64,000 bases of DNA, taken from the IMG/VR virus record IMGVR_UViG_3300047376_000546; one strand, written 5' to 3'. The DNA is from a virus. Both the position numbers and the translations under genes were made by a program. Below are positions 1-64,000 of the stretch, one piece after another (positions within the stretch are counted from its first letter, which is position 1; each line of letters opens with the position of its first letter). Below the pieces are notes generated by a model, which worked only from the letters and a program-made list of their open reading frames with translations, was not told the origin of the DNA and ran no database searches.

Positions 1-477
1 GAATTTAATAATATTAATATGAAAGGTACACAACATACTATTATGCAAAATCCAAATGGAGATAATACCTTTGGAATGGTTCCAACATATGGAAATAATC
101 AGTATTTAGGTGTTACTGATGGTACAGATCATGACTGGCAACAAGAAACAATACAAAATATAATGTCAAGCTACGACAAATCTTATCGCGCAGTGTTAGA
201 TGCACACGTAAATCTGATGCCTAAACATTTAGTTATATCTAAGGATACTGCAGGAGTCGACGGGCCTTTATTATCTGGTATGACTTTCGCATCAGTTGAA
301 AGAATGAAATTTAATCAAACACCACAAAGTGTTGATAATAATCTATATTTAGAAAGTATTGATGATGTAATGACCAAATATAATACGCGCACAAACATCA
401 CTCATGAAACAATTATTCAACAATATTCTACTGAACCTACAAGTTTTGCGGAATTAAAAGAGTTGCAACAGATTTGA
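1..477 (+). CDS. C-terminal part of an ORF truncated by the window start; by position possibly the baseplate wedge gene preceding g8 (gp7-like)
   Basis: Frame 1 is open from base 1 (GAA TTT AAT AAT ATT AAT ATG...) to TGA at 475-477. It lies directly upstream of g8. The function is inferred from synteny only. Confidence 0.5.
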   Translation, partial: EFNNINMKGTQHTIMQNPNGDNTFGMVPTYGNNQYLGVTDGTDHDWQQETIQNIMSSYDKSYRAVLDAHVNLMPKHLVISKDTAGVDGPLLSGMTFASVERMKFNQTPQSVDNNLYLESIDDVMTKYNTRTNITHETIIQQYSTEPTSFAELKELQQI

Positions 478-490
478 CACAAAAAAATCT

Positions 491-498
491 TATAAATA
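491..498 (+). promoter_or_regulatory. T4-type late promoter box TATAAATA
   Basis: Exact TATAAATA in the intergenic region 42 nt upstream of the g8 start. Confidence 0.8.
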
Positions 499-540
499 AA
501 AGAAACAAAAAAAAATTAATCTATAAAGGGTATTATAAAA

Positions 541-2235
541 ATGTCTGCTATTATTACCAACAAACTTAGAATTTTCAATGCACAGCAGTTCATTGAATCT
601 ATTAATGAACAATCACCATTGTGGAAAGAAAGTAATTCCTACAATGAGGGTGATGTTGTTTTGCACAATTCAAATTTGTATGTTGCAGTAGGACCAGATG
701 GTGGTGGGGTTTCTGGTACAGTGCCACCAACTCATTTGTCAGGTATTGTAACTGATGGGGGTGTCTCTTGGGCATTCTACAACAGGTCACTTTTCAACAA
801 TCTTTACATGGGTATTGGTAAGTATTCATCTTGGGATGATGACAGTAATCCACCAACTCCAGAAGATTCTGTCGGATATCATAATACAACAAAATCTGAT
901 CTATTGGCACTCAAGAAAGTTTCTGCAGACACAATCTCTCTTGCAATTCCTAGAATTGATTGGAATACTGATACCCAATACACAATGTATGAACATGACA
1001 ACGTAGAAGAAATTATTCCTAATGGATATATCTTGACAGAAGGCAACAACCAGTTCAATGTTTATAAATGTATCAATAATACTAGTTGGAAAGATGCTGC
1101 AGTTGGTGTGCAGCCTGGTAAATCTACAGTAAAACCAACTGGTACACCAACAAATGCAATTATTGAAACTGGTGATGGTTATGCATGGAAATATATGTAT
1201 TCTGTAGATTTAGATGCATCATTAAAATTCTTGACAAAGGATTATGTACCTGTTAAGTTTTTGACTGCAGAACCAAATGCCGCGACTGCTGATTATGTAC
1301 AGTGGCAAATTAAACAAAATGCAATCGCAAATTCTGGTGGAATTGATTGGGTTAAAATTACTGATGATAATGTAAATAGTGGCCATGCTGGTGGTTCTGG
1401 ATATTATCAAAATATTAATCAATCCAATTCAACAGTTGCAGAGGGCACTTTAAGTTTTGCAGTAACCTTATCTGGAACTGCAACTGCACTCGCAACAAAT
1501 GATTATACTGGTTATGCAGTAGTATTTACAAAAACTGGTGCGACTACTCCAGTACAAAGAAAAATTAGTAATTGGAATTTTAATACTTCTACCAATGTTG
1601 CAACAATCACAATTGAAAATGCATTTCTAGAGGGAGAGGGTGGTTCTGGTAGTATTGTTATTGCACCAGATGTTGAAATTAATGGTGATGGTACAGGATT
1701 TACTGCATATGGAATTACTCAGGGCGACCAAATTAAAAAAGTAATGATTACCAATAAAGGTACAGGATACACTAACGCAACCGCAACTGTCTCGGCAGGA
1801 AATGTATCATCATCTAGTGTGTCTGCATGTAAAGCAAAACCAATCATTTCGCCTACAACTGGACATGGATTTAACGCAGTTGAAGAATTGGGTGGTTATT
1901 ATGCGATGGTTGCACTCAAACTAGAATATGATGAACAAGATACAAGATCAGAAGATGGTGTAACAAATGTTACAGAATCTGTATTCCCTGTAACTGGAGA
2001 TAGATCAGTATTCAGACAAATTGTTATTTTAAGTGATCCAGTTGATGAATATACAGATAAACTTGCATACGGTACTTCTTATAGAGGCCCAAAACATCCT
2101 AATTATGGTACTGCAGGACAGACAATTTTTGATATCGATACTGGTACTGGAAAAGTATTATACATAGAAAACAGACAACCAGTTTCGCGTGCTGTCGACC
2201 AAATCGAAGATATTAAAGTTGTCTTTGAATTCTAA
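541..2235 (+). CDS. gp8: Baseplate wedge subunit gp8 (T4-like, marine type) with an N-proximal CBM5/12-like insertion
   Basis: N-terminus MSAIITNKLRIFNAQQFIES. Internal motifs IPRIDW, FNVYKCINN, TGDGYAWKYMY, PTTGHGFNAVEELGG. C-terminus LYIENRQPVSRAVDQIEDIKVVFEF. All are typical of marine T4-like gp8. Confidence 0.85.
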   Translation: MSAIITNKLRIFNAQQFIESINEQSPLWKESNSYNEGDVVLHNSNLYVAVGPDGGGVSGTVPPTHLSGIVTDGGVSWAFYNRSLFNNLYMGIGKYSSWDDDSNPPTPEDSVGYHNTTKSDLLALKKVSADTISLAIPRIDWNTDTQYTMYEHDNVEEIIPNGYILTEGNNQFNVYKCINNTSWKDAAVGVQPGKSTVKPTGTPTNAIIETGDGYAWKYMYSVDLDASLKFLTKDYVPVKFLTAEPNAATADYVQWQIKQNAIANSGGIDWVKITDDNVNSGHAGGSGYYQNINQSNSTVAEGTLSFAVTLSGTATALATNDYTGYAVVFTKTGATTPVQRKISNWNFNTSTNVATITIENAFLEGEGGSGSIVIAPDVEINGDGTGFTAYGITQGDQIKKVMITNKGTGYTNATATVSAGNVSSSSVSACKAKPIISPTTGHGFNAVEELGGYYAMVALKLEYDEQDTRSEDGVTNVTESVFPVTGDRSVFRQIVILSDPVDEYTDKLAYGTSYRGPKHPNYGTAGQTIFDIDTGTGKVLYIENRQPVSRAVDQIEDIKVVFEF

Positions 2236-2266
2236 TTTAAGTAGTATCTAGAACAAGAGAGAAAAC

Positions 2267-5200
2267 ATGGCTACAAATTTTAATGTAACACCGTATTACG
2301 ATGATTATGATGTAAATACAGGCTATTTGAGAATTTTATTCAAGCCAGGCCATTCTGTACAGGCGCGTGAACTTACTCAAATCCAAACTACTTTGCAACA
2401 ACAAATTGCAAACATGGCAGACCATTTCTTCAAAGAAGGTGCAATGGTGGTGCCTGGACAATCTGCAGTAGATATTAGTGCAACATATGTAAAGATTGAT
2501 TTAAATGGTGCAAATTCCTATATCAGTCCTACAGATTTTATAGGTAGAACTGTTACTGGTTCTATTTCTGGTGTACAAGGTATTATTGTACACGCAGTTG
2601 GTGCAACTGGCACTGAAACAACAGATGACCCCGACACAATTTATGTAAAGTATACAACTGGTGCAAATCCATCAGACCCGTCATCAGTCAGTTTTGCGGA
2701 CGGAGATAGTATTTCATTTTTACCTAATGAAATTTTAACAACGATATCATCTACAAATCAATCAGATTATAGTTGTATTGTAAGACCAGTAGAAGAAACA
2801 CCTATTGGTACGGGTTCCATTGCGTTTATCGAAAGTGGTATTTACTATGTACAAAAACATATGGTGGTTGTGCAAGATCAAAAAATTATTCTTGATAAGT
2901 ATACAAATTCGCCATCATATAGAATTGGTTTAGAAATTCAAGAACAAGTGATTAGTGCAAATGACGATCCTAGTCTTTTAGATAACGCCCAAGGCACACA
3001 AAACTATAATTCGCCAGGCGCAGATCGATATAAAACGACCCTTGTGTTTAAGAAAAGAGAGTATGGTGGTTCTGATACCAAAAACTTTATTCAATTAATT
3101 TCTATTCAGAATGGTAAAATTCAACAAAAAGTGCGTAGTACCGATTATGCAGTTTTAGAAGAAACTCTCGCAAGACGCACATTTGATGAGTCTGGTGACT
3201 ATACAGTTAGTCCATTTAAATTAGATATTAGAGCACTATTTAATGAAAACTCAAATCGCGGTGTATTCACCATGAAAGATTTTGAATTTGATACTGAGGT
3301 AGATGCAAAAAACCAAGCGTATGATCGTTTTAGTGAATATAGTGGAATGGTTGATGGTGTACTGGATGTTGGACTGGCACATACTGTAGGTCCAATTGAA
3401 AGGGCTGCATACCCAGATCAAGATTTAGATACTACTGGTGAAAAATTCTATCCAGGCCGTACTCATGCAGATTTAGTATATGCATTGCAACAAAACTTGT
3501 CTCTAGGATTGGAGGCTGGTAAGGCATATGTTCGTGGTTATGAAATTGAAACTCTTGCAACTACATTTGTTGATTATAAACGTTCAAGAGATGATATTCA
3601 AAAGAATAATGAATACTTAACTGCAAAACTTGGTACATATGTTTATGTCACTGATAATATGACTTTACCATTTATTAATGAAGAAGTTTTATTTACAAAC
3701 TTAAATACTAATGGTCCAGATTTTGTTACTATTGATGATTCATTTACAGTAACAACTTATGCATATTCTCCAGAAGCAGATTTTTCCGATGCAAATAATA
3801 CATTAGGACATGATGTAGTTGCAACTGCAAAAGTAAAATATGTTGAACATTATAAAAATGCACAAGTAAATGACTTTCTACAAGGTGATTGGAATGGTAC
3901 AAATGCCTCAGTAGAAACTGGTATTTGGAAAGTATATCTATATGATTTTAAATTCCAAAAAAATCCATTAACAACAAAAGATTATACAATCAATGATGTT
4001 AGGTCTTTGGTATCTAAAGAAAAAGTTGGTACAGGTGCATTACAGACATATAGATTTACCTCTAACGTTTTGTCTGATTACTCAGTTATAGACCAAAATC
4101 AAGATTTTGCGAATAAAAATATTTTAGTATCTGAATATGAAGATAGAAAAGTGCGTGGAATTGTTTACGATTTTAATGCAACTAGAAGTTCTGCACTTGT
4201 CAAGATGTTAGGTAGTGGTAATTTTACAAGTGACGATGCAGCACTATTGACTCCTAGACAATTCAAACCAAATGAGATTTTAAAAGAAATTACATTCACA
4301 TCTACTGGTGGTACAACTAACCTATTCAATTCTCTTGCAAATTATCGTTATATCGATAACGGGGCAAGAATTTTAAATAAACAAGTTATTTTTGATGGTG
4401 ATGGTTCTAGTATTGTAGATACTTACGCAGATTATGTAAAAACAGTTAGATTCATTGATGACGTAAGTGGCAATGAAACTATTGATACTTCATACACAGT
4501 CCAAAGAGAGATCAACGCACAAGTAATTAATCCAGATGGCGGACAACCAAGAGTAGTGATTGAATTATCTCCAAATGTGGCCGAAACATTTGGTACATAT
4601 AATTCTGATTATTATTTTCTAGTAAAGCCCCCAACAGATGACGCAAATGTGGGTGGTATCGAAAGTATTGCATCAGAAGATGTACAAATTAGTATTTCTG
4701 GTAAAACTTTAACAATCACAAACCTTTCAGTTGCTAGTGTTGGACAATCTGTCAAATTATTCATTCCAATTATTAAAACTGAAGCAGTCGAAAAACAAAA
4801 AAGATTAATCGAAGATGTTGTAATTACTCCCTACTCACTTATAAACGGTGTTGGTAATTTCACAGAAGTCGGAAAAACTTTTGTGTCATCTCCAAGTAGT
4901 GATACATTTGAGGCAGATATTCTTTATACTAGTTTGAATGCAAGTGGTGATATTCCAGAAACTTTCCAAGATGCTCAGGGTTATGATTTATCTCTAGCAG
5001 ATTTACAACTTCAACACTCAGATATTCATGAATTGAAAAAGATTTATGACACATGTAATGTTAATACAATTGCATATCAAACTAATGTTGACGGTACATT
5101 TAAACTTATTGTTGAAATGACTGCAGAAGAATTGTTGTTTGCACTCAGTGCATGGAATTATTACGAAGAAACTGGTGCAGATCCATTTACAGATACAACA

Positions 5201-8200
5201 GAAAATGCCCCATTCAGACAGGATATTTTAGACTTGATTGAATCAGGTGGTACTCCAGTACCAGCGTCTGGTGGTGTTCCAAGTAAAATTGTAGATGTTA
5301 CGAATAGATACACTTTTGATAATGGTATGAGGCCTGGCGTTTTAAATTTGGGTAACGTAACACTTAAACGTGGACAATCAATTTGTGCCGGTAGACCAAT
5401 TATTGTATATTCATACTTTGAACATAGTGCCGGCGACTATGCATCTGTGGATTCATATACACATGCAAACTCTGGTTTAACATATGGAGAAATTGGAGAA
5501 TTTAATAGTAGTAGATTGTCTGATGTACTAGATTTTCGTCCTGCCACAATATATGAGGCAAACGATGGTACAACAGAATCTAAGTTGCGTGGTTATTCTA
5601 AAATTTCAACAAGTGGGGAATATCCATTAGACAACACATATGTTATTTGTGATTATAGACAATATCTTGCAAGAAAAGATAAAGTTTTTGTGGATAAAAT
5701 TGGTAATTTCAAGGTTAAATATGGTTCTTCTAGTCTCACACCAGAATATCCCGAAGATCCTGATGATGGTATGGTATTGTATAGATTACAGGCAAGTCCT
5801 TACACTGCAACGGTGCAAGATGTAAAGGCGGAAATGGTTGACAACAAACGTTACACTATGAGAGATATTGGTGCTCTAGAAACGAGAATCAAAAGTTTAG
5901 AATACTATACATCACTAAGTCTTTTGGAAAAAGAAACAAAAGACATGCAAATTACTGACGAAAATGGTATGGACAGATTTAAGAACGGATTTGTAGTAGA
6001 ACCATTTACTGGACACAATATTGGTGATGTTTTTGACCCAGAATATAATTGTTCTATTGATAGTGTTTCTGGACAATTAAGACCTAGATTTGCAGAAAAA
6101 AATACTAATATGAAATTCAGATATAATGATTCAAGTCATTATTCTGACCATGATGGTGTTTTATTGTTACCATACGAAGATGTGATGGTAATCAACCAAG
6201 ACAAATCATCTAAAACTGTAAACGTAAATCCATTTGCAATTTTCACCTTCCGTGGCTCTATTAAACTTACTCCAGCGAGTGATGAGTGGAGAGATGTCAA
6301 TAGACAACCAGATTTGACTATCAACCGCGAAGGACAATTTGATAATATTCAATTCCTTGCAAACGAAATGGGAGTATTGGGTACAGAATGGAATAACTGG
6401 CAAACCGCTTGGACAGGTACTGAAGTTACTGGCAATACTCAATTCAACGACTTTATGAGAGGCCCTGGCATTAGAAGGGTTACTGGTAGAAATGAAACCA
6501 TTCAAACTACAAATAATCAAACCAGAACTGGTATCACAACTGAATTAGTACCTCGCGTAACCACAGAAAACATGGGTGATAGAGTAGTTAATACAGAGAT
6601 TGTACCATTTATTAGAGAACGTGCAATTTTCTTCCATGGTACACGAATGAAACCAAACACAAAGGTTTATCCATTCTTTGATGATGTTGATGTGAGTGAA
6701 TTTTGTGTTGCAGCGCAGACACATACTGTCGGTTCAATGACACAAAGTGCAAACAATTTTATAAATGATAATGAACAAAAATGGATTTCAGAAGCTGGTG
6801 AAATGACTCTAACAGGTGATACTAGTGGTCATCAAACAAATGTATTTGGACTAGAGTATGTAGATACAAATTCAGTTAGATTTTTTGTTGTTGATAATAT
6901 GGATAACAAAAATTACACAACATTAGAAAGAATGTATCTAAGAGATGCTCGTGGAAATTCAATTCGTGTTGGTAATTATCAAAGTGGAGAAGGTGTTTCA
7001 GTAGATAATAAAGTTCTAAAAACAAATGATTTAGGACAGGTACGTGGTATCTTTAACCTACCAAATACAGATAATATCAGATTTAGAACTGGTGATCGTA
7101 TCTTTAGATTAACAGACCAACCAAACAACTCTGATGACACAGATACAAACGCACAAACAAACTATACCGCAAAAGGTACAATCGAAACGAGACAACAAAC
7201 TATTTTATCAACTCGTACTGCAGAAATTGTACAGAGAAATATTTCTGATACAAGAACTGTACAAAATACAACTACCAGAAGAGTTGTTGAGTCTGACACT
7301 GGTTGGTATGACCCACTTGCAGAAACAATTTTGATTGAGGAAGATGGTGGTGCATATATTACTAGTGTAGATTTATTTTTCTCTACAAAAGATGAAGGAA
7401 TTCCTGTAACTCTGCAATTAAGAGAAACAGTAAATGGTTATCCTGGCCAGAAAATTCTACCTTTTGGTGAGAAAACTTTATATCCAAATCAAGTACAAAT
7501 TTCAGATGATGGTAGTTTACCAACAAACTTTAGATTTGATTGTCCAGTGTATGTACAGGATAGTACAGAGTATTGTATTGTTGTGCTTGCGGATACACAG
7601 GGATATCGCTGTCATGTTTCAAGATTGGGTGAAGAGGCACTTGATGGTTCTGGTATTATTTCAGAACAACCATATGCAGGGGTTTTCTTTAAATCACAAA
7701 ACGCATCCACTTGGACTGCGGATCAAATGGAAGATTTAAAATTTAAAGTTTATCGCGCAAAATTTGATAATTCTAAAAAGTCAACATTGTACTTTGCAAA
7801 CGAAGATTATGATTCATTGGGTAGTGAAGAAAATAGAATTTTACTTGGTACGGATTCTATGGAACTGACTGCGAATTCACATATTGTAACATTCCATGCT
7901 ATAGATCACGGTTGTATTGGTACAGATTTCCATGAAAATCATAATTATGTACAAATTACTGGATTTAAAGATAATGCGTTGTTTGGTGGTACAGATTCTA
8001 CAAATTCACTTAGTGGTGCCCAGTTAAATGGGATTCATAAGGTATTGTCAACTACACTTGATAGTTTTTCTATTGACATGAGAAATGTTAAATATAATGA
8101 AACTACTATAGATTTTAATAATAAGACATACTCAGCTGCAACTGGTACAAATGTTATGCCTGCAACATCTGGAAGATTTTCTCCAGTAGGTGTAGATGGA

Positions 8201-9034
8201 TTTTTACCATATTTAAATTCGAATATTAAATATGATTTGATGATGCCTATTGTACAAAACGTACAGTTGCCTGGCACAAATATTCAATATAAGTTTAAAT
8301 CTATCTCTGGTGCATCACAAGATGGAGATCAAATCGCTGGAGTAAAGGATAGTAACTGGTCTACAATGGTGCCTAATAGTAATATCACATTCAATGCACC
8401 AAGAATGATTTCTAGTAGATTTAATGAACAACAGTTTAATAGTGGTAATGCAATAAATAAAAAATCTTTGGTTTACGAAATCGATATGTACTCCGAATCA
8501 GACAATTTGTCTCCACAGGTTGATACGCAAAGATGTAGTGCAATATTAGTATCTAATAGAACTAACTCACCACAGTGGACTAGTGACGTTGATGTGAATG
8601 GTATTCAAACGGATACCAACCTCGCATCTGGTAATATTGGACATGTTTATACAGGATTTGTGAGTGAACTAGAATCGACGGGTGGTTCTGTTGATGCAAC
8701 ATATATCACTAGAGAAATCCAACTTGCACAGCCATCTAAATCTATGAAAATTGTTATTACTGCGAATAGACCTGCAGATACAGATATTGACTTATATTAC
8801 AAAACTAAAAGTAGTGATTCGCTTGAATATAGAAAATTGCCATATACTTTCATTGAAAGACCAGATGGGTATGGAATTCCTGCAAATTCAATAAGTGACT
8901 TTAGGGAATTTGAGTATGATATAAGAGATATTGAAGAATTCGTTGGGTTTGGTGTTAAAATTGTATTGAGAAGTAAAAATTCTTCTATAGTGCCTCGTGT
9001 CTCAGATTTAAGAATTGTTGCACTCGCCACTTAG
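2267..9034 (+). CDS. Large virion structural protein, DUF4815/VrlC-like family of marine T4-like phages
   Basis: MATNFNVTPYYDDYD...RILFKPGHSVQARELTQIQT, LARRTFDESGDY, KRYTMRDIGALETRI, YDPLAETI and the C-terminal PRVSDLRIVALA match the ~2000-aa protein that commonly follows g8 in cyanophage-like myoviruses. Confidence 0.8.
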   Translation: MATNFNVTPYYDDYDVNTGYLRILFKPGHSVQARELTQIQTTLQQQIANMADHFFKEGAMVVPGQSAVDISATYVKIDLNGANSYISPTDFIGRTVTGSISGVQGIIVHAVGATGTETTDDPDTIYVKYTTGANPSDPSSVSFADGDSISFLPNEILTTISSTNQSDYSCIVRPVEETPIGTGSIAFIESGIYYVQKHMVVVQDQKIILDKYTNSPSYRIGLEIQEQVISANDDPSLLDNAQGTQNYNSPGADRYKTTLVFKKREYGGSDTKNFIQLISIQNGKIQQKVRSTDYAVLEETLARRTFDESGDYTVSPFKLDIRALFNENSNRGVFTMKDFEFDTEVDAKNQAYDRFSEYSGMVDGVLDVGLAHTVGPIERAAYPDQDLDTTGEKFYPGRTHADLVYALQQNLSLGLEAGKAYVRGYEIETLATTFVDYKRSRDDIQKNNEYLTAKLGTYVYVTDNMTLPFINEEVLFTNLNTNGPDFVTIDDSFTVTTYAYSPEADFSDANNTLGHDVVATAKVKYVEHYKNAQVNDFLQGDWNGTNASVETGIWKVYLYDFKFQKNPLTTKDYTINDVRSLVSKEKVGTGALQTYRFTSNVLSDYSVIDQNQDFANKNILVSEYEDRKVRGIVYDFNATRSSALVKMLGSGNFTSDDAALLTPRQFKPNEILKEITFTSTGGTTNLFNSLANYRYIDNGARILNKQVIFDGDGSSIVDTYADYVKTVRFIDDVSGNETIDTSYTVQREINAQVINPDGGQPRVVIELSPNVAETFGTYNSDYYFLVKPPTDDANVGGIESIASEDVQISISGKTLTITNLSVASVGQSVKLFIPIIKTEAVEKQKRLIEDVVITPYSLINGVGNFTEVGKTFVSSPSSDTFEADILYTSLNASGDIPETFQDAQGYDLSLADLQLQHSDIHELKKIYDTCNVNTIAYQTNVDGTFKLIVEMTAEELLFALSAWNYYEETGADPFTDTTENAPFRQDILDLIESGGTPVPASGGVPSKIVDVTNRYTFDNGMRPGVLNLGNVTLKRGQSICAGRPIIVYSYFEHSAGDYASVDSYTHANSGLTYGEIGEFNSSRLSDVLDFRPATIYEANDGTTESKLRGYSKISTSGEYPLDNTYVICDYRQYLARKDKVFVDKIGNFKVKYGSSSLTPEYPEDPDDGMVLYRLQASPYTATVQDVKAEMVDNKRYTMRDIGALETRIKSLEYYTSLSLLEKETKDMQITDENGMDRFKNGFVVEPFTGHNIGDVFDPEYNCSIDSVSGQLRPRFAEKNTNMKFRYNDSSHYSDHDGVLLLPYEDVMVINQDKSSKTVNVNPFAIFTFRGSIKLTPASDEWRDVNRQPDLTINREGQFDNIQFLANEMGVLGTEWNNWQTAWTGTEVTGNTQFNDFMRGPGIRRVTGRNETIQTTNNQTRTGITTELVPRVTTENMGDRVVNTEIVPFIRERAIFFHGTRMKPNTKVYPFFDDVDVSEFCVAAQTHTVGSMTQSANNFINDNEQKWISEAGEMTLTGDTSGHQTNVFGLEYVDTNSVRFFVVDNMDNKNYTTLERMYLRDARGNSIRVGNYQSGEGVSVDNKVLKTNDLGQVRGIFNLPNTDNIRFRTGDRIFRLTDQPNNSDDTDTNAQTNYTAKGTIETRQQTILSTRTAEIVQRNISDTRTVQNTTTRRVVESDTGWYDPLAETILIEEDGGAYITSVDLFFSTKDEGIPVTLQLRETVNGYPGQKILPFGEKTLYPNQVQISDDGSLPTNFRFDCPVYVQDSTEYCIVVLADTQGYRCHVSRLGEEALDGSGIISEQPYAGVFFKSQNASTWTADQMEDLKFKVYRAKFDNSKKSTLYFANEDYDSLGSEENRILLGTDSMELTANSHIVTFHAIDHGCIGTDFHENHNYVQITGFKDNALFGGTDSTNSLSGAQLNGIHKVLSTTLDSFSIDMRNVKYNETTIDFNNKTYSAATGTNVMPATSGRFSPVGVDGFLPYLNSNIKYDLMMPIVQNVQLPGTNIQYKFKSISGASQDGDQIAGVKDSNWSTMVPNSNITFNAPRMISSRFNEQQFNSGNAINKKSLVYEIDMYSESDNLSPQVDTQRCSAILVSNRTNSPQWTSDVDVNGIQTDTNLASGNIGHVYTGFVSELESTGGSVDATYITREIQLAQPSKSMKIVITANRPADTDIDLYYKTKSSDSLEYRKLPYTFIERPDGYGIPANSISDFREFEYDIRDIEEFVGFGVKIVLRSKNSSIVPRVSDLRIVALAT

Positions 9035-9037
9035 GAT

Positions 9038-9045
9038 TATAAATA
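9038..9045 (+). promoter_or_regulatory. T4-type late promoter box TATAAATA
   Basis: Exact TATAAATA directly abutting the ATG at 9046. Confidence 0.55.
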
Positions 9046-9264
9046 ATGAGTAGAGATATAAATGATTTTATGATAGTTAAGGAAGAAAAAAATCTACGCA
9101 GAGATCCGCACTCAAAGGCGGTTATTAATACAGATATACAATCATATAGAAACTATATGAAAAGAGTAAATCGATTTGATAAAACTGAAAGAGAAATAGA
9201 CAACCTTAAAACAGAAGTGCAAGAAATAAAAGAATTATTAAAAATACTAGTAGAGAGAACTTAA
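9046..9264 (+). CDS. Small conserved-type hypothetical protein with C-terminal coiled coil
   Basis: 72 aa, LRRDPHSKAVINTD...EIDNLKTEVQEIKELLKIL. It resembles the small ORF that typically follows the DUF4815 gene in T4-like marine phages. Confidence 0.7.
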   Translation: MSRDINDFMIVKEEKNLRRDPHSKAVINTDIQSYRNYMKRVNRFDKTEREIDNLKTEVQEIKELLKILVERT

Positions 9265-9265
9265 A

Positions 9266-10396
9266 ATGGCATTTACATATCCATCACTAACACAAGTTAT
9301 TAGAACTGATACGTTTGACGTTTGGGCCACTAAAACTAATGAAATTAGAGACCATGCATTATATGTACAGGCACTAGTAGGAGATTTTAACGGACTATCT
9401 ACAGATAGTAAGACTGTAGTAGGAGCGTTTAACGAACACGAAACATTAATTAATACCAATATTTCGAATATTGGTCCTCTTGGAAGTATTGATGTTGCAT
9501 ATGCTGGTGCAAACCTTGTTGAGAGTTTAAATAATGCACATGATGTTTTAGTCGCATATACTGATTCAGAAGTTTTAACTGAAAAGAATTTAAGGATTGA
9601 TGCCGATGTTGGATTGCAACAAAGTATTGATGCAGTTGAATTAAATGCAGGTCTAACACCAGCTGGACAATATATCCAACCAACAACATCTAATTATTTG
9701 TCAACATCTGTTTCTCTCGCAAATGCAGACAATTTATTAGACACGAAGATTAAAGAAGAAGCTGATATATTAAATAATACGCAAACAAATCTTGGTGCAG
9801 ATTCTAGTGGTAATATTACGTTAGTTGGTAATTATATTACTGGTACTGTTAAAGAATCTTTGGTTGCATTAGATACTCAGTCTGCGACAAATGAAAATAG
9901 AATTAATCAAAATATTCAATCTATTGTTGGATTAGACAATAGATTAACTAAATCACAAACAAATATTGGATTGAACTCTGCCGGCGTTTACACATCAGAT
10001 GGTGGAAATACATATGCAATAACAGATAATATTAAGGGCGATATTAATGCAGTTGATGTTAAATTAGAGGCAGTAGATGTTTCTTTACAATCATTAATAA
10101 ACGAAGATACAAATATCTATAATCAACTTGCTCTTAAATTAGAAACACCACCAACATCTGGTGACACTTTAATTGTATATGATTCTGCAGCATTTACATA
10201 TTCACACGCAACACATAATCCATCATCTGTAAATACCAATGGTACTGAAGTGATTGATAAAGTGATTGTCGATTCATCAGGACACATACAATCTTTTTCA
10301 AAAAGAAATTTAGGTAATCAGTCGCAACACAACCAAACAATTAGTTCAAATCTACCATCTGGTGGTTCTAATGGTGATGTTTGGTATAGAGTATAA
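9266..10396 (+). CDS. Segmented coiled-coil fibre protein (fibritin/tail-fibre-like)
   Basis: N-terminal TDTFDVWATKTNEI anchor-type motif, heptad segments broken by GL/GA-x3-G-Y loops, and a C-terminal PSGGSNGDVWY fibre-end motif. Confidence 0.65.
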   Translation: MAFTYPSLTQVIRTDTFDVWATKTNEIRDHALYVQALVGDFNGLSTDSKTVVGAFNEHETLINTNISNIGPLGSIDVAYAGANLVESLNNAHDVLVAYTDSEVLTEKNLRIDADVGLQQSIDAVELNAGLTPAGQYIQPTTSNYLSTSVSLANADNLLDTKIKEEADILNNTQTNLGADSSGNITLVGNYITGTVKESLVALDTQSATNENRINQNIQSIVGLDNRLTKSQTNIGLNSAGVYTSDGGNTYAITDNIKGDINAVDVKLEAVDVSLQSLINEDTNIYNQLALKLETPPTSGDTLIVYDSAAFTYSHATHNPSSVNTNGTEVIDKVIVDSSGHIQSFSKRNLGNQSQHNQTISSNLPSGGSNGDVWYRV

Positions 10397-10408
10397 AGAG
10401 GGCAATAA

Positions 10409-12937
10409 ATGGCATACTATGTCAAAGATGATACTCTTAATCAACAGAACGTAGAGTATAAAGTAGATTTGCAAATCCAACACTCTGGTAATAAGGGTAG
10501 AGGGTTGAAGGCAGTCGATGCCAGATTATATGAGCCACTTAAAAATTACAGTGAAAATAATTTAGATAGAATGTATACACCTGTTTTTACTATCGATGAT
10601 AACCATCCTAGAAAACAGGGAGAAAATCCATATATCACGTATGATTTAACTTGGCCTGCAAATATTGGTACAGGTGATAGAATTTTATCATTAGAGGCAT
10701 GTGAAACAGAAGAGGGCCCTTGGACAGAAGTTGCAAGAATTGATGCAACAAACGAACCCTTATCTTGGACAGAGACTAGAGTGAGTCTTAAACTAGATGC
10801 AAAGAACCGTGGATTTGGTAGTGGTTCTGGCGATACTGGTGGTGCATCCAAACATGGTATCATTGCAAACAGAAATGATATTACAGGATATGTACAAATA
10901 GGTACACATTATCCTCGTTCTTGGCAATCCCCAACATTCAATGCAACTGGAATGGATACTCTTTCATTTTATTATATCATTGGTAATGATAGTAATGGTC
11001 TGGAATATACAGATATGACCAGAGAAAAATATATCATGACATTGGTGAGAAAATCTGATGGTCGTGTAATGCAGACACTAAACTTTGACTTTAGACAAAA
11101 CTCTTGGGCACTAATGAGTATGAACGTGAGAAATGCAAGTGGAAACTGTTATATTAAAATTGTACAACCACATCATTCTGGCGGTAAATATGATGGAGCA
11201 GGATTTTGTTTTTTCAAAGGCACATCAACTATAACTCATTATAAAAATGGTGATGCAACTGCAAATTTCTACTTTAATCAGGGTGGTGAGTATCAGGGAG
11301 TTGAAGTTATAGGTGATGGTAGACCATACGTTTCTGGTGATAATATTGGCCGTGGTGCGAATAAGAGATTTTTTAGATTTTCTGTTATATCAAAAAATGG
11401 TCATAATGTAGTAAGAGATGTTAAACCAAACAATTCTACAGGTACTTTACTAAGTCCATTAGGAAATGATAGGACAAAATGGTGGGTTCCAAAAGAAATA
11501 TATGCAAAAGATTCTGGTGCATGGAAAGAAATCAGAGAAGTTTATGTAAAGAATAACAATAATTGGAATAAAGTATATCCATTGTTTATTAACTCAGAAA
11601 ATTTTGTTAGTATTTCCGATATACAAATAAAACAAAAGAAAGATTATATTCCTTTAAGTGCAGTTTATGTGGATAATACGACAACTATTACTGCATCCAG
11701 TATTTTACCAAATCCAGTAATATTAATTGCTGGGGTGAGTTCCGATGCAGCTCCAAGTTTCCTAATCACACCTCCACTGGAATCTGGTAAGTTGACGGGC
11801 ACAAACTTTGAATGGGGATATTCTCTATACAATCGAGGTGAAAAATTACCAAAATGGAAATTAGATCAAAACGATACAGGTTCGTATAATAACGGATTTA
11901 TGTTGGCGTTAGAAGTTGATGGGCCAAATATAAATGATCTTAACCAAGTTGGAGTTGGTATACAGGATGTTGGATTTAGTGCAAATTTACAATCAGGAAT
12001 AAAAGATAATGATTTAATAGTTGCAATACAAAGATTTTCTAATCCAAGTTCTGTACGTACAGAAACTGAATATAATTCAGCAAGGCCTGCAGGGTGGAGT
12101 TTACAGTCATTTTCTGGTGGTGAAAATGGTTTTGTAGTTTATACAAAAATTGCATCAAAGGCGGACTCAGGAAAAGTATATAACTTTCCACAACATGCAA
12201 ATGACTCATCAGAAATATTTACTATCGTATTTAGAGATACAAATAATATACCTATTAAAACTGTTGCAAAGGCCGGATTTAAACAACAAACATCATCTAC
12301 AAATCCACATGCATTTACTTTAGCATGGTCTGGAATGAATTTAAATAGAACTGGTTCTACAAGTGCTGATGCATTGGCAAATACTAAAAGAACTTTACCA
12401 CCACTGTCACCTGGCGTTGTCAGATATCACGTATGGGGTTGGTGGGGCGATAGTAAATTATTAGGTGGGTATGGGTACTATCGTGGTGGTAGACCTGCAA
12501 CAGTTAAGTATATTGAAAGCCAAATGGATACTCCAGAAAATATTGGTAACTATTATGTATCTATGTATCATGGATATATTGTACCACATGTTTCTGGTAC
12601 ATACAAATTTAATACGTATTCAGATGATGGTAGTTATTTTTGGTTAGGAGACCATGCAAAATTTAAAAGTACTAGGACTCGCGCAAACGCACAAGTTGAC
12701 AATGGTGGGGATCATGGTAAAAGATTTGCATCTCAGGAATACTCTAAATATCTAACAGCAGGACAAAGATATCCTGTATTTGCAAACATGTATGAAAGAC
12801 GCGGCCGTGATGTTTTGAGAGTATTTGTAAAATCTCCAAACCATAGTAATGATTGGCAATTAAAGAATTCTGATTTTTCATGGATGCACGACCCTAATGA
12901 AGATTTTTCATTTGGTACAAAATATTTTAATGGATAA
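10409..12937 (+). CDS. Multi-domain adhesin/receptor-binding protein with C-terminal PA14 domain
   Basis: C-terminal YHGYIVPHVSGTYKFNTYSDDGSYFWLG...NGGDHG...YLTAGQRYPV...YERRG is the PA14 pattern. Upstream jelly-roll-like segments are present, plus a YAKDSGAWKEIREVYVK fibre-associated motif. Confidence 0.7.
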   Translation: MAYYVKDDTLNQQNVEYKVDLQIQHSGNKGRGLKAVDARLYEPLKNYSENNLDRMYTPVFTIDDNHPRKQGENPYITYDLTWPANIGTGDRILSLEACETEEGPWTEVARIDATNEPLSWTETRVSLKLDAKNRGFGSGSGDTGGASKHGIIANRNDITGYVQIGTHYPRSWQSPTFNATGMDTLSFYYIIGNDSNGLEYTDMTREKYIMTLVRKSDGRVMQTLNFDFRQNSWALMSMNVRNASGNCYIKIVQPHHSGGKYDGAGFCFFKGTSTITHYKNGDATANFYFNQGGEYQGVEVIGDGRPYVSGDNIGRGANKRFFRFSVISKNGHNVVRDVKPNNSTGTLLSPLGNDRTKWWVPKEIYAKDSGAWKEIREVYVKNNNNWNKVYPLFINSENFVSISDIQIKQKKDYIPLSAVYVDNTTTITASSILPNPVILIAGVSSDAAPSFLITPPLESGKLTGTNFEWGYSLYNRGEKLPKWKLDQNDTGSYNNGFMLALEVDGPNINDLNQVGVGIQDVGFSANLQSGIKDNDLIVAIQRFSNPSSVRTETEYNSARPAGWSLQSFSGGENGFVVYTKIASKADSGKVYNFPQHANDSSEIFTIVFRDTNNIPIKTVAKAGFKQQTSSTNPHAFTLAWSGMNLNRTGSTSADALANTKRTLPPLSPGVVRYHVWGWWGDSKLLGGYGYYRGGRPATVKYIESQMDTPENIGNYYVSMYHGYIVPHVSGTYKFNTYSDDGSYFWLGDHAKFKSTRTRANAQVDNGGDHGKRFASQEYSKYLTAGQRYPVFANMYERRGRDVLRVFVKSPNHSNDWQLKNSDFSWMHDPNEDFSFGTKYFNG

Positions 12938-12940
12938 GAA

Positions 12941-13537
12941 ATGTCATATATAGAAAACAGTCAACAAAGTAATTTTATCATAAATATCGGTATAGATGGA
13001 AATTCTACTGGTATTGATAATGTTAGTAATGGTGTGGTAACAACTCCGAATGGTGATATTGCAGTAGACTTTGCCCCTATGATTTCGTCATTTACCTCAA
13101 ATAATTATGGTAATGCATATTCATGTGAAACTGAAATAGTATTGGTTGGGCCCAGTGTAACAAAAGAAAGATTGGTTAGTCTTGGAATAGACCCAGAAGA
13201 AACAGTTTTATCATATTCTATTATTGAGGTTTGGTTTAGATTTGATATACAAGATGAATTTGATATTGGTTTTTGGAGATTAAGTGAAACAGAAGATTGG
13301 ACAACTGGTGAAAAAATTGTAAGTGTTTCTGGAAAAGATAACACCGGCAATAGAACTTCTAAGTTCCATAGTCTAATATTACCACAACCAGAAAATGATG
13401 ATATCTTCGTACTTTCTTATGGAGACAATTCTGGAATTAACAATATAACTGCAACTGTATCTTGTAATGGATTTGTACCAATACATTATCAAAATTTGTC
13501 TGGTGGCGGCGGAAGTAATACAGGTTCTGCGGCATAA
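12941..13537 (+). CDS. Hypothetical protein, probably virion-associated
   Basis: 198-aa ORF starting 3 nt after the PA14 gene. It is beta-rich and acidic, with no recognised family. Confidence 0.55.
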   Translation: MSYIENSQQSNFIINIGIDGNSTGIDNVSNGVVTTPNGDIAVDFAPMISSFTSNNYGNAYSCETEIVLVGPSVTKERLVSLGIDPEETVLSYSIIEVWFRFDIQDEFDIGFWRLSETEDWTTGEKIVSVSGKDNTGNRTSKFHSLILPQPENDDIFVLSYGDNSGINNITATVSCNGFVPIHYQNLSGGGGSNTGSAA

Positions 13538-13540
13538 ATA
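13533..13540 (+). promoter_or_regulatory. Variant late promoter box CATAAATA
   Basis: One mismatch to TATAAATA, overlapping the upstream stop codon, 32 nt before the ATG at 13573. Confidence 0.4.
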
Positions 13541-13572
13541 GATATATAACGAATTAGAAAGAGTAAACTAAT

Positions 13573-15321
13573 ATGGCACAATTACAAGTTACCTTATCAG
13601 CATTTAAAAACTATGGAGTTTCTACTGTAAGAACAGGGTTCACTGCCTTCACTGGTAATGGTGGTTTTACTGGTGATGGTGGATTGGACGGTACTCCATA
13701 TGGTGGAATGCTCAAAGTTTTAGATTTAGATTTAAAACGAGAATGGCAATTATACAACGGAATCCCACAATCTGGTAATGAAGTGGTAGACGCCGCAGAT
13801 GGTTCAACCCTAGTAACAAAAAGATTTTTTGACCCAGTATTTCCTGTTGCTGGATATGATGGTACACCTAGTTATGGTACTACTGATGATGGACAACCAC
13901 AATTGCAACATGTAATTGTGTACGATTCTACAGACCAAATGTCACCAAATCAAGGTCAAGTTTCTAGAGGTATCGATCAAAAATTTAGATTGCGTCTTGA
14001 ATATGATGAACGTCCGAGGTTATTTGAAAGTGACAAAGAATTTTCTGCAGAGTTATATCAACTAAATTTAAAAATGCGTAATTTGGGATTAGACACATAT
14101 AGTGACGGTAATGCAATTGATGAAACTCTCGTAAGTACTTGGGGAGAAACCCTAGTTAATTCACATCCTGGCTATGGTACTGTTACAAATGCAAGTTTGC
14201 CGGCGGGATGGGAGGCCACAGTAGGAATTCCAAATCCTTCTTATGCGTGGTTAAAAATTAACATTGCAACCAAAAACCAAATTTTAGATAACGGAGATAT
14301 TACTGCACCATTAGGTATTAGTGATGGTTTAATTACTTTAGAAAATGGTGCATCAGTTTCTACTTCTATCTTACGAGATCCTGGCCAGTGTGTTGATTTA
14401 TTTTTCGAAGATATTGTAATTCCTGAAGATGGTGGTACTATTAATAGAAGTACTCGTTGGAGAAATAAAAGACGCGGCAAAGGTTGGTTTAAAAGATTCC
14501 CCAAACAGGATAGTTCAGTAGCCGGTACATATCCTATGCAATATAGAATTACATTCACAGAACGTGGATTTTGTTTCTTTATAATGGATGATAGTTCAAC
14601 AGACCAAAACGATGATTATGCATGGGTACTTGCACAAAGAACTGTAGATAATCAAACAGGTATTACAAGAACTGATGAATCATCTAGATTCCCATTACAT
14701 TGTATGTATTCTTGTTCAAGGGAAAGTGTTTCGCCTAGAGATTTTGGTGTATACTTTACTCAACAGGCTGCAAATTTACAGACTGCAGCAAATGCTATTG
14801 GTAATGTGTATGATGAATCTGGAAATGAATTTTCGGTATCCGAATTAAATTCAGATTCATTATATATTTTGAATCCATATGACAGAGAAGATTCTCTCGC
14901 AGATGAATTTATGGCAAAAAATATTTGGAGATTTGTTGCAAGAGAATTTGATATCGTAAAACCATGGGATGTACACAAAGATTGTACTAGACACCAGACA
15001 GATAGTAATGCAATTATCAACCCAATGGAACAACTTGCAATTACAGATGATAACAGGTTTGTTATCACTTTCCCAACAGGACTCACTACTCAAAGATATA
15101 TGTATCCAAAAGAAGAAATTGATTTAATTGCATTCTCATCTTCAGAAGTAGTTGCACAGAGTAGTAATGTACCTATGCAAACATACAAACCAGATGGAAC
15201 AAATACAGATAACCGAAGATATCAGGGGATGTTATCAACTCTACCAAATGGAAACGGAATGAGAGTGTTGATGTTAGTGAATGGAGACTATATTTTCAAC
15301 AGTGATGTTAACATAGACTAG
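13573..15321 (+). CDS. Virion protein, paralogue 1 of the four-member 'KPWD-x-H / GNGMR' scaffold family
   Basis: Shares YPxxYRxT...DDYAW...QRxVD...PxHCxY, RFVxRExDxxKPWDxH, IINPxEQL, FPxxxxxQRY and GMxST...GNGMR with the ORFs at 15387, 19230 and 33174. Confidence 0.7.
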   Translation: MAQLQVTLSAFKNYGVSTVRTGFTAFTGNGGFTGDGGLDGTPYGGMLKVLDLDLKREWQLYNGIPQSGNEVVDAADGSTLVTKRFFDPVFPVAGYDGTPSYGTTDDGQPQLQHVIVYDSTDQMSPNQGQVSRGIDQKFRLRLEYDERPRLFESDKEFSAELYQLNLKMRNLGLDTYSDGNAIDETLVSTWGETLVNSHPGYGTVTNASLPAGWEATVGIPNPSYAWLKINIATKNQILDNGDITAPLGISDGLITLENGASVSTSILRDPGQCVDLFFEDIVIPEDGGTINRSTRWRNKRRGKGWFKRFPKQDSSVAGTYPMQYRITFTERGFCFFIMDDSSTDQNDDYAWVLAQRTVDNQTGITRTDESSRFPLHCMYSCSRESVSPRDFGVYFTQQAANLQTAANAIGNVYDESGNEFSVSELNSDSLYILNPYDREDSLADEFMAKNIWRFVAREFDIVKPWDVHKDCTRHQTDSNAIINPMEQLAITDDNRFVITFPTGLTTQRYMYPKEEIDLIAFSSSEVVAQSSNVPMQTYKPDGTNTDNRRYQGMLSTLPNGNGMRVLMLVNGDYIFNSDVNID

Positions 15322-15332
15322 AAGAAAAGTTT

Positions 15333-15340
15333 TATAAATA
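15333..15340 (+). promoter_or_regulatory. T4-type late promoter box TATAAATA
   Basis: Exact match in the intergenic region before the ORF at 15387. Confidence 0.8.
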
Positions 15341-15386
15341 TATTCAGATAAACAAAAAGTCCTAAAAATTTTAAAGGAGATTATTA

Positions 15387-18300
15387 ATGCCAAGTTCAAG
15401 TGGGTATAGTATTCAAAGAAATGAGATTATTAATATCTCTCACAGACAACACGTAGAATACCATACAGGTGGCGGTTCTACAAGAGTGTTTCCATTACGT
15501 TCAAAAATCGATTACGAAGATAAAGATTGGAATTGGGAAATTAAAGTTGGTGAAGTAAGATATTCTATTGACAGAACACAAGGTAAAAATTCAGTTGATG
15601 GTACTACAACAGACCCCGATGTAACATCTTGGGAAGATGGTACATATAAAGAAGGTTCACAACTTGCCGGCCTAGGTTCTGTAGAATTTGATAGAAGTGC
15701 CGGAATTTTCGGTTCTTTGATTTTTGCAGAAGAATATAGACCAGTATCTGGTGATACAGTTGAGGTTAGATTTCAAGAGGCGCAAGATTCTTGGACAGGT
15801 ACAGATGGTGGTTTATTATACCAACTTGCAAAAGACTTGACTGTTCATCCTTATGACACACCAGAATTGTTAAAGGCAACACATGCAACACCTCTTGACG
15901 TTAACGGCGATCCAGTAGCGGCTGGATATACAGATGCAAGTGTTACAAAACTTAGACATACTTTAACTACACAATATAACGATGATTATACCACAACAGG
16001 AATTGAGGGTGTACAGAAAACTTTTAAACATCTTTATAAAGTTGTTAGAGAATGGAGAACTTCTTTTGAAAAGGATATCTCTACCATTGGATCATCTAAT
16101 GTTGTATTGACTGCAGCATCTGGTACTGCAATGTTACCATTCACTAGAGGTGATTTGGGAGATGGAGAATTTAGAGTTTCAATTAATGGAAAATTATTAC
16201 CAGAAAGTTTTTACACAGTCGAATCAGATGACGCGACTAGAAGAAGTACTATTACATTACTTGCTGGTTCAGAAATTACATGGGTAGACTCAGCAGATCT
16301 CAATAATGTTAATGTTGCAATCGGATATCATTGGAAACATTCTTTAGATGTTCCATATGGTGCATTAGTAGGAAAGGCTGGATTGGGTCCAATTCAAACT
16401 GCAATAAGTGGTGTAAACCATGCATTTGTTGCGAATGATGGTATTGTATTTATTCCCGCCACTTCTTCACAACAATATGCAATATTAGATTTAAATTGGG
16501 ATGCAGCAAATCAAACATTTACAGTCAATACTGACGGTGGTGGTCAAGTTCTGGCAACTTCGGATCAAAATTCATATATTGATGCTGGTAGCATCTTTTT
16601 GATTGAATACGAAGAAGTTGATACATATGCACCCGCATTTAACTTGATTTATCCAAAACCATTATCCAATAATAAAGTAGATGTTGAATATGCACTAAGA
16701 GATATCAGTGATAAATTTTTAGTTGAATCATCTAAAGGGGTAGATTTGTTGTCTGATGACACATTGACACCAGAATATACATCTCCTACTTCAAATCGTA
16801 AACCCCAAAAATGGAGATTGCGTTTTGAATGGGATAGAAAACTTGCATCTGTAAGAGTTAATGTTGCAACTTCATACCAATTACTTGATGACATGTCTGT
16901 GACAAAAGGACAATCTAGAGATGGTATCAAAGGTCCAGTATCTAGAGAGCCTGGAGAACTGTGTGATATCTATAAAGAACCTAATGTTGGTAGAGGTAGT
17001 ACTTATCAATTAATTAAGTCTAAATCAGATTTTTATAGAAGATCTCAAAAAGATATAGACGATACTGCACGAACATATCCTTTATCATATAGAATTACTA
17101 TTACTGACCATGGTATGGGTTTCTTTATGTGGGAACAAGCATCTGTAGATCAAGATGATGATTATGCGTGGTTTGTTGTACAGAGACACGTAGACCAAAC
17201 AACAGGACAACCAGAGTTTACTGGAAAGTCTCCTGTCCACTGTGTGTATTCTCCATGTAAAAGACCAATAGATATTGCAGATTTAAACCAATACTATGCC
17301 GCATCTGATATTAATGATTTAACAAAGACACCAAATCTTTATACATCATTAGGACAAATGTTGGAAACAGAAGGCCCAACACTTTATTTTGACCCAACAG
17401 AGACAATGTTTAATGGTACGGTAAACGCACTAGACTTTACAGGTAAAGGGTATTTGACAGGTACTGATGCGTCTGGAGACAGTACTGGAGAGAAAAAAGA
17501 ATTAGATGTTGGTATCGTTGGTTCTAAACTGACTCAAACAACGGATTATTGGTTGAAAGGTTATCAGTGGCAAGTAACAGATCCAGCTACTTTTGATTCA
17601 AGTGCATTCAATTTTCCAGCAGATTTCACGACGATAACTTCAAACGAGAGAGTTAATGATTTAGAAATTGTCGGGTTTACAGAGTTGCCTAGAGATGGTG
17701 TATCTTCTACTGCAAAATCCAAAGGCTCTAGTTGGGTTATGGATTCTAGACTAGCTCCACATTTTTCTGGTAATGTAATTTATCCAGAAAATAGAATTGA
17801 ACGTGTTTCTACTTTTGTAACTGCCGCAACTGATGCAACCGATGGTATTCCAGATGGTGCAACCGGCGCAGCGCCTGGAGATTGGTCAGACCCTTCATAT
17901 GCAATGTTGGACATTCTATACAACGAAAATCAAGCAAACCAAACGAAGGTTTTAGATTCTTTGATTGTTGCTATTGATGGACAAGAATTGATTAGAGATA
18001 CAGATGCATATATTCTTAATTATGACCAGTGGGTAAGAATGGGAGATCCATCAACAGGTCATAGATTTATACAATCACTTGATGCCGCTGGTGTAACTAA
18101 ATTGGGTAGTAGTTTTAAACTACCAGTTGAATCTACTGCAGCAGTACCAGATTATATTAAAGAAATTTTTGATGGTACATCACAAAATGCTGCAACATAT
18201 AAGGAAGGTGTAGACCTTGATTGGACCGTATACAATCCAACCGATCCCACTGGTGGTGCGAGTATGGCATGTAGTGTTATAAACCCAACAACAAAAGAGG

Positions 18301-19175
18301 CATATAAAATACACTTCATTTATGCATTGTGGGAAATCTTTGGTGATAAATATAAGACTCCTGTAAATTCATCAACTGGATTAAATATTAGTAAATATAC
18401 AAATCTAACTGGTGCGTCTGTGAATGGTAGATTGCCTGGCGATCCAATTTGGTCATTATTAGACCCAACTAAAAATGTATATATCTATGATTTCTTTAAC
18501 CAAACATTATTGTTTAGAGATGCACCAAGACCTAGTGCAGCATTAACTGTTAAATTAATTAATTACGTATTTGCGGACCCAGCAGGAAACGCATATTATA
18601 TCGAAACACCTGAAGATAGAGATTTTCCAGAGAGAAATCAAAATTTCCAAAAAACAATTAATAGATTTGTTGTTAGAGAACAGGATGTATTAAAACCTTG
18701 GGATTTCCACGTATCTGCAACTATGCATGAAATTGATTCAAATGCAATTATTAATCCACAAGAACAGTTGTCAATTACACAGGATAGAGACTTTGTATTC
18801 TCATTCCCAACTCAACTTACATCACAAAGATTTTATTATCCAAGAAGTGAACTTGATTTGATTACAGTTTCTTCTGCAGACTTTAGTACTCAATCAGGTA
18901 GTATTGAAATTGAAAAATATACAGATTCTGATGGTTTGAATGCACAGTTTACAGTTGGTGGACAAGGTTTTGATGTAACATCCGCTGGTACTGCACACCC
19001 ATACGCTGGACATGTAGGACCAGATGGACAGAAATACTACTGGAAGAAAAATAAAAGAAGATATGAAGGTATGATGAGTACATTACCAAACGGAAATGGA
19101 ATGAGGATCTTTATGCAAACTGCCGGTAGTAGTATCAAATTTACTGATACCAATGAAGGTGGCGCTCCAGCGTAG
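15387..19175 (+). CDS. Virion protein, paralogue 2 of the scaffold family (1262 aa)
   Basis: Same conserved blocks as the 13573 ORF (TYPLSYRITITDHG, PVHCVYS, RFVVREQDVLKPWDFH, GMMSTLPNGNGMR), with large insertions. Confidence 0.7.
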   Translation: MPSSSGYSIQRNEIINISHRQHVEYHTGGGSTRVFPLRSKIDYEDKDWNWEIKVGEVRYSIDRTQGKNSVDGTTTDPDVTSWEDGTYKEGSQLAGLGSVEFDRSAGIFGSLIFAEEYRPVSGDTVEVRFQEAQDSWTGTDGGLLYQLAKDLTVHPYDTPELLKATHATPLDVNGDPVAAGYTDASVTKLRHTLTTQYNDDYTTTGIEGVQKTFKHLYKVVREWRTSFEKDISTIGSSNVVLTAASGTAMLPFTRGDLGDGEFRVSINGKLLPESFYTVESDDATRRSTITLLAGSEITWVDSADLNNVNVAIGYHWKHSLDVPYGALVGKAGLGPIQTAISGVNHAFVANDGIVFIPATSSQQYAILDLNWDAANQTFTVNTDGGGQVLATSDQNSYIDAGSIFLIEYEEVDTYAPAFNLIYPKPLSNNKVDVEYALRDISDKFLVESSKGVDLLSDDTLTPEYTSPTSNRKPQKWRLRFEWDRKLASVRVNVATSYQLLDDMSVTKGQSRDGIKGPVSREPGELCDIYKEPNVGRGSTYQLIKSKSDFYRRSQKDIDDTARTYPLSYRITITDHGMGFFMWEQASVDQDDDYAWFVVQRHVDQTTGQPEFTGKSPVHCVYSPCKRPIDIADLNQYYAASDINDLTKTPNLYTSLGQMLETEGPTLYFDPTETMFNGTVNALDFTGKGYLTGTDASGDSTGEKKELDVGIVGSKLTQTTDYWLKGYQWQVTDPATFDSSAFNFPADFTTITSNERVNDLEIVGFTELPRDGVSSTAKSKGSSWVMDSRLAPHFSGNVIYPENRIERVSTFVTAATDATDGIPDGATGAAPGDWSDPSYAMLDILYNENQANQTKVLDSLIVAIDGQELIRDTDAYILNYDQWVRMGDPSTGHRFIQSLDAAGVTKLGSSFKLPVESTAAVPDYIKEIFDGTSQNAATYKEGVDLDWTVYNPTDPTGGASMACSVINPTTKEAYKIHFIYALWEIFGDKYKTPVNSSTGLNISKYTNLTGASVNGRLPGDPIWSLLDPTKNVYIYDFFNQTLLFRDAPRPSAALTVKLINYVFADPAGNAYYIETPEDRDFPERNQNFQKTINRFVVREQDVLKPWDFHVSATMHEIDSNAIINPQEQLSITQDRDFVFSFPTQLTSQRFYYPRSELDLITVSSADFSTQSGSIEIEKYTDSDGLNAQFTVGGQGFDVTSAGTAHPYAGHVGPDGQKYYWKKNKRRYEGMMSTLPNGNGMRIFMQTAGSSIKFTDTNEGGAPA

Positions 19176-19190
19176 TATTATAATGATGAT

Positions 19191-19198
19191 TATAAATA
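19191..19198 (+). promoter_or_regulatory. T4-type late promoter box TATAAATA
   Basis: Exact match upstream of the ORF at 19230. Confidence 0.8.
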
Positions 19199-19229
19199 TA
19201 GATAAACAAACATATGGGGTAAATAAAAG

Positions 19230-22200
19230 ATGGCATCTACTTTAACGCAACCATTCGCATCAGCTGGATTTTCAGTACAAAGAACTGAAATTACTAGTGT
19301 TATGCAACCAACCTATGCGGAATATTTTGTGAGTGATGGTGTCACTAGACATTTACCACTCAAAAGATTGCCAGATCTTGGTTTGGCCGATATTGCTTCA
19401 GTAAGAATTTTTGTAAATGAATTTAATGAATTAATTGCAGACAATTATACCGGCGACGATACATATCCAGATAGTGGTGATTTTTTATTCAGTGACCAAC
19501 AAACATATGATCCAGGCAGTGGAGTAATTCAAACTCCAAACGGTTATATTTTGTTTAATACTGGAAAAATTCCTACATCTGGTGCAACTATAAAAATAGT
19601 ATATTTTATAAATCCAGAAAACTATACTGAATATGAAGATGGTGTTTTGAGAAATCTTGCATTAGATTTATGTTTACATCCATATAAAAATAACTTTACA
19701 TCAACATTCGAAAATCAATCTCAAACTGTTGCACCACTAACAGTAACTGGTGCAACAGGAGTTGGTGCAACTATGATTGCGGAATTTAGTGATGCACCAG
19801 TAGGTAGTTGGTTAGTAGATGGGTCTGCTTCTACTACACTTGTAGGTAAACGAATTAGAGAAGTTTCTGGTACTGGTATTGCAACAATTGCATCTATTAC
19901 CGATGGTACTACCATTACTGCAACTGTAGATGTTCCGTTTTCCCAAGTTACTGCGGGCGATAAAGTTTATTCTAAAGGAGAGTGGTCTCTAATTATTCCG
20001 GCAGATGAAGTTGAGGTTCAACCTTATAATTTGATTTATCCATATGAAACGGAAACTTCAACAACACCAATTTCAATTGACGTAAACGGACAACAAGATC
20101 ATACTGCTGTTATGAAGGCAATTCGTAGAGTTGGTAATTTACTAGTAGTAGAATCTGAAAAGGCAACCGACTTATTGTCATCTAGATCAGATATTAATTC
20201 AGTTTCAGAGGCCATACCTACAAATTTGAATTTACCATCGCCAGTTAGACAAAGACGCTCTCCACAAAAATGGAGAATTCGTTTCTATTATGACGAAAGA
20301 GATGATTACGTGCATGTTAACGTTGGTACAAAATATCAACTTCTAGATAATGGTGATACTACTAGAGGGCAGGATAGAGATGGTACGAAGAAGTCCGTGT
20401 TTAGACTGCCGGGCGAGCTCGCCGAAATTTATTTTGCGCCAGGCATAGAAGGAGCAAAGGCAAAAGCAGGATTTTTCCGTAGACAAGGTAAAACATCATC
20501 TGATACAAATAATACATATCCAATTACTTATAGATTGACATGTACAGATCATGGTACTTCTCTATTTATGTTTGATCAGGCATCTGTAGATCAAGATGAT
20601 GATTATGCATGGTTTGTTATACAGAGACATGTGGATAATTCTTCGGGTAAAATCGAATTTGAAGATGGTAAGTCTCCTGTGCATTGTGTATATTCCCCAA
20701 GTAAAAGACCTTTTGAGACTTCAGAACAAAATGCTGGATATTACTCATCTTTTGAGAAGAATTTAGATTTTGCTACAACTCCATTTCAAACAACTACAGT
20801 CTCTACAGATTTACAAAATATATATGATGCTTCTGGCAGAAAATTGAAGCCAGGAAACCAAATAGATATTTCTATTATAACCGATAGTTTACCTATACAA
20901 GCAAATGAATATGGTAGTGGTATAAATTATAGTGGACCAAATGCCCAGAAAATTTATAATACTCCAACTGGTACATCTGCTTCAACCAAAACAGTGGCTT
21001 TGCAAAGTGTTTCTGGTGGTGGTTATGTAGATGATCAAGCCACCGCGCAGAGAACCACGAACATAACAACGGTCAATTCATACGATTACATAACAGTAAA
21101 CCAATATGATGCAGCATATAACGATAAACTTGGTCCAGCTATGTTGGGATTAGAAATTGAAGAAGTTGTATTACTTGACACGATTGACAACGATTCAGTA
21201 CATGCAGTATTAGTTGAAGGAGTTGATTATAAATTTGAAATAGACTCAGTTACCCCAGCAGTATATACTGGTTCTACACTAACAACTCAAGAAATGGTTT
21301 CGCACAAAATGAGTTTTCTTCATCCATCGGGCAATCCTTTGGAAATTGGTGGGGTCGTCTTTCGCAACACCACCATCAGCTCCACCAACACTAATCCTAC
21401 ATTGGGCCCAGATACAACCCCCAAAGTACGTGTCAAATATAGATGGAAAGGTGCTGGTTATCTAAATAAATATATCAATCCATATGGCCGACAAGGAGAT
21501 GCAACTGCACAATTAGAAGATGCCGCAAGATTGAATGTATTTGTCGAGAATGTTGAATTAGATCATGCAAGGAATCCATACGAATATACAGTAAATTCTA
21601 CTGGTGATGTATTGTGGCCTGCAAATACTGCATCATTTCAAGGTACTAGTTTAAATACATATGTATATAGTTTACCAGTAGATTCCGTATTCCTTAGAGA
21701 ATCTTTATCCGAAGGTCAAGTCTTGAAAATGCAACTACAAAATTATGCAGAAGACCCAGAAGCACAAAACTTATATTTAATAGAAGTACCAGAAGATCCA
21801 GATTTTCCAAAACACTGGACAGATATGCATAGAGAGGCAAAAGGAATTTATAGGTTTGTTGTAAGAGAATATGATGTATTAAAACCTTGGGATTATCATG
21901 TCTCTGCAGTTATTCCACAAGTTGATAGTCCTGCTATTATCAATCCAGTTGAACAATTATCTATTACTCAAGATAAAACCTTTGTGTTTAATTTTCCAAC
22001 ACCAATGGCATCTCAAAGATATATATATCCAAACTCAGAAATGGATTTAATTTGTTTCTCAGGTGCAGATTCATCAACTGAAGGTGGAATTACCAATGTT
22101 GGTACAGCCACATCTCCAAAATATGATTTAGATGGAGAACAAGATAGTAGTGTTGGTGGGGGAACCGCCGGCACATCTACACTTAAACCATCAGATGCAT

Positions 22201-22379
22201 TGGATTACCGAGCAGCATACACATGGCATACAGGTACTGATACAGCAACAACATCTGCAAATAGAACATATGCAGGGATGCAATCAACGAAGTCAGATGG
22301 TAATGGAATGCGTATTTTCACTCTAGTACGTGGTGGACCAATTAGACCAGAATATTCTGATTGGACAGTAAGACTATAG
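19230..22379 (+). CDS. Virion protein, paralogue 3 of the scaffold family (1049 aa)
   Basis: TYPITYRLTCTDHG, QASVDQDDDYAWFVIQRHVD, PVHCVYS, RFVVREYDVLKPWDYH, GMQSTKSDGNGMR. Confidence 0.7.
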   Translation: MASTLTQPFASAGFSVQRTEITSVMQPTYAEYFVSDGVTRHLPLKRLPDLGLADIASVRIFVNEFNELIADNYTGDDTYPDSGDFLFSDQQTYDPGSGVIQTPNGYILFNTGKIPTSGATIKIVYFINPENYTEYEDGVLRNLALDLCLHPYKNNFTSTFENQSQTVAPLTVTGATGVGATMIAEFSDAPVGSWLVDGSASTTLVGKRIREVSGTGIATIASITDGTTITATVDVPFSQVTAGDKVYSKGEWSLIIPADEVEVQPYNLIYPYETETSTTPISIDVNGQQDHTAVMKAIRRVGNLLVVESEKATDLLSSRSDINSVSEAIPTNLNLPSPVRQRRSPQKWRIRFYYDERDDYVHVNVGTKYQLLDNGDTTRGQDRDGTKKSVFRLPGELAEIYFAPGIEGAKAKAGFFRRQGKTSSDTNNTYPITYRLTCTDHGTSLFMFDQASVDQDDDYAWFVIQRHVDNSSGKIEFEDGKSPVHCVYSPSKRPFETSEQNAGYYSSFEKNLDFATTPFQTTTVSTDLQNIYDASGRKLKPGNQIDISIITDSLPIQANEYGSGINYSGPNAQKIYNTPTGTSASTKTVALQSVSGGGYVDDQATAQRTTNITTVNSYDYITVNQYDAAYNDKLGPAMLGLEIEEVVLLDTIDNDSVHAVLVEGVDYKFEIDSVTPAVYTGSTLTTQEMVSHKMSFLHPSGNPLEIGGVVFRNTTISSTNTNPTLGPDTTPKVRVKYRWKGAGYLNKYINPYGRQGDATAQLEDAARLNVFVENVELDHARNPYEYTVNSTGDVLWPANTASFQGTSLNTYVYSLPVDSVFLRESLSEGQVLKMQLQNYAEDPEAQNLYLIEVPEDPDFPKHWTDMHREAKGIYRFVVREYDVLKPWDYHVSAVIPQVDSPAIINPVEQLSITQDKTFVFNFPTPMASQRYIYPNSEMDLICFSGADSSTEGGITNVGTATSPKYDLDGEQDSSVGGGTAGTSTLKPSDALDYRAAYTWHTGTDTATTSANRTYAGMQSTKSDGNGMRIFTLVRGGPIRPEYSDWTVRL

Positions 22380-22404
22380 TAATTATAATTTAAAAATAAA
22401 GTAG

Positions 22405-22435
22405 AAAAAAGGGGGATTTATCCCCCTTTTTATTT
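22405..22435 (+). terminator. Intrinsic (possibly bidirectional) terminator
   Basis: AAAAAA-GGGGGA-TTTA-TCCCCC-TTTTT hairpin with A-tract before and T-tract after, 25 nt after the stop of the 19230 ORF. Confidence 0.85.
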
Positions 22436-22453
22436 GTTCTCGGCAATTTAATT

Positions 22454-22461
22454 CATAAATA
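22454..22461 (+). promoter_or_regulatory. Variant late promoter box CATAAATA
   Basis: Lies just downstream of the terminator and 7 nt before the ATG at 22469. A re-initiation site would be needed here. Confidence 0.5.
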
Positions 22462-22468
22462 GTAACAA

Positions 22469-24787
22469 ATGGCAACTATTACTGAAATATTCTTTTTGCA
22501 AGATTACGTTCTTGCCGAGACAGGATTAACCTCTCCTGCCGAGGTTTCGTCTGTCGAACTGACAATATCTGGACTAGTTGCTCCCGCATCAGTGACATTT
22601 TCAACTGGTGATATTATTGTCAATGGTACAAATCAAGGAAATTCTGCTACCATATCCAATGGTGACACTTTCCAACTAAAAATATATACTCCCACTATAG
22701 ATACTCTCACGAAGTATTATTATGATGTAGACGGCACAACACTTGAATGGTGGGTTGAATTATATAATACTGATAATTCTCAAATAGAATCTTTTAGTAC
22801 TTTTTCTTCTACTGGAAATATTGCGATACCAGAAAGTAGTACTAGTCCTGTATCGGACGTTGCTATTGAAACAGAATCTGTATCTGCAACAACAACGGGC
22901 CCAGTTTCCGAATTTGAATCTGAATCGAGTAATACAACAACAAATGAAGTAGAAACGGTATCCGTTTCACCAACAGAAAAGTCTTTCGAAAAAATTGACG
23001 AAGGTTCTGACTTAGTTCAAAGTAGTGATGAAATTATACCACAAACTGTTATTGTTGCAGTAACTGATTCTGAAGTAAATGATTCTGCTCTAACAATATT
23101 ACCTTCAACTCAGCCAAAAGAAGAATCAACAAAAGCTTTATTGGCCAATGCAATTGAACAAATAGTAGAAGAAACTAAAACATCACTTATCGCCGCCGCA
23201 GAAGCGTTATCATCTAGTGGTATATCGAATGTTTCCCAAGGGGAGGCCCCAGAAGAAATTTCTGATTCAGATATTTCAGATGAAGTTCGTAGAGAGTATA
23301 TAGAACCTTTACCAAAGGAGGAATTGCAGTCTCTTTCCGAAAAACTTATTGTTGAAACAATTAAAGAACAAATTTCACTCCAAAGTTTCATAGAAGAAGT
23401 TGTAGTAGAAGCATCTAGTAATTTAAATATTGGTGATACTACTGACAACGAAGAATTGCAAAAGAGTGTAATTCAAGGTGTTCAAGAAGTAATTGAAACT
23501 ACGGTTGTACCCACAATTATCGAAAAGATCACAGAAGAATTAACACAAAAAGTTTTAACTAATTTAGATGATATAGTAGAATCTAAAGATACTCAATTTA
23601 GTGAATTAATTGAAACTGTTGCATCTACTCAGTTAAAAACTTTAGAAGAAACAACATTAAATGAATTATTGAATAAGGTATTTAGTGAAGATACTGATAA
23701 ATTAGAACTTTCAAATGTAAACTTCGAAGATTTGTCCGAAATAGAAGAATTTTTTATAAATTTCTTATTCAATGAAATAGAAGTATCCGAAGGAATTACT
23801 CTAGATATAACTGATACTACTCTATTAGAAGCAATCAATCAGTTAGATATTCAAGGGTTTGTAGAAAAAATACAACTTGCAACTTTAGATTTTGCAACTC
23901 CAGAAGATATAGAAAATATACTATCAATTATATTCACATCATTATCAGAAGATGAAGATTTCTTAAACTTTAATTTATTTGAAACTTTTGAAGAATTTGA
24001 AAAATTTGTAGTAGAAAATTCTACTAGTATATTAAATTTATCGGGAGAAGAAATTCTTGACGATGCATCAACAAATACAACTGGTTCTGAGGATGTAGTA
24101 GATGAATCTAGTACAGTTATTACTGGCGATGAACAAATACAAGACGAAGTTTCAGAAAAAAATACAGGTCAAGATGAAGTAGAAGATGAATCTACAACGT
24201 TAATTACTGGTGGTGAAACTGGAGAAGATGAATCTACAACGTTAATTACTGGTGGTGAAACTGGAGAAGATGAATCTACAACATTAGTCACTGGCGGTGA
24301 AACTGGCGAAGATGAATCTACAACATTAGTCACTGGTGGTGAAACTGGTGAAGATGAATCTACAACATTAGTCACTGGTGGTGAAACTGGCGAAGATGAA
24401 TCTACAACAACAAATACTGGTACAGATGACGGAGAAGATGAATCTACAACATTAGTCACTGGCACAGATACTGGAGAAGATGAATCTACAACAACAAATA
24501 CTGGTAGTGATACTGGAGAAGATGAATCTACAACAACAAATACTGGCAGTGAAACTGGAGAAGATGAAACTGGTATAGGTGCATCTAGTGGAGAACAACT
24601 TGGCGAAATCGGCGCAGAAATTTCTCCAGATGAAAATAATGGTGCCGCATCAAAAGGTATCATACAACTAAGAGATGGAACTGTGACATTTTATAAGTTA
24701 AACCCAGTACCATCTACTATTGAATTAAATACATTCGTGGGCCCATTTGTCGCAAGAGACAATTCCATGTGGCAGATAAGGTTATAA
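22469..24787 (+). CDS. Highly acidic 772-aa protein with N-terminal beta domain and C-terminal 14-aa tandem repeats
   Basis: The N-terminal ~90 aa (LTISGLVAPASVTFSTGDIIVNG...TISNGDTFQLKI) resemble small Ig-like domains in phage virion proteins. The rest is strongly E/D/T/S-rich. Confidence 0.65.
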   Translation: MATITEIFFLQDYVLAETGLTSPAEVSSVELTISGLVAPASVTFSTGDIIVNGTNQGNSATISNGDTFQLKIYTPTIDTLTKYYYDVDGTTLEWWVELYNTDNSQIESFSTFSSTGNIAIPESSTSPVSDVAIETESVSATTTGPVSEFESESSNTTTNEVETVSVSPTEKSFEKIDEGSDLVQSSDEIIPQTVIVAVTDSEVNDSALTILPSTQPKEESTKALLANAIEQIVEETKTSLIAAAEALSSSGISNVSQGEAPEEISDSDISDEVRREYIEPLPKEELQSLSEKLIVETIKEQISLQSFIEEVVVEASSNLNIGDTTDNEELQKSVIQGVQEVIETTVVPTIIEKITEELTQKVLTNLDDIVESKDTQFSELIETVASTQLKTLEETTLNELLNKVFSEDTDKLELSNVNFEDLSEIEEFFINFLFNEIEVSEGITLDITDTTLLEAINQLDIQGFVEKIQLATLDFATPEDIENILSIIFTSLSEDEDFLNFNLFETFEEFEKFVVENSTSILNLSGEEILDDASTNTTGSEDVVDESSTVITGDEQIQDEVSEKNTGQDEVEDESTTLITGGETGEDESTTLITGGETGEDESTTLVTGGETGEDESTTLVTGGETGEDESTTLVTGGETGEDESTTTNTGTDDGEDESTTLVTGTDTGEDESTTTNTGSDTGEDESTTTNTGSETGEDETGIGASSGEQLGEIGAEISPDENNGAASKGIIQLRDGTVTFYKLNPVPSTIELNTFVGPFVARDNSMWQIRL
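24056..24568 (+). repeat. In-frame 42-bp (14-aa) tandem repeat, consensus EDESTTLVTGGETG
   Basis: Nine well-conserved units start at 24182, 24224, 24266 ... 24518 and a partial unit starts at 24560. Three degenerate units lie upstream from 24056 (LDDASTNTTGSEDV, VDESSTVITGDEQI, QDEVSEKNTGQDEV). Confidence 0.95.
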
Positions 24788-24788
24788 T

Positions 24789-27700
24789 ATGCCACAATTT
24801 TTTACCTCCGGCGGTGTACAAACACAGATTAAAACCACTAAAAGATGGAATTATGTATTTGAGCGCGATTCATCTGTAACAATAGAATATTATAATTTAT
24901 TTCGTTATACTCAAGATGATGGACAAACTTTAGAGTATGCAAGTAATGCATATGAAACTGGTGGATCGGAATATATAGCAGAAATTTTCTCCACAAAGGT
25001 AGAAATAATTTCTACAGATGTTGTCAGTTTCAATAACATCATTGAAATAACAGATGTTGGACTTGATAGATATTCAGAAACAGGTATTATTGGTAGTATA
25101 TGGAATAACTTATCTAGACTCGATAGTATCATTACTGATAAATCCAAACTAATGGAATTAGTGACAAGTAATATCGGAACAGATTCAAAACAATTTGATC
25201 TTGGTATTAGTAGAGATATTGTTCAAAATGCAATATCAAATTATGATACAGATGACATTATTGTATCTAAACTTGGTGATATTGGAATATTCAGTAAAAA
25301 TATCATACAAAGAATACAAAATCAAGTAAAATCTGCACAACACCTACTATCAGGTGACGGTGAACATATTCTGCATGGAGAAAATTCAGAATTTGCAAGG
25401 TATAACTTAGACCAAGTAACAAAAATGGCAACTATTGCAGATAGTTATGGTGAATTTGTAGATTTAGTACACGCAGAGTTATTTACCAGAGATGAAAGTT
25501 CTCTGATAAAATCTAATGTAAAAGAAACTAATTTGTTATTCCAACAAATAGTTCCAGACAATAAGATTATTTTAGGCGCAAAAGATACAGGCGAAGTTAC
25601 TTCAAAGATAACATACTCTTCGACAACTTTAGATAAAGATTTTGAATTAAATTTATCTTATGATTTAAGTAAAGCTAAAGAGTTGCACAATTCATACGCG
25701 CACTTATATAATCAAGAACCAGATTGGATAAAGAGTCCAAGTGGTCTATTAATCACAAAACCACAGGATAAAATATTCAATGATTTACTATATTATCAAA
25801 GTCCAGATGATGTAGTTATACAAAAGAATTTATATTTTGGTTCTCCAGATATAACAAATGTTCCTATCAATAATTACTTTAAAAAGTTTAAATCTATTCA
25901 AGAACCTAAAGGTAAATTTTATGCAGAACAATCTGATTTAGTATTTAGAACTGAATTTGAAATTCGTAGTTCTCAAGATATTATTGTACCTATAAAACCA
26001 TATTATAGTCAACCAGATAAGACTTATCTATATAATTATTTTTATATTGATATAGACACAGATACTACATTTGGAATGGTGCCTCAAATTACACCACCAA
26101 CAGATATATCATATATTCCAGATTCTAATTTTGCAAAAACTACTGCAACAACCAATACAAATGGTAAAAGTTTATTTAAAAAACAATTTGGACTATTTGA
26201 GTTTAGAGGTGGTAGACAGATAATTCTGGATGCAGTCAATATTAAAAATACTGGTAAGTATTCTGTCATGGATACACAGGCTGTTATATTCTACGATCAT
26301 AATTCTGCAATGTATGGTGGTATGTATCAAGAGTATGTAGAGTCTCCATATGAATTTGTATATTCAAATAATTATATTGGAATTTCTCATTATAATCAAT
26401 TAAAACAAATTATAATACCACATTTTAAAATCGAATCAGGACACCCTAGAAATGGTGGGTCTAATGCATATGGACACGATGTTATTCCAGTGCCAAGATT
26501 AGATCCATCTACTAAATTTATTCCATTTCCAGGCTTTCTGAAAGAAAGTGATGGTAGACCTTCTGGTAGGCACGGCAGATCATTTGATCAAGAATATAGG
26601 ATAAAACAAACTGTTACAGGGGCAAACAATCCATCTAACACTCTATATGAATTTGAATATGTCGATCATGATATGGATAAAGATAGTGGGGGAATTGGAG
26701 ATGGTAAATATAACTTTACATATGAAATTATACAGGGTTCTGGGAGATTGCCAGAATGTTTGGAAATGGTAGATCAAAGATATGTTAGAGGTCGTATTGG
26801 AGAAGTCGATGAATTTCTAAGAAAATACTCTTATGAATCTTGGGTACAAGAACATGGTCATTATCCTTTAGATTATGACTATACTGATTTTGAATTATTA
26901 ACTCCTAGAATATTAAAAACAGGTGTACTAGGAATTAACTCAACAAAAGGTACATTAACATATATTTTAGAAAATCCTTTGAGTGATGTAAACCGATTTA
27001 ATGTTGGAGAGAAAGTATTTCAAGGTTCGACTCATGGCATAATTACCGATGTATTATATGAAGAATTATATCCTATAGACTTAGGAGATGGATTGGGTGA
27101 ACAACCAAGAACTATCGTAGGATTAGAGGTACAAAACGTTTTTGGTGAATTTGAAGAAATGACAAAAAATATTCAATATTCTTATAATAATTTAAATTCA
27201 TTGCAAGAAATTGATATTATAATTTCAGATAGACAGGCAGAACTAGCAAATGAGACAGACCCAACTGAAATAGAAAGACTTACAAATGAAATTGCATCAT
27301 TGCAAGCAGAAAGATCTTTAACTGGAGACTATACAATTTTGGTAGTAACGGGGTCTAATGTATCTTTTGATTTGAAAAAAATTGGTGTATTGAGAGATAA
27401 TGTTGTTGTAGAAAATATTCTATTTAGACAAGAGATTGATACTGCTCGTGGTCTTAGAAAAATAATTGATTTAGAATTTCCTGTACACAATAATTGGTCA
27501 TATGACAGAGATAGATTTTTATTTACCAGTGATGAATTACCAGAAAAATTATATTATAAAGGAGATTATTTAGACAGAATTGAATGGATAAATAAAATGA
27601 GAGAAGATGGACATTTTAGATTTGATAATTCTGAAAATAATATAGATGTTGAAACTCTGATTAATAATTTTAAATCAGAATATGAAAAAGGTGAACTTGC

Positions 27701-27908
27701 AATTTCAAAAGAAGAATATGAAAATCAACTTAAAATATATGAACAAATGAGATCGTTAGGAGACTTACCAGAGGCCATGGAATATTTGGAAGATATTTCT
27801 CCATTTAAATTAAATTGTGAAATTGATGTAAGTGAAGAAGATTTTTATAATTATTCCCAAGAAGTTAGAATAGTGAGAGGATATCCAATATATGCCAGCT
27901 GTAACTAG
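24789..27908 (+). CDS. Large hypothetical protein (1039 aa), probably structural
   Basis: Long ORF starting 1 nt after the previous stop. It has a possible putative-Ig-like segment (YEIIQGSGRLPECLEM...GRIG) and a short coiled coil (LQEIDII...IASLQAERSL). No family recognised. Confidence 0.6.
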   Translation: MPQFFTSGGVQTQIKTTKRWNYVFERDSSVTIEYYNLFRYTQDDGQTLEYASNAYETGGSEYIAEIFSTKVEIISTDVVSFNNIIEITDVGLDRYSETGIIGSIWNNLSRLDSIITDKSKLMELVTSNIGTDSKQFDLGISRDIVQNAISNYDTDDIIVSKLGDIGIFSKNIIQRIQNQVKSAQHLLSGDGEHILHGENSEFARYNLDQVTKMATIADSYGEFVDLVHAELFTRDESSLIKSNVKETNLLFQQIVPDNKIILGAKDTGEVTSKITYSSTTLDKDFELNLSYDLSKAKELHNSYAHLYNQEPDWIKSPSGLLITKPQDKIFNDLLYYQSPDDVVIQKNLYFGSPDITNVPINNYFKKFKSIQEPKGKFYAEQSDLVFRTEFEIRSSQDIIVPIKPYYSQPDKTYLYNYFYIDIDTDTTFGMVPQITPPTDISYIPDSNFAKTTATTNTNGKSLFKKQFGLFEFRGGRQIILDAVNIKNTGKYSVMDTQAVIFYDHNSAMYGGMYQEYVESPYEFVYSNNYIGISHYNQLKQIIIPHFKIESGHPRNGGSNAYGHDVIPVPRLDPSTKFIPFPGFLKESDGRPSGRHGRSFDQEYRIKQTVTGANNPSNTLYEFEYVDHDMDKDSGGIGDGKYNFTYEIIQGSGRLPECLEMVDQRYVRGRIGEVDEFLRKYSYESWVQEHGHYPLDYDYTDFELLTPRILKTGVLGINSTKGTLTYILENPLSDVNRFNVGEKVFQGSTHGIITDVLYEELYPIDLGDGLGEQPRTIVGLEVQNVFGEFEEMTKNIQYSYNNLNSLQEIDIIISDRQAELANETDPTEIERLTNEIASLQAERSLTGDYTILVVTGSNVSFDLKKIGVLRDNVVVENILFRQEIDTARGLRKIIDLEFPVHNNWSYDRDRFLFTSDELPEKLYYKGDYLDRIEWINKMREDGHFRFDNSENNIDVETLINNFKSEYEKGELAISKEEYENQLKIYEQMRSLGDLPEAMEYLEDISPFKLNCEIDVSEEDFYNYSQEVRIVRGYPIYASCN

Positions 27909-28935
27909 AAAAGATGACAACTGCACAGGACATGGATGTTTCCCACCAAGAGCGAATAATGGTGGCAGTGGTAATGTAAAAACAAATAGTAAACCCACCC
28001 ATAGAAAAGGTGATGGTTGGACACCACATGGATGCCCAAATGTACCACCACATGGTTCGTCTACTGCAGCTGGGTCTGCAACCGTATATGCAAACGGCAA
28101 GGCAGTTGCGCGAATAGGTGACCCTGTTGCGTGTGGTTCTGCTATTGCCCAAGGGAGTGGTAATGTATTTGCTGGAGATAGTGGAGAATCTTTCACCCCC
28201 CCAGAGTTCACATTTCCAGAATTTACACCATTCCCTGCCCCTAAATTAAGAGATGCGCCAGCATTATATCCTAGTAATATACAAACAGTGGATGATTCTG
28301 CAAATGCAAATCCTATTAACAACTCAGAACAAATAGAATCTACAAATGGCGAGAAACCAGAATATGAAGAATTGTCTAGTGGAATGTGTGGGGAAATGCC
28401 CCAAAGAAACCCCTATGAGGTCGCACAAAAGGCATTATCTATGGGAAATAGTGCATGGAAAGAAACTGGCAATAACCCAAACATTACTGCATTATGGGAT
28501 GAAATTGGATATCAAGGAAATCAATATGCAGATGAAACTGCTTGGTGTGCGGTCTTTGTAGGAGCAACCCTTAAAAGAAGTGGTAACAAATATCATAAAA
28601 CTGCAATGGCCCGTGGTTACGAATCATATGGTAAAGAAATACCATGGAATGAAATGCAGCCTGGCGATATAGTTGTAATGTTTAGAAATGGTAGGAGTTC
28701 TGGTAGTGGACATGTTGGGTTTGCGACAGGAAATTATACAAATAATACAGTTGATATGATAGGTGGAAATCAGGGTAACACTTTATCTGTAAGAACATAT
28801 AAGAGAAATAGTGGGTCTAGAGGTGTGTTAACCATTCGACGTGCAGTATCTTGTGAAGATGGAAAAACTCTTGCGCCGCAAGTAGGACAAGTAAATGCAC
28901 CAAAGTCCTCTGGGGTTGGTGGTCAAGTTACATAA
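27892..28935 (+). CDS. PAAR spike-tip domain fused to a TIGR02594/CHAP-like Cys-His peptidoglycan hydrolase domain
   Basis: The N-terminal 95 aa are a gp5.4-type PAAR domain (CTGHGCFPP, HRKGD, H...H, VARIGDPVACGS). The C-terminal domain has ETAWCAVFVG, PGDIVV, GHVGF and IGGNQGN. Confidence 0.85.
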   Translation: MPAVTRKDDNCTGHGCFPPRANNGGSGNVKTNSKPTHRKGDGWTPHGCPNVPPHGSSTAAGSATVYANGKAVARIGDPVACGSAIAQGSGNVFAGDSGESFTPPEFTFPEFTPFPAPKLRDAPALYPSNIQTVDDSANANPINNSEQIESTNGEKPEYEELSSGMCGEMPQRNPYEVAQKALSMGNSAWKETGNNPNITALWDEIGYQGNQYADETAWCAVFVGATLKRSGNKYHKTAMARGYESYGKEIPWNEMQPGDIVVMFRNGRSSGSGHVGFATGNYTNNTVDMIGGNQGNTLSVRTYKRNSGSRGVLTIRRAVSCEDGKTLAPQVGQVNAPKSSGVGGQVT

Positions 28936-28938
28936 ATA
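28931..28938 (+). promoter_or_regulatory. Variant late promoter box CATAAATA
   Basis: Overlaps the PAAR gene stop. It is followed by an AAGGAG ribosome-binding site and the ATG at 28954. Confidence 0.4.
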
Positions 28939-28953
28939 GTTATAAAGGAGCGC

Positions 28954-31900
28954 ATGGTGGCATTCGATACAGTAAGACCTATCAAGGCAATATTCCAAAA
29001 TGATGGAGAAGTAATTCTTGGTGAATTTACTGATCAAGATCTTATTGGCATTGATATGGGTGGTACTGGCGCATCCAATTCTGCGACAGCACGTAGTAAT
29101 TTACAATTAATACATTATAGAGAATTTCCCACTTTTAGTGATTTTGATACTTTACCAGAATCTGGAAAACTTGCAAAAAACAGTGCAGATGGAAAGTTAT
29201 ACTACTCACATCAAAATGCTTGGTTACAGATTGGACAATCTCAATTAGTTTCTGGTACTGATAATTCTGGAGTATTTGTAGATGAAACCGAAGTAGAAAA
29301 ATTTATATTTACTGGAAGAATTGTATATTCATATGATGGGCCTACAAAAACTGCAACTCTTACAGTAGATGTAGATGATATTGAAGATAGATTAGATATT
29401 CTCGAAGATGACGATCAAACAAGTGGTTCTGTTAGATATTTAATCAAACAAAGATTTGATCAATTACTTGATGGAGTAATTCCAGAACTTGACACACTGA
29501 AAGAGATTGCAGATTCTTTAGGAGACACTTTAGATTTTAGAAATGATTTTGATAATCATGTTTTAGACTTTAATCAATTAGATACAGATTTTACAACATT
29601 CAAACAAGATATAACTAATTTTGATAATGTGGATTTAACAACTAATGCACCAATACAAGGTGATGCAATTATTTGGGATCCAACAACTTCAAAATGGATT
29701 CCTGGCGCATCATTTAATAGTTCGGATTTTGAAGCGGCATTTCAGACCAAAACGGCAGCAGATTTAGACGTTGGAAATGCATCTGATGGCAGTTTTAGTG
29801 ATGGTGCATTGGTAATCGAATCTGATAGAAAAACTGCGGATGTGATTGATGATTTAAATGAAGCTCTTGACAACATAAGAAAAGGTGTATATGTTAAGTC
29901 AGTTTCATTTTCTGCAAATCCCACTTTCGGTGGACAAGGTACATATGTCACATTAAATTTGACAGTTGATGGTACTGCAAATAGATATGATATTGATTGG
30001 GGGGATGGGTCTAATACAAATAACACCACAGACTCTACTCCAAGTCACACATATACATCAAATGCAAATAGTCCATATACAGTAACTGTTCGTGCATATA
30101 ATTCAAGTGGTTCTGGTGCTGGTAGTGAAGCTTCATCAACAATAGAAGATTATATTATTATCTATACAACAGATCCAGCGGCCGCGTTTAGACTTTATAG
30201 AAATGCAACAGGGGGGTCTGAACTGTCTGGTAATAATTTATATGTAATCGAAGGCGACAGTTTATACTTAGAAAATATATCAACCCAGACTACTATGGCA
30301 GATGTAGAATATACAATGGATTGGGGCGATGGTACTGCAGTTGAAAATATCACTTCAGATAATGCAGATGGTGGGGTAACTGGTAATAGATTACAACATA
30401 CTTGGGGATTTGGTACACACACTGGCTCTGGGCGAGACACTTTAAGATTAACTCTTTCAAGTCACAGTACAGCAAACCCTAATGTAATTCCAAAACAAAC
30501 AACAAAGTCATTAAAGGTATATGATATTAATCCATCTGCGCCGCAAGGACTAAGTTCTAAAAGTATTTCATTTAGTGGTAATACTGGATCTTCCCCACTA
30601 CTTGCGAGTGGTTTCACTGACAATACAACAGGTACTACTTATAGTATAGGTTCTTCTGTACAAAGAACAACATCTACAAGTGGAAATATTTCATCAACTT
30701 CAATATCATCATTTGCATATAATGCGGATAGTGGTACATTAACTGCACTCGTTAACGGCGTAGACAACGGAAATAAAGTATTGGATTCTAATAATAATAC
30801 TGGCACATATACTAGTCTAAAAATTGATAGTGAAAGTGATTATAATGGATTAAACTCTAGTGGTAGTTACAGTAATTTTAATAATAGTATATATTATCCA
30901 AATTTATATAAAGGATTTAAGGCAAAAATTCAAAAATCTGCAGCTGCAGTGCCTGTAGGAGTAAATAGATATCAACTTTCGCACAGTGGAACAGGAAACA
31001 CTAACTCAATAGAGTTTGTTAAAGATAATCTAACGTCTACTCCAACTCTGACTGCTGGAACTATTTCAGAAAAAACTGGATTTTACAAATATATAAGTGG
31101 AATTCCTTATTATACATACAATTCTAAATTAACTTGGAGTGGTATTTCGGTATCTAATTTGGTCGGTCAAACATACAGAAATACATCACAAGTGCTATAT
31201 GTGACTGGCAGTAACAATTATGAAGGCACGTCAAGTCAATCTATTAATAACAAGAGTTTTAATTATTCTGCAATAGATGGCACAACAACCATGTTGCAAA
31301 GTGGATATCCATTAGTAAATACTGGTGTTGGTACTCCATATGCAATTGGGGATTTAGAAATTGATATAACAAATTCTGGAGTTAGAACAATTGAATCTAT
31401 ACGTGCAGTTGCATACAACGTAAATGGTACAGGTAGTTATGTAAATAATAATCAAAAAATTGCAGTCCACACATCATCACAATCTGGTATTAGTGAGCTT
31501 TCTATTCCTGTAAGTTCAAGTTTAGGGTCTGGTTATAACGATAGTGGAAAAAGAATTTTTGATTTTGCATCAGAGATTACTGATACTCCTACATATAATA
31601 ATACGATCAATTTTTATACAAACAATCTTTACTCTGAAAGTTCAGACCCAGGCGTATCTGGTACACAAGAGGCAACAGTTCGACTTGGTGTATTGAAACA
31701 TAGTCTGGATGATTATAGTGGATTTTTACCAGTTGGCCCAGATCGAAGTGGTGATTCGGGTGTTCAATATTTTACTTTTGCGTTTAGGAGAACTATCACT
31801 GCAAACTTTAATATTAATATAAGTAGTAGTGGTGTTTCTGGTGTTTGGATTGCAGCGCCGGGCACTACAATTGACACTGCAAGTAGTTTAAATGGTTGGT

Positions 31901-32142
31901 TGGATTGTAGTGTACAATATGCTGGCGCTGGTGTGCCAGGCGAAAGTACATCAGGTGGTGGTAATGGTAGTAATGGTTGTGCGTCAACTGGTGGAGATAG
32001 AATACAATCGAATACTTCATTGAGTGGTTCTTATACTATGACTTTAGGTACAGAAAATTTGACTAACGCAACTAATAATGTTGCATTGGTTAGAATTGCA
32101 TTAAACTCTGGACAATCAGTTAACTCTATTAGTATAACATAG
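28954..32142 (+). CDS. Virion fibre/appendage protein with two PKD-like domains
   Basis: YDIDWGDGS...TPSHTY...YTVTVRAY and YTMDWGDGT...HTW are PKD signatures. It also has the fibre motifs PELDTLKEIADSLGD and QGDAIIWD...KWIP, and an S/T/G/N-rich beta C-terminus. Confidence 0.7.
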   Translation: MVAFDTVRPIKAIFQNDGEVILGEFTDQDLIGIDMGGTGASNSATARSNLQLIHYREFPTFSDFDTLPESGKLAKNSADGKLYYSHQNAWLQIGQSQLVSGTDNSGVFVDETEVEKFIFTGRIVYSYDGPTKTATLTVDVDDIEDRLDILEDDDQTSGSVRYLIKQRFDQLLDGVIPELDTLKEIADSLGDTLDFRNDFDNHVLDFNQLDTDFTTFKQDITNFDNVDLTTNAPIQGDAIIWDPTTSKWIPGASFNSSDFEAAFQTKTAADLDVGNASDGSFSDGALVIESDRKTADVIDDLNEALDNIRKGVYVKSVSFSANPTFGGQGTYVTLNLTVDGTANRYDIDWGDGSNTNNTTDSTPSHTYTSNANSPYTVTVRAYNSSGSGAGSEASSTIEDYIIIYTTDPAAAFRLYRNATGGSELSGNNLYVIEGDSLYLENISTQTTMADVEYTMDWGDGTAVENITSDNADGGVTGNRLQHTWGFGTHTGSGRDTLRLTLSSHSTANPNVIPKQTTKSLKVYDINPSAPQGLSSKSISFSGNTGSSPLLASGFTDNTTGTTYSIGSSVQRTTSTSGNISSTSISSFAYNADSGTLTALVNGVDNGNKVLDSNNNTGTYTSLKIDSESDYNGLNSSGSYSNFNNSIYYPNLYKGFKAKIQKSAAAVPVGVNRYQLSHSGTGNTNSIEFVKDNLTSTPTLTAGTISEKTGFYKYISGIPYYTYNSKLTWSGISVSNLVGQTYRNTSQVLYVTGSNNYEGTSSQSINNKSFNYSAIDGTTTMLQSGYPLVNTGVGTPYAIGDLEIDITNSGVRTIESIRAVAYNVNGTGSYVNNNQKIAVHTSSQSGISELSIPVSSSLGSGYNDSGKRIFDFASEITDTPTYNNTINFYTNNLYSESSDPGVSGTQEATVRLGVLKHSLDDYSGFLPVGPDRSGDSGVQYFTFAFRRTITANFNINISSSGVSGVWIAAPGTTIDTASSLNGWLDCSVQYAGAGVPGESTSGGGNGSNGCASTGGDRIQSNTSLSGSYTMTLGTENLTNATNNVALVRIALNSGQSVNSISIT

Positions 32143-32151
32143 GATAAGTAA

Positions 32152-33096
32152 ATGTCAATACCCGATAATCAAAAATTAGACTTTCTTTGGAAAAAATTAG
32201 GTTATGGTGCATCCAAGACAGACTTAAATTCTATAAAGGGCGCAACTAACGAAGCTATCCCAAGTCCATTATTATTACGTGGAGATAGACTTTGGTCAGA
32301 ATCTCAAGAAATTCCTGCAATTATTCCAACCGTAAATAGTACATATGTTGAATTATATTTAAATTCAAATACGGTTGAGTGTGATATGGATTTAACGTCT
32401 ACATCAAATCGTACTTGGAAAACAAATTTAACAGATTGGATACCACCAGAATTTGGTAGTACATATCAAGTAAAAGTTTATATAGATTCTGCAAGTTCTG
32501 CAAATCCAACATCCGGCAATCAAATATTTGCAGCAGGTTCTGGAAATGATGATGAATGGTTTTTTGATTATCAATCTGGCATTTTACATTTTATTGGTAA
32601 TAATCTACCATCTGGAATTTCTGGAAATAAAATTTATATTTCTGGTGCAAGATATATAGGAACATTTGGTACGTCTGGTGGACAGACACAAATTGAACTT
32701 GATTCTCTTTCAAATCAGTTATTAGAATTAGAAGATAGAGTAAACACAGATTTAGATGATTTAATACAAGACGTAGACAGAAATAGAGCAACTATAAATA
32801 GTGTGCAATATTCCTTGGCAAATTTTAGTTATGGTGGACATACTGAATCACAAATAAATAGTTTAGTACAAAGTCAACAACAAGTTGGTATTGTATATAA
32901 TAGTGTAACAGAAAGATTCGAACCTCAACAAATAGCATCAGGCACATCCGGCGCATTTTTACATTTTCAATATTCAGATGGTACAAGAGATGATTTAAAC
33001 TTGATTGCAACATTTGACGGTTCAGAAGTATTATCTTCCTATGTTAGATTTTTCTTTTCAGATGGTACACAAGATAATATAGATATGGTTACATAA
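32152..33096 (+). CDS. Conserved-type structural protein, likely partner of the upstream PKD protein
   Basis: N-terminal QKLDFLWKKLGYG and DDEWFFDYQSGILHFIG...ISGARYIG resemble a recurrent hypothetical in marine T4-like phages. It has a C-terminal coiled coil and a duplicated FxxSDGTxDxxxL motif. Confidence 0.6.
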   Translation: MSIPDNQKLDFLWKKLGYGASKTDLNSIKGATNEAIPSPLLLRGDRLWSESQEIPAIIPTVNSTYVELYLNSNTVECDMDLTSTSNRTWKTNLTDWIPPEFGSTYQVKVYIDSASSANPTSGNQIFAAGSGNDDEWFFDYQSGILHFIGNNLPSGISGNKIYISGARYIGTFGTSGGQTQIELDSLSNQLLELEDRVNTDLDDLIQDVDRNRATINSVQYSLANFSYGGHTESQINSLVQSQQQVGIVYNSVTERFEPQQIASGTSGAFLHFQYSDGTRDDLNLIATFDGSEVLSSYVRFFFSDGTQDNIDMVT

Positions 33097-33112
33097 TAAG
33101 GATTTTTATTTT

Positions 33113-33120
33113 TATAAATA
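33113..33120 (+). promoter_or_regulatory. T4-type late promoter box TATAAATA
   Basis: Exact match upstream of the ORF at 33174, which has an AAGGAG ribosome-binding site. Confidence 0.8.
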
Positions 33121-33173
33121 ATAGAAACAAAACAAGTTAGTTAATAAAACTTTATGCATTAAGGAGTTCACGA

Positions 33174-36100
33174 ATGAGTAGAGCTATTCAAAGAAATGAT
33201 ATTTTTCAATTAGATGGGTATCGTTGGAACCGAAGAAGAGAACCAGATAAACCATTAATTACACAATTAGCAGAAGATTTAATGGACAATGGTTTTATAG
33301 ATGTTGGCCCAGAAGTCGTAAAAATTACAGTTAGTGATGCAGCTCTAACCAGATATATTGATAATATTATTGTGTACTATTATGATTCCAATACAAATAT
33401 TATTAATGAAGGGGCTCACGGATTAAGAAATGTTACGTCAGAAGGATATGACGGAACTTTTACAGAATGGAAAATGGATAATAATGATTTAAAAATTAAA
33501 CAAATCCAAGACGATCCTTATACTGGATTTGGCAACGATCACTGGGCAGATTATCTTTCAACATCGTTGCCTGGCTCCAAATCCTCCACTTTTAAAACAC
33601 AGTATCCTGGCGAAGATGCAACATATTTTGATAAGTTCTTAGGACCAAACGCCGAGTTATTTGCATATTTAAACCCAAACCCACAGAATCAGGATGCAGA
33701 CGGTAATTGGTTGAAAGTATTACCAAATGTACCTACTAGAAAGAAGAAGGCCGATGAACAGACAGGTTATTTTGGATTAAGTTTTATATCAGAAAGAGTT
33801 TATAGAAACGAATTTGCAAAAATTAAAAGACTTATTACTACTAGTGCAAGATATGTCGTTGCTTATCCAGACGTTGCAAGTGGCATTGATTCAAAAGGAA
33901 ATTTAAGAAATTATGTAGAAGAACTAGAACCTAGTGGTGTTATTAATCACCATTTTTGGTTTACAACATACAAAGATGAACAATTTTTCCCAGCCGATGT
34001 TACCGAACCTGCAAAATGGGAAGGTTTTATTGGGTTAAGTTCTGAGCCTGGCATATTACAGTATGGAGACACTTACGAGTTTACATTGACAAGTACAAGT
34101 CAAAAAACTTCTGCTTCAATTACAACACTAGATTCGGTTACGGTTGATAGTGATGAAGTCGAACCTTTTCTAGAAAAGGTTTATAATAGTTTTGTTAATT
34201 CTGCAATTGCAAATCCATTATCTGGTTATTTGACTCTTAGTGTAGACCCATCAAGAATTGGTATTATGGAAGGTTATGCAAACCAGAATTCTGTCGAACA
34301 AACTATGACGGTAAACAGAATTCCTTACGTAAAACAGTATGGAGCTACACCAACTGTTGGATTTCCATCTGGTTCAAACCAAAGTTTCTCTGGCCTCACC
34401 GAGCCTAAAATCGCCCAACACGGTACTGTAACCTATAATTCTGGATTTAAAATGAATTATAGAAATTTAAATACCGATCAACTTGGACTTAACACCGCCG
34501 GCTGGAGGTGGTATGAAGATTTCGGGCAATCGAGCCAGTTCAGATCTCCTGTCAGTGTTGGTGGCAAAACCCACTATATGGAGGGTTATGTACACAAACA
34601 TACTATTAGTGGGTTTGATGGTGCAGACCCTGGCGATACATTCGAGGTTAAGTTAACCAATTTGGTTGATGAATCTGCCGAAAAACCTTGGACTGCTGAT
34701 CCAATTGAACTTTCAATAACTTTCACAGCAAAGGTTCCTATGACTGCATTAGCATTAACAACTGCTATGGCTAATGAGATGAAACTAGATCCATATATTT
34801 CGCAATATATGTTTGTAAAAACTGGTACAAATTATATCGACGTAGAATATGCAGAAGATTCTAGTGCATATTTAAGAAGATCAAAAAAACGTACTGCCAC
34901 CGATGATAAGGGGTGGGGGTTATTTAATGCTAAGTCTGTCGCATATCAAACTGCGGTCACCGCTGGTAGATTCACCGCTGGCACTTTTGCTACATTTAAC
35001 CACGATTGGTGGACTATGGCAAACCTAACTAGCAGCAATCTATCCACACGTAAAAACTTCTTTGCATGGATAGAAAATTCCGTTGCGGCAAATATTTCAA
35101 CCACTTTTGCAACTGACGCGACTAGGTTTGGTACTGGTGGATTATTTCCATCCACTGGCACTATGGACGCAAATACCGAACAAGGTAGTATTAAATTTGT
35201 TAATCCTTACGCACATTATGGTCCAACTGTTCTAACCGATGGGTTGTTTGCAGAAGATGTTCCAGATTTGGCAAAGTTCGGTTCTTCGGTGACTTATACT
35301 GAGAATACTTTAGTCACAAGTGACCCATTAACTTTTAATTTCCAAACAACAAAAGAACCAGCAGTATCTAATGTTGGTAATATTAGGTTATCGTTCCCAT
35401 TATCAAGAGATATGGGCACTTTTGCAAATCCAGTTAATAATATTGGTTGGGAAGTTTTCCCTGCAATTCAAGGTAACAGCTCAGCATCAAATTATACATA
35501 CTCATATTATCAACAAATATTGAGTGATACCTCGGCGGATGTGAAAACAGAAAGACCAACAGGTCCAGAAATATCATTTGATTATGATAAGAGATATAGA
35601 CATCCAAATCAAACACATGGTAGTTTAGATTTGGGATTAACTAAGGCATCGGATTTCCAGTACAACACTTCTAATTTAGATATCGATTCTTTTGAATACG
35701 TAAGAGATTATTCAATGGGTCCAATTGTATTAGAAACATCTAATAGTTCACCACTATCGGGAACTGATGGAGATCAGGCTTGGAGAATTAGACTTAATGT
35801 TTCTAGAGGGTATGAAATCAAAGATGCGTCACCATATATTAACGAGGTTCATATCGAATTAGGAAATAATTCTGTAGACCCACGTTTAGTATCTGATAGA
35901 CAATTTGAATATTTACAATTACATATTGCAACAAAGTATCAATTACTAAGTAATGGTGATGTTACCGAAACACAAGGTGTAGATGTAACTAAACCGGCAA
36001 GAATAAGAGAGCCAGGGTTTCTTGGTGCATTAAGACCACAATATAGTGGATATGTACAATCAAATGTACATTTAATAAACCCATATACACTAAGGGCCCA

Positions 36101-37214
36101 ATTGGATGATGCAGTAGAATCAGAAATTAATATTAGTGCCGGTAGGGTTGGTATTGCAATGGATCAGGTAGAAGGGGTTGATACGTCTGGACTTGCGGAT
36201 ATTTTCGCCAATAATACTAGTGGTTCAGGTGTTAAAAATATCACATATGAAACTAGAGGTACTACTGCCGCTCCTGTGGTTGTTACAAAAGGATTACTTG
36301 AAGATGGAGAATATCGATACGAAGAACAATATTTAACTGGTTCTAGTACAGAATTAATATATGATACACCATATAATACTGGTAATATGCGTATTCAAAA
36401 AGGATTTTTTAGAAGAAGTGGAAAACAATTTTCGGATGTCGCACCATCATATCCTATGAGTTATTTCTTAACTATTGCAGATCATGGAATAGCATTTGCA
36501 GTGAGGGATCAGGCGTCATCATCAGAATCAGATGATAATGCATGGGTTGTTGTTCAAAGACATGTCGATTCTGTTACAGGAGAGCCTGATTTCACATCTA
36601 ATACGCAACCAGTTCATTGCATATATCAAACATCCGAACCACCAGTTCTTTGGTCAGATTATGGTATTTACTTTACAGATAGAGAAATCGATAAGAGACA
36701 AAGTTCTGTTGCATATCAAGGATTATATGACCGAGCAGGAAATTATGTTACGGATTTTTATGTTAATCCAGTTATTGCAGAGGAACTTGCTGCATTTGAT
36801 ATGGAAGGACAGGGTAGATTCCGTAGGTTTGTTGTACGAGAAAAAGATACATTAAAACCATGGGATAGACATGTTTTTGCAGGTCTTAATGAAACCGATT
36901 CACACTCTGTAATCAATCCATTAGAACAATTATCCTTGAATGATGATGGTCAGTTGGTTATCCAATTTCCTAACAGAATTGGTTCCCAAAGATATCTATT
37001 CACTGGAAAAGAGATTGATTTGATTGCATTCTGTGATGGTGGTTCTGTAGGACAAGATACACTAGTATCTAGTGATAGATTTAGTGATAGTGGACTAACC
37101 AATAAGACTAGAACTTACAAAGGTATGATGAGTACAAAAAGTTATGGAAATGGAATGCGTGTACTACTATTAACTGACGGGTGGGGTGTTGATAATTCCT
37201 ACCTTTCATCATAA
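33174..37214 (+). CDS. Virion protein, paralogue 4 of the scaffold family (1346 aa)
   Basis: SYPMSYFLTIADHG, DDNAWVVVQRHVD, PVHCIY, RFVVREKDTLKPWDRH, GMMSTKSYGNGMR, with a very large N-proximal insertion. Confidence 0.7.
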   Translation: MSRAIQRNDIFQLDGYRWNRRREPDKPLITQLAEDLMDNGFIDVGPEVVKITVSDAALTRYIDNIIVYYYDSNTNIINEGAHGLRNVTSEGYDGTFTEWKMDNNDLKIKQIQDDPYTGFGNDHWADYLSTSLPGSKSSTFKTQYPGEDATYFDKFLGPNAELFAYLNPNPQNQDADGNWLKVLPNVPTRKKKADEQTGYFGLSFISERVYRNEFAKIKRLITTSARYVVAYPDVASGIDSKGNLRNYVEELEPSGVINHHFWFTTYKDEQFFPADVTEPAKWEGFIGLSSEPGILQYGDTYEFTLTSTSQKTSASITTLDSVTVDSDEVEPFLEKVYNSFVNSAIANPLSGYLTLSVDPSRIGIMEGYANQNSVEQTMTVNRIPYVKQYGATPTVGFPSGSNQSFSGLTEPKIAQHGTVTYNSGFKMNYRNLNTDQLGLNTAGWRWYEDFGQSSQFRSPVSVGGKTHYMEGYVHKHTISGFDGADPGDTFEVKLTNLVDESAEKPWTADPIELSITFTAKVPMTALALTTAMANEMKLDPYISQYMFVKTGTNYIDVEYAEDSSAYLRRSKKRTATDDKGWGLFNAKSVAYQTAVTAGRFTAGTFATFNHDWWTMANLTSSNLSTRKNFFAWIENSVAANISTTFATDATRFGTGGLFPSTGTMDANTEQGSIKFVNPYAHYGPTVLTDGLFAEDVPDLAKFGSSVTYTENTLVTSDPLTFNFQTTKEPAVSNVGNIRLSFPLSRDMGTFANPVNNIGWEVFPAIQGNSSASNYTYSYYQQILSDTSADVKTERPTGPEISFDYDKRYRHPNQTHGSLDLGLTKASDFQYNTSNLDIDSFEYVRDYSMGPIVLETSNSSPLSGTDGDQAWRIRLNVSRGYEIKDASPYINEVHIELGNNSVDPRLVSDRQFEYLQLHIATKYQLLSNGDVTETQGVDVTKPARIREPGFLGALRPQYSGYVQSNVHLINPYTLRAQLDDAVESEINISAGRVGIAMDQVEGVDTSGLADIFANNTSGSGVKNITYETRGTTAAPVVVTKGLLEDGEYRYEEQYLTGSSTELIYDTPYNTGNMRIQKGFFRRSGKQFSDVAPSYPMSYFLTIADHGIAFAVRDQASSSESDDNAWVVVQRHVDSVTGEPDFTSNTQPVHCIYQTSEPPVLWSDYGIYFTDREIDKRQSSVAYQGLYDRAGNYVTDFYVNPVIAEELAAFDMEGQGRFRRFVVREKDTLKPWDRHVFAGLNETDSHSVINPLEQLSLNDDGQLVIQFPNRIGSQRYLFTGKEIDLIAFCDGGSVGQDTLVSSDRFSDSGLTNKTRTYKGMMSTKSYGNGMRVLLLTDGWGVDNSYLSS

Positions 37215-37232
37215 TAAGAGAGACATTAGTTA

Positions 37233-37616
37233 ATGACTGATGTTATACCATTAAAAGTAATTACAGACGCTGGGGGTGACTCTTACGCCCTCGGCGAGTT
37301 TACTGCAAGTGAAGCGGTTGGTTTGGCACATGGTGGTACAGGTGCCACTGATGCAGCAACAGCTCGTGTGAATTTGGGTCTGACAAATTTAACTATAGAA
37401 TTTGAAAGATATAATATTTCAACTCCTTCGGTGAGTTGGGTAATTACTCATAATAAAAACACAACACAATTCAGTGAAAAACTTTTCGATTCCAATGGAG
37501 ACCAATTTTACGCATATGTAGAAACATTAGATGCAAATTCTTTCAAGGTACACCTGTCAGAAAGTATAAGTGGTTATGTGGACGTATTTTTTGACGGAAC
37601 TTCATTAGTAACTTAA
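37233..37616 (+). CDS. Small fibre-associated protein
   Basis: The N-terminus LGEFT...GGTGA...AR-x-NL-x-L matches the 28954 ORF. The C-terminal WVITHNKNT module resembles the C-terminus of the 37680 ORF. Confidence 0.65.
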   Translation: MTDVIPLKVITDAGGDSYALGEFTASEAVGLAHGGTGATDAATARVNLGLTNLTIEFERYNISTPSVSWVITHNKNTTQFSEKLFDSNGDQFYAYVETLDANSFKVHLSESISGYVDVFFDGTSLVT

Positions 37617-37633
37617 ACATAGAAACTAAATAT

Positions 37634-37641
37634 TATAAATA
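37634..37641 (+). promoter_or_regulatory. T4-type late promoter box TATAAATA
   Basis: Exact match upstream of the ORF at 37680. Confidence 0.8.
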
Positions 37642-37679
37642 TCAGTATATAAAAAATAAAAACCTTGGAGTAAGACACG

Positions 37680-40256
37680 ATGCCTAGATATGTAAAATTT
37701 CATGGTTTAGAGTTAGCAGATAATTCGTTTATTGAGAACTTACGAATTGAGAAACTTACCTCTGACCCAACGCCGTCTGAACCTGGCAGACTGTGGTACA
37801 ATACTACGGATAAAGTATTCAAATTTTCTTCTCTCGATTCTGGTGGGGCAATTATAGTTCATCAGGCCGTTTCATTAGATGAACTAACAGCAGAAGTTGC
37901 AACTTTAAATTCTACAATTACCACAGAAGTAACAGACAGAACAAATGCAGACTCGGCTCTGCAAACCCAGATTGATACATTAGAAACCGCACTAGATAAC
38001 GTAGAGGCATCCATTACCTTTGCAGTTTCTACTACATCTGGCGCATATGTTATAGACGGTGATAATAATCCTACACTTAAATTACAGCCAGGAATTACAT
38101 ATAAATTAGATTTAAATGCATCTGGACATCCCTTTAGAATTCTTACGGATGCAGCAAACCCTGCAACGGAATACAATGATGGTGTAAGTCACGATGACGG
38201 TGCTGGTACAGTTGTCACAGGAACTAATGCACAGGGCAAAGAGAGTGGTACATTAATTTTTAAAGTGCCGATGGATTCACCAGATTATTTGTATTATGTA
38301 TGTGACAATCATCCAAGTACAATGGTTGGTACTCTAAAGACAACATCATTCCCAGCAGAAGTCCAAGTAGAAATTGATGATATTGAAACTGGAGCTGGAC
38401 TAGAAACAGATGGATCTTATCTTGCCGATAATACAACAAATTATCTTACTGCTGCAACATCTTTAAAAAATGCTGACTTTCTATTAGATAGTGCGGTACA
38501 AGGTGTACAAAATGAATTAGACAGTACTCAGAACGGGGCAGGACTTGGTTCGAGTGGTACTTACAGTGCAGATTCTGGTACAAACTATTTAACTACTGCA
38601 ACATCTTTAAAAAACGCAGATGCAACTTTAGACGGACAATTAAAAACCACAAACGATAATTTATCCGCAGAGATTACAGCAAGAACAAATGCAGATGTTA
38701 CAATCAATACTGCAATTACAAATTTACAATCTGAATTAGATGTCACACAAACTGGATCAGGTCTTGCCACGGACGGCACTTTCAGTGCAAACTCTAGTAC
38801 AAATTATCTTACTGCAGCGACTTCATTAAAGGATGCAGATGAAAGACTTGATACTGCATTAAATTCTTTACAATCAGAAGTTAACGCAACACAGACTGGC
38901 GCCGGATTAGGTACTAATGGTGCATATACTGCAAATTCAGCTTCTAACTATATTACTGGTGCAACAGATTTAACTGATGCAGATGATTTATTGGATGCTC
39001 AAATTAAAACTACTACAGATAGTATTACTACTAAAGTTAGTAAATCTGGTGATACTATGTCTGGCAATTTGGACATGGGCAACAATAGAATTATTAGTGT
39101 TGCAAATCCTACCGACCCGACAGATGCGGCGAACAAAGAATACGTCGATAGTGTTGCAACTGGTTTAGATGTAAAAGAATCTGTTAGAGTTGCAACTACT
39201 TCGAATATTGCAAGTTTATCAAGTGTAACATCAATTGATGGTGTAACATTAGTCGATGGTGATAGAGTACTTGTTAAAGACCAAAGTACTGGTTCTGAAA
39301 ATGGTATTTACACTTATACACTATCTACTACAACTCTGGCCCGATCTGATGACGCAGATACTGGTTCTGTATTAACTTCTGGTACATTTACATTTGTGGA
39401 AGAAGGTACACTAAATGCAGATAATGGTTATGTACTTGTAACAGACGGTTCTATTACAGTTGGTACAACATCAATATCATTTGAACAATTCTCTGGTGCT
39501 GGACAAATTATTGCTGGGGCCGGTATTCAAAAAAGTGGTAACGAATTATTTCTAAACTTTGGTGCTGGTGTTTCAGAATTACCTTCAGACGAAATTGGTA
39601 TCGATGTACGTGCAGATGGTGGTTTGATGTTGACTGCAGATGGTTCGACAGATTCGGTCGCCACTGGTGCAAATCTAGCAATCAGAATAGATGGTAGTTC
39701 ACTTTCAACATCATCAAATGGTTTAAAACTTGATTCATCTATCACTACTAGTATTAGTGATAACACAACTGCAATTGCAACCTTACAAACCGAAGTAGAC
39801 GCAGTTGAAACTGCATCTGGATTAAATACCGATGGTACTTACGCTGCACCATCTGGTACAAATTATATTGATACAGCAACTAGTATTGCAAATGCACACG
39901 TATTATTAGATTCTGCAGTTAAAGATAGTTATGATACTCTAGAATCTCTTGTATTAGATTTGGAATCAGATTTAGCGACAGAACAGGCACAGAGAATTTC
40001 TTCCGATAGTTCAATTAGAACAGATGTTAATGATTTAAGATTTACATATCAATCAACTGCAACTGCAACAACACATACAGTTTCGCATAACTTGAATACA
40101 AACTTTCTTATAATCCAATGTATGGTATTGGGAGATGACGGCTTGTATGCAAACGATGTTGTACCAATAGAGGAAACTGATTCAAATACTCTTACTGTTT
40201 ATCTCACAGAATCTAGACATGTGCGCGTATCAGTAATGGCAATGACTGATATTTAA
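37680..40256 (+). CDS. Tail/neck fibre protein with a cupredoxin-like domain and coiled-coil/loop repeats
   Basis: Coiled-coil segments, five GAGL-x2-DG-Y...TNY...ATSL-x2-AD-x2-LD repeats, and a DAANKEYVD...VRVATT...DGDRVLVKDQ fibre module. The cupredoxin motif is GHPF...YYVCDNHPSTM. Confidence 0.75.
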   Translation: MPRYVKFHGLELADNSFIENLRIEKLTSDPTPSEPGRLWYNTTDKVFKFSSLDSGGAIIVHQAVSLDELTAEVATLNSTITTEVTDRTNADSALQTQIDTLETALDNVEASITFAVSTTSGAYVIDGDNNPTLKLQPGITYKLDLNASGHPFRILTDAANPATEYNDGVSHDDGAGTVVTGTNAQGKESGTLIFKVPMDSPDYLYYVCDNHPSTMVGTLKTTSFPAEVQVEIDDIETGAGLETDGSYLADNTTNYLTAATSLKNADFLLDSAVQGVQNELDSTQNGAGLGSSGTYSADSGTNYLTTATSLKNADATLDGQLKTTNDNLSAEITARTNADVTINTAITNLQSELDVTQTGSGLATDGTFSANSSTNYLTAATSLKDADERLDTALNSLQSEVNATQTGAGLGTNGAYTANSASNYITGATDLTDADDLLDAQIKTTTDSITTKVSKSGDTMSGNLDMGNNRIISVANPTDPTDAANKEYVDSVATGLDVKESVRVATTSNIASLSSVTSIDGVTLVDGDRVLVKDQSTGSENGIYTYTLSTTTLARSDDADTGSVLTSGTFTFVEEGTLNADNGYVLVTDGSITVGTTSISFEQFSGAGQIIAGAGIQKSGNELFLNFGAGVSELPSDEIGIDVRADGGLMLTADGSTDSVATGANLAIRIDGSSLSTSSNGLKLDSSITTSISDNTTAIATLQTEVDAVETASGLNTDGTYAAPSGTNYIDTATSIANAHVLLDSAVKDSYDTLESLVLDLESDLATEQAQRISSDSSIRTDVNDLRFTYQSTATATTHTVSHNLNTNFLIIQCMVLGDDGLYANDVVPIEETDSNTLTVYLTESRHVRVSVMAMTDI
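38385..39010 (+). repeat. Four degenerate ~45-70-aa fibre repeats (a fifth near 39806-39920)
   Basis: ETGAGLETDGSY...TNYLTAATSLKNAD, QNGAGLGSSGTY...TNYLTTATSLKNAD, QTGSGLATDGTF...TNYLTAATSLKDAD, QTGAGLGTNGAY...SNYITGATDLTDAD. Confidence 0.85.
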
Positions 40257-40280
40257 AACTCATTAATTTAATTCTTTATG

Positions 40281-40309
40281 AAATAGGGGGCCTGGCCCCC
40301 TATTTTTTT
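40281..40309 (+). terminator. Intrinsic terminator
   Basis: AAATAGGGGGC-CTG-GCCCCCTATTT hairpin followed by a T-run, 24 nt after the 37680 ORF stop. Confidence 0.9.
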
Positions 40310-40310
40310 A

Positions 40311-40318
40311 TATAAATA
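40311..40318 (+). promoter_or_regulatory. T4-type late promoter box TATAAATA
   Basis: Exact match immediately after the terminator, followed by an AAGGAG ribosome-binding site and the ATG at 40338. Confidence 0.8.
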
Positions 40319-40337
40319 GAAGAAAGGAGTTTTAAAA

Positions 40338-40544
40338 ATGCAAGAGTTAAAATATTATGATCTATCTCTCATTGATGATCCGACAGAAATGAAAAGTGTT
40401 ATGAGAGAATCTATTGGCATGCTAAAACAAAATGCATTAGTAACAAACTTCCATAAAGATGATTTAAGAGAAAAATATGCAGAGCAAGTTTCTGTAGTTC
40501 AAAACTATCTCACACAAATGGAGATTAAGTTAGAACATGAGTAG
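40338..40544 (+). CDS. Hypothetical protein (68 aa, helical)
   Basis: Has a strong ribosome-binding site and its own promoter. No family recognised. Confidence 0.6.
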   Translation: MQELKYYDLSLIDDPTEMKSVMRESIGMLKQNALVTNFHKDDLREKYAEQVSVVQNYLTQMEIKLEHE

Positions 40545-40773
40545 AACTATACACCCAACTCAAATAGTTGCATGGATACAAAAAATTGAAAAAAATCTTG
40601 ATAATTTTAATTTCGATAATAAATCCGCATCTAAAGAAGAAAAATTAGAATATATTAGATATCAAAGACATTTATTTGAAATTATAAAAATGGCCTTGTC
40701 TGGTAAAGTATATTTTGTAGGTACTGCACAAGACATTAGATTTAGAGAAGATGACGATGACACAGAAAACTAG
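40537..40773 (+). CDS. Hypothetical protein (78 aa)
   Basis: Overlaps the previous ORF by 8 nt, consistent with translational coupling. No family recognised. Confidence 0.55.
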   Translation: MSRTIHPTQIVAWIQKIEKNLDNFNFDNKSASKEEKLEYIRYQRHLFEIIKMALSGKVYFVGTAQDIRFREDDDDTEN

Positions 40774-41743
40774 AACATTAAATATGCAAAACGTAAGAGT
40801 CAAGGGTACTTTGACTTTTGCAACAAATCATTTAAATTTTCCAATGTATCCAGAAGTTGGGGAAACTGCACTAGTACGTGGTGCGTTATACATCTATACA
40901 AAACTAGATGGAATTAAAACATGGTATCAACTTACAGAAAAAAGAGATACTTACTTTCACATTCAAAATAATAATGAAAGAAAATGGATTATCAATCATA
41001 ATTTTGGTACTGATGCAAATTCATTTTTTGTATATATTGAAGATAGTTTGACAACTAATTATGATGTAACATATAAAGATGATAATAGAATTGAATTGAC
41101 ATTTAGAGAACTGGCCAAAGGTAGCGTTACAGTATTCAAATATCCAGAAATTAACACATTGGACATAACTGCAGATACCGCACATGTAAAGAAAAGTTTT
41201 AAATGGTCTACAGGATTTTCAAGTATTACAAAATTTCCACATCCATATTTACACAATGGTATGGTTACTATTGCAAAAGATACAGGATTGTTATATTATT
41301 CTGATGGTAGAAAATGGAATAAAGTTATAACAGAATCTAATACAAACGAGTTAAAATCTAATATTGTCGATCAAATTAGGCCTTTATTTAACTCAATAGA
41401 CTATAAAAATATCCAAAATAAACCAGACTTGACAACCCTAAAAATTGATTGGAAATATCTAAAGAATAAACCAGAATTGGGTACTAAAGATTACAAAGAA
41501 TTATCAAATACTCCAAAACTGATATATTCCAGAATACAAAAGGTTGAAACTCAAAGTAGGTTGAAGTATACATTTGTTGATAATGAGGGAAAAAATTTAT
41601 TTATAAATAGTTCATGGATACAGGTATTTGTTGATGGTAAAATTTTATGTCCAACAAAATATACATTATTAAATGAATACGAATTACAATTTACGAATGG
41701 ACAGGAATTGAATTCTGAAATCCAAATCGTTACAATTGGTTAA
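40751..41743 (+). CDS. Hypothetical fibre-related protein
   Basis: It has a KWIINHNFGT module, three (D)Y/W-x-x-I/L-x-NKP fibre-type repeats, and a C-terminal IQVFVDG...Y...LQF small beta domain. Confidence 0.55.
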   Translation: MTMTQKTRTLNMQNVRVKGTLTFATNHLNFPMYPEVGETALVRGALYIYTKLDGIKTWYQLTEKRDTYFHIQNNNERKWIINHNFGTDANSFFVYIEDSLTTNYDVTYKDDNRIELTFRELAKGSVTVFKYPEINTLDITADTAHVKKSFKWSTGFSSITKFPHPYLHNGMVTIAKDTGLLYYSDGRKWNKVITESNTNELKSNIVDQIRPLFNSIDYKNIQNKPDLTTLKIDWKYLKNKPELGTKDYKELSNTPKLIYSRIQKVETQSRLKYTFVDNEGKNLFINSSWIQVFVDGKILCPTKYTLLNEYELQFTNGQELNSEIQIVTIG

Positions 41744-41752
41744 GGTAGAGAT

Positions 41753-42940
41753 ATGGCAGATTCAAATTTAACAGGTTCTATTAACGATTTAGTTGCAAGA
41801 TGTACATCATTAATTCCTACTTCAACAGCAAAAGAACTTTTTGATATATCTTTATGTTTAAAATCTATTAATCGAACAGAAAACAACACCGTAGAAAATT
41901 TAATTTCTACTAGAGTAGGTAATTTATTATCTACTGCAACTCCATTAGAAAAACACTATCTTTCTAGGGCAGTTTATAATCTGTTGGAAACAAATGTAGT
42001 AGTAGGTGTAGATTTACCTACTAAAACTGGACACACAAATAAATTATTAGAAACAAATGGTATATCAACAAGTTGGAGTAAAGTAGATTCTACGGATGTA
42101 ACTGGTTTAGATTTTACTGCAGCTGCTGATGGCAAAGCACTAGGATTTGATGGTACAAATATTTCTGCAGTTGATTCTCCATTCTCAAGTATAGAAACAA
42201 TTGCATCATCTGCAAATTTAGTATCTGGCACATCTGGACAATTTATTTATGCAATTGCAGAAGACACATATCATTATTGGAATGGTAGTGCATGGCAGGA
42301 AATAACTAAGGCCGCAGCATATAATTGGATAGATGCAAATACTATTTGGTATGCATCATTTGACACAAATAGAAATGAACAAATATCAAATTACGGTAAT
42401 GGTGGAGTCAATCAGGTAAATGCAAATACTGCTGTAGTCAGTGCAACTAGTACTGGTATATCAGGAAATGCACTAAAAAATATCAATTCGGGTGGAGTGC
42501 AATATGACTTCTCATCATTTTCGATGGGGTCAAATTTTACAATAGAATTCTGGGGATATATCGATACTCTCGGAAGTACTCCAGCATACTGGTTTGACAC
42601 AGGAATGGTTGAATATAAAACAGACATGATCAATTTTGATGGTGCTGGTGGAAGTAGTACAAATGCATCAATAACCGCCTCAACATCGAGTGTAACTGGG
42701 CAGTGGGTTCATCATGCAATTGTATTTTCTGGATATAATTCTGGTGGGTGTAAAGTTTACCACAATGGTAGTCAAGTCGCGTATTTAAATCCAAATGCAG
42801 GAACACCTAATATTAGTAGAGTAAAATTATATTTACACGAAACCTCAAATAATGGTATCGATTCTGCGTACATAAAACATTTTAGAATTAGTAATGCCGT
42901 AAGATATACCACAAACTTTACACCACCGGCGATAGAATAG
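41753..42940 (+). CDS. 'MADSNL' anchor-family fibre 1 with C-terminal LamG/ConA-like domain
   Basis: The N-terminal ~80 aa are shared with the 42951, 43510 and 45102 ORFs. The C-terminal NFTIEFWGYI...GQWVHHAIVF...KVYHNG...YIKHFRISNAVRYTTNFTPP is the LamG pattern. Confidence 0.75.
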   Translation: MADSNLTGSINDLVARCTSLIPTSTAKELFDISLCLKSINRTENNTVENLISTRVGNLLSTATPLEKHYLSRAVYNLLETNVVVGVDLPTKTGHTNKLLETNGISTSWSKVDSTDVTGLDFTAAADGKALGFDGTNISAVDSPFSSIETIASSANLVSGTSGQFIYAIAEDTYHYWNGSAWQEITKAAAYNWIDANTIWYASFDTNRNEQISNYGNGGVNQVNANTAVVSATSTGISGNALKNINSGGVQYDFSSFSMGSNFTIEFWGYIDTLGSTPAYWFDTGMVEYKTDMINFDGAGGSSTNASITASTSSVTGQWVHHAIVFSGYNSGGCKVYHNGSQVAYLNPNAGTPNISRVKLYLHETSNNGIDSAYIKHFRISNAVRYTTNFTPPAIE

Positions 42941-42950
42941 GAATTAAAAG

Positions 42951-43505
42951 ATGGCAGATTCAAATTTAAATACATCAACATCGGCAGTTATATCTAGAGT
43001 CGGAACACTAATTAGTAGTGCATCTGCAGAAGAATTATTAAAGTTATGTAGGACAAATGTTTTTTTAGATCAAACAGAAAATGCAACATTAGAAGTTGCA
43101 GTAGACTCTCGCGTTTCTTCCTTAACATCTACTGCAACAGCATCAGATCTTTCTAAACTTGGTAGGGCAGTTGGTTTAATGTTAGATCCAGTATATACTG
43201 CGACAGTTGGTGAAATTATTCCAAGTCAAACAGGTTCTGCAAATACATTTTTATCGACAGACGGAAATCAAGATGAATGGAATGGTGTAGTAACAAGAAA
43301 TATAACAGAAATTGGAGACGAAGTTCCAAATGACAACGATATATTGTTATATGACGGAACATCTAAATTTGATTCGAATATACCACAAATTCAATCAGTT
43401 GCAACTTCGGGAGATATTCCAGTTTCTGGTTCAGTCGCCGGTCAAGTTGTACATATACAAGCAGACGATACATTCCAGATTTGGAATGGAACTAGTTGGG
43501 GATAA
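42951..43505 (+). CDS. 'MADSNL' anchor-family short fibre 2
   Basis: MADSNLNTSTSAVISR...TENATLE...VDSRV; IPSQTGSANTFLSTDG; ends FQIWNGTSWG. Confidence 0.7.
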   Translation: MADSNLNTSTSAVISRVGTLISSASAEELLKLCRTNVFLDQTENATLEVAVDSRVSSLTSTATASDLSKLGRAVGLMLDPVYTATVGEIIPSQTGSANTFLSTDGNQDEWNGVVTRNITEIGDEVPNDNDILLYDGTSKFDSNIPQIQSVATSGDIPVSGSVAGQVVHIQADDTFQIWNGTSWG

Positions 43506-43509
43506 TTAA

Positions 43510-44100
43510 ATGGCAGATACAACATTTCATTCTACAATCAATTCTATTATTGCAGATTTAAAAACCAGTATTCCTACAGCGAATGCCGATGATTTACTTA
43601 AATATGCAAGAGTAATTAAGAATATTAGACAAACAGAAAATGATGATTTAGAACAGTTATTAAATACTAGATTAAACAGTTTATTATCTGGTGCAAACGA
43701 TGTTGCAACGATTACAAAATTATCTTTGGTGGTTAGTAAAGTATTAGACTTAGTAACACCAAATACATCCAGTGGTGCAGAATTACCAAGACAGGATGGT
43801 CAGGCCGGAGAATTCTTAAAAACTGATGGTACTGATATGTCTTGGTCAGAAATTGTAAAGGCAGATATTAGAGATATAGACCATAGTAGTTTATCTACAG
43901 GGGATGTTTTAGTATATAATAATTCTACAAATAAATTTGTAGGTATTGCAAACGCACCTACGAATACAAAAATTAATAGTTATACAGATTATGCAAGTTT
44001 CCCAGCAAACGGTAAAAATTCTACATTTGCAATTGCACAAGATACTAACAAAGTATATGCATATGCGAATGGACAGTGGCATGAATGGGGTTCTATCTAA
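43510..44100 (+). CDS. 'MADSNL' anchor-family short fibre 3
   Basis: MADTTFHSTINSII...TENDDLE...LNTRL; LPRQDGQAGEFLKTDG; ends AIAQDTNKVYAYANGQW. Confidence 0.7.
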   Translation: MADTTFHSTINSIIADLKTSIPTANADDLLKYARVIKNIRQTENDDLEQLLNTRLNSLLSGANDVATITKLSLVVSKVLDLVTPNTSSGAELPRQDGQAGEFLKTDGTDMSWSEIVKADIRDIDHSSLSTGDVLVYNNSTNKFVGIANAPTNTKINSYTDYASFPANGKNSTFAIAQDTNKVYAYANGQWHEWGSI

Positions 44101-45065
44101 TGTCAGAAACTAATTATCATAATGGTGTTTCTTACTCATATATGACAACTAATGCATCTAGTGGTAATACTACTAAAAAATATGTAATAGACACCAGTAG
44201 AGTTTCGGAAAATAATTATGTGACTAACTTACCTGTAAAGTATGATGGGGGGTATGTTTTATCCCTAAATCAATCAGGCATGAAAATTGCACACCAAAAA
44301 GATAAAACAAAAATATTCTACAATAACCCAAATGATAATATAGTATATAAATCTTATAAGTCAAATAATAATTCTAAAAATTTTTCTGGTACTTCATTTC
44401 CAATTCTATTCAATGGACATATTTCTGTAGCAAATTTTGAAGATAATCAATTTGAAGTTTGTGGGAAATATAGTTCTAAATTTATAAAAGGTTTAGTCAT
44501 TTCGGATGGTGCAAGTAGTAATAGGTTTTTATTTGTATTTGAAGATTATTTTATTCTCTGTAACAACAACATGGAGAGTATAACACAGATTAGTATAGAT
44601 GACAAGATAAAAAACATTGAAATCGGAGAAAAGACTTCAAAACTAGGTATTGTTGTATCTGGAAATAAGTATACATATTTTCTACATTTTGACGAAAAGT
44701 TGAATATTATTAAAAAAATTAAATACTATTATTCTTCAAAATCAATTACAATAAATGATAGTAATGAGATATATTCAAGTTCAGATACATACTATTATAT
44801 ACTTGGCCACAATGCTTGGGAATCCAATATAAGTTTGCCGGAATACATATTTTATGATAAAAATATCATATTAGTAGACGATGAAAATTATTTGACTATA
44901 AACTCTAAAATTGGTAGAGTAGAAAAAAACGGAAAATATATTTTCACAAGAATTCCATATTCCATTACAGAAGTAGAAAATTTTGACATTGATATTAATA
45001 GAAGTCAAAAAATTCCTACCATATTTAATATGAAAGAAACAACTATAAAAAATGCACTTTCTTAA
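44100..45065 (+). CDS. Hypothetical protein, N/K/I/Y-rich and AT-rich, possibly beta-propeller-like
   Basis: The ORF track starts at 44085. The in-frame ATG at 44100 overlaps the upstream TAA (TAATG coupling) and is the more likely start. Confidence 0.5.
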   Translation: MSETNYHNGVSYSYMTTNASSGNTTKKYVIDTSRVSENNYVTNLPVKYDGGYVLSLNQSGMKIAHQKDKTKIFYNNPNDNIVYKSYKSNNNSKNFSGTSFPILFNGHISVANFEDNQFEVCGKYSSKFIKGLVISDGASSNRFLFVFEDYFILCNNNMESITQISIDDKIKNIEIGEKTSKLGIVVSGNKYTYFLHFDEKLNIIKKIKYYYSSKSITINDSNEIYSSSDTYYYILGHNAWESNISLPEYIFYDKNIILVDDENYLTINSKIGRVEKNGKYIFTRIPYSITEVENFDIDINRSQKIPTIFNMKETTIKNALS

Positions 45066-45067
45066 AA

Positions 45068-45075
45068 TATAAATA
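45068..45075 (+). promoter_or_regulatory. T4-type late promoter box TATAAATA
   Basis: Exact match upstream of the ORF at 45102. Confidence 0.8.
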
Positions 45076-45101
45076 GTACAGAAAGTTAAGAGGAAGATAA
45101 G

Positions 45102-48100
45102 TTGGCAGATTCAAATTTAAACAGTTCTATTTCTGCACTAGTAAGTGATTTACAGAATCAAATTGCAACCGCGTCTGTAACTGAATTACTTCTTATAACT
45201 AGAGCTGCAAAGTCAATTGGGCACACAGAAAACACTGCAATCGAAATTGCGGTAAATACTCGCGTCAACCAATTAACGTCCACTGCTACAGCAGATGAAT
45301 TAGAAAAACTCGCACGAGCTGTTGATAACTTAACAGACACGACCAGTGCGGCAACTGCAACAACCTCTATAAGTGACCATACTGATGTAGATACAACCAC
45401 TACCCCACCAACTGATGGCCAGGCCTTGGTGTGGGAAAATTCTACGGCATTATGGAAACCAAATGATATTGCGTCAGGTTCTTACACTGATATATTACCA
45501 GATACAACTGCAACTTATGACTTAGGTAGTCCTTCAAAAACTTGGGTTGATGTATATGCATCAAATATAAAAGGTCTTGATGCACCCATAAATGATACTG
45601 ATGCTGCAAGAAAAAAATATGTAGACGATTTATTTGTGAGTGCGGTAGTAACTGTAAATTCTGTTAATGGTTATCAGGGATCGGTGTTACTTACCACAGA
45701 TGATGTAGATGAAGGAATTTATAATTTATATTATGATGACACAAAAGTAGATTCACACTTAAATCAAACTAGTGCAACCAACAATCAAATTCTTTCTTGG
45801 AATGGAACTGATTATGCATGGGTTGAAAATTCGTCATTCAGTACCGTATCAGTAACAACTTCTAGTGGAAAATTCTATATTGATGGCGAGCAACAATCGA
45901 TTGCAACATTACAACCTGGCCGAACTTACAGATTTGACCAGTCAGCTGCATCAAACAACTCACACCCACTTAGGTTTTCAGAAGTTTCCGATGGAACACA
46001 TGCTGGTGGGGGTGCAACAGAATACACAACAGGTGTAACTGTCAATGGTACTGCTGGTGTTGCAGGTGCTTATGTGGAGATTGTAGTTACGAATGCTACG
46101 CCAAGGTTGTACTATTACTGTGCGAATCACACAGGCATGGGTGGCAAGGTCAGTGTTGGTAAAGAATTGTTTGTTGAACGTATCACATCAGATACTTGGA
46201 TTACAGGGCCTATTCAAACTACCACAGTGAATGTAGGTACTGGTGGGTCTATCAGCGCATCACTTGCGACATTGGACTTTACTAATACTACGGTAAATTT
46301 TAGTGGTGCATCTATAGCTGGACTTAGTAATTCCGATGTTGGTTTGGCAAATATTGCAGATAATGCTCAGGGCGTAGTTGTCACCGGCCGGGTTGCTGCT
46401 GGTAGTTTAGAATTAGGTACAGGCGGTTCTATCAACGCGCAACTTGGAACATTAGACTTTACTCATACTACAGTAAATTTTAGTGGTGCAAACGTAGGTG
46501 GACTTGGTGATACCATTCAAGATGAGGTAGATTTTCATCTGAATAAAAATAATGCGGGTGGTTCAACTATTATATCAGATGGGCAAGTACTAGGTTGGGA
46601 TTCTACAGGTGGAGCGCAAGGTACGGGCGATTACGAGTGGATTGATCCAAGAGTTATTACAGGACATATAATTCCAGATGCAAACGAAACATATGATTTA
46701 GGTAGTTCTACCAATAAGTTTAGAGATTTATATTTGTCTGCAGGCACTTTATATCTTGGAGATAAAACATTTTCTCAAACTGATATTTTAGATTTTGACC
46801 TTACAATTGATCCAGAAACTTTCACAATCAATGTTGATGCACCAGACGCCGGTGGTGGAATGGATTGGAAATGGACTTGGGATGCTGGTAAGGTTGCATA
46901 TACAAGACTTAAAATTACTAATGCATTACAGTCAAATATCCCACTTTATAATGATGGTACATATATTGTAAATAACTTCGCAGCACATGATTTGCACGGT
47001 GGAATGACGCAAACACATAAAATATACCTCAAGTGGGTAGACGGGCCAGGCACAGATAATCTTGTTTCTTGGACAACTTCTACTTTGAATATAACTGGTG
47101 TAACTCATCCAGATATCAATGGTGGACAATCCACAGAAGTGCAGAGATTGAATATTAATGTTCCCTCTACAATCACACCACCAACACTTAATAACCCTGC
47201 AATTTCATATAATATTTCTTTCGCAAATGCTGGCGCATATACATTTGGTGGCTCGGCGCATGGAGATAATCCAGCATTAAATCCTTTATATCGCGGCGGT
47301 ACATATACTTTCAATCTAGATGCTAGTCTTACTGGACATCCTTTCTATCTTACCACAGATGATGGTACAAACTATGTTTCTGGTACATATGTCGGAGAAT
47401 ATACAGATGGCGTCACTGGTTCTAGGAATGAAAGTGGCACTCTTGTGTTTACTGTTCCAGCTAATGCGCCGGATACATTATATTATCAATGCGGCATTCA
47501 TGGCGCAATGAGAGGTACAATTACAATAAAAGACCTTGTGGTGGAAACAAATGCAGATAATAACTATATTCTATATTTTCAACATGACCAACAAGGTCAT
47601 AAAACTCCAGTAGAAATAAAACCAGTGCCAGTAATTGAAGATGTAGATAATCTAACACTTGTATGGGATGGAACAGCAAGTAAATTTAAAGCAAAAGACA
47701 TGGGCGAATATATGGATGATACAGTCCAATTTCAGTCTAAGTTAGAAAAGGTTATTAACGAATCTACTGTAGTTGAAACTGGTTTAAATGATACAGAAGT
47801 TTCCACAAAAATTAAAGACGAAACAATATTCAATATAAACCTACATCAAGGGGGTGCTCTGCAAGTACACACTGGTACTAAGAGATGGTATGCACCATAT
47901 AATTTACAGGTAACAGGAATTACTTCAAGACTTGGAACTGCTGCAGATGCAACTGTTGGTGTTGATATCAAAAAGAATGGAGTTTCAGAAGAAACATACT
48001 CTTTTGGTACAAATGTAACAACTACAACAATTGCTGATCAGACAATTAATATGAATGCAAATGACTATTTAACCGTTGATGTTACGAGTATTGGAACAAC

Positions 48101-48149
48101 AAATACTGGAGAAGATCTTTACGTCCAGTTTACATATAAAAAAGTATAA
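45102..48149 (+). CDS. 'MADSNL' anchor-family long fibre 4 with two cupredoxin-like domains (TTG start)
   Basis: Anchor domain as in the 41753 ORF. Fibre motifs DGQALVW, P-D-x3-YDLGS (twice) and DAARKKYVD. Cupredoxin motifs SHPL...YYYCANHTGM and GHPF...YYQCGIHGAM. C-terminal DYLTVDVTSIG beta domain. Confidence 0.75.
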   Translation: MADSNLNSSISALVSDLQNQIATASVTELLLITRAAKSIGHTENTAIEIAVNTRVNQLTSTATADELEKLARAVDNLTDTTSAATATTSISDHTDVDTTTTPPTDGQALVWENSTALWKPNDIASGSYTDILPDTTATYDLGSPSKTWVDVYASNIKGLDAPINDTDAARKKYVDDLFVSAVVTVNSVNGYQGSVLLTTDDVDEGIYNLYYDDTKVDSHLNQTSATNNQILSWNGTDYAWVENSSFSTVSVTTSSGKFYIDGEQQSIATLQPGRTYRFDQSAASNNSHPLRFSEVSDGTHAGGGATEYTTGVTVNGTAGVAGAYVEIVVTNATPRLYYYCANHTGMGGKVSVGKELFVERITSDTWITGPIQTTTVNVGTGGSISASLATLDFTNTTVNFSGASIAGLSNSDVGLANIADNAQGVVVTGRVAAGSLELGTGGSINAQLGTLDFTHTTVNFSGANVGGLGDTIQDEVDFHLNKNNAGGSTIISDGQVLGWDSTGGAQGTGDYEWIDPRVITGHIIPDANETYDLGSSTNKFRDLYLSAGTLYLGDKTFSQTDILDFDLTIDPETFTINVDAPDAGGGMDWKWTWDAGKVAYTRLKITNALQSNIPLYNDGTYIVNNFAAHDLHGGMTQTHKIYLKWVDGPGTDNLVSWTTSTLNITGVTHPDINGGQSTEVQRLNINVPSTITPPTLNNPAISYNISFANAGAYTFGGSAHGDNPALNPLYRGGTYTFNLDASLTGHPFYLTTDDGTNYVSGTYVGEYTDGVTGSRNESGTLVFTVPANAPDTLYYQCGIHGAMRGTITIKDLVVETNADNNYILYFQHDQQGHKTPVEIKPVPVIEDVDNLTLVWDGTASKFKAKDMGEYMDDTVQFQSKLEKVINESTVVETGLNDTEVSTKIKDETIFNINLHQGGALQVHTGTKRWYAPYNLQVTGITSRLGTAADATVGVDIKKNGVSEETYSFGTNVTTTTIADQTINMNANDYLTVDVTSIGTTNTGEDLYVQFTYKKV
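46236..46505 (+). repeat. Two ~90-bp in-frame direct repeats, 180 bp apart
   Basis: GTGGSISASLATLDFTNTTVNFSGASIAGL (46236-46325) and GTGGSINAQLGTLDFTHTTVNFSGANVGGL (46416-46505). Confidence 0.85.
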
Positions 48150-48152
48150 ATA
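48145..48152 (+). promoter_or_regulatory. T4-type late promoter box TATAAATA
   Basis: Exact match overlapping the 45102 ORF stop, followed by a GGAG ribosome-binding site and the ATG at 48174. Confidence 0.7.
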
Positions 48153-48173
48153 ATAGACAAATGGAGAATTATA

Positions 48174-48413
48174 ATGGATTTTACCAAAGAAATGAGTGTT
48201 GTGGATGAGAATGATGAAACTGCAACGGTCACATTCAATTTTCAAGCATCACTTGTAGATGGTGTGGCAGAAATTTTTGCAGTAGATGCAGATGGAAATA
48301 AAACAAGTTTAGTTTTACAACCTTGGAAAACCAATTCAGATGGAACAAGAAGTGATTGGGTAGACCTTGATGAAGTTGTTGATTGGTATCATGATTTAGA
48401 TGTATCATTCTAA
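48174..48413 (+). CDS. Small acidic hypothetical protein (possible fibre assembly factor)
   Basis: 79 aa with a good ribosome-binding site. It lies next to fibre genes. The function is inferred only. Confidence 0.55.
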   Translation: MDFTKEMSVVDENDETATVTFNFQASLVDGVAEIFAVDADGNKTSLVLQPWKTNSDGTRSDWVDLDEVVDWYHDLDVSF

Positions 48414-48424
48414 GGAGAAAAAAA

Positions 48425-50254
48425 ATGGCAAAAATTAAAAGAGCATCGCGCCTGTCGGCAGTCTCAGTATTTGAGGATCCAAGGCCTTCAAAAAATACAA
48501 TATATTTAGATCATCAGGCACACGACAAGACAACATTGGCAACAAAGTTTGGTGGAACTTTAAGATTAAAATCGTCTAGTGAATCTGACGATTTTAATGC
48601 ATACACCTCTGGTAATTATATTGAATTAACAGTAACTGACGCACATTCATTACGCGCTGGAGCTCCAACTACAATGGCACTAACTAAAGAAACTGCATAT
48701 TGTTGGCATTATGAAGGAGCTCATGGAGCAAATCATTTGAATAATGTAGATTACTGGAACTTTTTTTCAATTGATCCCACAATCCAATCTGCGCCGCTTA
48801 GAAGAATTGTAGATTCAAATACAAATGATGAACTACTGCTATATAATAACAAACCATCACACTATAACTGGTACTATCAACATTCTTGGTTCAATCCTTC
48901 ACCTAACAGAGAATTATATGAAACAAATCCAAACACAGTTTTTGGATATGGGGGGTCAACCAACTCTACTGATCACCAAGAACCTGTATTTTGGACTGTG
49001 AAAGACCCAAACAGCGACAGAATTTCAGGAATTGGTGGTAAATTTAGGTATAGCTATATTTTCAGACCTTGGATGGGTATTGCAAGAAACTCATTTTCAT
49101 CATTCGATAGTACCAATGACAAATATGATATTAGTCTTGCAAATCCTTATTGGTACATGTATATCGGACAGTCTACGCAAGACGGACAACCATTATACCT
49201 TGCAACTCATTCCGATACAGACTACACCCATTACATTCGCAGACATAATATTTCAACTGATAATACAACTGATATGTTTTCGAGCACAGCTGCGCCAGGC
49301 GCTTCGGGCACTTCATATGGTGGTGCAAGAACAATGAATACTACAATGGGTCAGATGCAAAAAATTTCATCAAAACATTTTGATGATCCAGGCGCTGCTG
49401 ATAAGTGTTGGTATGTGCCATACTTTGATACAAGTTATAACTATCATCCATTTGTATTTAGATGGGATCAGTCAACCGATACTTTCACAAGAGATCAGGC
49501 AACAAACATCACTGGAGATTTAAGTTCTACACATATGTTAAACTTGCCTGGCACATCCTCAGATGCATATGGTTTCTTAGGTGTCGTATGGAATGAAACA
49601 TTTGTAAATGGTGGTAATAGATACCTAACTGCTATGTATCTTTGTGGAGAACATAGAAGAGTAGATTCTGATTCACTTGCAAGAACTTTTGTTACATATT
49701 CAGTCGATGCAGCAGACCCTACGGCCCTAACACATCATTCAACAGTAACTATTCCAGAAACTGCAAAACAATCTGTTTTTCTAAATGATGCAAAAACTCT
49801 TTTGGGTGTTTTTGGTGTAGATGCGTTTTATATCTATAATTGGGATAATGTAAATGGTTGGACACTCACAACAACTATTGCAGAAAAAGCATTTGCAGTA
49901 GGCAGAGACTCCACAGATAGAATTTGGATGGTTGCTGGTGGTAAAAATTTGGGATATGCAGATATTCATGTTATTACACCAACAATTCCTGTAAGAATTA
50001 CAATCACTCCTGCTCAAGCATCTTATAATCATACTGGTTCCGATATTAACAGTACGGTTGATGTGAGCGCATATAATATTGCAGGGGAAAGGATTGCAAC
50101 TGATGTTGAATTGTCTATCGATGGTAGTACAATGACTTTCTCAGGTGGTGCGACTACAACAACTGCTACCACATCAACATCAGCAGAGACATCTGTAAAT
50201 ATTATTGTTACTGGTGCTGGATTGAGTGATATTGTAGCAAATGTATCAATCTAA
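48425..50254 (+). CDS. Virion-associated beta-rich protein (possible beta-propeller plus C-terminal Ig-like domain)
   Basis: 609 aa, aromatic-rich beta segments (e.g. WTLTTTIAEKAFAVGRDSTDRIWMV). C-terminal VRITITPAQ...VDVSAYN...VELSIDG. Confidence 0.55.
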   Translation: MAKIKRASRLSAVSVFEDPRPSKNTIYLDHQAHDKTTLATKFGGTLRLKSSSESDDFNAYTSGNYIELTVTDAHSLRAGAPTTMALTKETAYCWHYEGAHGANHLNNVDYWNFFSIDPTIQSAPLRRIVDSNTNDELLLYNNKPSHYNWYYQHSWFNPSPNRELYETNPNTVFGYGGSTNSTDHQEPVFWTVKDPNSDRISGIGGKFRYSYIFRPWMGIARNSFSSFDSTNDKYDISLANPYWYMYIGQSTQDGQPLYLATHSDTDYTHYIRRHNISTDNTTDMFSSTAAPGASGTSYGGARTMNTTMGQMQKISSKHFDDPGAADKCWYVPYFDTSYNYHPFVFRWDQSTDTFTRDQATNITGDLSSTHMLNLPGTSSDAYGFLGVVWNETFVNGGNRYLTAMYLCGEHRRVDSDSLARTFVTYSVDAADPTALTHHSTVTIPETAKQSVFLNDAKTLLGVFGVDAFYIYNWDNVNGWTLTTTIAEKAFAVGRDSTDRIWMVAGGKNLGYADIHVITPTIPVRITITPAQASYNHTGSDINSTVDVSAYNIAGERIATDVELSIDGSTMTFSGGATTTTATTSTSAETSVNIIVTGAGLSDIVANVSI

Positions 50255-50263
50255 GGGGGGTAC

Positions 50264-51367
50264 ATGACAACCCTTACTGTAAATACAAGCGGGATACCAA
50301 ATATTAGACCTACTTATGGAAAATTTCCTGTAAGTAGTTCTAGTTCTAATGTTTCTTGGCCAAGCGCAGTATCCTTGGATGTATCATTTGGCGCATATAC
50401 AATTAATAGTTCGACTACTGTACCAACATCGCAGTATATATCTACAAGAACACCAGAACAATATGCAACTATAGCTGGACATACTTCTGGAAATGCTTTA
50501 TCAGATTCTTATTCTCCTAACTGGAGCACTGCTGTAAATACAACAACAATAGATGGAAAACCTTGTCTTGATCTAGATACAACTCATGTTATTAGTATGT
50601 CAGGAACTGCGCCGGTATTTGGCCAATACTATACTATGTTTGCTGGATGGTATCCTAGAGTATCAGATAGCGGATGGAGAACATTATGGCGTGGGGATAA
50701 TGACCATAATATTATTGTAAATAATGGGGCCAAAGACCTTGGAATGTATTCAAATCGTAATGGTAATTGGAGAGATACTGGATATAATATTTCAATAACA
50801 TGGCAGACACTTATTGTTGTTGGACAAGGCGATAGTTCTACAGCATCAACGGGAACTCAATATTATTATATAGATGGGCAGTTAGTTGGAACTACAGATA
50901 GAGTAGTCTCTGGAACAAATGCATCATCTTTTGGTTATTCTGGCCAGGCGCCAGGATATTTTACAGAATTTGGATTTTGTAATCAGGCATTTTCTGCAAC
51001 TGAAGTTCAAGAACTTCATGAATCGCTTTCTCTTGGATTGGCGGGTATCTCTGGCAGTGTAGGTTGGAAGGATAATTTTATTTATACAAACACACAACCA
51101 TCTTCTTATACTACCCCAGATTTGTCTTTTTATGACAGACAAAGAGTACAAGTATCTTCTAAAAATACCATAACACACACCCCGAAACATTTCAGAAAAA
51201 CAATTACATCTATAAATAATACAGTTCCTTATAATCTTGCAGAGTTGAGAGAATTGGATGGAACACGAAGACAGTATAAAATCGCAAGAGCTATCCAAAG
51301 TGATGTGAGTGGAAGCGGCGATGGAGGCGGTTCTAGTGGAACTTCTGAAATTCAAACTTGGTATTAA
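50264..51367 (+). CDS. Protein with a central LamG/ConA-like lectin domain
   Basis: IDGKPCLDL...YTMFAGWYP...WQTLIVVG...YYIDGQLVG...PGYFTEFGFCNQAFSATEVQELH is the LamG-like pattern. Confidence 0.65.
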   Translation: MTTLTVNTSGIPNIRPTYGKFPVSSSSSNVSWPSAVSLDVSFGAYTINSSTTVPTSQYISTRTPEQYATIAGHTSGNALSDSYSPNWSTAVNTTTIDGKPCLDLDTTHVISMSGTAPVFGQYYTMFAGWYPRVSDSGWRTLWRGDNDHNIIVNNGAKDLGMYSNRNGNWRDTGYNISITWQTLIVVGQGDSSTASTGTQYYYIDGQLVGTTDRVVSGTNASSFGYSGQAPGYFTEFGFCNQAFSATEVQELHESLSLGLAGISGSVGWKDNFIYTNTQPSSYTTPDLSFYDRQRVQVSSKNTITHTPKHFRKTITSINNTVPYNLAELRELDGTRRQYKIARAIQSDVSGSGDGGGSSGTSEIQTWY

Positions 51368-51389
51368 GAAAACAACAAACTTAAAAACA

Positions 51390-51397
51390 TATAAATA
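51390..51397 (+). promoter_or_regulatory. T4-type late promoter box TATAAATA
   Basis: Exact match upstream of g13. Confidence 0.8.
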
Positions 51398-51422
51398 GTC
51401 GTATAAACCAAGAGGTACGACT

Positions 51423-52169
51423 ATGGCAATTGTTACAACTAGGACTGAATTCAAAAATTATTGTCTAAGAAAACTAGGCTCACCAGTAATACAAGTTAAT
51501 GTTGCTGATGAACAGGTCGAAGATAGAATTGATGATGCCTTTGAATATTATAGAGATTATCATTATGACGCAGTAGAGGATGTTTTTTTAAAGCATCAAA
51601 TTACTGCAGATGATATTACAAATAAATGGATTCCTATTCCAAACACTATTATTGGAGTTAAACAAGTTTTACCATTATACGAAAATGGTAAAACTGCTAT
51701 GAATATGTTTGATGTTAGATATCAAATGTTTTTAAATGATATCTATAATCTTTCAAGTACAGAAATGTTAACATATGAATTAACACAATCTCACATTCAA
51801 ATGGTTAATGATATGTTAGATGGTCGTCCACAAATTAGATATAATCGACATCTAAATAAGTTGAATATAGATATTGATTGGTCAGATGCAATTTCTGAAG
51901 GTGAATATATTATTGTAGAAGCGACAAAAGTTATTGACCCAGACACATATCCAGATGTTTGGAACGATAGGTGGTTAAAAAGATATGCAACAGCACTTAT
52001 TAAAAAACAATGGGGGGAAAATCTTTCCAAGTATGAAGGCGTTACAATGCCTGGTGGAGTTACTTTTAATGGACAAAGAATTATCGATGAAGCATCAGAG
52101 GAAATCACTAGACTTGAAGAAGAAATGAGTTTAAGTTATGAACTTCCAGTCGATATAATGATCGGATAA
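51423..52169 (+). CDS. gp13: Neck protein gp13
   Basis: YCLRKLGSPVIQVNVADEQVEDRIDDA; WLKRYATALIKKQWGENLSKYEGVTMPGGVTFNG. It is the first gene of the g13-g23 cluster. Confidence 0.92.
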   Translation: MAIVTTRTEFKNYCLRKLGSPVIQVNVADEQVEDRIDDAFEYYRDYHYDAVEDVFLKHQITADDITNKWIPIPNTIIGVKQVLPLYENGKTAMNMFDVRYQMFLNDIYNLSSTEMLTYELTQSHIQMVNDMLDGRPQIRYNRHLNKLNIDIDWSDAISEGEYIIVEATKVIDPDTYPDVWNDRWLKRYATALIKKQWGENLSKYEGVTMPGGVTFNGQRIIDEASEEITRLEEEMSLSYELPVDIMIG

Positions 52170-52173
52170 TATT

Positions 52174-53031
52174 ATGGCGACTAACCAATATTTTAATACA
52201 ACATCTGTTACTTCTGAACAGAGTTTGGTGGAAAATCTTGTAGTAGAGTCCATTCAAATTCATGGGCAAGATTTTTACTATATTAAAAGAGATTTGGTTA
52301 ATGCAGACACAGTGTTTAACGAAGATACATTATCAAAATATGAAACTGCATGGCAAATTGAAATGTATATAGAAGATACTGATGGATTTCAAGGAGAAGG
52401 TGATTTCCTTTCCAAATTTGGACTTGAAGTTAGAGATCAACTTAATGTTGTCGTATCCAAAAAAAGATTTGCAGAAGAAAAACCAGATTATGATACTCCC
52501 AGAGAAGGTGATTTAATATACTGGCCATTAGTAGATAAAATATTTGAGATTCAATTTGTAGAAGATGAGGCCTCGTTTTATCAATTAGGTAAAATTTATG
52601 TATATAGATTACAAACAGAAGTCTGGGAATATTCGCACGAATCTATAAACACTGGAATTGATGAAATTGATGATATTGTAGATACTCATATGTTCTCTGT
52701 TGATATGACGTTGGGTACAGGTGCTGGGGATTACACAGTTGGTGAACAAGTATATCAAGGAAGTACATTAGAAACTGCAGATGCAAAAGGACAGGTTGTT
52801 ACATGGAATGCCGGCACTAAAGTTTTAAAGGTAAATCATCTCACTGGCGACTTTACAAGTAATGTCAACGTTATAGGAGCTCAGTCTAATACTTCTTATT
52901 TATTGGGTGCAACACAGGAGTTGATATATACACAAGATAGAACTGTGGATAATGATATATTTACTACATCAGCACAGGCAGATGATATTATTGACTTTTC
53001 AGTAACAAATCCATTTAGTGAGGGTTATTAA
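52174..53031 (+). CDS. gp14: Neck protein gp14
   Basis: MATNQYF...EQSLVENLVVESIQIHG, GEGDFLSKFGLEVRD, PREGDLIYWP, FYQLGK. Confidence 0.92.
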   Translation: MATNQYFNTTSVTSEQSLVENLVVESIQIHGQDFYYIKRDLVNADTVFNEDTLSKYETAWQIEMYIEDTDGFQGEGDFLSKFGLEVRDQLNVVVSKKRFAEEKPDYDTPREGDLIYWPLVDKIFEIQFVEDEASFYQLGKIYVYRLQTEVWEYSHESINTGIDEIDDIVDTHMFSVDMTLGTGAGDYTVGEQVYQGSTLETADAKGQVVTWNAGTKVLKVNHLTGDFTSNVNVIGAQSNTSYLLGATQELIYTQDRTVDNDIFTTSAQADDIIDFSVTNPFSEGY

Positions 53032-53756
53032 TGTTAGGTAAAGTACCACAGTATAGAAGTACCATTAGAAATTATGTAATTGCATTTGGTGAAATATTTA
53101 ATGATATCACCATTGAAAGAAAAGATTCTACTGGAGCTGTAGAAAAATATATTAAAGTTCCTTTGTCATATGGGCCTACAGAGAAATTTTTAAGTAGATT
53201 AGAGGCAAATTCATCCAATAATGAAGTCGCAATAGTATTGCCTAGAATGTCATTTGAAATAGCGGGGATTTCATACGATCCTACTAGAAAAAGAAATAAA
53301 CTTCGTGGTGTAAGAAAACCAAAAGAGTTAGGAAGTACATCTAGTGATTTTATTTATAACCCTGTACCATATGATATAGATTTTACATTATCGTTAATGG
53401 TTAAAAATGCAGAAGATGGAACACAAATTTTAGAACAAATACTTCCATTTTTTACACCATCTTTTAACGTACCAATAAAAGAAGTTGCTGAATTTGATGT
53501 TGTCAATGACACACCATTCATATTAAATTCAGTAGATGTGCAAGATGATTATGAGGGAGATTATCTTACTAGAAGATCTTTAATTTGGAGTTTAGGATTT
53601 ACAGTCAAAGGACACATTTGGGGTGGTTCGGGTTCTAAGGATGTTATCAATACCGCAATTACTAATATTTCTGAAATAGATGGTAATGAAACTCGACAGT
53701 TGAGTACTGCAACAGTACCTAATGATTTTGGTTTCGGAGCAGACCTTCCAGAATAA
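53031..53756 (+). CDS. gp15: Tail sheath terminator/stabiliser gp15
   Basis: AFGEIFNDITI, KVPLSYGPTEKFL, LPRMSFEI, PVPYDIDF, QILEQILPFFTP. Confidence 0.92.
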   Translation: MLGKVPQYRSTIRNYVIAFGEIFNDITIERKDSTGAVEKYIKVPLSYGPTEKFLSRLEANSSNNEVAIVLPRMSFEIAGISYDPTRKRNKLRGVRKPKELGSTSSDFIYNPVPYDIDFTLSLMVKNAEDGTQILEQILPFFTPSFNVPIKEVAEFDVVNDTPFILNSVDVQDDYEGDYLTRRSLIWSLGFTVKGHIWGGSGSKDVINTAITNISEIDGNETRQLSTATVPNDFGFGADLPE

Positions 53757-54208
53757 TGGAGAATGATATGAGTGATAAAGAAATAGATTCAAAATTAAAT
53801 GAAGTTTTAGAAGTGAAAGATGATGATTATCATCCCATAGAAATTCAGTCTAATACAGAACTGGAATATATAGACACGTCAGAAGAAAGAAATCATGATA
53901 TTAAGAATGATTACGAATTTCGTAGAGAAAAATTATATCAATTAGTTTCAAAAGGCGAAGATGCATTAGAAAATCTTTTAGTACTTGCAAAAGAATCAGA
54001 TCACCCAAGAGCATATGAAGTTTTTGGACAACTCATGAAAGCAAATATGGATGCTGTTAAGGATTTAACGGATCTGCAAAAAGATATGAATAAAATAGAA
54101 AATGAAAAAGGTGGCAAAGGCCCGAATAAAGTTGTTAATAATAATTCAGTATTCGTAGGTAATACCAATGAGTTGTTAGAGATGTTAAAGGGTAAAAATA
54201 GAGAATGA
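53756..54208 (+). CDS. gp16: Terminase small subunit gp16
   Basis: DYEFRRE...AKESDHPRAYEVFGQL...NNNSVFVGNTNELLEML. The true start may be the ATG at 53768. Confidence 0.9.
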   Translation: MENDMSDKEIDSKLNEVLEVKDDDYHPIEIQSNTELEYIDTSEERNHDIKNDYEFRREKLYQLVSKGEDALENLLVLAKESDHPRAYEVFGQLMKANMDAVKDLTDLQKDMNKIENEKGGKGPNKVVNNNSVFVGNTNELLEMLKGKNRE

Positions 54209-55815
54209 GTGAATTCTATAACAACAATCCGAATTTAAAAGCTGCTGGAATTAATATAGAATGGACAGAAGAGCAGGCCAAAGAATATGTAAAGTGTATG
54301 GATGATCCTGTTTACTTTATTAAAACATATATGAAAATTGTTAATGTTGATACTGGACTTGTAAATTTTGATCTTTATCCTTTTCAAGAAAATATGGTTC
54401 AAAACTTTTACGATAATAGATTTACTATTTGTAAAATCGGTAGACAGTCTGGTAAGTCAATTACATGTATTGCATTCTTTTTACACTACATATTATTTAA
54501 TAAAGATGTTTCTGTTGCACTACTTGCAAACAAACTTGCAACCGCGAGAGAATTATTGGGTAGATTACAGATGGCATATGAACATCTACCTAAATGGTTA
54601 CAGCAAGGGGTTGTTGTTTGGAATAAAGGTAATATAGAATTAGAAAATGGTGCAAAAGTTATGGCGGCCGCGACATCATCTAGTGCAATTCGTGGTGGTT
54701 CTTTTAACATTCTTTTCCTAGACGAATTTGCATTTGTTCCGAACGAACTTGCAGAAGAATTTTTTAACTCAGTTTATCCTACAATTTCATCTGGACAATC
54801 TACAAAAGTTATTATTGTATCTACTCCACAAGGTATGAATCATTTTTATAAACTATGGAGTGATGCAACGGAAGGTAGAAATACGTATGTACCTATAGAA
54901 GTACATTGGTCAGAAGTGCCGGGCAGAGATGAAAACTGGAAGGCAATGACAATAAAGAATACAAGTGAACAACAGTTTAAACAAGAGTTTGATACAGAGT
55001 TCCTTGGTTCAACCAACACACTTATTAATACTGCAAAATTAAAAAATCTAGTATTTAAAAATCCTAAGAAAAAGAATAATGGAGTTTTATACTACGACTT
55101 ACCAAGAGAACAACATCAATATTTTTTAACTGTTGATGTTGCAAGAGGTCGTGGGGGTGATTATTCTGCATTTTCAGTATTTGATGCATCAGAAATGCCG
55201 TTTAAACAAGTTGCAACATTTAGAAACAATGAAATTCCGCCCCTAGTTTTTCCAAATATTATTAAAAATGTTGCTAGACTATATAATGATGCATATATTT
55301 TGGTTGAAATAAATGATGTCGGACAACAAGTCAGTGACATTCTTTATCATGAACATGAGTATGAGAATATGATTACTGTACAAACAGACCCAAGAAAAGG
55401 ACAAAGTATATCTGGTGGGTTTGGTAAGTCTTATACAATAGGAATTAGAACAACAAAGGCAACGAAGAAAACAGGTTGTTTTAACCTAAAAAGTTTAATA
55501 GAAGAAGATAAACTATTAATTGCAGATTTTGAAACTATAAATGAACTTTCATCATTTGTCTCTAAAGGACATAAGTTTGAGGCAGAAGCCGATAGGACAG
55601 ATGACATGGTAGATACTTTGATATTATTTTCGTGGATGACTACAGAAGTTTATTTTAAGGATTTATGTGATAAGGATACAAGACAAGAAATATACGAAGA
55701 AAGACTACGTATGTTGGAAGAAAATATGTTGCCTTTTGGTTTTGTCCATTCTGGCGCAGAGATTGAGACTTTTGTAGACTCAGATGGCGATAGATGGTTT
55801 GGTAACGATCATTAA
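54205..55815 (+). CDS. gp17: Terminase large subunit gp17
   Basis: YNNNPNLK; Walker A GRQSGKS; Walker B FLDEFAF; motif C IIVSTPQG; nuclease motifs VDVARGRGGDYSAF and DDMVD. Confidence 0.97.
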   Translation: MSEFYNNNPNLKAAGINIEWTEEQAKEYVKCMDDPVYFIKTYMKIVNVDTGLVNFDLYPFQENMVQNFYDNRFTICKIGRQSGKSITCIAFFLHYILFNKDVSVALLANKLATARELLGRLQMAYEHLPKWLQQGVVVWNKGNIELENGAKVMAAATSSSAIRGGSFNILFLDEFAFVPNELAEEFFNSVYPTISSGQSTKVIIVSTPQGMNHFYKLWSDATEGRNTYVPIEVHWSEVPGRDENWKAMTIKNTSEQQFKQEFDTEFLGSTNTLINTAKLKNLVFKNPKKKNNGVLYYDLPREQHQYFLTVDVARGRGGDYSAFSVFDASEMPFKQVATFRNNEIPPLVFPNIIKNVARLYNDAYILVEINDVGQQVSDILYHEHEYENMITVQTDPRKGQSISGGFGKSYTIGIRTTKATKKTGCFNLKSLIEEDKLLIADFETINELSSFVSKGHKFEAEADRTDDMVDTLILFSWMTTEVYFKDLCDKDTRQEIYEERLRMLEENMLPFGFVHSGAEIETFVDSDGDRWFGNDH

Positions 55816-55826
55816 ATCATATTTTT

Positions 55827-55834
55827 TATAAATA
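55827..55834 (+). promoter_or_regulatory. T4-type late promoter box TATAAATA
   Basis: Exact match (TATAAATAAAT) upstream of g18. Confidence 0.8.
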
Positions 55835-55902
55835 AATTATGAAACATACAAAAAGAGTTGATTTTAACAAAACTAAAACTATTAATATAGAGGAGATGAA
55901 AA

Positions 55903-58200
55903 ATGCCATTCCAAGTAAGTCCAGGCGTTAATGTTTCAGAAATTGATCTCACTACTTCTACTCCATCAGTTGCAACGTCAATTGGTGCATTGGTAGGAAA
56001 ATTCTCATGGGGGCCCGTGGGCGAAATTGTGAATATCAGTACTGAAACAGAATTAGTTAAGTATTTCGGCAAACCAACATCTGAAAATTATCAGTCTTGG
56101 TTTACTGCCGCGAATTTTCTTGCATATGCAAGTTCTCTTAGAGTAAATAGAGTAATTGGTGCCGGTGCATTAAACTCTGTTGCTGGTATTGCAGGATCAT
56201 CTACTCCTGTTGATGCTACGGAAGATTTCGTCGGAGTCGCGGAAGCAACCGATAACCTTGTAGGTGTCGGTGCTACAACCCAAAATGAAACTGGTGACGG
56301 TACAACTGCATCAATTACGTTAAGTGCAACACCAGCCGGTACTGTATCAGTATCTGTTGATGGTGTAACTTTAACACCCGATGTACAATATACTATTAGT
56401 GGTACAACATTAGATTTTGCAGCTGGTACTGCGCCATATGGTGCTCCTGCCAATGCAGATGCTATTGTAATTACTGTTACAGCAAAAACTGTATTTACAC
56501 TTTCTAGAGATGCATTTGGTGAAACAGTTGCAGTAACTGTAGCTGGTGCAGCAGATACAAATATTTCTGTTGATGGTACATCACTTACATTTACATCTGC
56601 GCCTGCTGATGGTGCAGCAATCGTTGCAACTATCCCTGCAAGAACAAAATTTGAAATTGCAGAGACAGTTGATTCAACTGATACCGTTGGAGTAACAGTA
56701 GATGCAGCAGACAAAACAGTAACAACAGATTATTCTGTAAGTGGTCAAGTAGTAACTTTCGTTACTGCGCCTGCAGATGGTGCAGCGGTACAAATTAAAG
56801 TATTCGGTACACCAACTGTTAACTATACATATACACCAGTATTAATTAAGTCAGAAGATGATATCACATTTGATAGCGGTCAAGGTAATGGTGCAGTATT
56901 TGCTGCGCGTTGTGCCGGTTCAGATGGGGATAAATTTAAGACTTACATGGTTGATGCCGCAACATTTTCAGAATTACCGGCAAATCTAAAATCATTGTTT
57001 AATACTGCACCAGATACTGGTGAAGTTCATGTATTAGTTGTACAAAGAAACACAAATGGTTCAGAAACAGTACTTGAAAGATATGAGTATTTGTCAAAAG
57101 CATCTAACGGTAAAGCCGAAGATGGTAAAAACATGTACTATAAAGAAGTAATTAACCTTTCATCTGAATATGTATGGGTAATTAACCACCCTGCAGATGG
57201 TACAGATTGGGGTTCAGAGGAAACAATATCTAAACCACTTTCTTCGTTTACTTCACTTGCAGCTGCAGAAGTTTCAACATTTAGTGGTGGTAATAACGGT
57301 GTTGCACCTACTGCCGCCGAAGCGATTGCTGGATATGATTTGTTTGCTGACCCTGAGTTAGTTGACGTTTCACTAGTAATGAGTGGAGAATGGGCAGATG
57401 CTGCAAATGGTAACACTGTATTACAACATATCGTACAAAATATTTGTGAGGTAAGAAAAGATTGTGTTGCACTATTATCACCACGTTATGTGGATGTTAA
57501 GTCTGGTTCTGCACAAAATGTAATTTCATTCTTTAACACAACTGTTGGTGCTTATAGTAACTATGCATTTGTTGACTCAAACTTCAAGTATCAATACGAT
57601 AAATATAATGATGTATATCGTTGGGTTCCATTTAACGGTGATATTGCTGGTTTAATGGCACGTACAGACGCAGAAAGAGACACATGGTTCTCTCCTGCTG
57701 GATTTAATCGTGGTGTCATCAAAAATGTTATCAAAGTTGCATGGAATCAGAATAAGACGGATAGAGATGATTTATATAAAGCATCGATTAACCCTGTTGT
57801 TACATTCCCTGGCCAAGGCACAATTCTTTATGGTGATAAAACATTCACTAATAAACCAAGTGCATTTGACAGAATTAATGTACGTAGATTGTTTATCGTA
57901 CTTGAAAAATCTATCGCAACTGCATCTAAGTTTACATTGTTTGAATTTAACGATGAATTCACAAGATCACAGTTTGTATCCTTGGTAGAACCTTTCCTTA
58001 GAGATGTTAAGGGTAGAAGAGGTATCTATGACTTCTTAGTTGTCTGTGATGAAACTAACAACACTTCCGAAGTTGTTGATAGAAATGAATTTATCGGAGA
58101 CATCTATATTAAACCAGCACGTTCAATCAACTACATTCAACTTAACTTTGTTGCAGTACGCACAGGAGTGAGTTTTGAAGAAGTTGTTGGTCAAGCTTAA
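55903..58200 (+). CDS. gp18: Contractile tail sheath protein gp18 with three inserted small beta domains
   Basis: MPFQVSPGVNVSEIDLT, FSWGPVGE, YDKYNDVYRWVPFNGDIAG, WFSPAGFNRG, FDRINVRRLF, KPARSINYIQLNFVA. Confidence 0.97.
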   Translation: MPFQVSPGVNVSEIDLTTSTPSVATSIGALVGKFSWGPVGEIVNISTETELVKYFGKPTSENYQSWFTAANFLAYASSLRVNRVIGAGALNSVAGIAGSSTPVDATEDFVGVAEATDNLVGVGATTQNETGDGTTASITLSATPAGTVSVSVDGVTLTPDVQYTISGTTLDFAAGTAPYGAPANADAIVITVTAKTVFTLSRDAFGETVAVTVAGAADTNISVDGTSLTFTSAPADGAAIVATIPARTKFEIAETVDSTDTVGVTVDAADKTVTTDYSVSGQVVTFVTAPADGAAVQIKVFGTPTVNYTYTPVLIKSEDDITFDSGQGNGAVFAARCAGSDGDKFKTYMVDAATFSELPANLKSLFNTAPDTGEVHVLVVQRNTNGSETVLERYEYLSKASNGKAEDGKNMYYKEVINLSSEYVWVINHPADGTDWGSEETISKPLSSFTSLAAAEVSTFSGGNNGVAPTAAEAIAGYDLFADPELVDVSLVMSGEWADAANGNTVLQHIVQNICEVRKDCVALLSPRYVDVKSGSAQNVISFFNTTVGAYSNYAFVDSNFKYQYDKYNDVYRWVPFNGDIAGLMARTDAERDTWFSPAGFNRGVIKNVIKVAWNQNKTDRDDLYKASINPVVTFPGQGTILYGDKTFTNKPSAFDRINVRRLFIVLEKSIATASKFTLFEFNDEFTRSQFVSLVEPFLRDVKGRRGIYDFLVVCDETNNTSEVVDRNEFIGDIYIKPARSINYIQLNFVAVRTGVSFEEVVGQA

Positions 58201-58208
58201 AAAAGTAT

Positions 58209-58216
58209 TATAAATA
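58209..58216 (+). promoter_or_regulatory. T4-type late promoter box TATAAATA
   Basis: Exact match upstream of g19. Confidence 0.8.
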
Positions 58217-58247
58217 AAAGTAAATAGATTAACAAGGAGAAAACAAA

Positions 58248-58772
58248 ATGGCATTCGATATCTCTGCATTTAAGTCCAACTTAACCGCTGGAGGTGCAAG
58301 ACCGAATCTATTTGAGGCAGTTGTGAATAATCCAATTAACGCAGCTGCCGATTCAACATTTAGATTTGTTTGTCGCGCAGCTCAATTGCCTGGATCCACA
58401 ATTCCTGCTATCGATGTACCATACTTTGGTCGTCAAGTAAGAATTGCCGGAAACAGAACATTTGAACCATGGACTGTAACAATTATTAATGACGAGAATT
58501 TTTCAGTCAGAAATACTTTGGAACAGTGGATGGCGAATATTAATTCACATGAGGCTAATATTCAACTCGCAGCTCAAACCGCTTATAAGTCAGATTCAGA
58601 AGTAAAACATTATGCTAAAGATGGTTCTACAATTGCAACATACCGCTTTTATGGTTTATTCCCAACCGAATTGGGTGCAATTGAATTATCTTGGGATGCA
58701 AACGATCAGATTGAAGAATATACTGTGACATTTGCATATGATTATTGGAATCACGATGGTGTGACTACTTAA
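58248..58772 (+). CDS. gp19: Tail tube protein gp19
   Basis: GGARPNLFE, AAQLPGSTI, GRQVRIAGNRTFEPWTVTIINDE, IEEYTVTFAYDYW. Confidence 0.95.
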   Translation: MAFDISAFKSNLTAGGARPNLFEAVVNNPINAAADSTFRFVCRAAQLPGSTIPAIDVPYFGRQVRIAGNRTFEPWTVTIINDENFSVRNTLEQWMANINSHEANIQLAAQTAYKSDSEVKHYAKDGSTIATYRFYGLFPTELGAIELSWDANDQIEEYTVTFAYDYWNHDGVTT

Positions 58773-58800
58773 TCTAGCTATTGAGTGAGGTGAAATATAC

Positions 58801-60357
58801 ATGGCTGTTAAATTATTTGGGTTCGAATTAAGAACCCCTGCAGAACAAAAAAGAGAGCTGAAATCTTTTGTACCGAAAGATAGTACAACAGATGACGGCT
58901 CTCTTACTGTTCAATCTGGTTTCTATGGAACATATTTAAATCTGGAAAATACTGCAAAGTCTGATGCAGAATTAATAGATAGATATAGAGATATGTCTAT
59001 TCATCCAGAAGTAGATTCTGCAATCGATGATATTGTAGCAGAATCTATCGTAAACGATTCAGACGATTATCCAATTAAAATTGATACAAAAAATCTAGAT
59101 GTTACTGTAACAGTAAAGAAAAAGATTGAAGATGAATTCAAATCTATTTTAAAACTACTTAAATTTAAAGAAAATGGTTATGATATTTTCAAGAGTTGGT
59201 ATGTTGATGGTAGAATTTACTATCATATTATTATCGATAATTCAAAACCAAAAGAAGGTATCAAAGAACTACGTAGGGTAGACCCACGAAAAATTAAAAA
59301 AATTCGTGAAGTAGAAAAGAAAGAGAAGTCCGTAAATGGAACTGAAGTACCATTAGTATCTGGTATGAAAGAATATTACATCTTTAATGACAAAGGTGTT
59401 GTTTCTGGAGACCAAGCATCTGGTATTCCAATTACAGTAGACTCAATCTGTTATGTTTCATCTGGTTTAAAGGATGCAAAAAGACAACATTCTATTGGAC
59501 ACCTACATAAAGTAATTAAACCACTAAACCAATTGAGATTGGTAGAGGATTCGGTTGTTATTTATCGTTGGACAAGAGCTCCAGAACGTAGAGTTTTCTA
59601 TATTGATGTAGGAAACTTACCAAAACAAAAAGCAGAACAATATCTCTCTGATATTATGACTAAGTATAAAAACAAAATCGTTTATGACGGTAGTACTGGT
59701 GAAGTGAGAGATGACAGAAAACATCTTTCTATGTTAGAAGATTTTTGGTTCCCACGTAGAGAAGGTGGACGCGGCACAGAGATTGAGACACTGCCAGGCG
59801 GGTCTAATCTTGGTGAGATGGATGATGTAATATATTTCCAAAAGAAATTATACAAGTCACTCAATGTGCCTATATCAAGACTTGAACCAGAAAATAGTAT
59901 TCAACTTGGTAGAGCGACAGAAATATCTAGAGATGAATATAAATTTAATAGGTTTATCGTAAGACTAAGAAATACATTCAGTAATCTATTTTTAGACTTG
60001 ATGAGAAAACAACTTATTTTGAAAGGTGTTATAACACCAGATGAATGGGAAAATATGAGTGAAGATTTAATCTTAGATTACACTCAAGATTCTTATTATA
60101 CAGATGTTAAAAATACTGAAATGTTAAGAGATAAAATTACATTGATTGGCGAAATGGAAGGTATGATTGGCAAATACTATTCGGAAGAATGGGTTAAACG
60201 AAACATACTAAAAATGAATGACGAAGAAATCAATGACATGGAAAAACAATTAAAGAAAGAGGCAGAGACTGCCGAACCTGAACCACAAGAAACTGATGGG
60301 GATGATAGTGATGACGGTGGAGAACAAGACAATTCTCAGAGTCAATTTGAATTTTAG
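58801..60357 (+). CDS. gp20: Portal vertex protein gp20
   Basis: KLFGF, HPEVDSAIDDIV, WYVDGRIYYH, RAPERRVFYIDVGNLPKQKAEQYL, MLEDFWFPRREGGRGTEIETLPGG. Confidence 0.97.
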   Translation: MAVKLFGFELRTPAEQKRELKSFVPKDSTTDDGSLTVQSGFYGTYLNLENTAKSDAELIDRYRDMSIHPEVDSAIDDIVAESIVNDSDDYPIKIDTKNLDVTVTVKKKIEDEFKSILKLLKFKENGYDIFKSWYVDGRIYYHIIIDNSKPKEGIKELRRVDPRKIKKIREVEKKEKSVNGTEVPLVSGMKEYYIFNDKGVVSGDQASGIPITVDSICYVSSGLKDAKRQHSIGHLHKVIKPLNQLRLVEDSVVIYRWTRAPERRVFYIDVGNLPKQKAEQYLSDIMTKYKNKIVYDGSTGEVRDDRKHLSMLEDFWFPRREGGRGTEIETLPGGSNLGEMDDVIYFQKKLYKSLNVPISRLEPENSIQLGRATEISRDEYKFNRFIVRLRNTFSNLFLDLMRKQLILKGVITPDEWENMSEDLILDYTQDSYYTDVKNTEMLRDKITLIGEMEGMIGKYYSEEWVKRNILKMNDEEINDMEKQLKKEAETAEPEPQETDGDDSDDGGEQDNSQSQFEF

Positions 60358-60366
60358 GAGTGAATT

Positions 60367-60570
60367 ATGAGTGAACAGGAAGAAAATATAAATACTACTA
60401 ATACAGATATCGTTGATAACATTGTATTAGGCAACGTATCAGATGCTAAGGATGATATTACATCAATGTTAAATCAAAAGATTGCAGCTGAAATTGAAGA
60501 TCATAAAAGAATTTTTGCTGCATCGATTTTTCAAGATGTTGAACCAGAAACTTTAGAAACGGAAGAGTAA
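60367..60570 (+). CDS. gp67: Prohead core protein gp67-like
   Basis: Small acidic ORF directly after g20, in the T4 gene order g20-g67-g68-g21. Confidence 0.65.
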   Translation: MSEQEENINTTNTDIVDNIVLGNVSDAKDDITSMLNQKIAAEIEDHKRIFAASIFQDVEPETLETEE

Positions 60571-60571
60571 T

Positions 60572-60838
60572 ATGTTATCTTTTGGAGACTATTTAGAAAA
60601 CGACTTAGACGAAGCAATCAAACGCAAGGTTGTGATCCGCAACGGCAAGCGAAAAATTAAATATGTCTCTGACAGGCCGGGATATACGGTAAAAGATAAA
60701 CGCGAAGTTAAAATTGGTGCTGGTGATGCAGTTAAGATGAGTATCAGGAATAAAAAATCAGCTAGAAAACGTGCCGGAAAAGTATCTATTGCAAATACAA
60801 AAAGAGCGCGCTCTAACGTAAAGAGGACAGGACTATGA
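60572..60838 (+). CDS. gp68: Prohead core protein gp68-like
   Basis: Very basic K/R-rich small ORF between g67 and g21. Confidence 0.65.
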   Translation: MLSFGDYLENDLDEAIKRKVVIRNGKRKIKYVSDRPGYTVKDKREVKIGAGDAVKMSIRNKKSARKRAGKVSIANTKRARSNVKRTGL

Positions 60839-61476
60839 AACTCATTACCGAAATCGTAGAAGATATTAACATTGTAGAAGAAAAAAATGGAAAAGGTCTT
60901 TACATTGAAGGCGTTTTTTTACAATCCAATGTTAAAAATAGAAATAATAGAGTATATCCAACAGAAGTTTTACAACAAGAAGTAAACAGATATACAGAGA
61001 GTTATATTAATAAGAACCGAGCGTTTGGTGAATTAGGACATCCAGACGGACCAACAATCAACCTAGAAAGAGTATCCCATATGATTAAGGATCTCAAACT
61101 AGAAGGTGATAATTTCATTGGTAAGGCAAAAATTATGACTGAGACACCATATGGTGCGATTGTTAAAAACCTTATTAGTGAAGGGGCACAACTTGGTGTA
61201 TCATCTCGCGGAATGGGTACAGTGAAAAAAACAGGTGATGCAAATGTGGTACAGGGTGATTTTTATCTTGCAACCGCAGCGGATATCGTTGCAGATCCAT
61301 CTGCACCAGATGCCTTTGTAAATGGTATTATGGAAAATAAAGAATGGATTTGGGATAACGGTATTATTCGTGAAGCTGCTATCGACTCCTATGCGAAGGA
61401 ATTGAAAGAAGCGAAAAGTAAACAACTTGAAGAAGTAAAGATTAATTTATTTAAAAATTTCTTGTCAAGTTTATAA
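60835..61476 (+). CDS. gp21: Prohead protease gp21
   Basis: MKLITE, YIEGVFLQ, NRNNRVYP, GELGHPDGPTINL, GVSSRGMG, DIVADPSAPDAFV. Confidence 0.97.
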   Translation: MKLITEIVEDINIVEEKNGKGLYIEGVFLQSNVKNRNNRVYPTEVLQQEVNRYTESYINKNRAFGELGHPDGPTINLERVSHMIKDLKLEGDNFIGKAKIMTETPYGAIVKNLISEGAQLGVSSRGMGTVKKTGDANVVQGDFYLATAADIVADPSAPDAFVNGIMENKEWIWDNGIIREAAIDSYAKELKEAKSKQLEEVKINLFKNFLSSL

Positions 61477-61479
61477 TAT

Positions 61480-61487
61480 TATAAATA
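61480..61487 (+). promoter_or_regulatory. T4-type late promoter box TATAAATA
   Basis: Exact match (TATAAATAAAT) upstream of g22. Confidence 0.8.
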
Positions 61488-61542
61488 AATATGATTATAC
61501 CAGATTACAGGTAAAAATAAGTAACCTTATAGGAGACCAAAA

Positions 61543-62601
61543 ATGGCAGATAAAGATTTAGAAATTCAAGAAACAGAATCTGTTGTTGAAGAAACTGTCG
61601 CTGAAGAAACTACTAACGATGTGGTCGAAGAGGCAGTTGAAGAAATTACAGAAACTGACAGTGTTACAACTGAAGAAGTTCTAGCCGAAGACGATCTCGA
61701 AGAGGCAAAATCAAAATCTGAATCAGATGATGACGAAGATGATGATGCCGATGACGAGGAAGATGAGGATGAGGATGATAAACCATTCCCACCCAAAAAA
61801 GAAGGCTGGAAAAAAGGTAAGAAAGTGGCAAAGGAAGATATTGATGTAAAAGAACACATTGATGCGATGCTTTCTGGTCAAGATTTAACAGAAGACTTCA
61901 AAGATAAGGCTCAAACAATTTTTGAAGCCGCAGTTCTTGACAAAATCAATGAGGAAGTAGACCGCATGGAAGATCAATATGCGGAAACACTTGAAGAAAA
62001 CCTTGTTGAAATTCGTTCAGAGATTTCAGAAAAAGTTGATGAGTACTTGACTTATGTTGCTAAAGAATGGTTAGAAGAAAATAAACTAGCCGTTGAGAAC
62101 GGTTTAAGACTTGAAATTATGGAAGGTTTCATTAAAGGTCTTAAAACAGTATTCACCGAAAACTATATTGACATTCCAGAGGAAAAGGTTGACCTTTATG
62201 CTGAGTCAGTAAAGAATTTGGATGATACACAATCTAAACTTAATGAAGAAATTGAAAAGAATGTAAAACTTTCTCGTAGACTCGAAGAATCTACGAAAGA
62301 GATTGCACTTAATTCAGTAACTGAAGAATTAACTTTAACCCAAAAGGAAAAAGTTCGTTCGTTGAGTGAAGGTGTAGAGTTTGTTTCTACTGAGGATTAT
62401 ACTGACAAACTAAACATCATTAGGGAAAACTATTTCCCACAAGATGGTGCAGAAGTTGCAAGTGAAATTCTTGATGAAAGTGAAACTGAAACTGCGGTAG
62501 AAGATTCTCCTGTTGTTATTCAAGAGGAAGCTTCCAAACAAACTGTAACTAGTGCGATGGATTTCTATGCAAACACATTGTCACGATTTGCTAAAAAATA
62601 A
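61543..62601 (+). CDS. gp22: Prohead scaffold protein gp22
   Basis: Acidic coiled coil with FKDKAQTIFEAAV, KVDEYLTYVAKEWLEENKLAVENG and IIRENYF, located between g21 and g23. Confidence 0.93.
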   Translation: MADKDLEIQETESVVEETVAEETTNDVVEEAVEEITETDSVTTEEVLAEDDLEEAKSKSESDDDEDDDADDEEDEDEDDKPFPPKKEGWKKGKKVAKEDIDVKEHIDAMLSGQDLTEDFKDKAQTIFEAAVLDKINEEVDRMEDQYAETLEENLVEIRSEISEKVDEYLTYVAKEWLEENKLAVENGLRLEIMEGFIKGLKTVFTENYIDIPEEKVDLYAESVKNLDDTQSKLNEEIEKNVKLSRRLEESTKEIALNSVTEELTLTQKEKVRSLSEGVEFVSTEDYTDKLNIIRENYFPQDGAEVASEILDESETETAVEDSPVVIQEEASKQTVTSAMDFYANTLSRFAKK

Positions 62602-62606
62602 AATAT

Positions 62607-62614
62607 TATAAATA
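62607..62614 (+). promoter_or_regulatory. T4-type late promoter box TATAAATA
   Basis: Exact match (TATAAATAAAT) upstream of g23. Confidence 0.8.
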
Positions 62615-62672
62615 AATATTGAAGTTATCTAACTTAAATTAAATCAGAAAGTAAACTTAAAAGGAGACTATG

Positions 62673-64000
62673 ATGTATACAGAAATGCATTTGTCAGATC
62701 AATTACAGGAGAAGTGGAAGCCAGTGATTGAGCACCCAGATCTTCCAGAGATCAAGGACTCTTACAAAAAAGCGGTAACTGCTATGCTCCTTGAAAACCA
62801 AGAGAAAGCGGCACGTGAAGAGCATGCCATGCTGAACGAGGTTAATGTTGTTGGTGCAGGAATGTCACCAACAGCGGGAGAAGGTGAAATTGCAGGTATG
62901 GACCCAGTTCTTATCTCGCTAGTTCGCCGTGCAATGCCGAATTTAATGGCCTACGATGTACTTGGAGTACAACCAATGTCAGGACCAACTGGACTTATCT
63001 TTGCGATGCGTTCACGTTATGACAACCAATCTGGTACAGAATCATTTTTCAATGAAGCTGATACCGCCCATTCTGCAACAGGTTCACATGCAGACACTGA
63101 CCCATTTGCTGGTGCAGTCATCGCCTCTGGCGCTCTTGACGAAACTGGTGGAACTTTTGCATCAGGTGCTGGTGGTTCAACTGCCAATCTTGAAACATTA
63201 GGTTCAGGTGCATCAAACCCAATGGGTACTGGTGGACATTTCAACCAAATGGCATTCTCAATTGAGAGAATCACTGTGACCGCAAAGTCACGTGCCCTCA
63301 AAGCAGAATACACAATGGAACTTGCACAAGACTTAAAAGCAGTACACGGTCTTGATGCAGAGTCCGAACTCTCAAACATCTTGTCAACAGAAATCATGAC
63401 TGAGATTAACCGCGAGGTTATCCGCACAGTTTATGCTTCTGCTGTACTTGGTGCTCAGAATCAAACAACCACAGGTATTTTTGACTTAGATGCAGATGCC
63501 GATGGACGTTGGTCTGTTGAGAAGTTTAAAGGACTTCTTTTCCAAATCGAACGTGAGTCTAATGCAATCGCAAAAGCTACTCGCCGTGGTAAAGGTAACA
63601 TGTTAATCTGTTCATCTGACGTTGCATCTGCTCTTGCAATGGCTGGTGTACTTGATTACAACCCTGCACTACAAAACAACATCACTGCTGATGACACTGG
63701 ACAAACTTTTGCCGGTGTACTTAACGGTAAAATGCGCGTGTACATCGATCCATATTTCGATGCTGCTGGTGCATATGAAGTTGCATGTGTGGGTTACAAA
63801 GGTACTTCACCATATGATGCGGGTCTTTTCTATTGCCCATACGTACCATTACAAATGGTTCGTGCAGTAGGTGAAAATACCTTCCAACCAAAAATCGGTT
63901 TCAAAACACGCTACGGTATTGTTGCGAACCCATTTGCTGAAGGTTCAACTGCTGGTAACGGTGCTATAACTGCCCGTACAAACCAGTACTACCGTATCTT
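62673..64000 (+). CDS. gp23: Major capsid protein gp23 (3' truncated by window end; absent from the ORF track)
   Basis: Translated by hand: MYTEMHLSDQLQEKWKPVIEHPDLPEIKDSYKKAVTAMLLENQE...DPVLISLVRRAMPNLMAYD...VQPMSGPTGLIFAMR...AKSRALKAEYTMELAQDLKAVHGLDAE...FYCPYVPLQM...FQPKIGFKTRYG. An AAGGAG site at 62661-62666 favours ATG 62673 over 62670. Confidence 0.97.
   Translation, partial: MYTEMHLSDQLQEKWKPVIEHPDLPEIKDSYKKAVTAMLLENQEKAAREEHAMLNEVNVVGAGMSPTAGEGEIAGMDPVLISLVRRAMPNLMAYDVLGVQPMSGPTGLIFAMRSRYDNQSGTESFFNEADTAHSATGSHADTDPFAGAVIASGALDETGGTFASGAGGSTANLETLGSGASNPMGTGGHFNQMAFSIERITVTAKSRALKAEYTMELAQDLKAVHGLDAESELSNILSTEIMTEINREVIRTVYASAVLGAQNQTTTGIFDLDADADGRWSVEKFKGLLFQIERESNAIAKATRRGKGNMLICSSDVASALAMAGVLDYNPALQNNITADDTGQTFAGVLNGKMRVYIDPYFDAAGAYEVACVGYKGTSPYDAGLFYCPYVPLQMVRAVGENTFQPKIGFKTRYGIVANPFAEGSTAGNGAITARTNQYYRI

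Follow-up and report, generated by a model that had tools for sequence, protein, structure and literature searches.

Four paralogous phage proteins with large loop insertions share a predicted fold with JBD30 gp47 and gp48

Proteins P1 to P4 (ORFs 13573, 15387, 19230, and 33174, respectively) of an uncultured marine T4-like myovirus are true paralogues that share one compact fold, and big extra domains are spliced into its loops. The window, a 64,000-nucleotide stretch of DNA analyzed as a whole, is the gp6-to-gp23 structural module of that phage. Structure prediction indicates that the P1 to P4 core shares the fold of gp47 and gp48 of Pseudomonas phage JBD30, a homology that rests on the predicted fold without a sequence-level link. 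On balance, we favor the interpretation that P1 to P4 are tail-tip virion proteins with a gp47/gp48-type core that co-assemble into arms or a peripheral lattice and display the inserted domains.

Paralogy was evident from an all-against-all BLASTP comparison of the 36 ORFs in the window, in which similarity linked these four only (E between 2e-58 and 1e-21). The individual values were 2e-58 and 1e-44 for P2-P3, 2e-55 for P1-P4, 5e-38 and 4e-22 for P1-P2, 1e-28 and 3e-24 for P1-P3, and 1e-21 to 1e-26 for P2-P4 and P3-P4. A preliminary description of this DNA had listed a series of motifs common to the four ORFs, and a regular-expression scan found all of them, in the order claimed. The spacer between the end of PxHCxY and RFVxRE measured 73, 471, 386, and 66 amino acids in P1 to P4, against the approximately 72, 470, 385, and 65 first given. 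The core is contiguous in P1 (residues 298 to 571) and P4 (1071 to 1336) and split in P2 (543 to 643 and 1064 to 1256) and P3 (410 to 540 and 849 to 1042). An HMM of the family matched P2 in two parts (HMM positions 31 to 218 at residues 421 to 636 and 226 to 361 at 1083 to 1260) and P4 in one (50 to 359 at 862 to 1354). Gene conversion between P2 and P3 was considered and rejected: in this window, the paralogues share no near-identical patches, and their DNA repeats are at best 68 to 79% identical over 122 to 231 nt. Net charges of the core columns, a crude test of interfaces, had no evident complementarity or pattern between paralogues.

Table 1. Positions of the four paralogues, their insertions, and associated features in the window
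Feature	Position	Strand	Description	Evidence
P1	13573..15321	+	582 aa; smallest paralogue; contiguous core; modest loop insertions vs the ~330-aa jumbo-phage form	phrog_12249 E 9e-49; AF2 pLDDT 88.4, pTM 0.90
Late promoter motif, P2	15333..15340	+	TATAAATA, T4 type, 47 nt upstream of P2 start codon	motif scan
P2	15387..19175	+	1262 aa; split core	BLASTP; HMM; phrog_12249 E 6e-47
P2 N-proximal insertion	15450..16811	+	aa ~22-475, between N-terminal core strand SIQRNEI and WRLRF block	motif positions
P2 spacer	17250..18662	+	PxHCxY-RFVxRE, aa 622-1092, 471 aa	motif positions
Late promoter motif, P3	19191..19198	+	TATAAATA, T4 type, upstream of P3	motif scan
P3	19230..22379	+	1049 aa; split core	BLASTP; HMM; phrog_12249 E 8e-35; AF2 pLDDT 66.6
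P3 N-proximal insertion	19305..20270	+	aa ~26-347	fold search with P3 model
P3 spacer	20694..21851	+	PxHCxY-RFVxRE, aa 489-874, 386 aa; nested insertion, site as in P2	motif positions
Late promoter motif, P4	33113..33120	+	TATAAATA, T4 type, upstream of P4	motif scan
P4	33174..37214	+	1346 aa; contiguous C-terminal core	BLASTP E 2e-55 to P1; HMM; phrog_12249 E 2e-39
P4 N-proximal insertion	33207..35780	+	aa ~12-869, between N-terminal core strand AIQRNDI and WRIRL block	motif positions
P4-specific insertion	36051..36428	+	~100 aa, between RxPG and YPxxY	motif positions
gp18-like gene	55903..58200	+	genuine tail sheath gene, 765 aa	phrog_23 "tail sheath" E 4e-124

The insertions occupy several loops of the core (Table 1). 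The N-terminal block of P4, put at 750 to 800 residues in the preliminary description, is real and somewhat longer, at about 860, as the N-terminal motif lies at residue 4 and no further core motif comes before 870. The same site is also filled in P2 (~460 residues), P3 (~330), and P1 (~115). The P4 block had no match in Pfam or PHROGs, and Atlas feature searches with it and with the P2 insert gave top scores of 0.78 to 0.80, which is noise level. The N-proximal insertion of P2 is homologous to the N-terminal region of P3 at residues 3 to 156 only (E 1e-11). In the AlphaFold2 (AF2) model of P3, the N-proximal insertion comprises an Ig-like beta-sandwich (residues 26 to 136) and a small beta-barrel (157 to 260). 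Each is a generic small fold, with matches to 8i4m_e (Z 8.0), 8ck1_B (Z 7.6), and 7boz_a (Z 5.2) for residues 26 to 130 and to 7eeb_E (Z 9.3) and 9efk_M (Z 8.8) for residues 157 to 260.

The spacer of P2 contains a large insertion nested within the core's own loop subdomain of ~70 residues. The P3 spacer is mostly of low confidence in the AF2 model (pLDDT below 50 at residues 498 to 622, 676 to 689, and 712 to 729). The two long inserts had been said to share a small domain interrupted by unrelated sequence, and they do have their two ends alone in common (1 to 39 of P2 with 1 to 52 of P3, E 0.03; 397 to 462 with 304 to 374, 32% identity, E 3e-8) around unrelated middles. The outermost parts of those ends, IYDxxGxxL and Y-x-I/L-x-x-P-E/D-D, also occur in the short spacers of P1 and P4, however, and thus belong to the loop subdomain of the core rather than to an inserted domain. 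Further variable sites, beyond those described earlier, lie between WRIR and IATxYQLL (92, 16, 16, and 47 residues in P1 to P4), between RxPG and YPxxY (52, 44, 38, and 148), and between ExDL and GMxST (37, 73, 79, and 37). A giant marine paralogue of 3,398 residues contains an RCC1-like propeller, the sole Pfam match among the large relatives searched.

About 30 marine contigs conserve the P1 to P4 set, split at the same sites, and the four occur together on related contigs of up to 204 kb. The relatives were found by an alignment-based scan; a single-protein scan of viral contigs gave no match, and a search of phage records for DNA nearly identical to positions 13573 to 19175 gave none either. 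In a tree of the cores, the P1, P2, P3, and P4 groups were each monophyletic with support of 0.99 to 1.0. Orthologues were 54 to 75% identical in their cores and 30 to 49% in their inserts. Inserts at the P2 spacer are orthologous in the relatives and range from 432 to 785 residues, and the P3 encoded in the window is shorter than every other P3 orthologue seen (1,195 to 1,629 residues). The idea that the inserts are hypervariable, swapped cassettes did not hold: those of P2 and P3 are orthologous in relatives (30 to 49% identity over 54 to 100% of their length) and differ chiefly by indels and by faster divergence than the core.

What the core resembles was apparent from predicted structure. 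The P1 model is confident, and a VIA-align search of 48,161 PDB representatives returned JBD30 gp47 as a single outlier (Z 16.3, rmsd 3.8, 270 of 317 residues), with the next best match at Z 3.7. The chain was confirmed to be gp47, and the matched stretch spans P1 residues 16 to 570. The P3 model is of middling quality, and even the conserved C-terminal core is partly of low confidence (882 to 934); its top match was also gp47 (Z 11.9, 239 residues aligned, model residues 14 to 1034). Recovery of a gp47-like fold from both models bears out the proposal of a single structural chassis into which domains are inserted at homologous loop sites. A precedent for the fold thus exists in gp47 and gp48 (PDB 8rk3 and 8rk5, phrog_687; "tail fibre forming proteins"), solved in 2024, and the predicted match of P1 and P3 covers 75 to 85% of gp47. 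The comparison is one between AF2 models of the window proteins and the PDB, and gp47 was visible by VIA-align only. Foldseek searches of the PDB with the P1 and P3 models gave no match at E <= 1e-3, gp47 itself scoring E 0.14 and probability 0.54, and a search of AFDB clusters turned up uncharacterized proteins and, besides these, only a single "phage tail protein" (E 6e-3). Moreover, similarity to gp47 and gp48 was not detectable by sequence or profile: when hhalign compared the 97-sequence family profile with gp47, either by itself or as a profile of 42 sequences, probabilities stayed below 1%, P1 to P4 did not match phrog_687 in PHROGs, and PDB sequence searches with P1 and the 97-sequence profile were empty. 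Pfam-A had no match for the window cores, gp47, gp48, or the jumbo-phage members, even at E 1.

gp47 has been classified in the nitrilase superfamily (PMC11445458), and a few polar residues are invariant in the P1 to P4 family (Q355, E458, D517, and R564 in P1 numbering). P1 to P4 might therefore be virion-borne hydrolases of that superfamily, a reading we find very improbable. The Pfam searches that found nothing at E 1 included CN-hydrolase, and there was no nitrilase among the fold matches listed. Moreover, the invariant positions of the 97-sequence alignment are occupied only by G, Q, P, E, D, or R, which leaves no invariant Cys or Lys for a Glu-Lys-Cys triad. The HC and PWDxH motifs, once proposed as an invariant metal or interface site, are invariant within the marine clade but not across the family. 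In the 97-sequence alignment, the only invariant residue of PxHC is its first proline (P374), and the proline of PWD (P464) is nearly so, but neither H376 nor H468 is conserved, and a family-wide metal site is thus unlikely as judged from the alignment.

Sequence homologues of P1 to P4 are found in jumbo phages. The preliminary description had placed similar motifs in phiKZ-like phages; homologues do exist, but in PaBG, Lu11, Y3, Yoloswag, Dickeya phages JA and AD1, and NCTB, which are not phiKZ-like. Among the matches listed, homologues in cultured phages came from non-phiKZ jumbo myoviruses only. In all, the family matched at 121 places in 65 phage records, and the jumbo-phage homologues were supported by tblastn (E 1e-15 to 1e-20), PHROGs (E 1e-35 to 1e-49), and Foldseek against BFVD (E 4e-15). 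These proteins are bare cores of ~320 to 400 residues in multiple copies per genome, usually as tandem sets, which are found in Y3 (gp152/gp151), Afa-NA1 (two), Lu11 (gp246/gp247), and NCTB (five, 241 to 246); Atu_ph07 encodes a pair of phrog_12249 proteins. Transfer between lineages had been suggested, but the core tree gave no sign of any recent event. The marine sequences form a single clade that is deeply split from the others (~25 to 35% identity). The jumbo-phage duplications are events separate from those of the marine clade. A scheme of two ancient subfamilies common to all phages, one gp47 type and one gp48 type, was rejected, as the tree has separate duplications in each lineage.

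The only PHROG match of the core was phrog_12249 (Table 1), which members from PaBG, Y3, and Lu11 match as well. Its description is "tail sheath," and RefSeq product names say the same for PaBG, Y3, Lu11, and others. That P1 to P4 are tail sheath proteins or sheath paralogues is nonetheless scarcely credible. The window has a bona fide gp18 gene flanked by homologues of gp15, gp16, gp17, gp19, and gp20, P1 to P4 have no Pfam sheath domain at E 0.1 or E 1, and the phage behind the one clear fold match is a siphophage, which lacks a sheath. The fold matches listed included no sheath chain, though a related family can be missing from such lists. The original GenBank records say hypothetical, and the sheath proteins of the PaBG virion are gene products 213 and 76, not 261 (PMC7412058). 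The PaBG homologue of P1 to P4, PaBG_00261, is gene product 261, which mass spectrometry assigned to band 10 of the virion proteome (PMC7412058, Table 1 therein). We conclude that the phrog_12249 label is probably wrong.

The family might instead supply the subunit of hair-like tail appendages, as on the "hairy Myoviridae." Among the matches listed, the named cultured carriers of homologues (Y3, Lu11, PaBG, Dickeya JA, and AD1) belong to the Y3/Lu11/PaBG lineage so described, a few unplaced records aside (PMC6143709); hairs have been described on Y3 (PMC13282480), and a hair subunit might explain how the sheath label arose. Those phages form one related lineage, however, so the co-occurrence amounts to a single observation, and the other hairy lineage (RaK2/CBB-like) had no family match among the matches listed. 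JBD30 places the same fold at the baseplate, and gene position is baseplate proximal in the window, Y3, and Afa-NA1. We consider hairs an improbable role.

Gene context also points to the baseplate. A gp6 gene at 541 and a giant phrog_358 protein lie upstream of P1 to P4, fiber-like genes and then gp13 to gp23 lie downstream, and the paralogues sit between gp6/gp7-like genes and gp13. P1, P2, and P3 are in tandem and P4 is separate; a PAAR-lysozyme gene is at 27892. The T4-type late promoter motif found directly upstream of P2, P3, and P4 occurs at 21 sites in the window, compared to 10.8 expected, and none of 100 shuffles reached 21. P1 to P4 share the genomic position of the T4 gp8 to gp12 periphery and short-fiber network and likely its general role at the baseplate periphery. 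In line with the preliminary description, among the matches listed there was no similarity to gp8 to gp12 in PHROGs, Pfam, PDB sequence, or PDB fold searches, nor to wac in PHROGs, Pfam, or PDB fold searches. The T4 periphery is built of trimeric fibrous proteins, whereas the fold of P1 to P4 is globular.

P1 to P4 could be rigid wedge-periphery subunits that stand in for T4 gp8, gp10, and gp11 and form the outer rim and fiber attachment network rather than protruding arms, with insertions that act as struts or offer docking sites to the fiber proteins encoded separately at 37680 to 48149. Recognizable gp8, gp10, and gp11 were not found, and the downstream fiber-like genes carry gp9/gp10-type connector domains (phrog_677). 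A four-member set fixed across the clade would be expected of a stoichiometric lattice, and inserts that are orthologous, not swapped, also fit. The only structurally characterized relatives form protruding fibers, however (PMC11445458), and inserts that diverge more quickly than the core and differ in length by hundreds of residues suit exposed parts better than buried struts. We regard rigid wedge subunits as possible but rather unlikely.

In JBD30, gp47 and gp48 have similar folds and form heterodimers, three of which stack into each of three lateral baseplate fibers that bind type IV pili (PMC11445458). They and P1 to P4 are alike as paralogous sets from side-by-side genes (four paralogues in the window) and in a tail-tip location that is solved for JBD30 and inferred for P1 to P4. 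The two JBD30 members are of ~310 residues and directly follow the tape measure gene, as do some jumbo-phage tandem sets after a tape-measure-like gene (Y3 and Afa-NA1), whereas P1 to P4 are four proteins of 582 to 1,346 residues with large nested insertions, encoded in a T4-type baseplate and fiber block and not directly downstream of the tape measure gene. Moreover, the baseplate of JBD30, a siphophage, is threefold, compared to the sixfold baseplate of T4 type. Members of the gp47 family sometimes carry PA14 or F5/8-type-C additions. The "evolved" Dit of lactococcal phages and similar siphophage baseplate proteins have carbohydrate-binding modules inserted in loops. Their principle is the same, a conserved chassis with whole domains in surface loops, but their fold is unrelated to that of P1 to P4, and they are single copy and ring forming.

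How P1 to P4 might work can be proposed from these comparisons. The favored interpretation, tail-tip proteins that co-assemble, would make P1 to P4 late-expressed virion proteins. Their compact, mostly beta core of about 330 residues, with the predicted gp47/gp48 fold, has been duplicated into four anciently fixed paralogues in the block where T4 has gp8 to gp12 and wac. At least five surface loop sites hold inserted domains of 30 to about 860 residues. By analogy to JBD30, contacts between the four cores may join them into hetero-oligomeric arms or into a lattice at the baseplate periphery, from which the inserted domains (Ig-like sandwich, small barrel, and others) would point outward as modules for host surface contact or spacing.

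Almost none of the machinery by which uncultured marine T4-like phages recognize their hosts is annotated, and some 13 kb of coding sequence per genome that was labeled "hypothetical" is now linked to a solved fiber-building fold, which provides a concrete, testable model. A probable annotation error, moreover, has spread to the RefSeq entries of many jumbo phages. The family of this fold has no Pfam entry, occurs in siphophages, jumbo myoviruses, and T4-like phages, and has undergone many independent duplications. If P1 to P4 co-assemble, they would illustrate how a phage fiber can be made of globular hetero-oligomers that bear domains in their loops, in place of a trimeric coiled or beta-helical shaft. 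We speculate, with considerable doubt, that the whole clade of abundant marine T4-like myoviruses replaced the gp8 to gp12 periphery with a bead-like hetero-oligomeric appendage of four gp47/gp48-fold paralogues, each bead with its own binding domains, and that the same building block underlies the hairs of Y3, Lu11, and PaBG. Were that so, a widespread, unrecognized class of nontrimeric fibers would extend across siphoviruses, jumbo myoviruses, and T4-like phages.

Four open reading frames of the window, P1 (582 aa), P2 (1262 aa), P3 (1049 aa) and P4 (1346 aa), are paralogous. All-versus-all BLASTP of the window ORFs linked these four and no others (E 1e-21 to 2e-58), and the motifs listed in the preliminary description were all present and collinear. 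The spacers between PxHCxY and RFVxRE, which it had put close to the values found here, are 73, 471, 386 and 66 aa in P1, P2, P3 and P4, respectively, and the core, a compact ~330-aa fold common to all four, is contiguous in P1 and P4 and split in P2 and P3. The core also includes an N-terminal strand with the motif SIQRNEI or a variant of it (NYGVSxxRTGF in P1), at which the family HMM and likewise the structural alignments begin, and the sequence that follows the strand is therefore an insertion of ~115 (P1), ~460 (P2), ~330 (P3) or ~860 aa (P4). Length also varies from WRIR to IATxYQLL, from RxPG to YPxxY, where P4 has 100 aa more, and from ExDL to GMxST, where P2 and P3 have 40 aa more. 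The long P2 and P3 spacer inserts had been described as sharing a beta domain. Their ends, and only their ends, are indeed alike, but direct reading of the sequences showed that the outermost parts, IYDxxGxxL and Y-x-I-x-x-P-E-D, occur in both of the short spacers (P1 and P4) as well; the big inserts are thus nested within a small subdomain that belongs to a loop of the core. A check for gene conversion between P2 and P3 found no near-identical stretches of DNA in the window.

Features of the window and of related phages
Record	Feature	Position	Strand	Source or remark
Window	gp6-like baseplate wedge protein	541-2235	+	PHROG scan
Window	phrog_358 protein, 2255 aa	2267-9034	+	PHROG scan
Window	842-aa protein	10409-12937		just upstream of array
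Window	P1	start 13573	+	
Window	P2	start 15387	+	
Window	P3	start 19230	+	
Window	PAAR-lysozyme fusion	27892-28935	+	PHROG scan
Window	1062-aa protein	28954-32142		
Window	314-aa protein	32152-33096		directly upstream of P4
Window	P4	start 33174	+	
Window	127-aa protein	37233-37616		
Window	fibre-like proteins, several	37680-48149	+	PHROG scan
Window	gp13	start 51423	+	PHROG scan
Window	gp18 sheath	55903-58200	+	phrog_23, E 4e-124
IMGVR_UViG_3300035236_000048	giant 3398-aa member (locus L012)	11240-21433		
Phage NCTB (LT598654.1)	homologues (locus L056)	2153-7993		five in tandem, 344-402 aa each, all annotated hypothetical
Y3	gp152/gp151			two genes after 1335-aa 'tail protein'
Afa-NA1	two genes			directly after its 1335-aa protein
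Lu11	gp246/gp247			tandem

How the inserts evolve is indicated by marine relatives. An alignment-based scan of IMG/VR found 51 loci, and on ~30 distinct contigs (<=204 kb) P1, P2 and P3 lie in tandem as in the window, with P4 20-25 kb farther along. Every P2 and P3 is split at the same HMM position (~215-225), and the PxHCxY-to-RFVxRE spacer is 72-79 aa in P1, 432-785 aa in P2, 386-652 aa in P3 and 65-66 aa in P4. Orthologous cores are 54-75% identical to the window proteins; for the inserts, identity is 30-49% across the greater part of their length. The inserts are therefore old, orthologous and faster-evolving than the core, with many indels, and are neither shuffled nor freely swapped hypervariable cassettes. 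On some marine contigs there is a fifth family member or a giant one (2436-3398 aa); the 3398-aa member (similar at loci L011 and L014) has an RCC1-like beta-propeller in an insertion after the N-terminal core part (Pfam WD40_RLD, E 2e-55). In a maximum-likelihood tree of core columns from 131 sequences, the marine clade was monophyletic (support 1.0), as were P1, P2, P3 and P4 individually (0.99-1.0), with P2 and P3 as sisters. Duplications in jumbo phages were separate events, and thus the family has duplicated repeatedly, which fits a protein that acts as a hetero-oligomer. Nothing in the tree indicates a recent transfer out of jumbo phages, contrary to the cross-lineage transfer suspected earlier.

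The predicted fold points to the baseplate. Pfam had no match for the core, and the possibility that P1-P4 are enzymes is very improbable. An exhaustive HMMER search returned 325 clusters at E <= 1e-3, ~310 to 2481 aa in length, in all of which the core reaches the C terminus. An AlphaFold2 model of P1 built with a 97-sequence alignment was confident (pLDDT 88.4, pTM 0.90). Foldseek of that model against the PDB gave nothing significant, the highest-probability rows being two baseplate chains of Pseudomonas siphophage JBD30. In a VIA-align comparison with 48,161 representative chains, only one stood out, 8rk3 chain c, which is JBD30 gp47 (Z 16.3, rmsd 3.8 A, 270/317 residues, model range 16-570; next Z 3.7), and a repeat run agreed. 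The P3 model was moderate (pLDDT 66.6), and its top fold match was still gp47 (Z 11.9), with aligned residues scattered across 14 to 1034, direct support from the model for a single fold interrupted by insertions. Two P3 segments, a predicted Ig-like sandwich (aa 26-136) and a small barrel (aa 157-260), gave generic fold matches (Z 7-9); a sandwich of the same kind lies at the base of podovirus fibers.

The gp47 and gp48 proteins of the JBD30 virion resemble each other in fold and pair as heterodimers, three of which make up each of three bent lateral fibers; these fibers are joined to the distal tail protein and the upper baseplate protein and clasp the type IV pilus (PMC11445458). The genes of gp47 and gp48 come after the tape measure gene. 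Profile-profile comparison of the gp47 and P1-P4 family alignments found no sequence relationship, and therefore we infer common descent from the fold, the multi-copy habit and gene position. Some gp47 relatives (P0276, P0282, P0294, P0307) are ~460 aa long with a PA14 or F5/8 type C domain, so the siphophage/prophage branch adds domains to the chassis as well. By analogy with gp47 and gp48, the P1-P4 cores would be globular building blocks joined by core-core contacts into hetero-oligomeric baseplate arms or a lattice at the baseplate periphery, and the loop insertions would point outward to provide reach and host-surface contacts. What the data show of this model is the paralogy, the architecture, the predicted fold, the conservation and one homologue's presence in virions; where P1-P4 sit in the virion of this phage, that they hetero-assemble and that their inserts bind are inferred. 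The weightiest alternative, a rigid baseplate rim in place of arms, would likewise set the proteins on the baseplate and is possible but less likely.

Gene neighborhood is consistent with a structural role. Every large ORF in the window (GC ~35%) is on the plus strand, and the PHROG scan found T4 order from gp13 onward: gp14, gp15, gp16, gp17, gp18, gp19, gp20 portal, gp22 and the start of gp23. Portal identity to OM43 phage Melnitz, pelagiphage HTVC008M and cyanomyoviruses is just 51-53%, and the window is therefore from an uncultured marine T4-like myovirus. P1-P4 hold the place that gp8-gp12 and wac occupy in T4. The motif TATAAATA, which in T4 marks late genes, occurs at 21 sites in the window, twice the 10.8 expected, a count that 100 shuffles never reached. 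Eighteen of the 21 are on the plus strand, most of them in gaps between genes and ahead of structural genes, a placement like that of T4 late promoters; among them are sites 39-61 nt upstream of where P2, P3 and P4 start and others upstream of gp13, gp18, gp19, gp22 and gp23. By that likeness, TATAAATA may function as a late promoter here. Among the neighbors, an adhesin-type domain (GLEYA/PA14; Pfam E 7e-13, 4e-7) spans aa 713-800 of the 842-aa protein, and the 314-aa protein matches phrog_9417 and, weakly and below threshold, ETX/MTX2 aerolysin-type proteins (E 0.0045, 17.3 bits versus a cut-off of 22). At their N termini, the 1062-aa and 127-aa proteins share 49% identity over 47 aa, suggesting a common attachment module.

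A tblastn search of 50,697 phage records found homologues at 121 places in 65 records only: PaBG, Lu11, HRDY3, NCTB, the Dickeya phages JA and AD1, Erwinia Y3, Yoloswag, SNUABM phages and a few others. Homologues had been expected in phiKZ-like jumbo phages; jumbo myoviruses do carry them, but the carriers are not phiKZ-like. The jumbo-phage members are bare cores of ~320-400 aa in tandem, the NCTB array being the largest set seen, and a BFVD search added a pair in Agrobacterium phage Atu_ph07. Three consecutive BFVD accessions (A7KUT2, A7KUT3, A7KUT4; ~270-293 aa) matched the P1 model weakly (E 6e-3 to 0.18) and are no more than a lead to a further tandem set, perhaps of a large Bacillus phage. 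One homologue is found in virions: PaBG_00261 has a calculated mass of 35.2 kDa in the current annotation, and the PaBG virion proteome includes a band listed as "Gene product 261, unknown, 34.8 kDa" (PMC7412058, Table 1). The homologue-carrying jumbo myoviruses have been grouped as one "hairy Myoviridae" lineage (PMC6143709), and the family could form their hair-like tail appendages, a reading next in weight to the rigid rim and improbable.

The sole PHROGs match of the core was phrog_12249, labeled "tail sheath." The label is not credible because the window carries its own gp18, because the homologues are hypothetical in the GenBank originals and tail sheath in RefSeq, because gene products 213 and 76 are the sheath proteins in the PaBG virion (PMC7412058), and because the sole clear structural relative belongs to a sheathless phage. 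A true sheath protein is thus the least probable reading of P1-P4, below even an enzyme. The product name appears on phrog_12249 members in RefSeq versions only (NC_022096, NC_047880, NC_017972 and others), and it looks like a propagated mislabel, since those jumbo phages have separate true sheath genes.

PHROGs already contained the sequence family, and the structure of the fold dates from 2024. What is new is the link between phrog_12249 and the gp47 fold, the probable mislabeling as tail sheath, the family's occurrence among T4-like phages, and its fixed four-paralogue form with multiple insertions.

What the first reader, a model, noticed from the sequence alone, without database searches (positions are those of the whole stretch)
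38020..38345. Blue-copper (cupredoxin-like) domain with a full ligand set embedded in a virion fibre
Inside the 858-aa fibre, between coiled-coil segments, is a ~105-aa beta domain. It reads YKLDLNASGHPFRILT...GTLIFKVPMDSPDYLYYVCDNHPSTMVGTL (His codon 38127, Cys 38301, His 38310, Met 38322). Seen: the His...Cys-x2-His-x3-Met arrangement. Established: this is the type-1 copper ligand geometry of plastocyanin/amicyanin-type cupredoxins. Inference: the particle displays Cu-binding or redox-active domains on its fibres. Possible roles are engaging a host Cu-uptake or outer-membrane redox protein (a copper analogue of the iron 'Trojan horse' idea), scavenging Cu, or structural metal. Similar motifs occur in other marine phage fibres, but I know of no demonstrated function.
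Basis: partly seen in the sequence, partly recalled or inferred. Interest (0 to 1): 0.75.

Follow-up and report, generated by a model that had tools for sequence, protein, structure and literature searches.

The report
Blue-copper-type domain on phage fibre
A fibre protein of an uncultured ocean phage carries a small domain with the fold and all four metal-binding residues of blue copper proteins such as plastocyanin. The same unnamed module is common in fibres of ocean phages, so these virus particles probably carry bound metal, most likely copper, for a purpose nobody has tested.

Summary
Residues 113-222 of the 858-aa fibre (window 38016-38345) have His150, Cys208, His211 and Met215 at the stated codons.

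- **Fold:** an AlphaFold2 model (pLDDT 94.6) is a cupredoxin. All top PDB matches are cupredoxin domains (Z about 10, rmsd 2.1-2.5 A).
- **Homology:** a family profile finds almost only blue copper proteins in the PDB.
- **Ligands:** among 206 homologous domain segments, 185 keep the full His/Cys/His/Met set. When Cys is lost, the histidines are lost with it.
- **Copies:** a second fibre-like protein (45102-48149) holds two more intact copies.
- **Distribution:** 324 phage records carry the module, all from cyanophages, pelagiphages or marine viruses. So do exported lipoproteins and surface proteins of aquatic bacteria and archaea. Several relatives pass the cut-off of the uncharacterised Pfam family PF25489; the window's copies do not.
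- **Literature:** I found no paper on the module in phages.

Metal identity, redox activity and biological role remain untested. My best reading is a metal-locked (probably copper) knob on the fibre. A true redox role is possible. No evidence supports the copper 'Trojan horse' idea.

This scan has noted the same module on other DNA about 60 times.

The parts
37680..40256 (+). 858-aa virion fibre gene (P0001)
   Evidence: ORF list and translation. PHROG matches to tail fibre and virion structural families. It lies in the baseplate/fibre/sheath/portal module of a T4-like marine myovirus.
37875..38000 (+). Long alpha-helix (aa 66-107) before the domain; probable coiled-coil stalk
   Evidence: AlphaFold2 on aa 55-300 gives helix 12-53 of the model at pLDDT 82-94. 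A 3-4 hydrophobic spacing is visible in the sequence.
38016..38345 (+). Cupredoxin domain (aa 113-222)
   Evidence: Family HMM E 2e-34. AF2 pLDDT 94.6 with eight canonical strands. Foldseek and VIA-align return only cupredoxins, Z 10-10.7.
38127..38129 (+). His150 codon (CAT), first ligand, just before strand 4
   Evidence: His in 197/206 homologous segments. Aligned to the type-1 His of Cu nitrite reductase 6hbe.
38301..38303 (+). Cys208 codon (TGT), thiolate ligand at the end of strand 7
   Evidence: Cys in 195/206 segments. Aligned to plastocyanin's ligand Cys. One of only two Cys in the protein.
38310..38312 (+). His211 codon (CAT), second His ligand in the strand 7-8 loop
   Evidence: His in 192/206 segments. 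Aligned to plastocyanin's ligand His.
38322..38324 (+). Met215 codon (ATG), axial ligand
   Evidence: Met in 195/206 segments. Aligned to plastocyanin's ligand Met.
38184..38240 (+). Inserted beta-hairpin (aa 169-187) with a fifth conserved His (His171, codon 38190); marks a subfamily
   Evidence: 44/206 segments carry the insert and His is kept in 40/44. Invariant in fibre orthologues and population variants. Role unexplained.
45102..48149 (+). Second fibre-like protein (1015 aa, P0153) with two more cupredoxin modules
   Evidence: Its only two cysteines are the two ligand cysteines.
45843..46157 (+). Cupredoxin copy 2 (P0153 aa 248-352): His288 (45963), Cys340 (46119), His343 (46128), Met346 (46137)
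   Evidence: HMM domain E 2.3e-18. Ligand coordinates. Spacing C-x2-H-x2-M.
47205..47534 (+). Cupredoxin copy 3 (P0153 aa 702-811): His746 (47337), Cys797 (47490), His800 (47499), Met803 (47508)
   Evidence: HMM domain E 4e-29. Ligand coordinates. Spacing C-x2-H-x2-M.

Best explanation
Residues 113-222 of the fibre are a true cupredoxin (blue-copper-type) domain. It belongs to a very large, functionally untested family related to Pfam PF25489. That family is used as a module in fibres and baseplate proteins of marine phages and in exported surface proteins and lipoproteins of aquatic bacteria and archaea.

Shown: the fold; the four canonical ligands in their canonical structural positions; and strong, correlated conservation of those ligands.

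Inferred:
- Each domain holds one metal ion, most likely copper, bound by His150, Cys208, His211 and Met215.
- Both chain ends of a cupredoxin lie at the pole opposite the metal site. The domain should therefore stick out sideways from the helical, presumably trimeric shaft with its metal site pointing outward.
- My committed reading of its role (about 45%) is a metal-locked, very stable accessory knob that helps the fibre survive in, or stick to surfaces in, oxic seawater. It is not an enzyme or the primary receptor-binding tip.
- A one-electron redox role (about 30%) is the main alternative.
For: - **Fold:** AF2 pLDDT 94.6 and pTM 0.87. The top 50 Foldseek PDB hits are all cupredoxins. VIA-align gives Z 10-10.7 and rmsd 2.1-2.5 A over 91-108 residues against Cu nitrite reductase, rusticyanin, AcoP and laccase domains. 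Swiss-Prot models matched are MauL, plastocyanins, rusticyanin and auracyanin.
- **Sequence homology:** the family profile against the PDB returns almost only blue copper proteins (6hbe 6e-5, plastocyanin 2plt 6e-4, auracyanin, rusticyanin, amicyanin). Cys, His and Met align to the known ligands.
- **Conservation:** 2482 representative proteins match at E<=1e-3. Of 206 segments, 185 are H/C/H/M. With Cys present, the two His are kept in 194/195 and 191/195 segments; without Cys, in 3/11 and 1/11. 187/206 domains have exactly one Cys.
- **Within this fibre lineage:** ligands are invariant in fibre orthologues down to 54% identity and in 14 population variants.
- **Within the window:** all three copies are intact although only 26-40% identical to each other.
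- **Cellular relatives are exported:** 64/74 have signal-like N-termini, 43 with a lipobox. This is the normal compartment of cupredoxins.
- **Not the variable tip:** the domain is less variable (10.9% of sites) than the flanking coil and repeats (19-21%).
- **In-line insertion in trimeric shafts:** the module sits after a long helix here and inside collagen-like repeats in P-SSM2.
Against: - No metal was measured, and the tools return no coordinates, so ligand convergence in 3D was not checked directly.
- Phage fibres fold in the host cytoplasm, where free copper is extremely low. Canonical cupredoxins are loaded outside the cytoplasm. Virions could therefore carry zinc, or be empty until they meet seawater (my knowledge, not tested).
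- In known biology, intact type-1 sites serve electron transfer. A purely structural type-1 site would be unusual, and the 95% conservation of the weak axial Met fits redox tuning better than mere stapling.
- About 5% of copies have lost the site and apparently still persist.
- The window's own copies reach no Pfam threshold.
Confidence: 0.55

Rival explanations
1. Redox-active copper site. The fibre displays working type-1 copper centres that accept or donate single electrons at the host surface or in seawater. Possible uses are sensing a living, reducing cell surface, docking on a host redox protein, or dealing with reactive oxygen.
For: The full ligand set, including the axial Met, is about 90% conserved. 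A few relatives replace Met by Phe in a shortened loop, which is the natural way of raising potential in laccases (established knowledge of type-1 sites). Every known intact type-1 site is an electron carrier. By canonical cupredoxin topology, the metal pole should point away from the shaft (inference).
Against: A virion has no metabolism and no known electron partner. No redox or copper-handling gene is conserved next to cellular homologues (at most 9 of 80 loci share any neighbour, all housekeeping). Type-1 sites change shape very little on reduction, so they make poor switches (established knowledge). Nothing was measured.
Confidence: 0.28
2. The same site is occupied by zinc or left empty. 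The domain is a plain Ig-like spacer or adhesin whose ligands are kept only because the fold needs them.
For: Assembly is cytoplasmic. Cupredoxins made in the cytoplasm are commonly recovered as zinc or apo forms (my knowledge). Phages often decorate virions with beta-sandwich modules. Eleven of 206 copies have lost Cys and still persist.
Against: Met is a poor zinc ligand yet is 95% conserved. Ligand loss is all-or-none, which implies the four work together. A lone free thiol exposed to oxic seawater would be a liability if unliganded. Cysteine is rare here: 0.38% of residues, and the only Cys of P0153 are the ligands.
Confidence: 0.15
3. Copper 'Trojan horse' or scavenging. Fibre-bound copper is bait for a host copper-uptake receptor, or the virion sequesters copper.
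For: There is a conceptual analogy with iron bound by HxH motifs in T4 gp37 and the Ferrojan horse hypothesis (as cited in PMC11705849). The module is restricted to marine phages among 50,697 phage records.
Against: Nothing here points to a copper receptor. The module also occurs on cell-surface proteins of unrelated bacteria and archaea, so it is not phage-specific. The domain is not in the variable or tip part of the fibre. Known hosts of module-bearing phages (Prochlorococcus, SAR11) are not known for outer-membrane copper receptors (my knowledge).
Confidence: 0.04
4. Chance motif in a non-cupredoxin beta domain.
For: The window's domain has no Pfam hit.
Against: See: homology, fold, ligand conservation and the shuffle control all contradict this.
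Confidence: 0.01

Closest known systems
Pfam PF25489 'At5g54830-like domain' (uncharacterised; named after an Arabidopsis cytochrome b561 / DM13 / DOMON protein)
   Same: 58 of 121 family members give hits, and whole relatives P0004, P0013, P0011 and P0017 score 34.8-50.9 bits against a cut-off of 27. Those relatives match the window's domain by phmmer at E 2e-36 to 2e-21.
   Different: The window's three copies do not reach any Pfam threshold. No function is published for the family: no paper mentions PF25489, and papers naming At5g54830 only list the gene.
Small type-1 blue copper proteins: amicyanin, plastocyanin, pseudoazurin, rusticyanin, AcoP, auracyanin (Pfam PF00127, cupredoxin clan)
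   Same: Eight-strand Greek-key sandwich. His before strand 4, Cys at the end of strand 7, His and Met in the 7-8 loop. The family consensus loop C-x2-H-x2-M has the amicyanin spacing.
   Different: Only 14-25% identity. This copy has the spacing C-x2-H-x3-M with a Pro. The residue after the first His is Pro (195/206), where plastocyanin has Asn. It is a module inside a virion fibre made in the cytoplasm, not a free periplasmic or lumenal electron carrier. No partner is known.
Cupredoxin domains of copper nitrite reductase and multicopper oxidases
   Same: Best structural matches (Z 10.7, rmsd 2.3-2.4 A) and best profile hit (6hbe, 6e-5). The first His aligns with the type-1 His.
   Different: No type-2 or trinuclear site residues, no partner domains and no catalytic context.
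Iron-binding HxH motifs of T4 gp37 and the 'Ferrojan horse' hypothesis (Bartual 2010 and Bonnain 2016, as cited in PMC11705849)
   Same: The idea that tail fibres of marine phages carry bound trace metal.
   Different: Different metal, fold and coordination. Neither fibre protein here has any HxH motif.
Ig-like, FN3 and collagen accessory modules on phage virions
   Same: A small beta-sandwich shuffled among fibre and baseplate proteins at varied positions, often in tandem, and shared with cell-surface proteins.
   Different: Those modules have no conserved metal site.

Membership tests
Cupredoxin superfamily (type-1 blue copper fold) | Eight-stranded Greek-key beta-sandwich | tested here: met
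   AF2 pLDDT 94.6 with strands in canonical order. All top PDB matches are cupredoxins, Z 10-10.7 and rmsd 2.1-2.5 A.
Cupredoxin superfamily (type-1 blue copper fold) | His (before strand 4), then Cys-x(n)-His-x(m)-Met at the strand 7-8 loop | tested here: met
   His150, Cys208, His211 and Met215. They sit at model residues 42, 100, 103 and 107 relative to strands 44-47, 95-100 and 108-113. They align to the ligands of plastocyanin and Cu nitrite reductase.
Cupredoxin superfamily (type-1 blue copper fold) | The four ligand side chains converge on one point in 3D | not testable with these tools
   Structure prediction returns no coordinates. Support is only indirect, from topology and alignment.
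Cupredoxin superfamily (type-1 blue copper fold) | Binds Cu with a band near 600 nm and a small parallel hyperfine EPR splitting | not testable with these tools
   Needs protein chemistry.
Pfam PF00127 Copper-bind (plastocyanin/azurin family) | Score at or above the Pfam gathering cut-off | tested here: not met
   No hit for P0001 or P0002 even at E<=1. 25/121 relatives hit at E<=0.1, best 7.4e-5. This is superfamily-level kinship only.
Pfam PF25489 At5g54830-like domain | Score at or above the gathering cut-off (27 bits) | tested here: inconclusive
   The window's copies give no hit. Close relatives pass at 34.8-50.9 bits and are linked to the window's domain at phmmer E down to 2e-36. Membership is transitive, not direct.
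Ferrojan-horse type HxH iron sites of tail fibres | Repeated His-x-His motifs along a trimeric fibre | tested here: not met
   No HxH in P0001 or P0153.

The most novel reading that the evidence does not exclude
Marine phage particles carry dozens of working blue-copper redox centres on their fibres and baseplates. This phage would have three modules in two fibre proteins, so tens of sites per virion if the fibres are trimeric and six-fold. The phage would use one-electron chemistry at the cell surface or in sunlit seawater as part of infection or particle survival. Given phage numbers in the ocean, virions would also be an unrecognised pool of strongly bound copper.
Probability: 0.25. Interest if true: 0.85.

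Novelty: new variant of a known kind. Interest (0 to 1): 0.62.

Why it matters
Blue copper sites are textbook electron carriers of respiration and photosynthesis. None is known as part of a virus particle. Here an intact site is conserved in fibre and baseplate proteins of the most abundant ocean phages, including cultured Prochlorococcus, Synechococcus and Pelagibacter phages. Public records call these proteins only 'hypothetical' or 'tail fiber'.

If the sites are loaded with copper, virions become a new class of copper ligand in seawater and a new kind of metallo-virion. If they are redox-active, infection or decay of marine phages would have a chemical dimension that has not been studied.

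The question is directly testable with existing phage isolates and a 12-kDa recombinant domain.

Tried and rejected
- **Pfam** on the fibre, the domain and the second protein gave no usable hit.
- **Single-sequence PDB search** gave only a weak laccase hint (E 0.41) and spurious beta-propeller matches. A family profile was needed.
- **The search for related loci** with the 121-sequence alignment failed for lack of a conserved stretch. A 25-sequence subset worked.
- **The word-indexed protein search** found only 7 close fibres and no names.
- **No whole genome is held**, so 'own genome' searches were impossible.
- **Gene neighbourhoods** of 80 cellular loci showed no conserved partner. The best cluster is in 9 loci, and all clusters are housekeeping genes: methyltransferase, UmuC-like polymerase, SDR, sulfatase, thiolase, acyl-CoA dehydrogenase, ABC ATPase.
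- **Swiss-Prot fold search** did not bring up At5g54830 itself in the top 30, so the plant link rests on Pfam scores only.
- **Eight literature searches** found nothing on this module in phages. They covered cupredoxin, plastocyanin-like and blue copper combined with tail fiber, cyanophage and virion, plus Ferrojan with copper, PF25489 and At5g54830.
- **Recent duplication of the three window copies** is rejected. They are 26-40% identical to each other and closer to copies elsewhere.
- **Recent capture of the phage or host plastocyanin gene** is rejected. Plastocyanin is only a distant profile hit, whereas cellular lipoprotein homologues are 38-48% identical to the family alignment used as the query.
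Full report
**1. The observation**

The + strand ORF 37680..40256 encodes an 858-aa protein.
- 38127 CAT, His150
- 38301 TGT, Cys208
- 38310 CAT, His211
- 38322 ATG, Met215

The spacing is His...Cys-x2-His-x3-Met. In all six-frame ORFs of the window, the C-terminal half-motif C-x2-H-x(2-4)-M occurs three times. Residue shuffles of the + strand proteins give 0.048 on average. All three occurrences lie inside domains that a family HMM detects independently. This is not a chance pattern.

**2. Fold**

I aligned the 118-aa segment (aa 109-226, P0002) with 120 homologous segments (A1). AlphaFold2 on that alignment gave pLDDT 94.6 and pTM 0.87, with eight main strands in cupredoxin order.

The ligands fall in the textbook positions:
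- His150 (model residue 42) precedes strand 44-47.
- Cys208 (residue 100) ends strand 95-100.
- His211 and Met215 (residues 103 and 107) lie in the loop before the last strand, 108-113.

Structure searches agree:
- Foldseek against the PDB returned only cupredoxins in its top 50: AcoP, rusticyanin, the cupredoxin domains of Cu nitrite reductase, pseudoazurin, auracyanin, plastocyanin, azurin and amicyanin.
- VIA-align gave Z 10-10.7 at rmsd 2.1-2.5 A over 91-108 residues.
- Among Swiss-Prot models the best matches were MauL, plastocyanins, rusticyanin and auracyanin.

The tools return no coordinates. I therefore could not measure whether the four side chains converge.

**3. Homology and ligand conservation**

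Pfam finds nothing in the window's protein. An exhaustive phmmer search of 1.84 billion cluster representatives found 2482 proteins at E<=1e-3, often with 2-15 tandem copies.

A profile of A1 searched against all PDB sequences returned almost only blue copper proteins: nitrite reductase 6hbe (6e-5), plastocyanin 2plt (6e-4), auracyanin A, rusticyanin, pseudoazurin, azurin and amicyanin. Cys, His and Met aligned to the known ligands, and the first His aligned to the type-1 His of nitrite reductase.

In 206 aligned segments the four positions are His 197, Cys 195, His 192 and Met 195. Further detail:
- 185 segments have the full set.
- Five have His/Cys/His with Phe replacing the axial Met in a shorter loop.
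- Eleven lack Cys.

Loss is correlated. With Cys present, the two histidines are kept in 194/195 and 191/195 segments. Without Cys they are kept in 3/11 and 1/11 (Fisher p 2e-11 and 4e-13, not corrected for phylogeny).

187/206 segments contain exactly one cysteine, the ligand. In the 1015-aa neighbour protein the only two cysteines are the two ligand cysteines.

The ligands, and a fifth histidine (His171), are invariant in fibre orthologues down to 54% identity. They are also invariant in 14 population variants of this fibre. In those variants the domain is less variable (10.9% of sites) than the helical and repeat flanks (19-21%).

The usual family loop is C-x2-H-x2-M, the amicyanin spacing. 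This copy has one extra residue, a Pro.

**4. Context**

The window is the baseplate/fibre/tail module of an uncultured T4-like marine myovirus. It encodes baseplate wedge proteins, a PAAR-lysozyme fusion, sheath at 55903-58200, tube, and portal at 58801-60357. The nearest relatives are Pelagibacter myophages HTVC008M and Mosig and the cyanomyoviruses, at 66-70% nucleotide identity.

The fibre is known only from metagenomes, where it is labelled 'hypothetical protein'.

A second fibre-like protein (45102-48149, 1015 aa) has two more intact modules:
- 45843-46157, with ligand codons 45963, 46119, 46128 and 46137
- 47205-47534, with ligand codons 47337, 47490, 47499 and 47508

The three copies are only 26-40% identical to each other. 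Each is closer (47-75%) to copies in other proteins. They are old, separately maintained modules rather than recent duplicates.

AlphaFold2 on aa 55-300 places a 42-residue helix (aa 66-107) before the domain and helical segments after it.

**5. Distribution**

tblastn with the domain against 50,697 phage records hit 324 records: Synechococcus 259, Cyanophage 41, Prochlorococcus 19, marine virus 3 and Pelagibacter 2.

I checked four cultured phages by translation, and all four ligands are present in each:

| Phage | Protein and position |
|---|---|
| P-RSM4 | 'gp9' baseplate protein, C-terminal domain |
| P-SSM2 | PSSM2_028, domain inserted between collagen-like Gly-Pro-Thr repeats |
| P-GSP1 (podovirus) | PRQG_00035, N-terminus |
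| Pelagiphage Baldr | tail fibre, C-terminus |

BFVD models of cyanophage fibre and baseplate proteins match at TM 0.65-0.87. None is named as a copper protein.

The module is not phage-specific. A scan of species-representative genomes confirmed 131 loci. Examples:
- Polaribacter irgensii has a 266-aa CHRD-cupredoxin lipoprotein, and Flavobacterium glaciei has a protein with three CHRD domains plus the cupredoxin.
- Bdellovibrionales and Methylotenera have stand-alone 135-162-aa lipoproteins.
- A Halobellus archaeon has a surface protein longer than 1866 aa.

By a crude heuristic, 64 of 74 complete ORFs begin with a signal-like segment, 43 of them with a lipobox. Cellular members are therefore exported, as cupredoxins normally are.

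No neighbouring gene is conserved.

**6. Relation to named families**

Fifty-eight of 121 members hit Pfam PF25489 ('At5g54830-like domain'), and 25 hit PF00127. Whole relatives pass the PF25489 cut-off (34.8-50.9 against 27 bits). The window's copies do not.

PF25489 has no published function that I could find. The family is therefore catalogued but uncharacterised, and its presence on phage virions is unannotated. As far as eight full-text searches show, it is also undescribed.

This scan has noted the same theme about 60 times on other DNA. I reached each of these points from my own calls before reading the notes.

**7. How it most likely works**

Shown: the fold, the ligand set, its positions, its conservation and correlated loss, display on fibre proteins, and export of cellular relatives.

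Inferred from established cupredoxin chemistry:
- The four residues bind one metal ion in a type-1 geometry.
- The soft axial Met and the lone thiolate point to copper.
- Both chain termini of a cupredoxin lie at the pole opposite the metal site. An in-line insertion in a helical or collagen-like trimeric shaft should therefore project the metal pole outward.

Two readings of the role then compete.

(a) A metal-locked, very stable knob that serves fibre stability or non-specific adhesion. This fits the modular, Ig-like usage, the absence of any partner, and the low variability.

(b) A redox-active site. This fits the fact that every known intact type-1 site carries electrons. It also fits the retention, and occasional Phe substitution, of the axial ligand.

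I put these at about 45% and 30%.

Virions may therefore carry zinc, or acquire copper only after lysis.

Nothing supports a copper 'Trojan horse'.

**8. Verdict**

The structural interpretation is supported. The functional ideas are untested. This is a new variant of a known kind: a blue-copper-type module used as a virion part. It is directly testable with cultured phages and a small recombinant domain.

Noticed in passing
window 38184-38240 (P0001 aa 169-187; His171 codon 38190): The fibre's copy belongs to a subfamily (44 of 206 segments) with an extra beta-hairpin, G-L-[ST]-H-x(4-8)-T-G-x2-A-Q-G-K. The hairpin carries a fifth His that is conserved in 40/44 segments and invariant in orthologues. 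It could be a fifth ligand, a second site or purely structural; this is unexplained.
   Followed up: partly
family-wide; window 38130-38132: The residue after the first ligand His is Pro in 195/206 segments (G-H-P-F), where plastocyanin has Asn. This may remove a backbone NH...S(Cys) hydrogen bond and shift the site's properties (interpretation from memory).
   Followed up: no
P0011 (three copies) and P0036 (two copies), metagenomic relatives: Five domains have C-x2-H-x-F with no axial Met, like the three-coordinate high-potential sites of fungal laccases.
   Followed up: no
L040 3747-5282 (Flavobacterium glaciei); L065 4449-5249 (Polaribacter irgensii): Flavobacterial lipoproteins fuse one to three CHRD domains, each with an H-P-A-H-I-H motif, to a C-terminal cupredoxin of this family. 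This may be a two-metal-site surface protein of unknown function.
   Followed up: partly
L005, L011, L053, L060, L067, L076 (marine Alphaproteobacteria, OM43, Gammaproteobacteria MAG/SAG): Conserved proteins of about 430 aa carry two cupredoxin copies, have no signal peptide, and have an N-terminus resembling calcium-binding repeat (RTX-like) proteins. They sit in a chromosomal context next to UmuC-like, SDR and thiolase genes and may be type-I secreted.
   Followed up: no
L084 3054-4733 (Prochlorococcus phage P-SSM2 PSSM2_028): The cupredoxin module is inserted directly between collagen-like Gly-Pro-Thr repeats of a tail-fibre-like protein.
   Followed up: partly
window 13573-15321, 15387-19175, 19230-22379, 33174-37214: Four large paralogous virion proteins share a C-terminal region matching phrog_12249, which is labelled 'tail sheath'.
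   Followed up: no
window 27892-28935: A 347-aa protein has a PAAR domain at its N-terminus and a region matching baseplate hub / tail lysozyme at its C-terminus.
   Followed up: no
window 41753-42940 and 45102-48149: The N-terminal ~80 residues of the 1015-aa cupredoxin protein resemble those of the 395-aa ORF at 41753. This suggests a shared attachment domain for different fibres (seen).
   Followed up: no
window 40035-40214 (P0001 aa 785-845) and ORF 40751-41743 (aa 28-126): The fibre's C-terminal ~75 residues and the N-terminal part of ORF 40751 both match phrog_21918. By eye, the 127-aa ORF 37233-37616 ends in a similar small beta domain.
   Followed up: no
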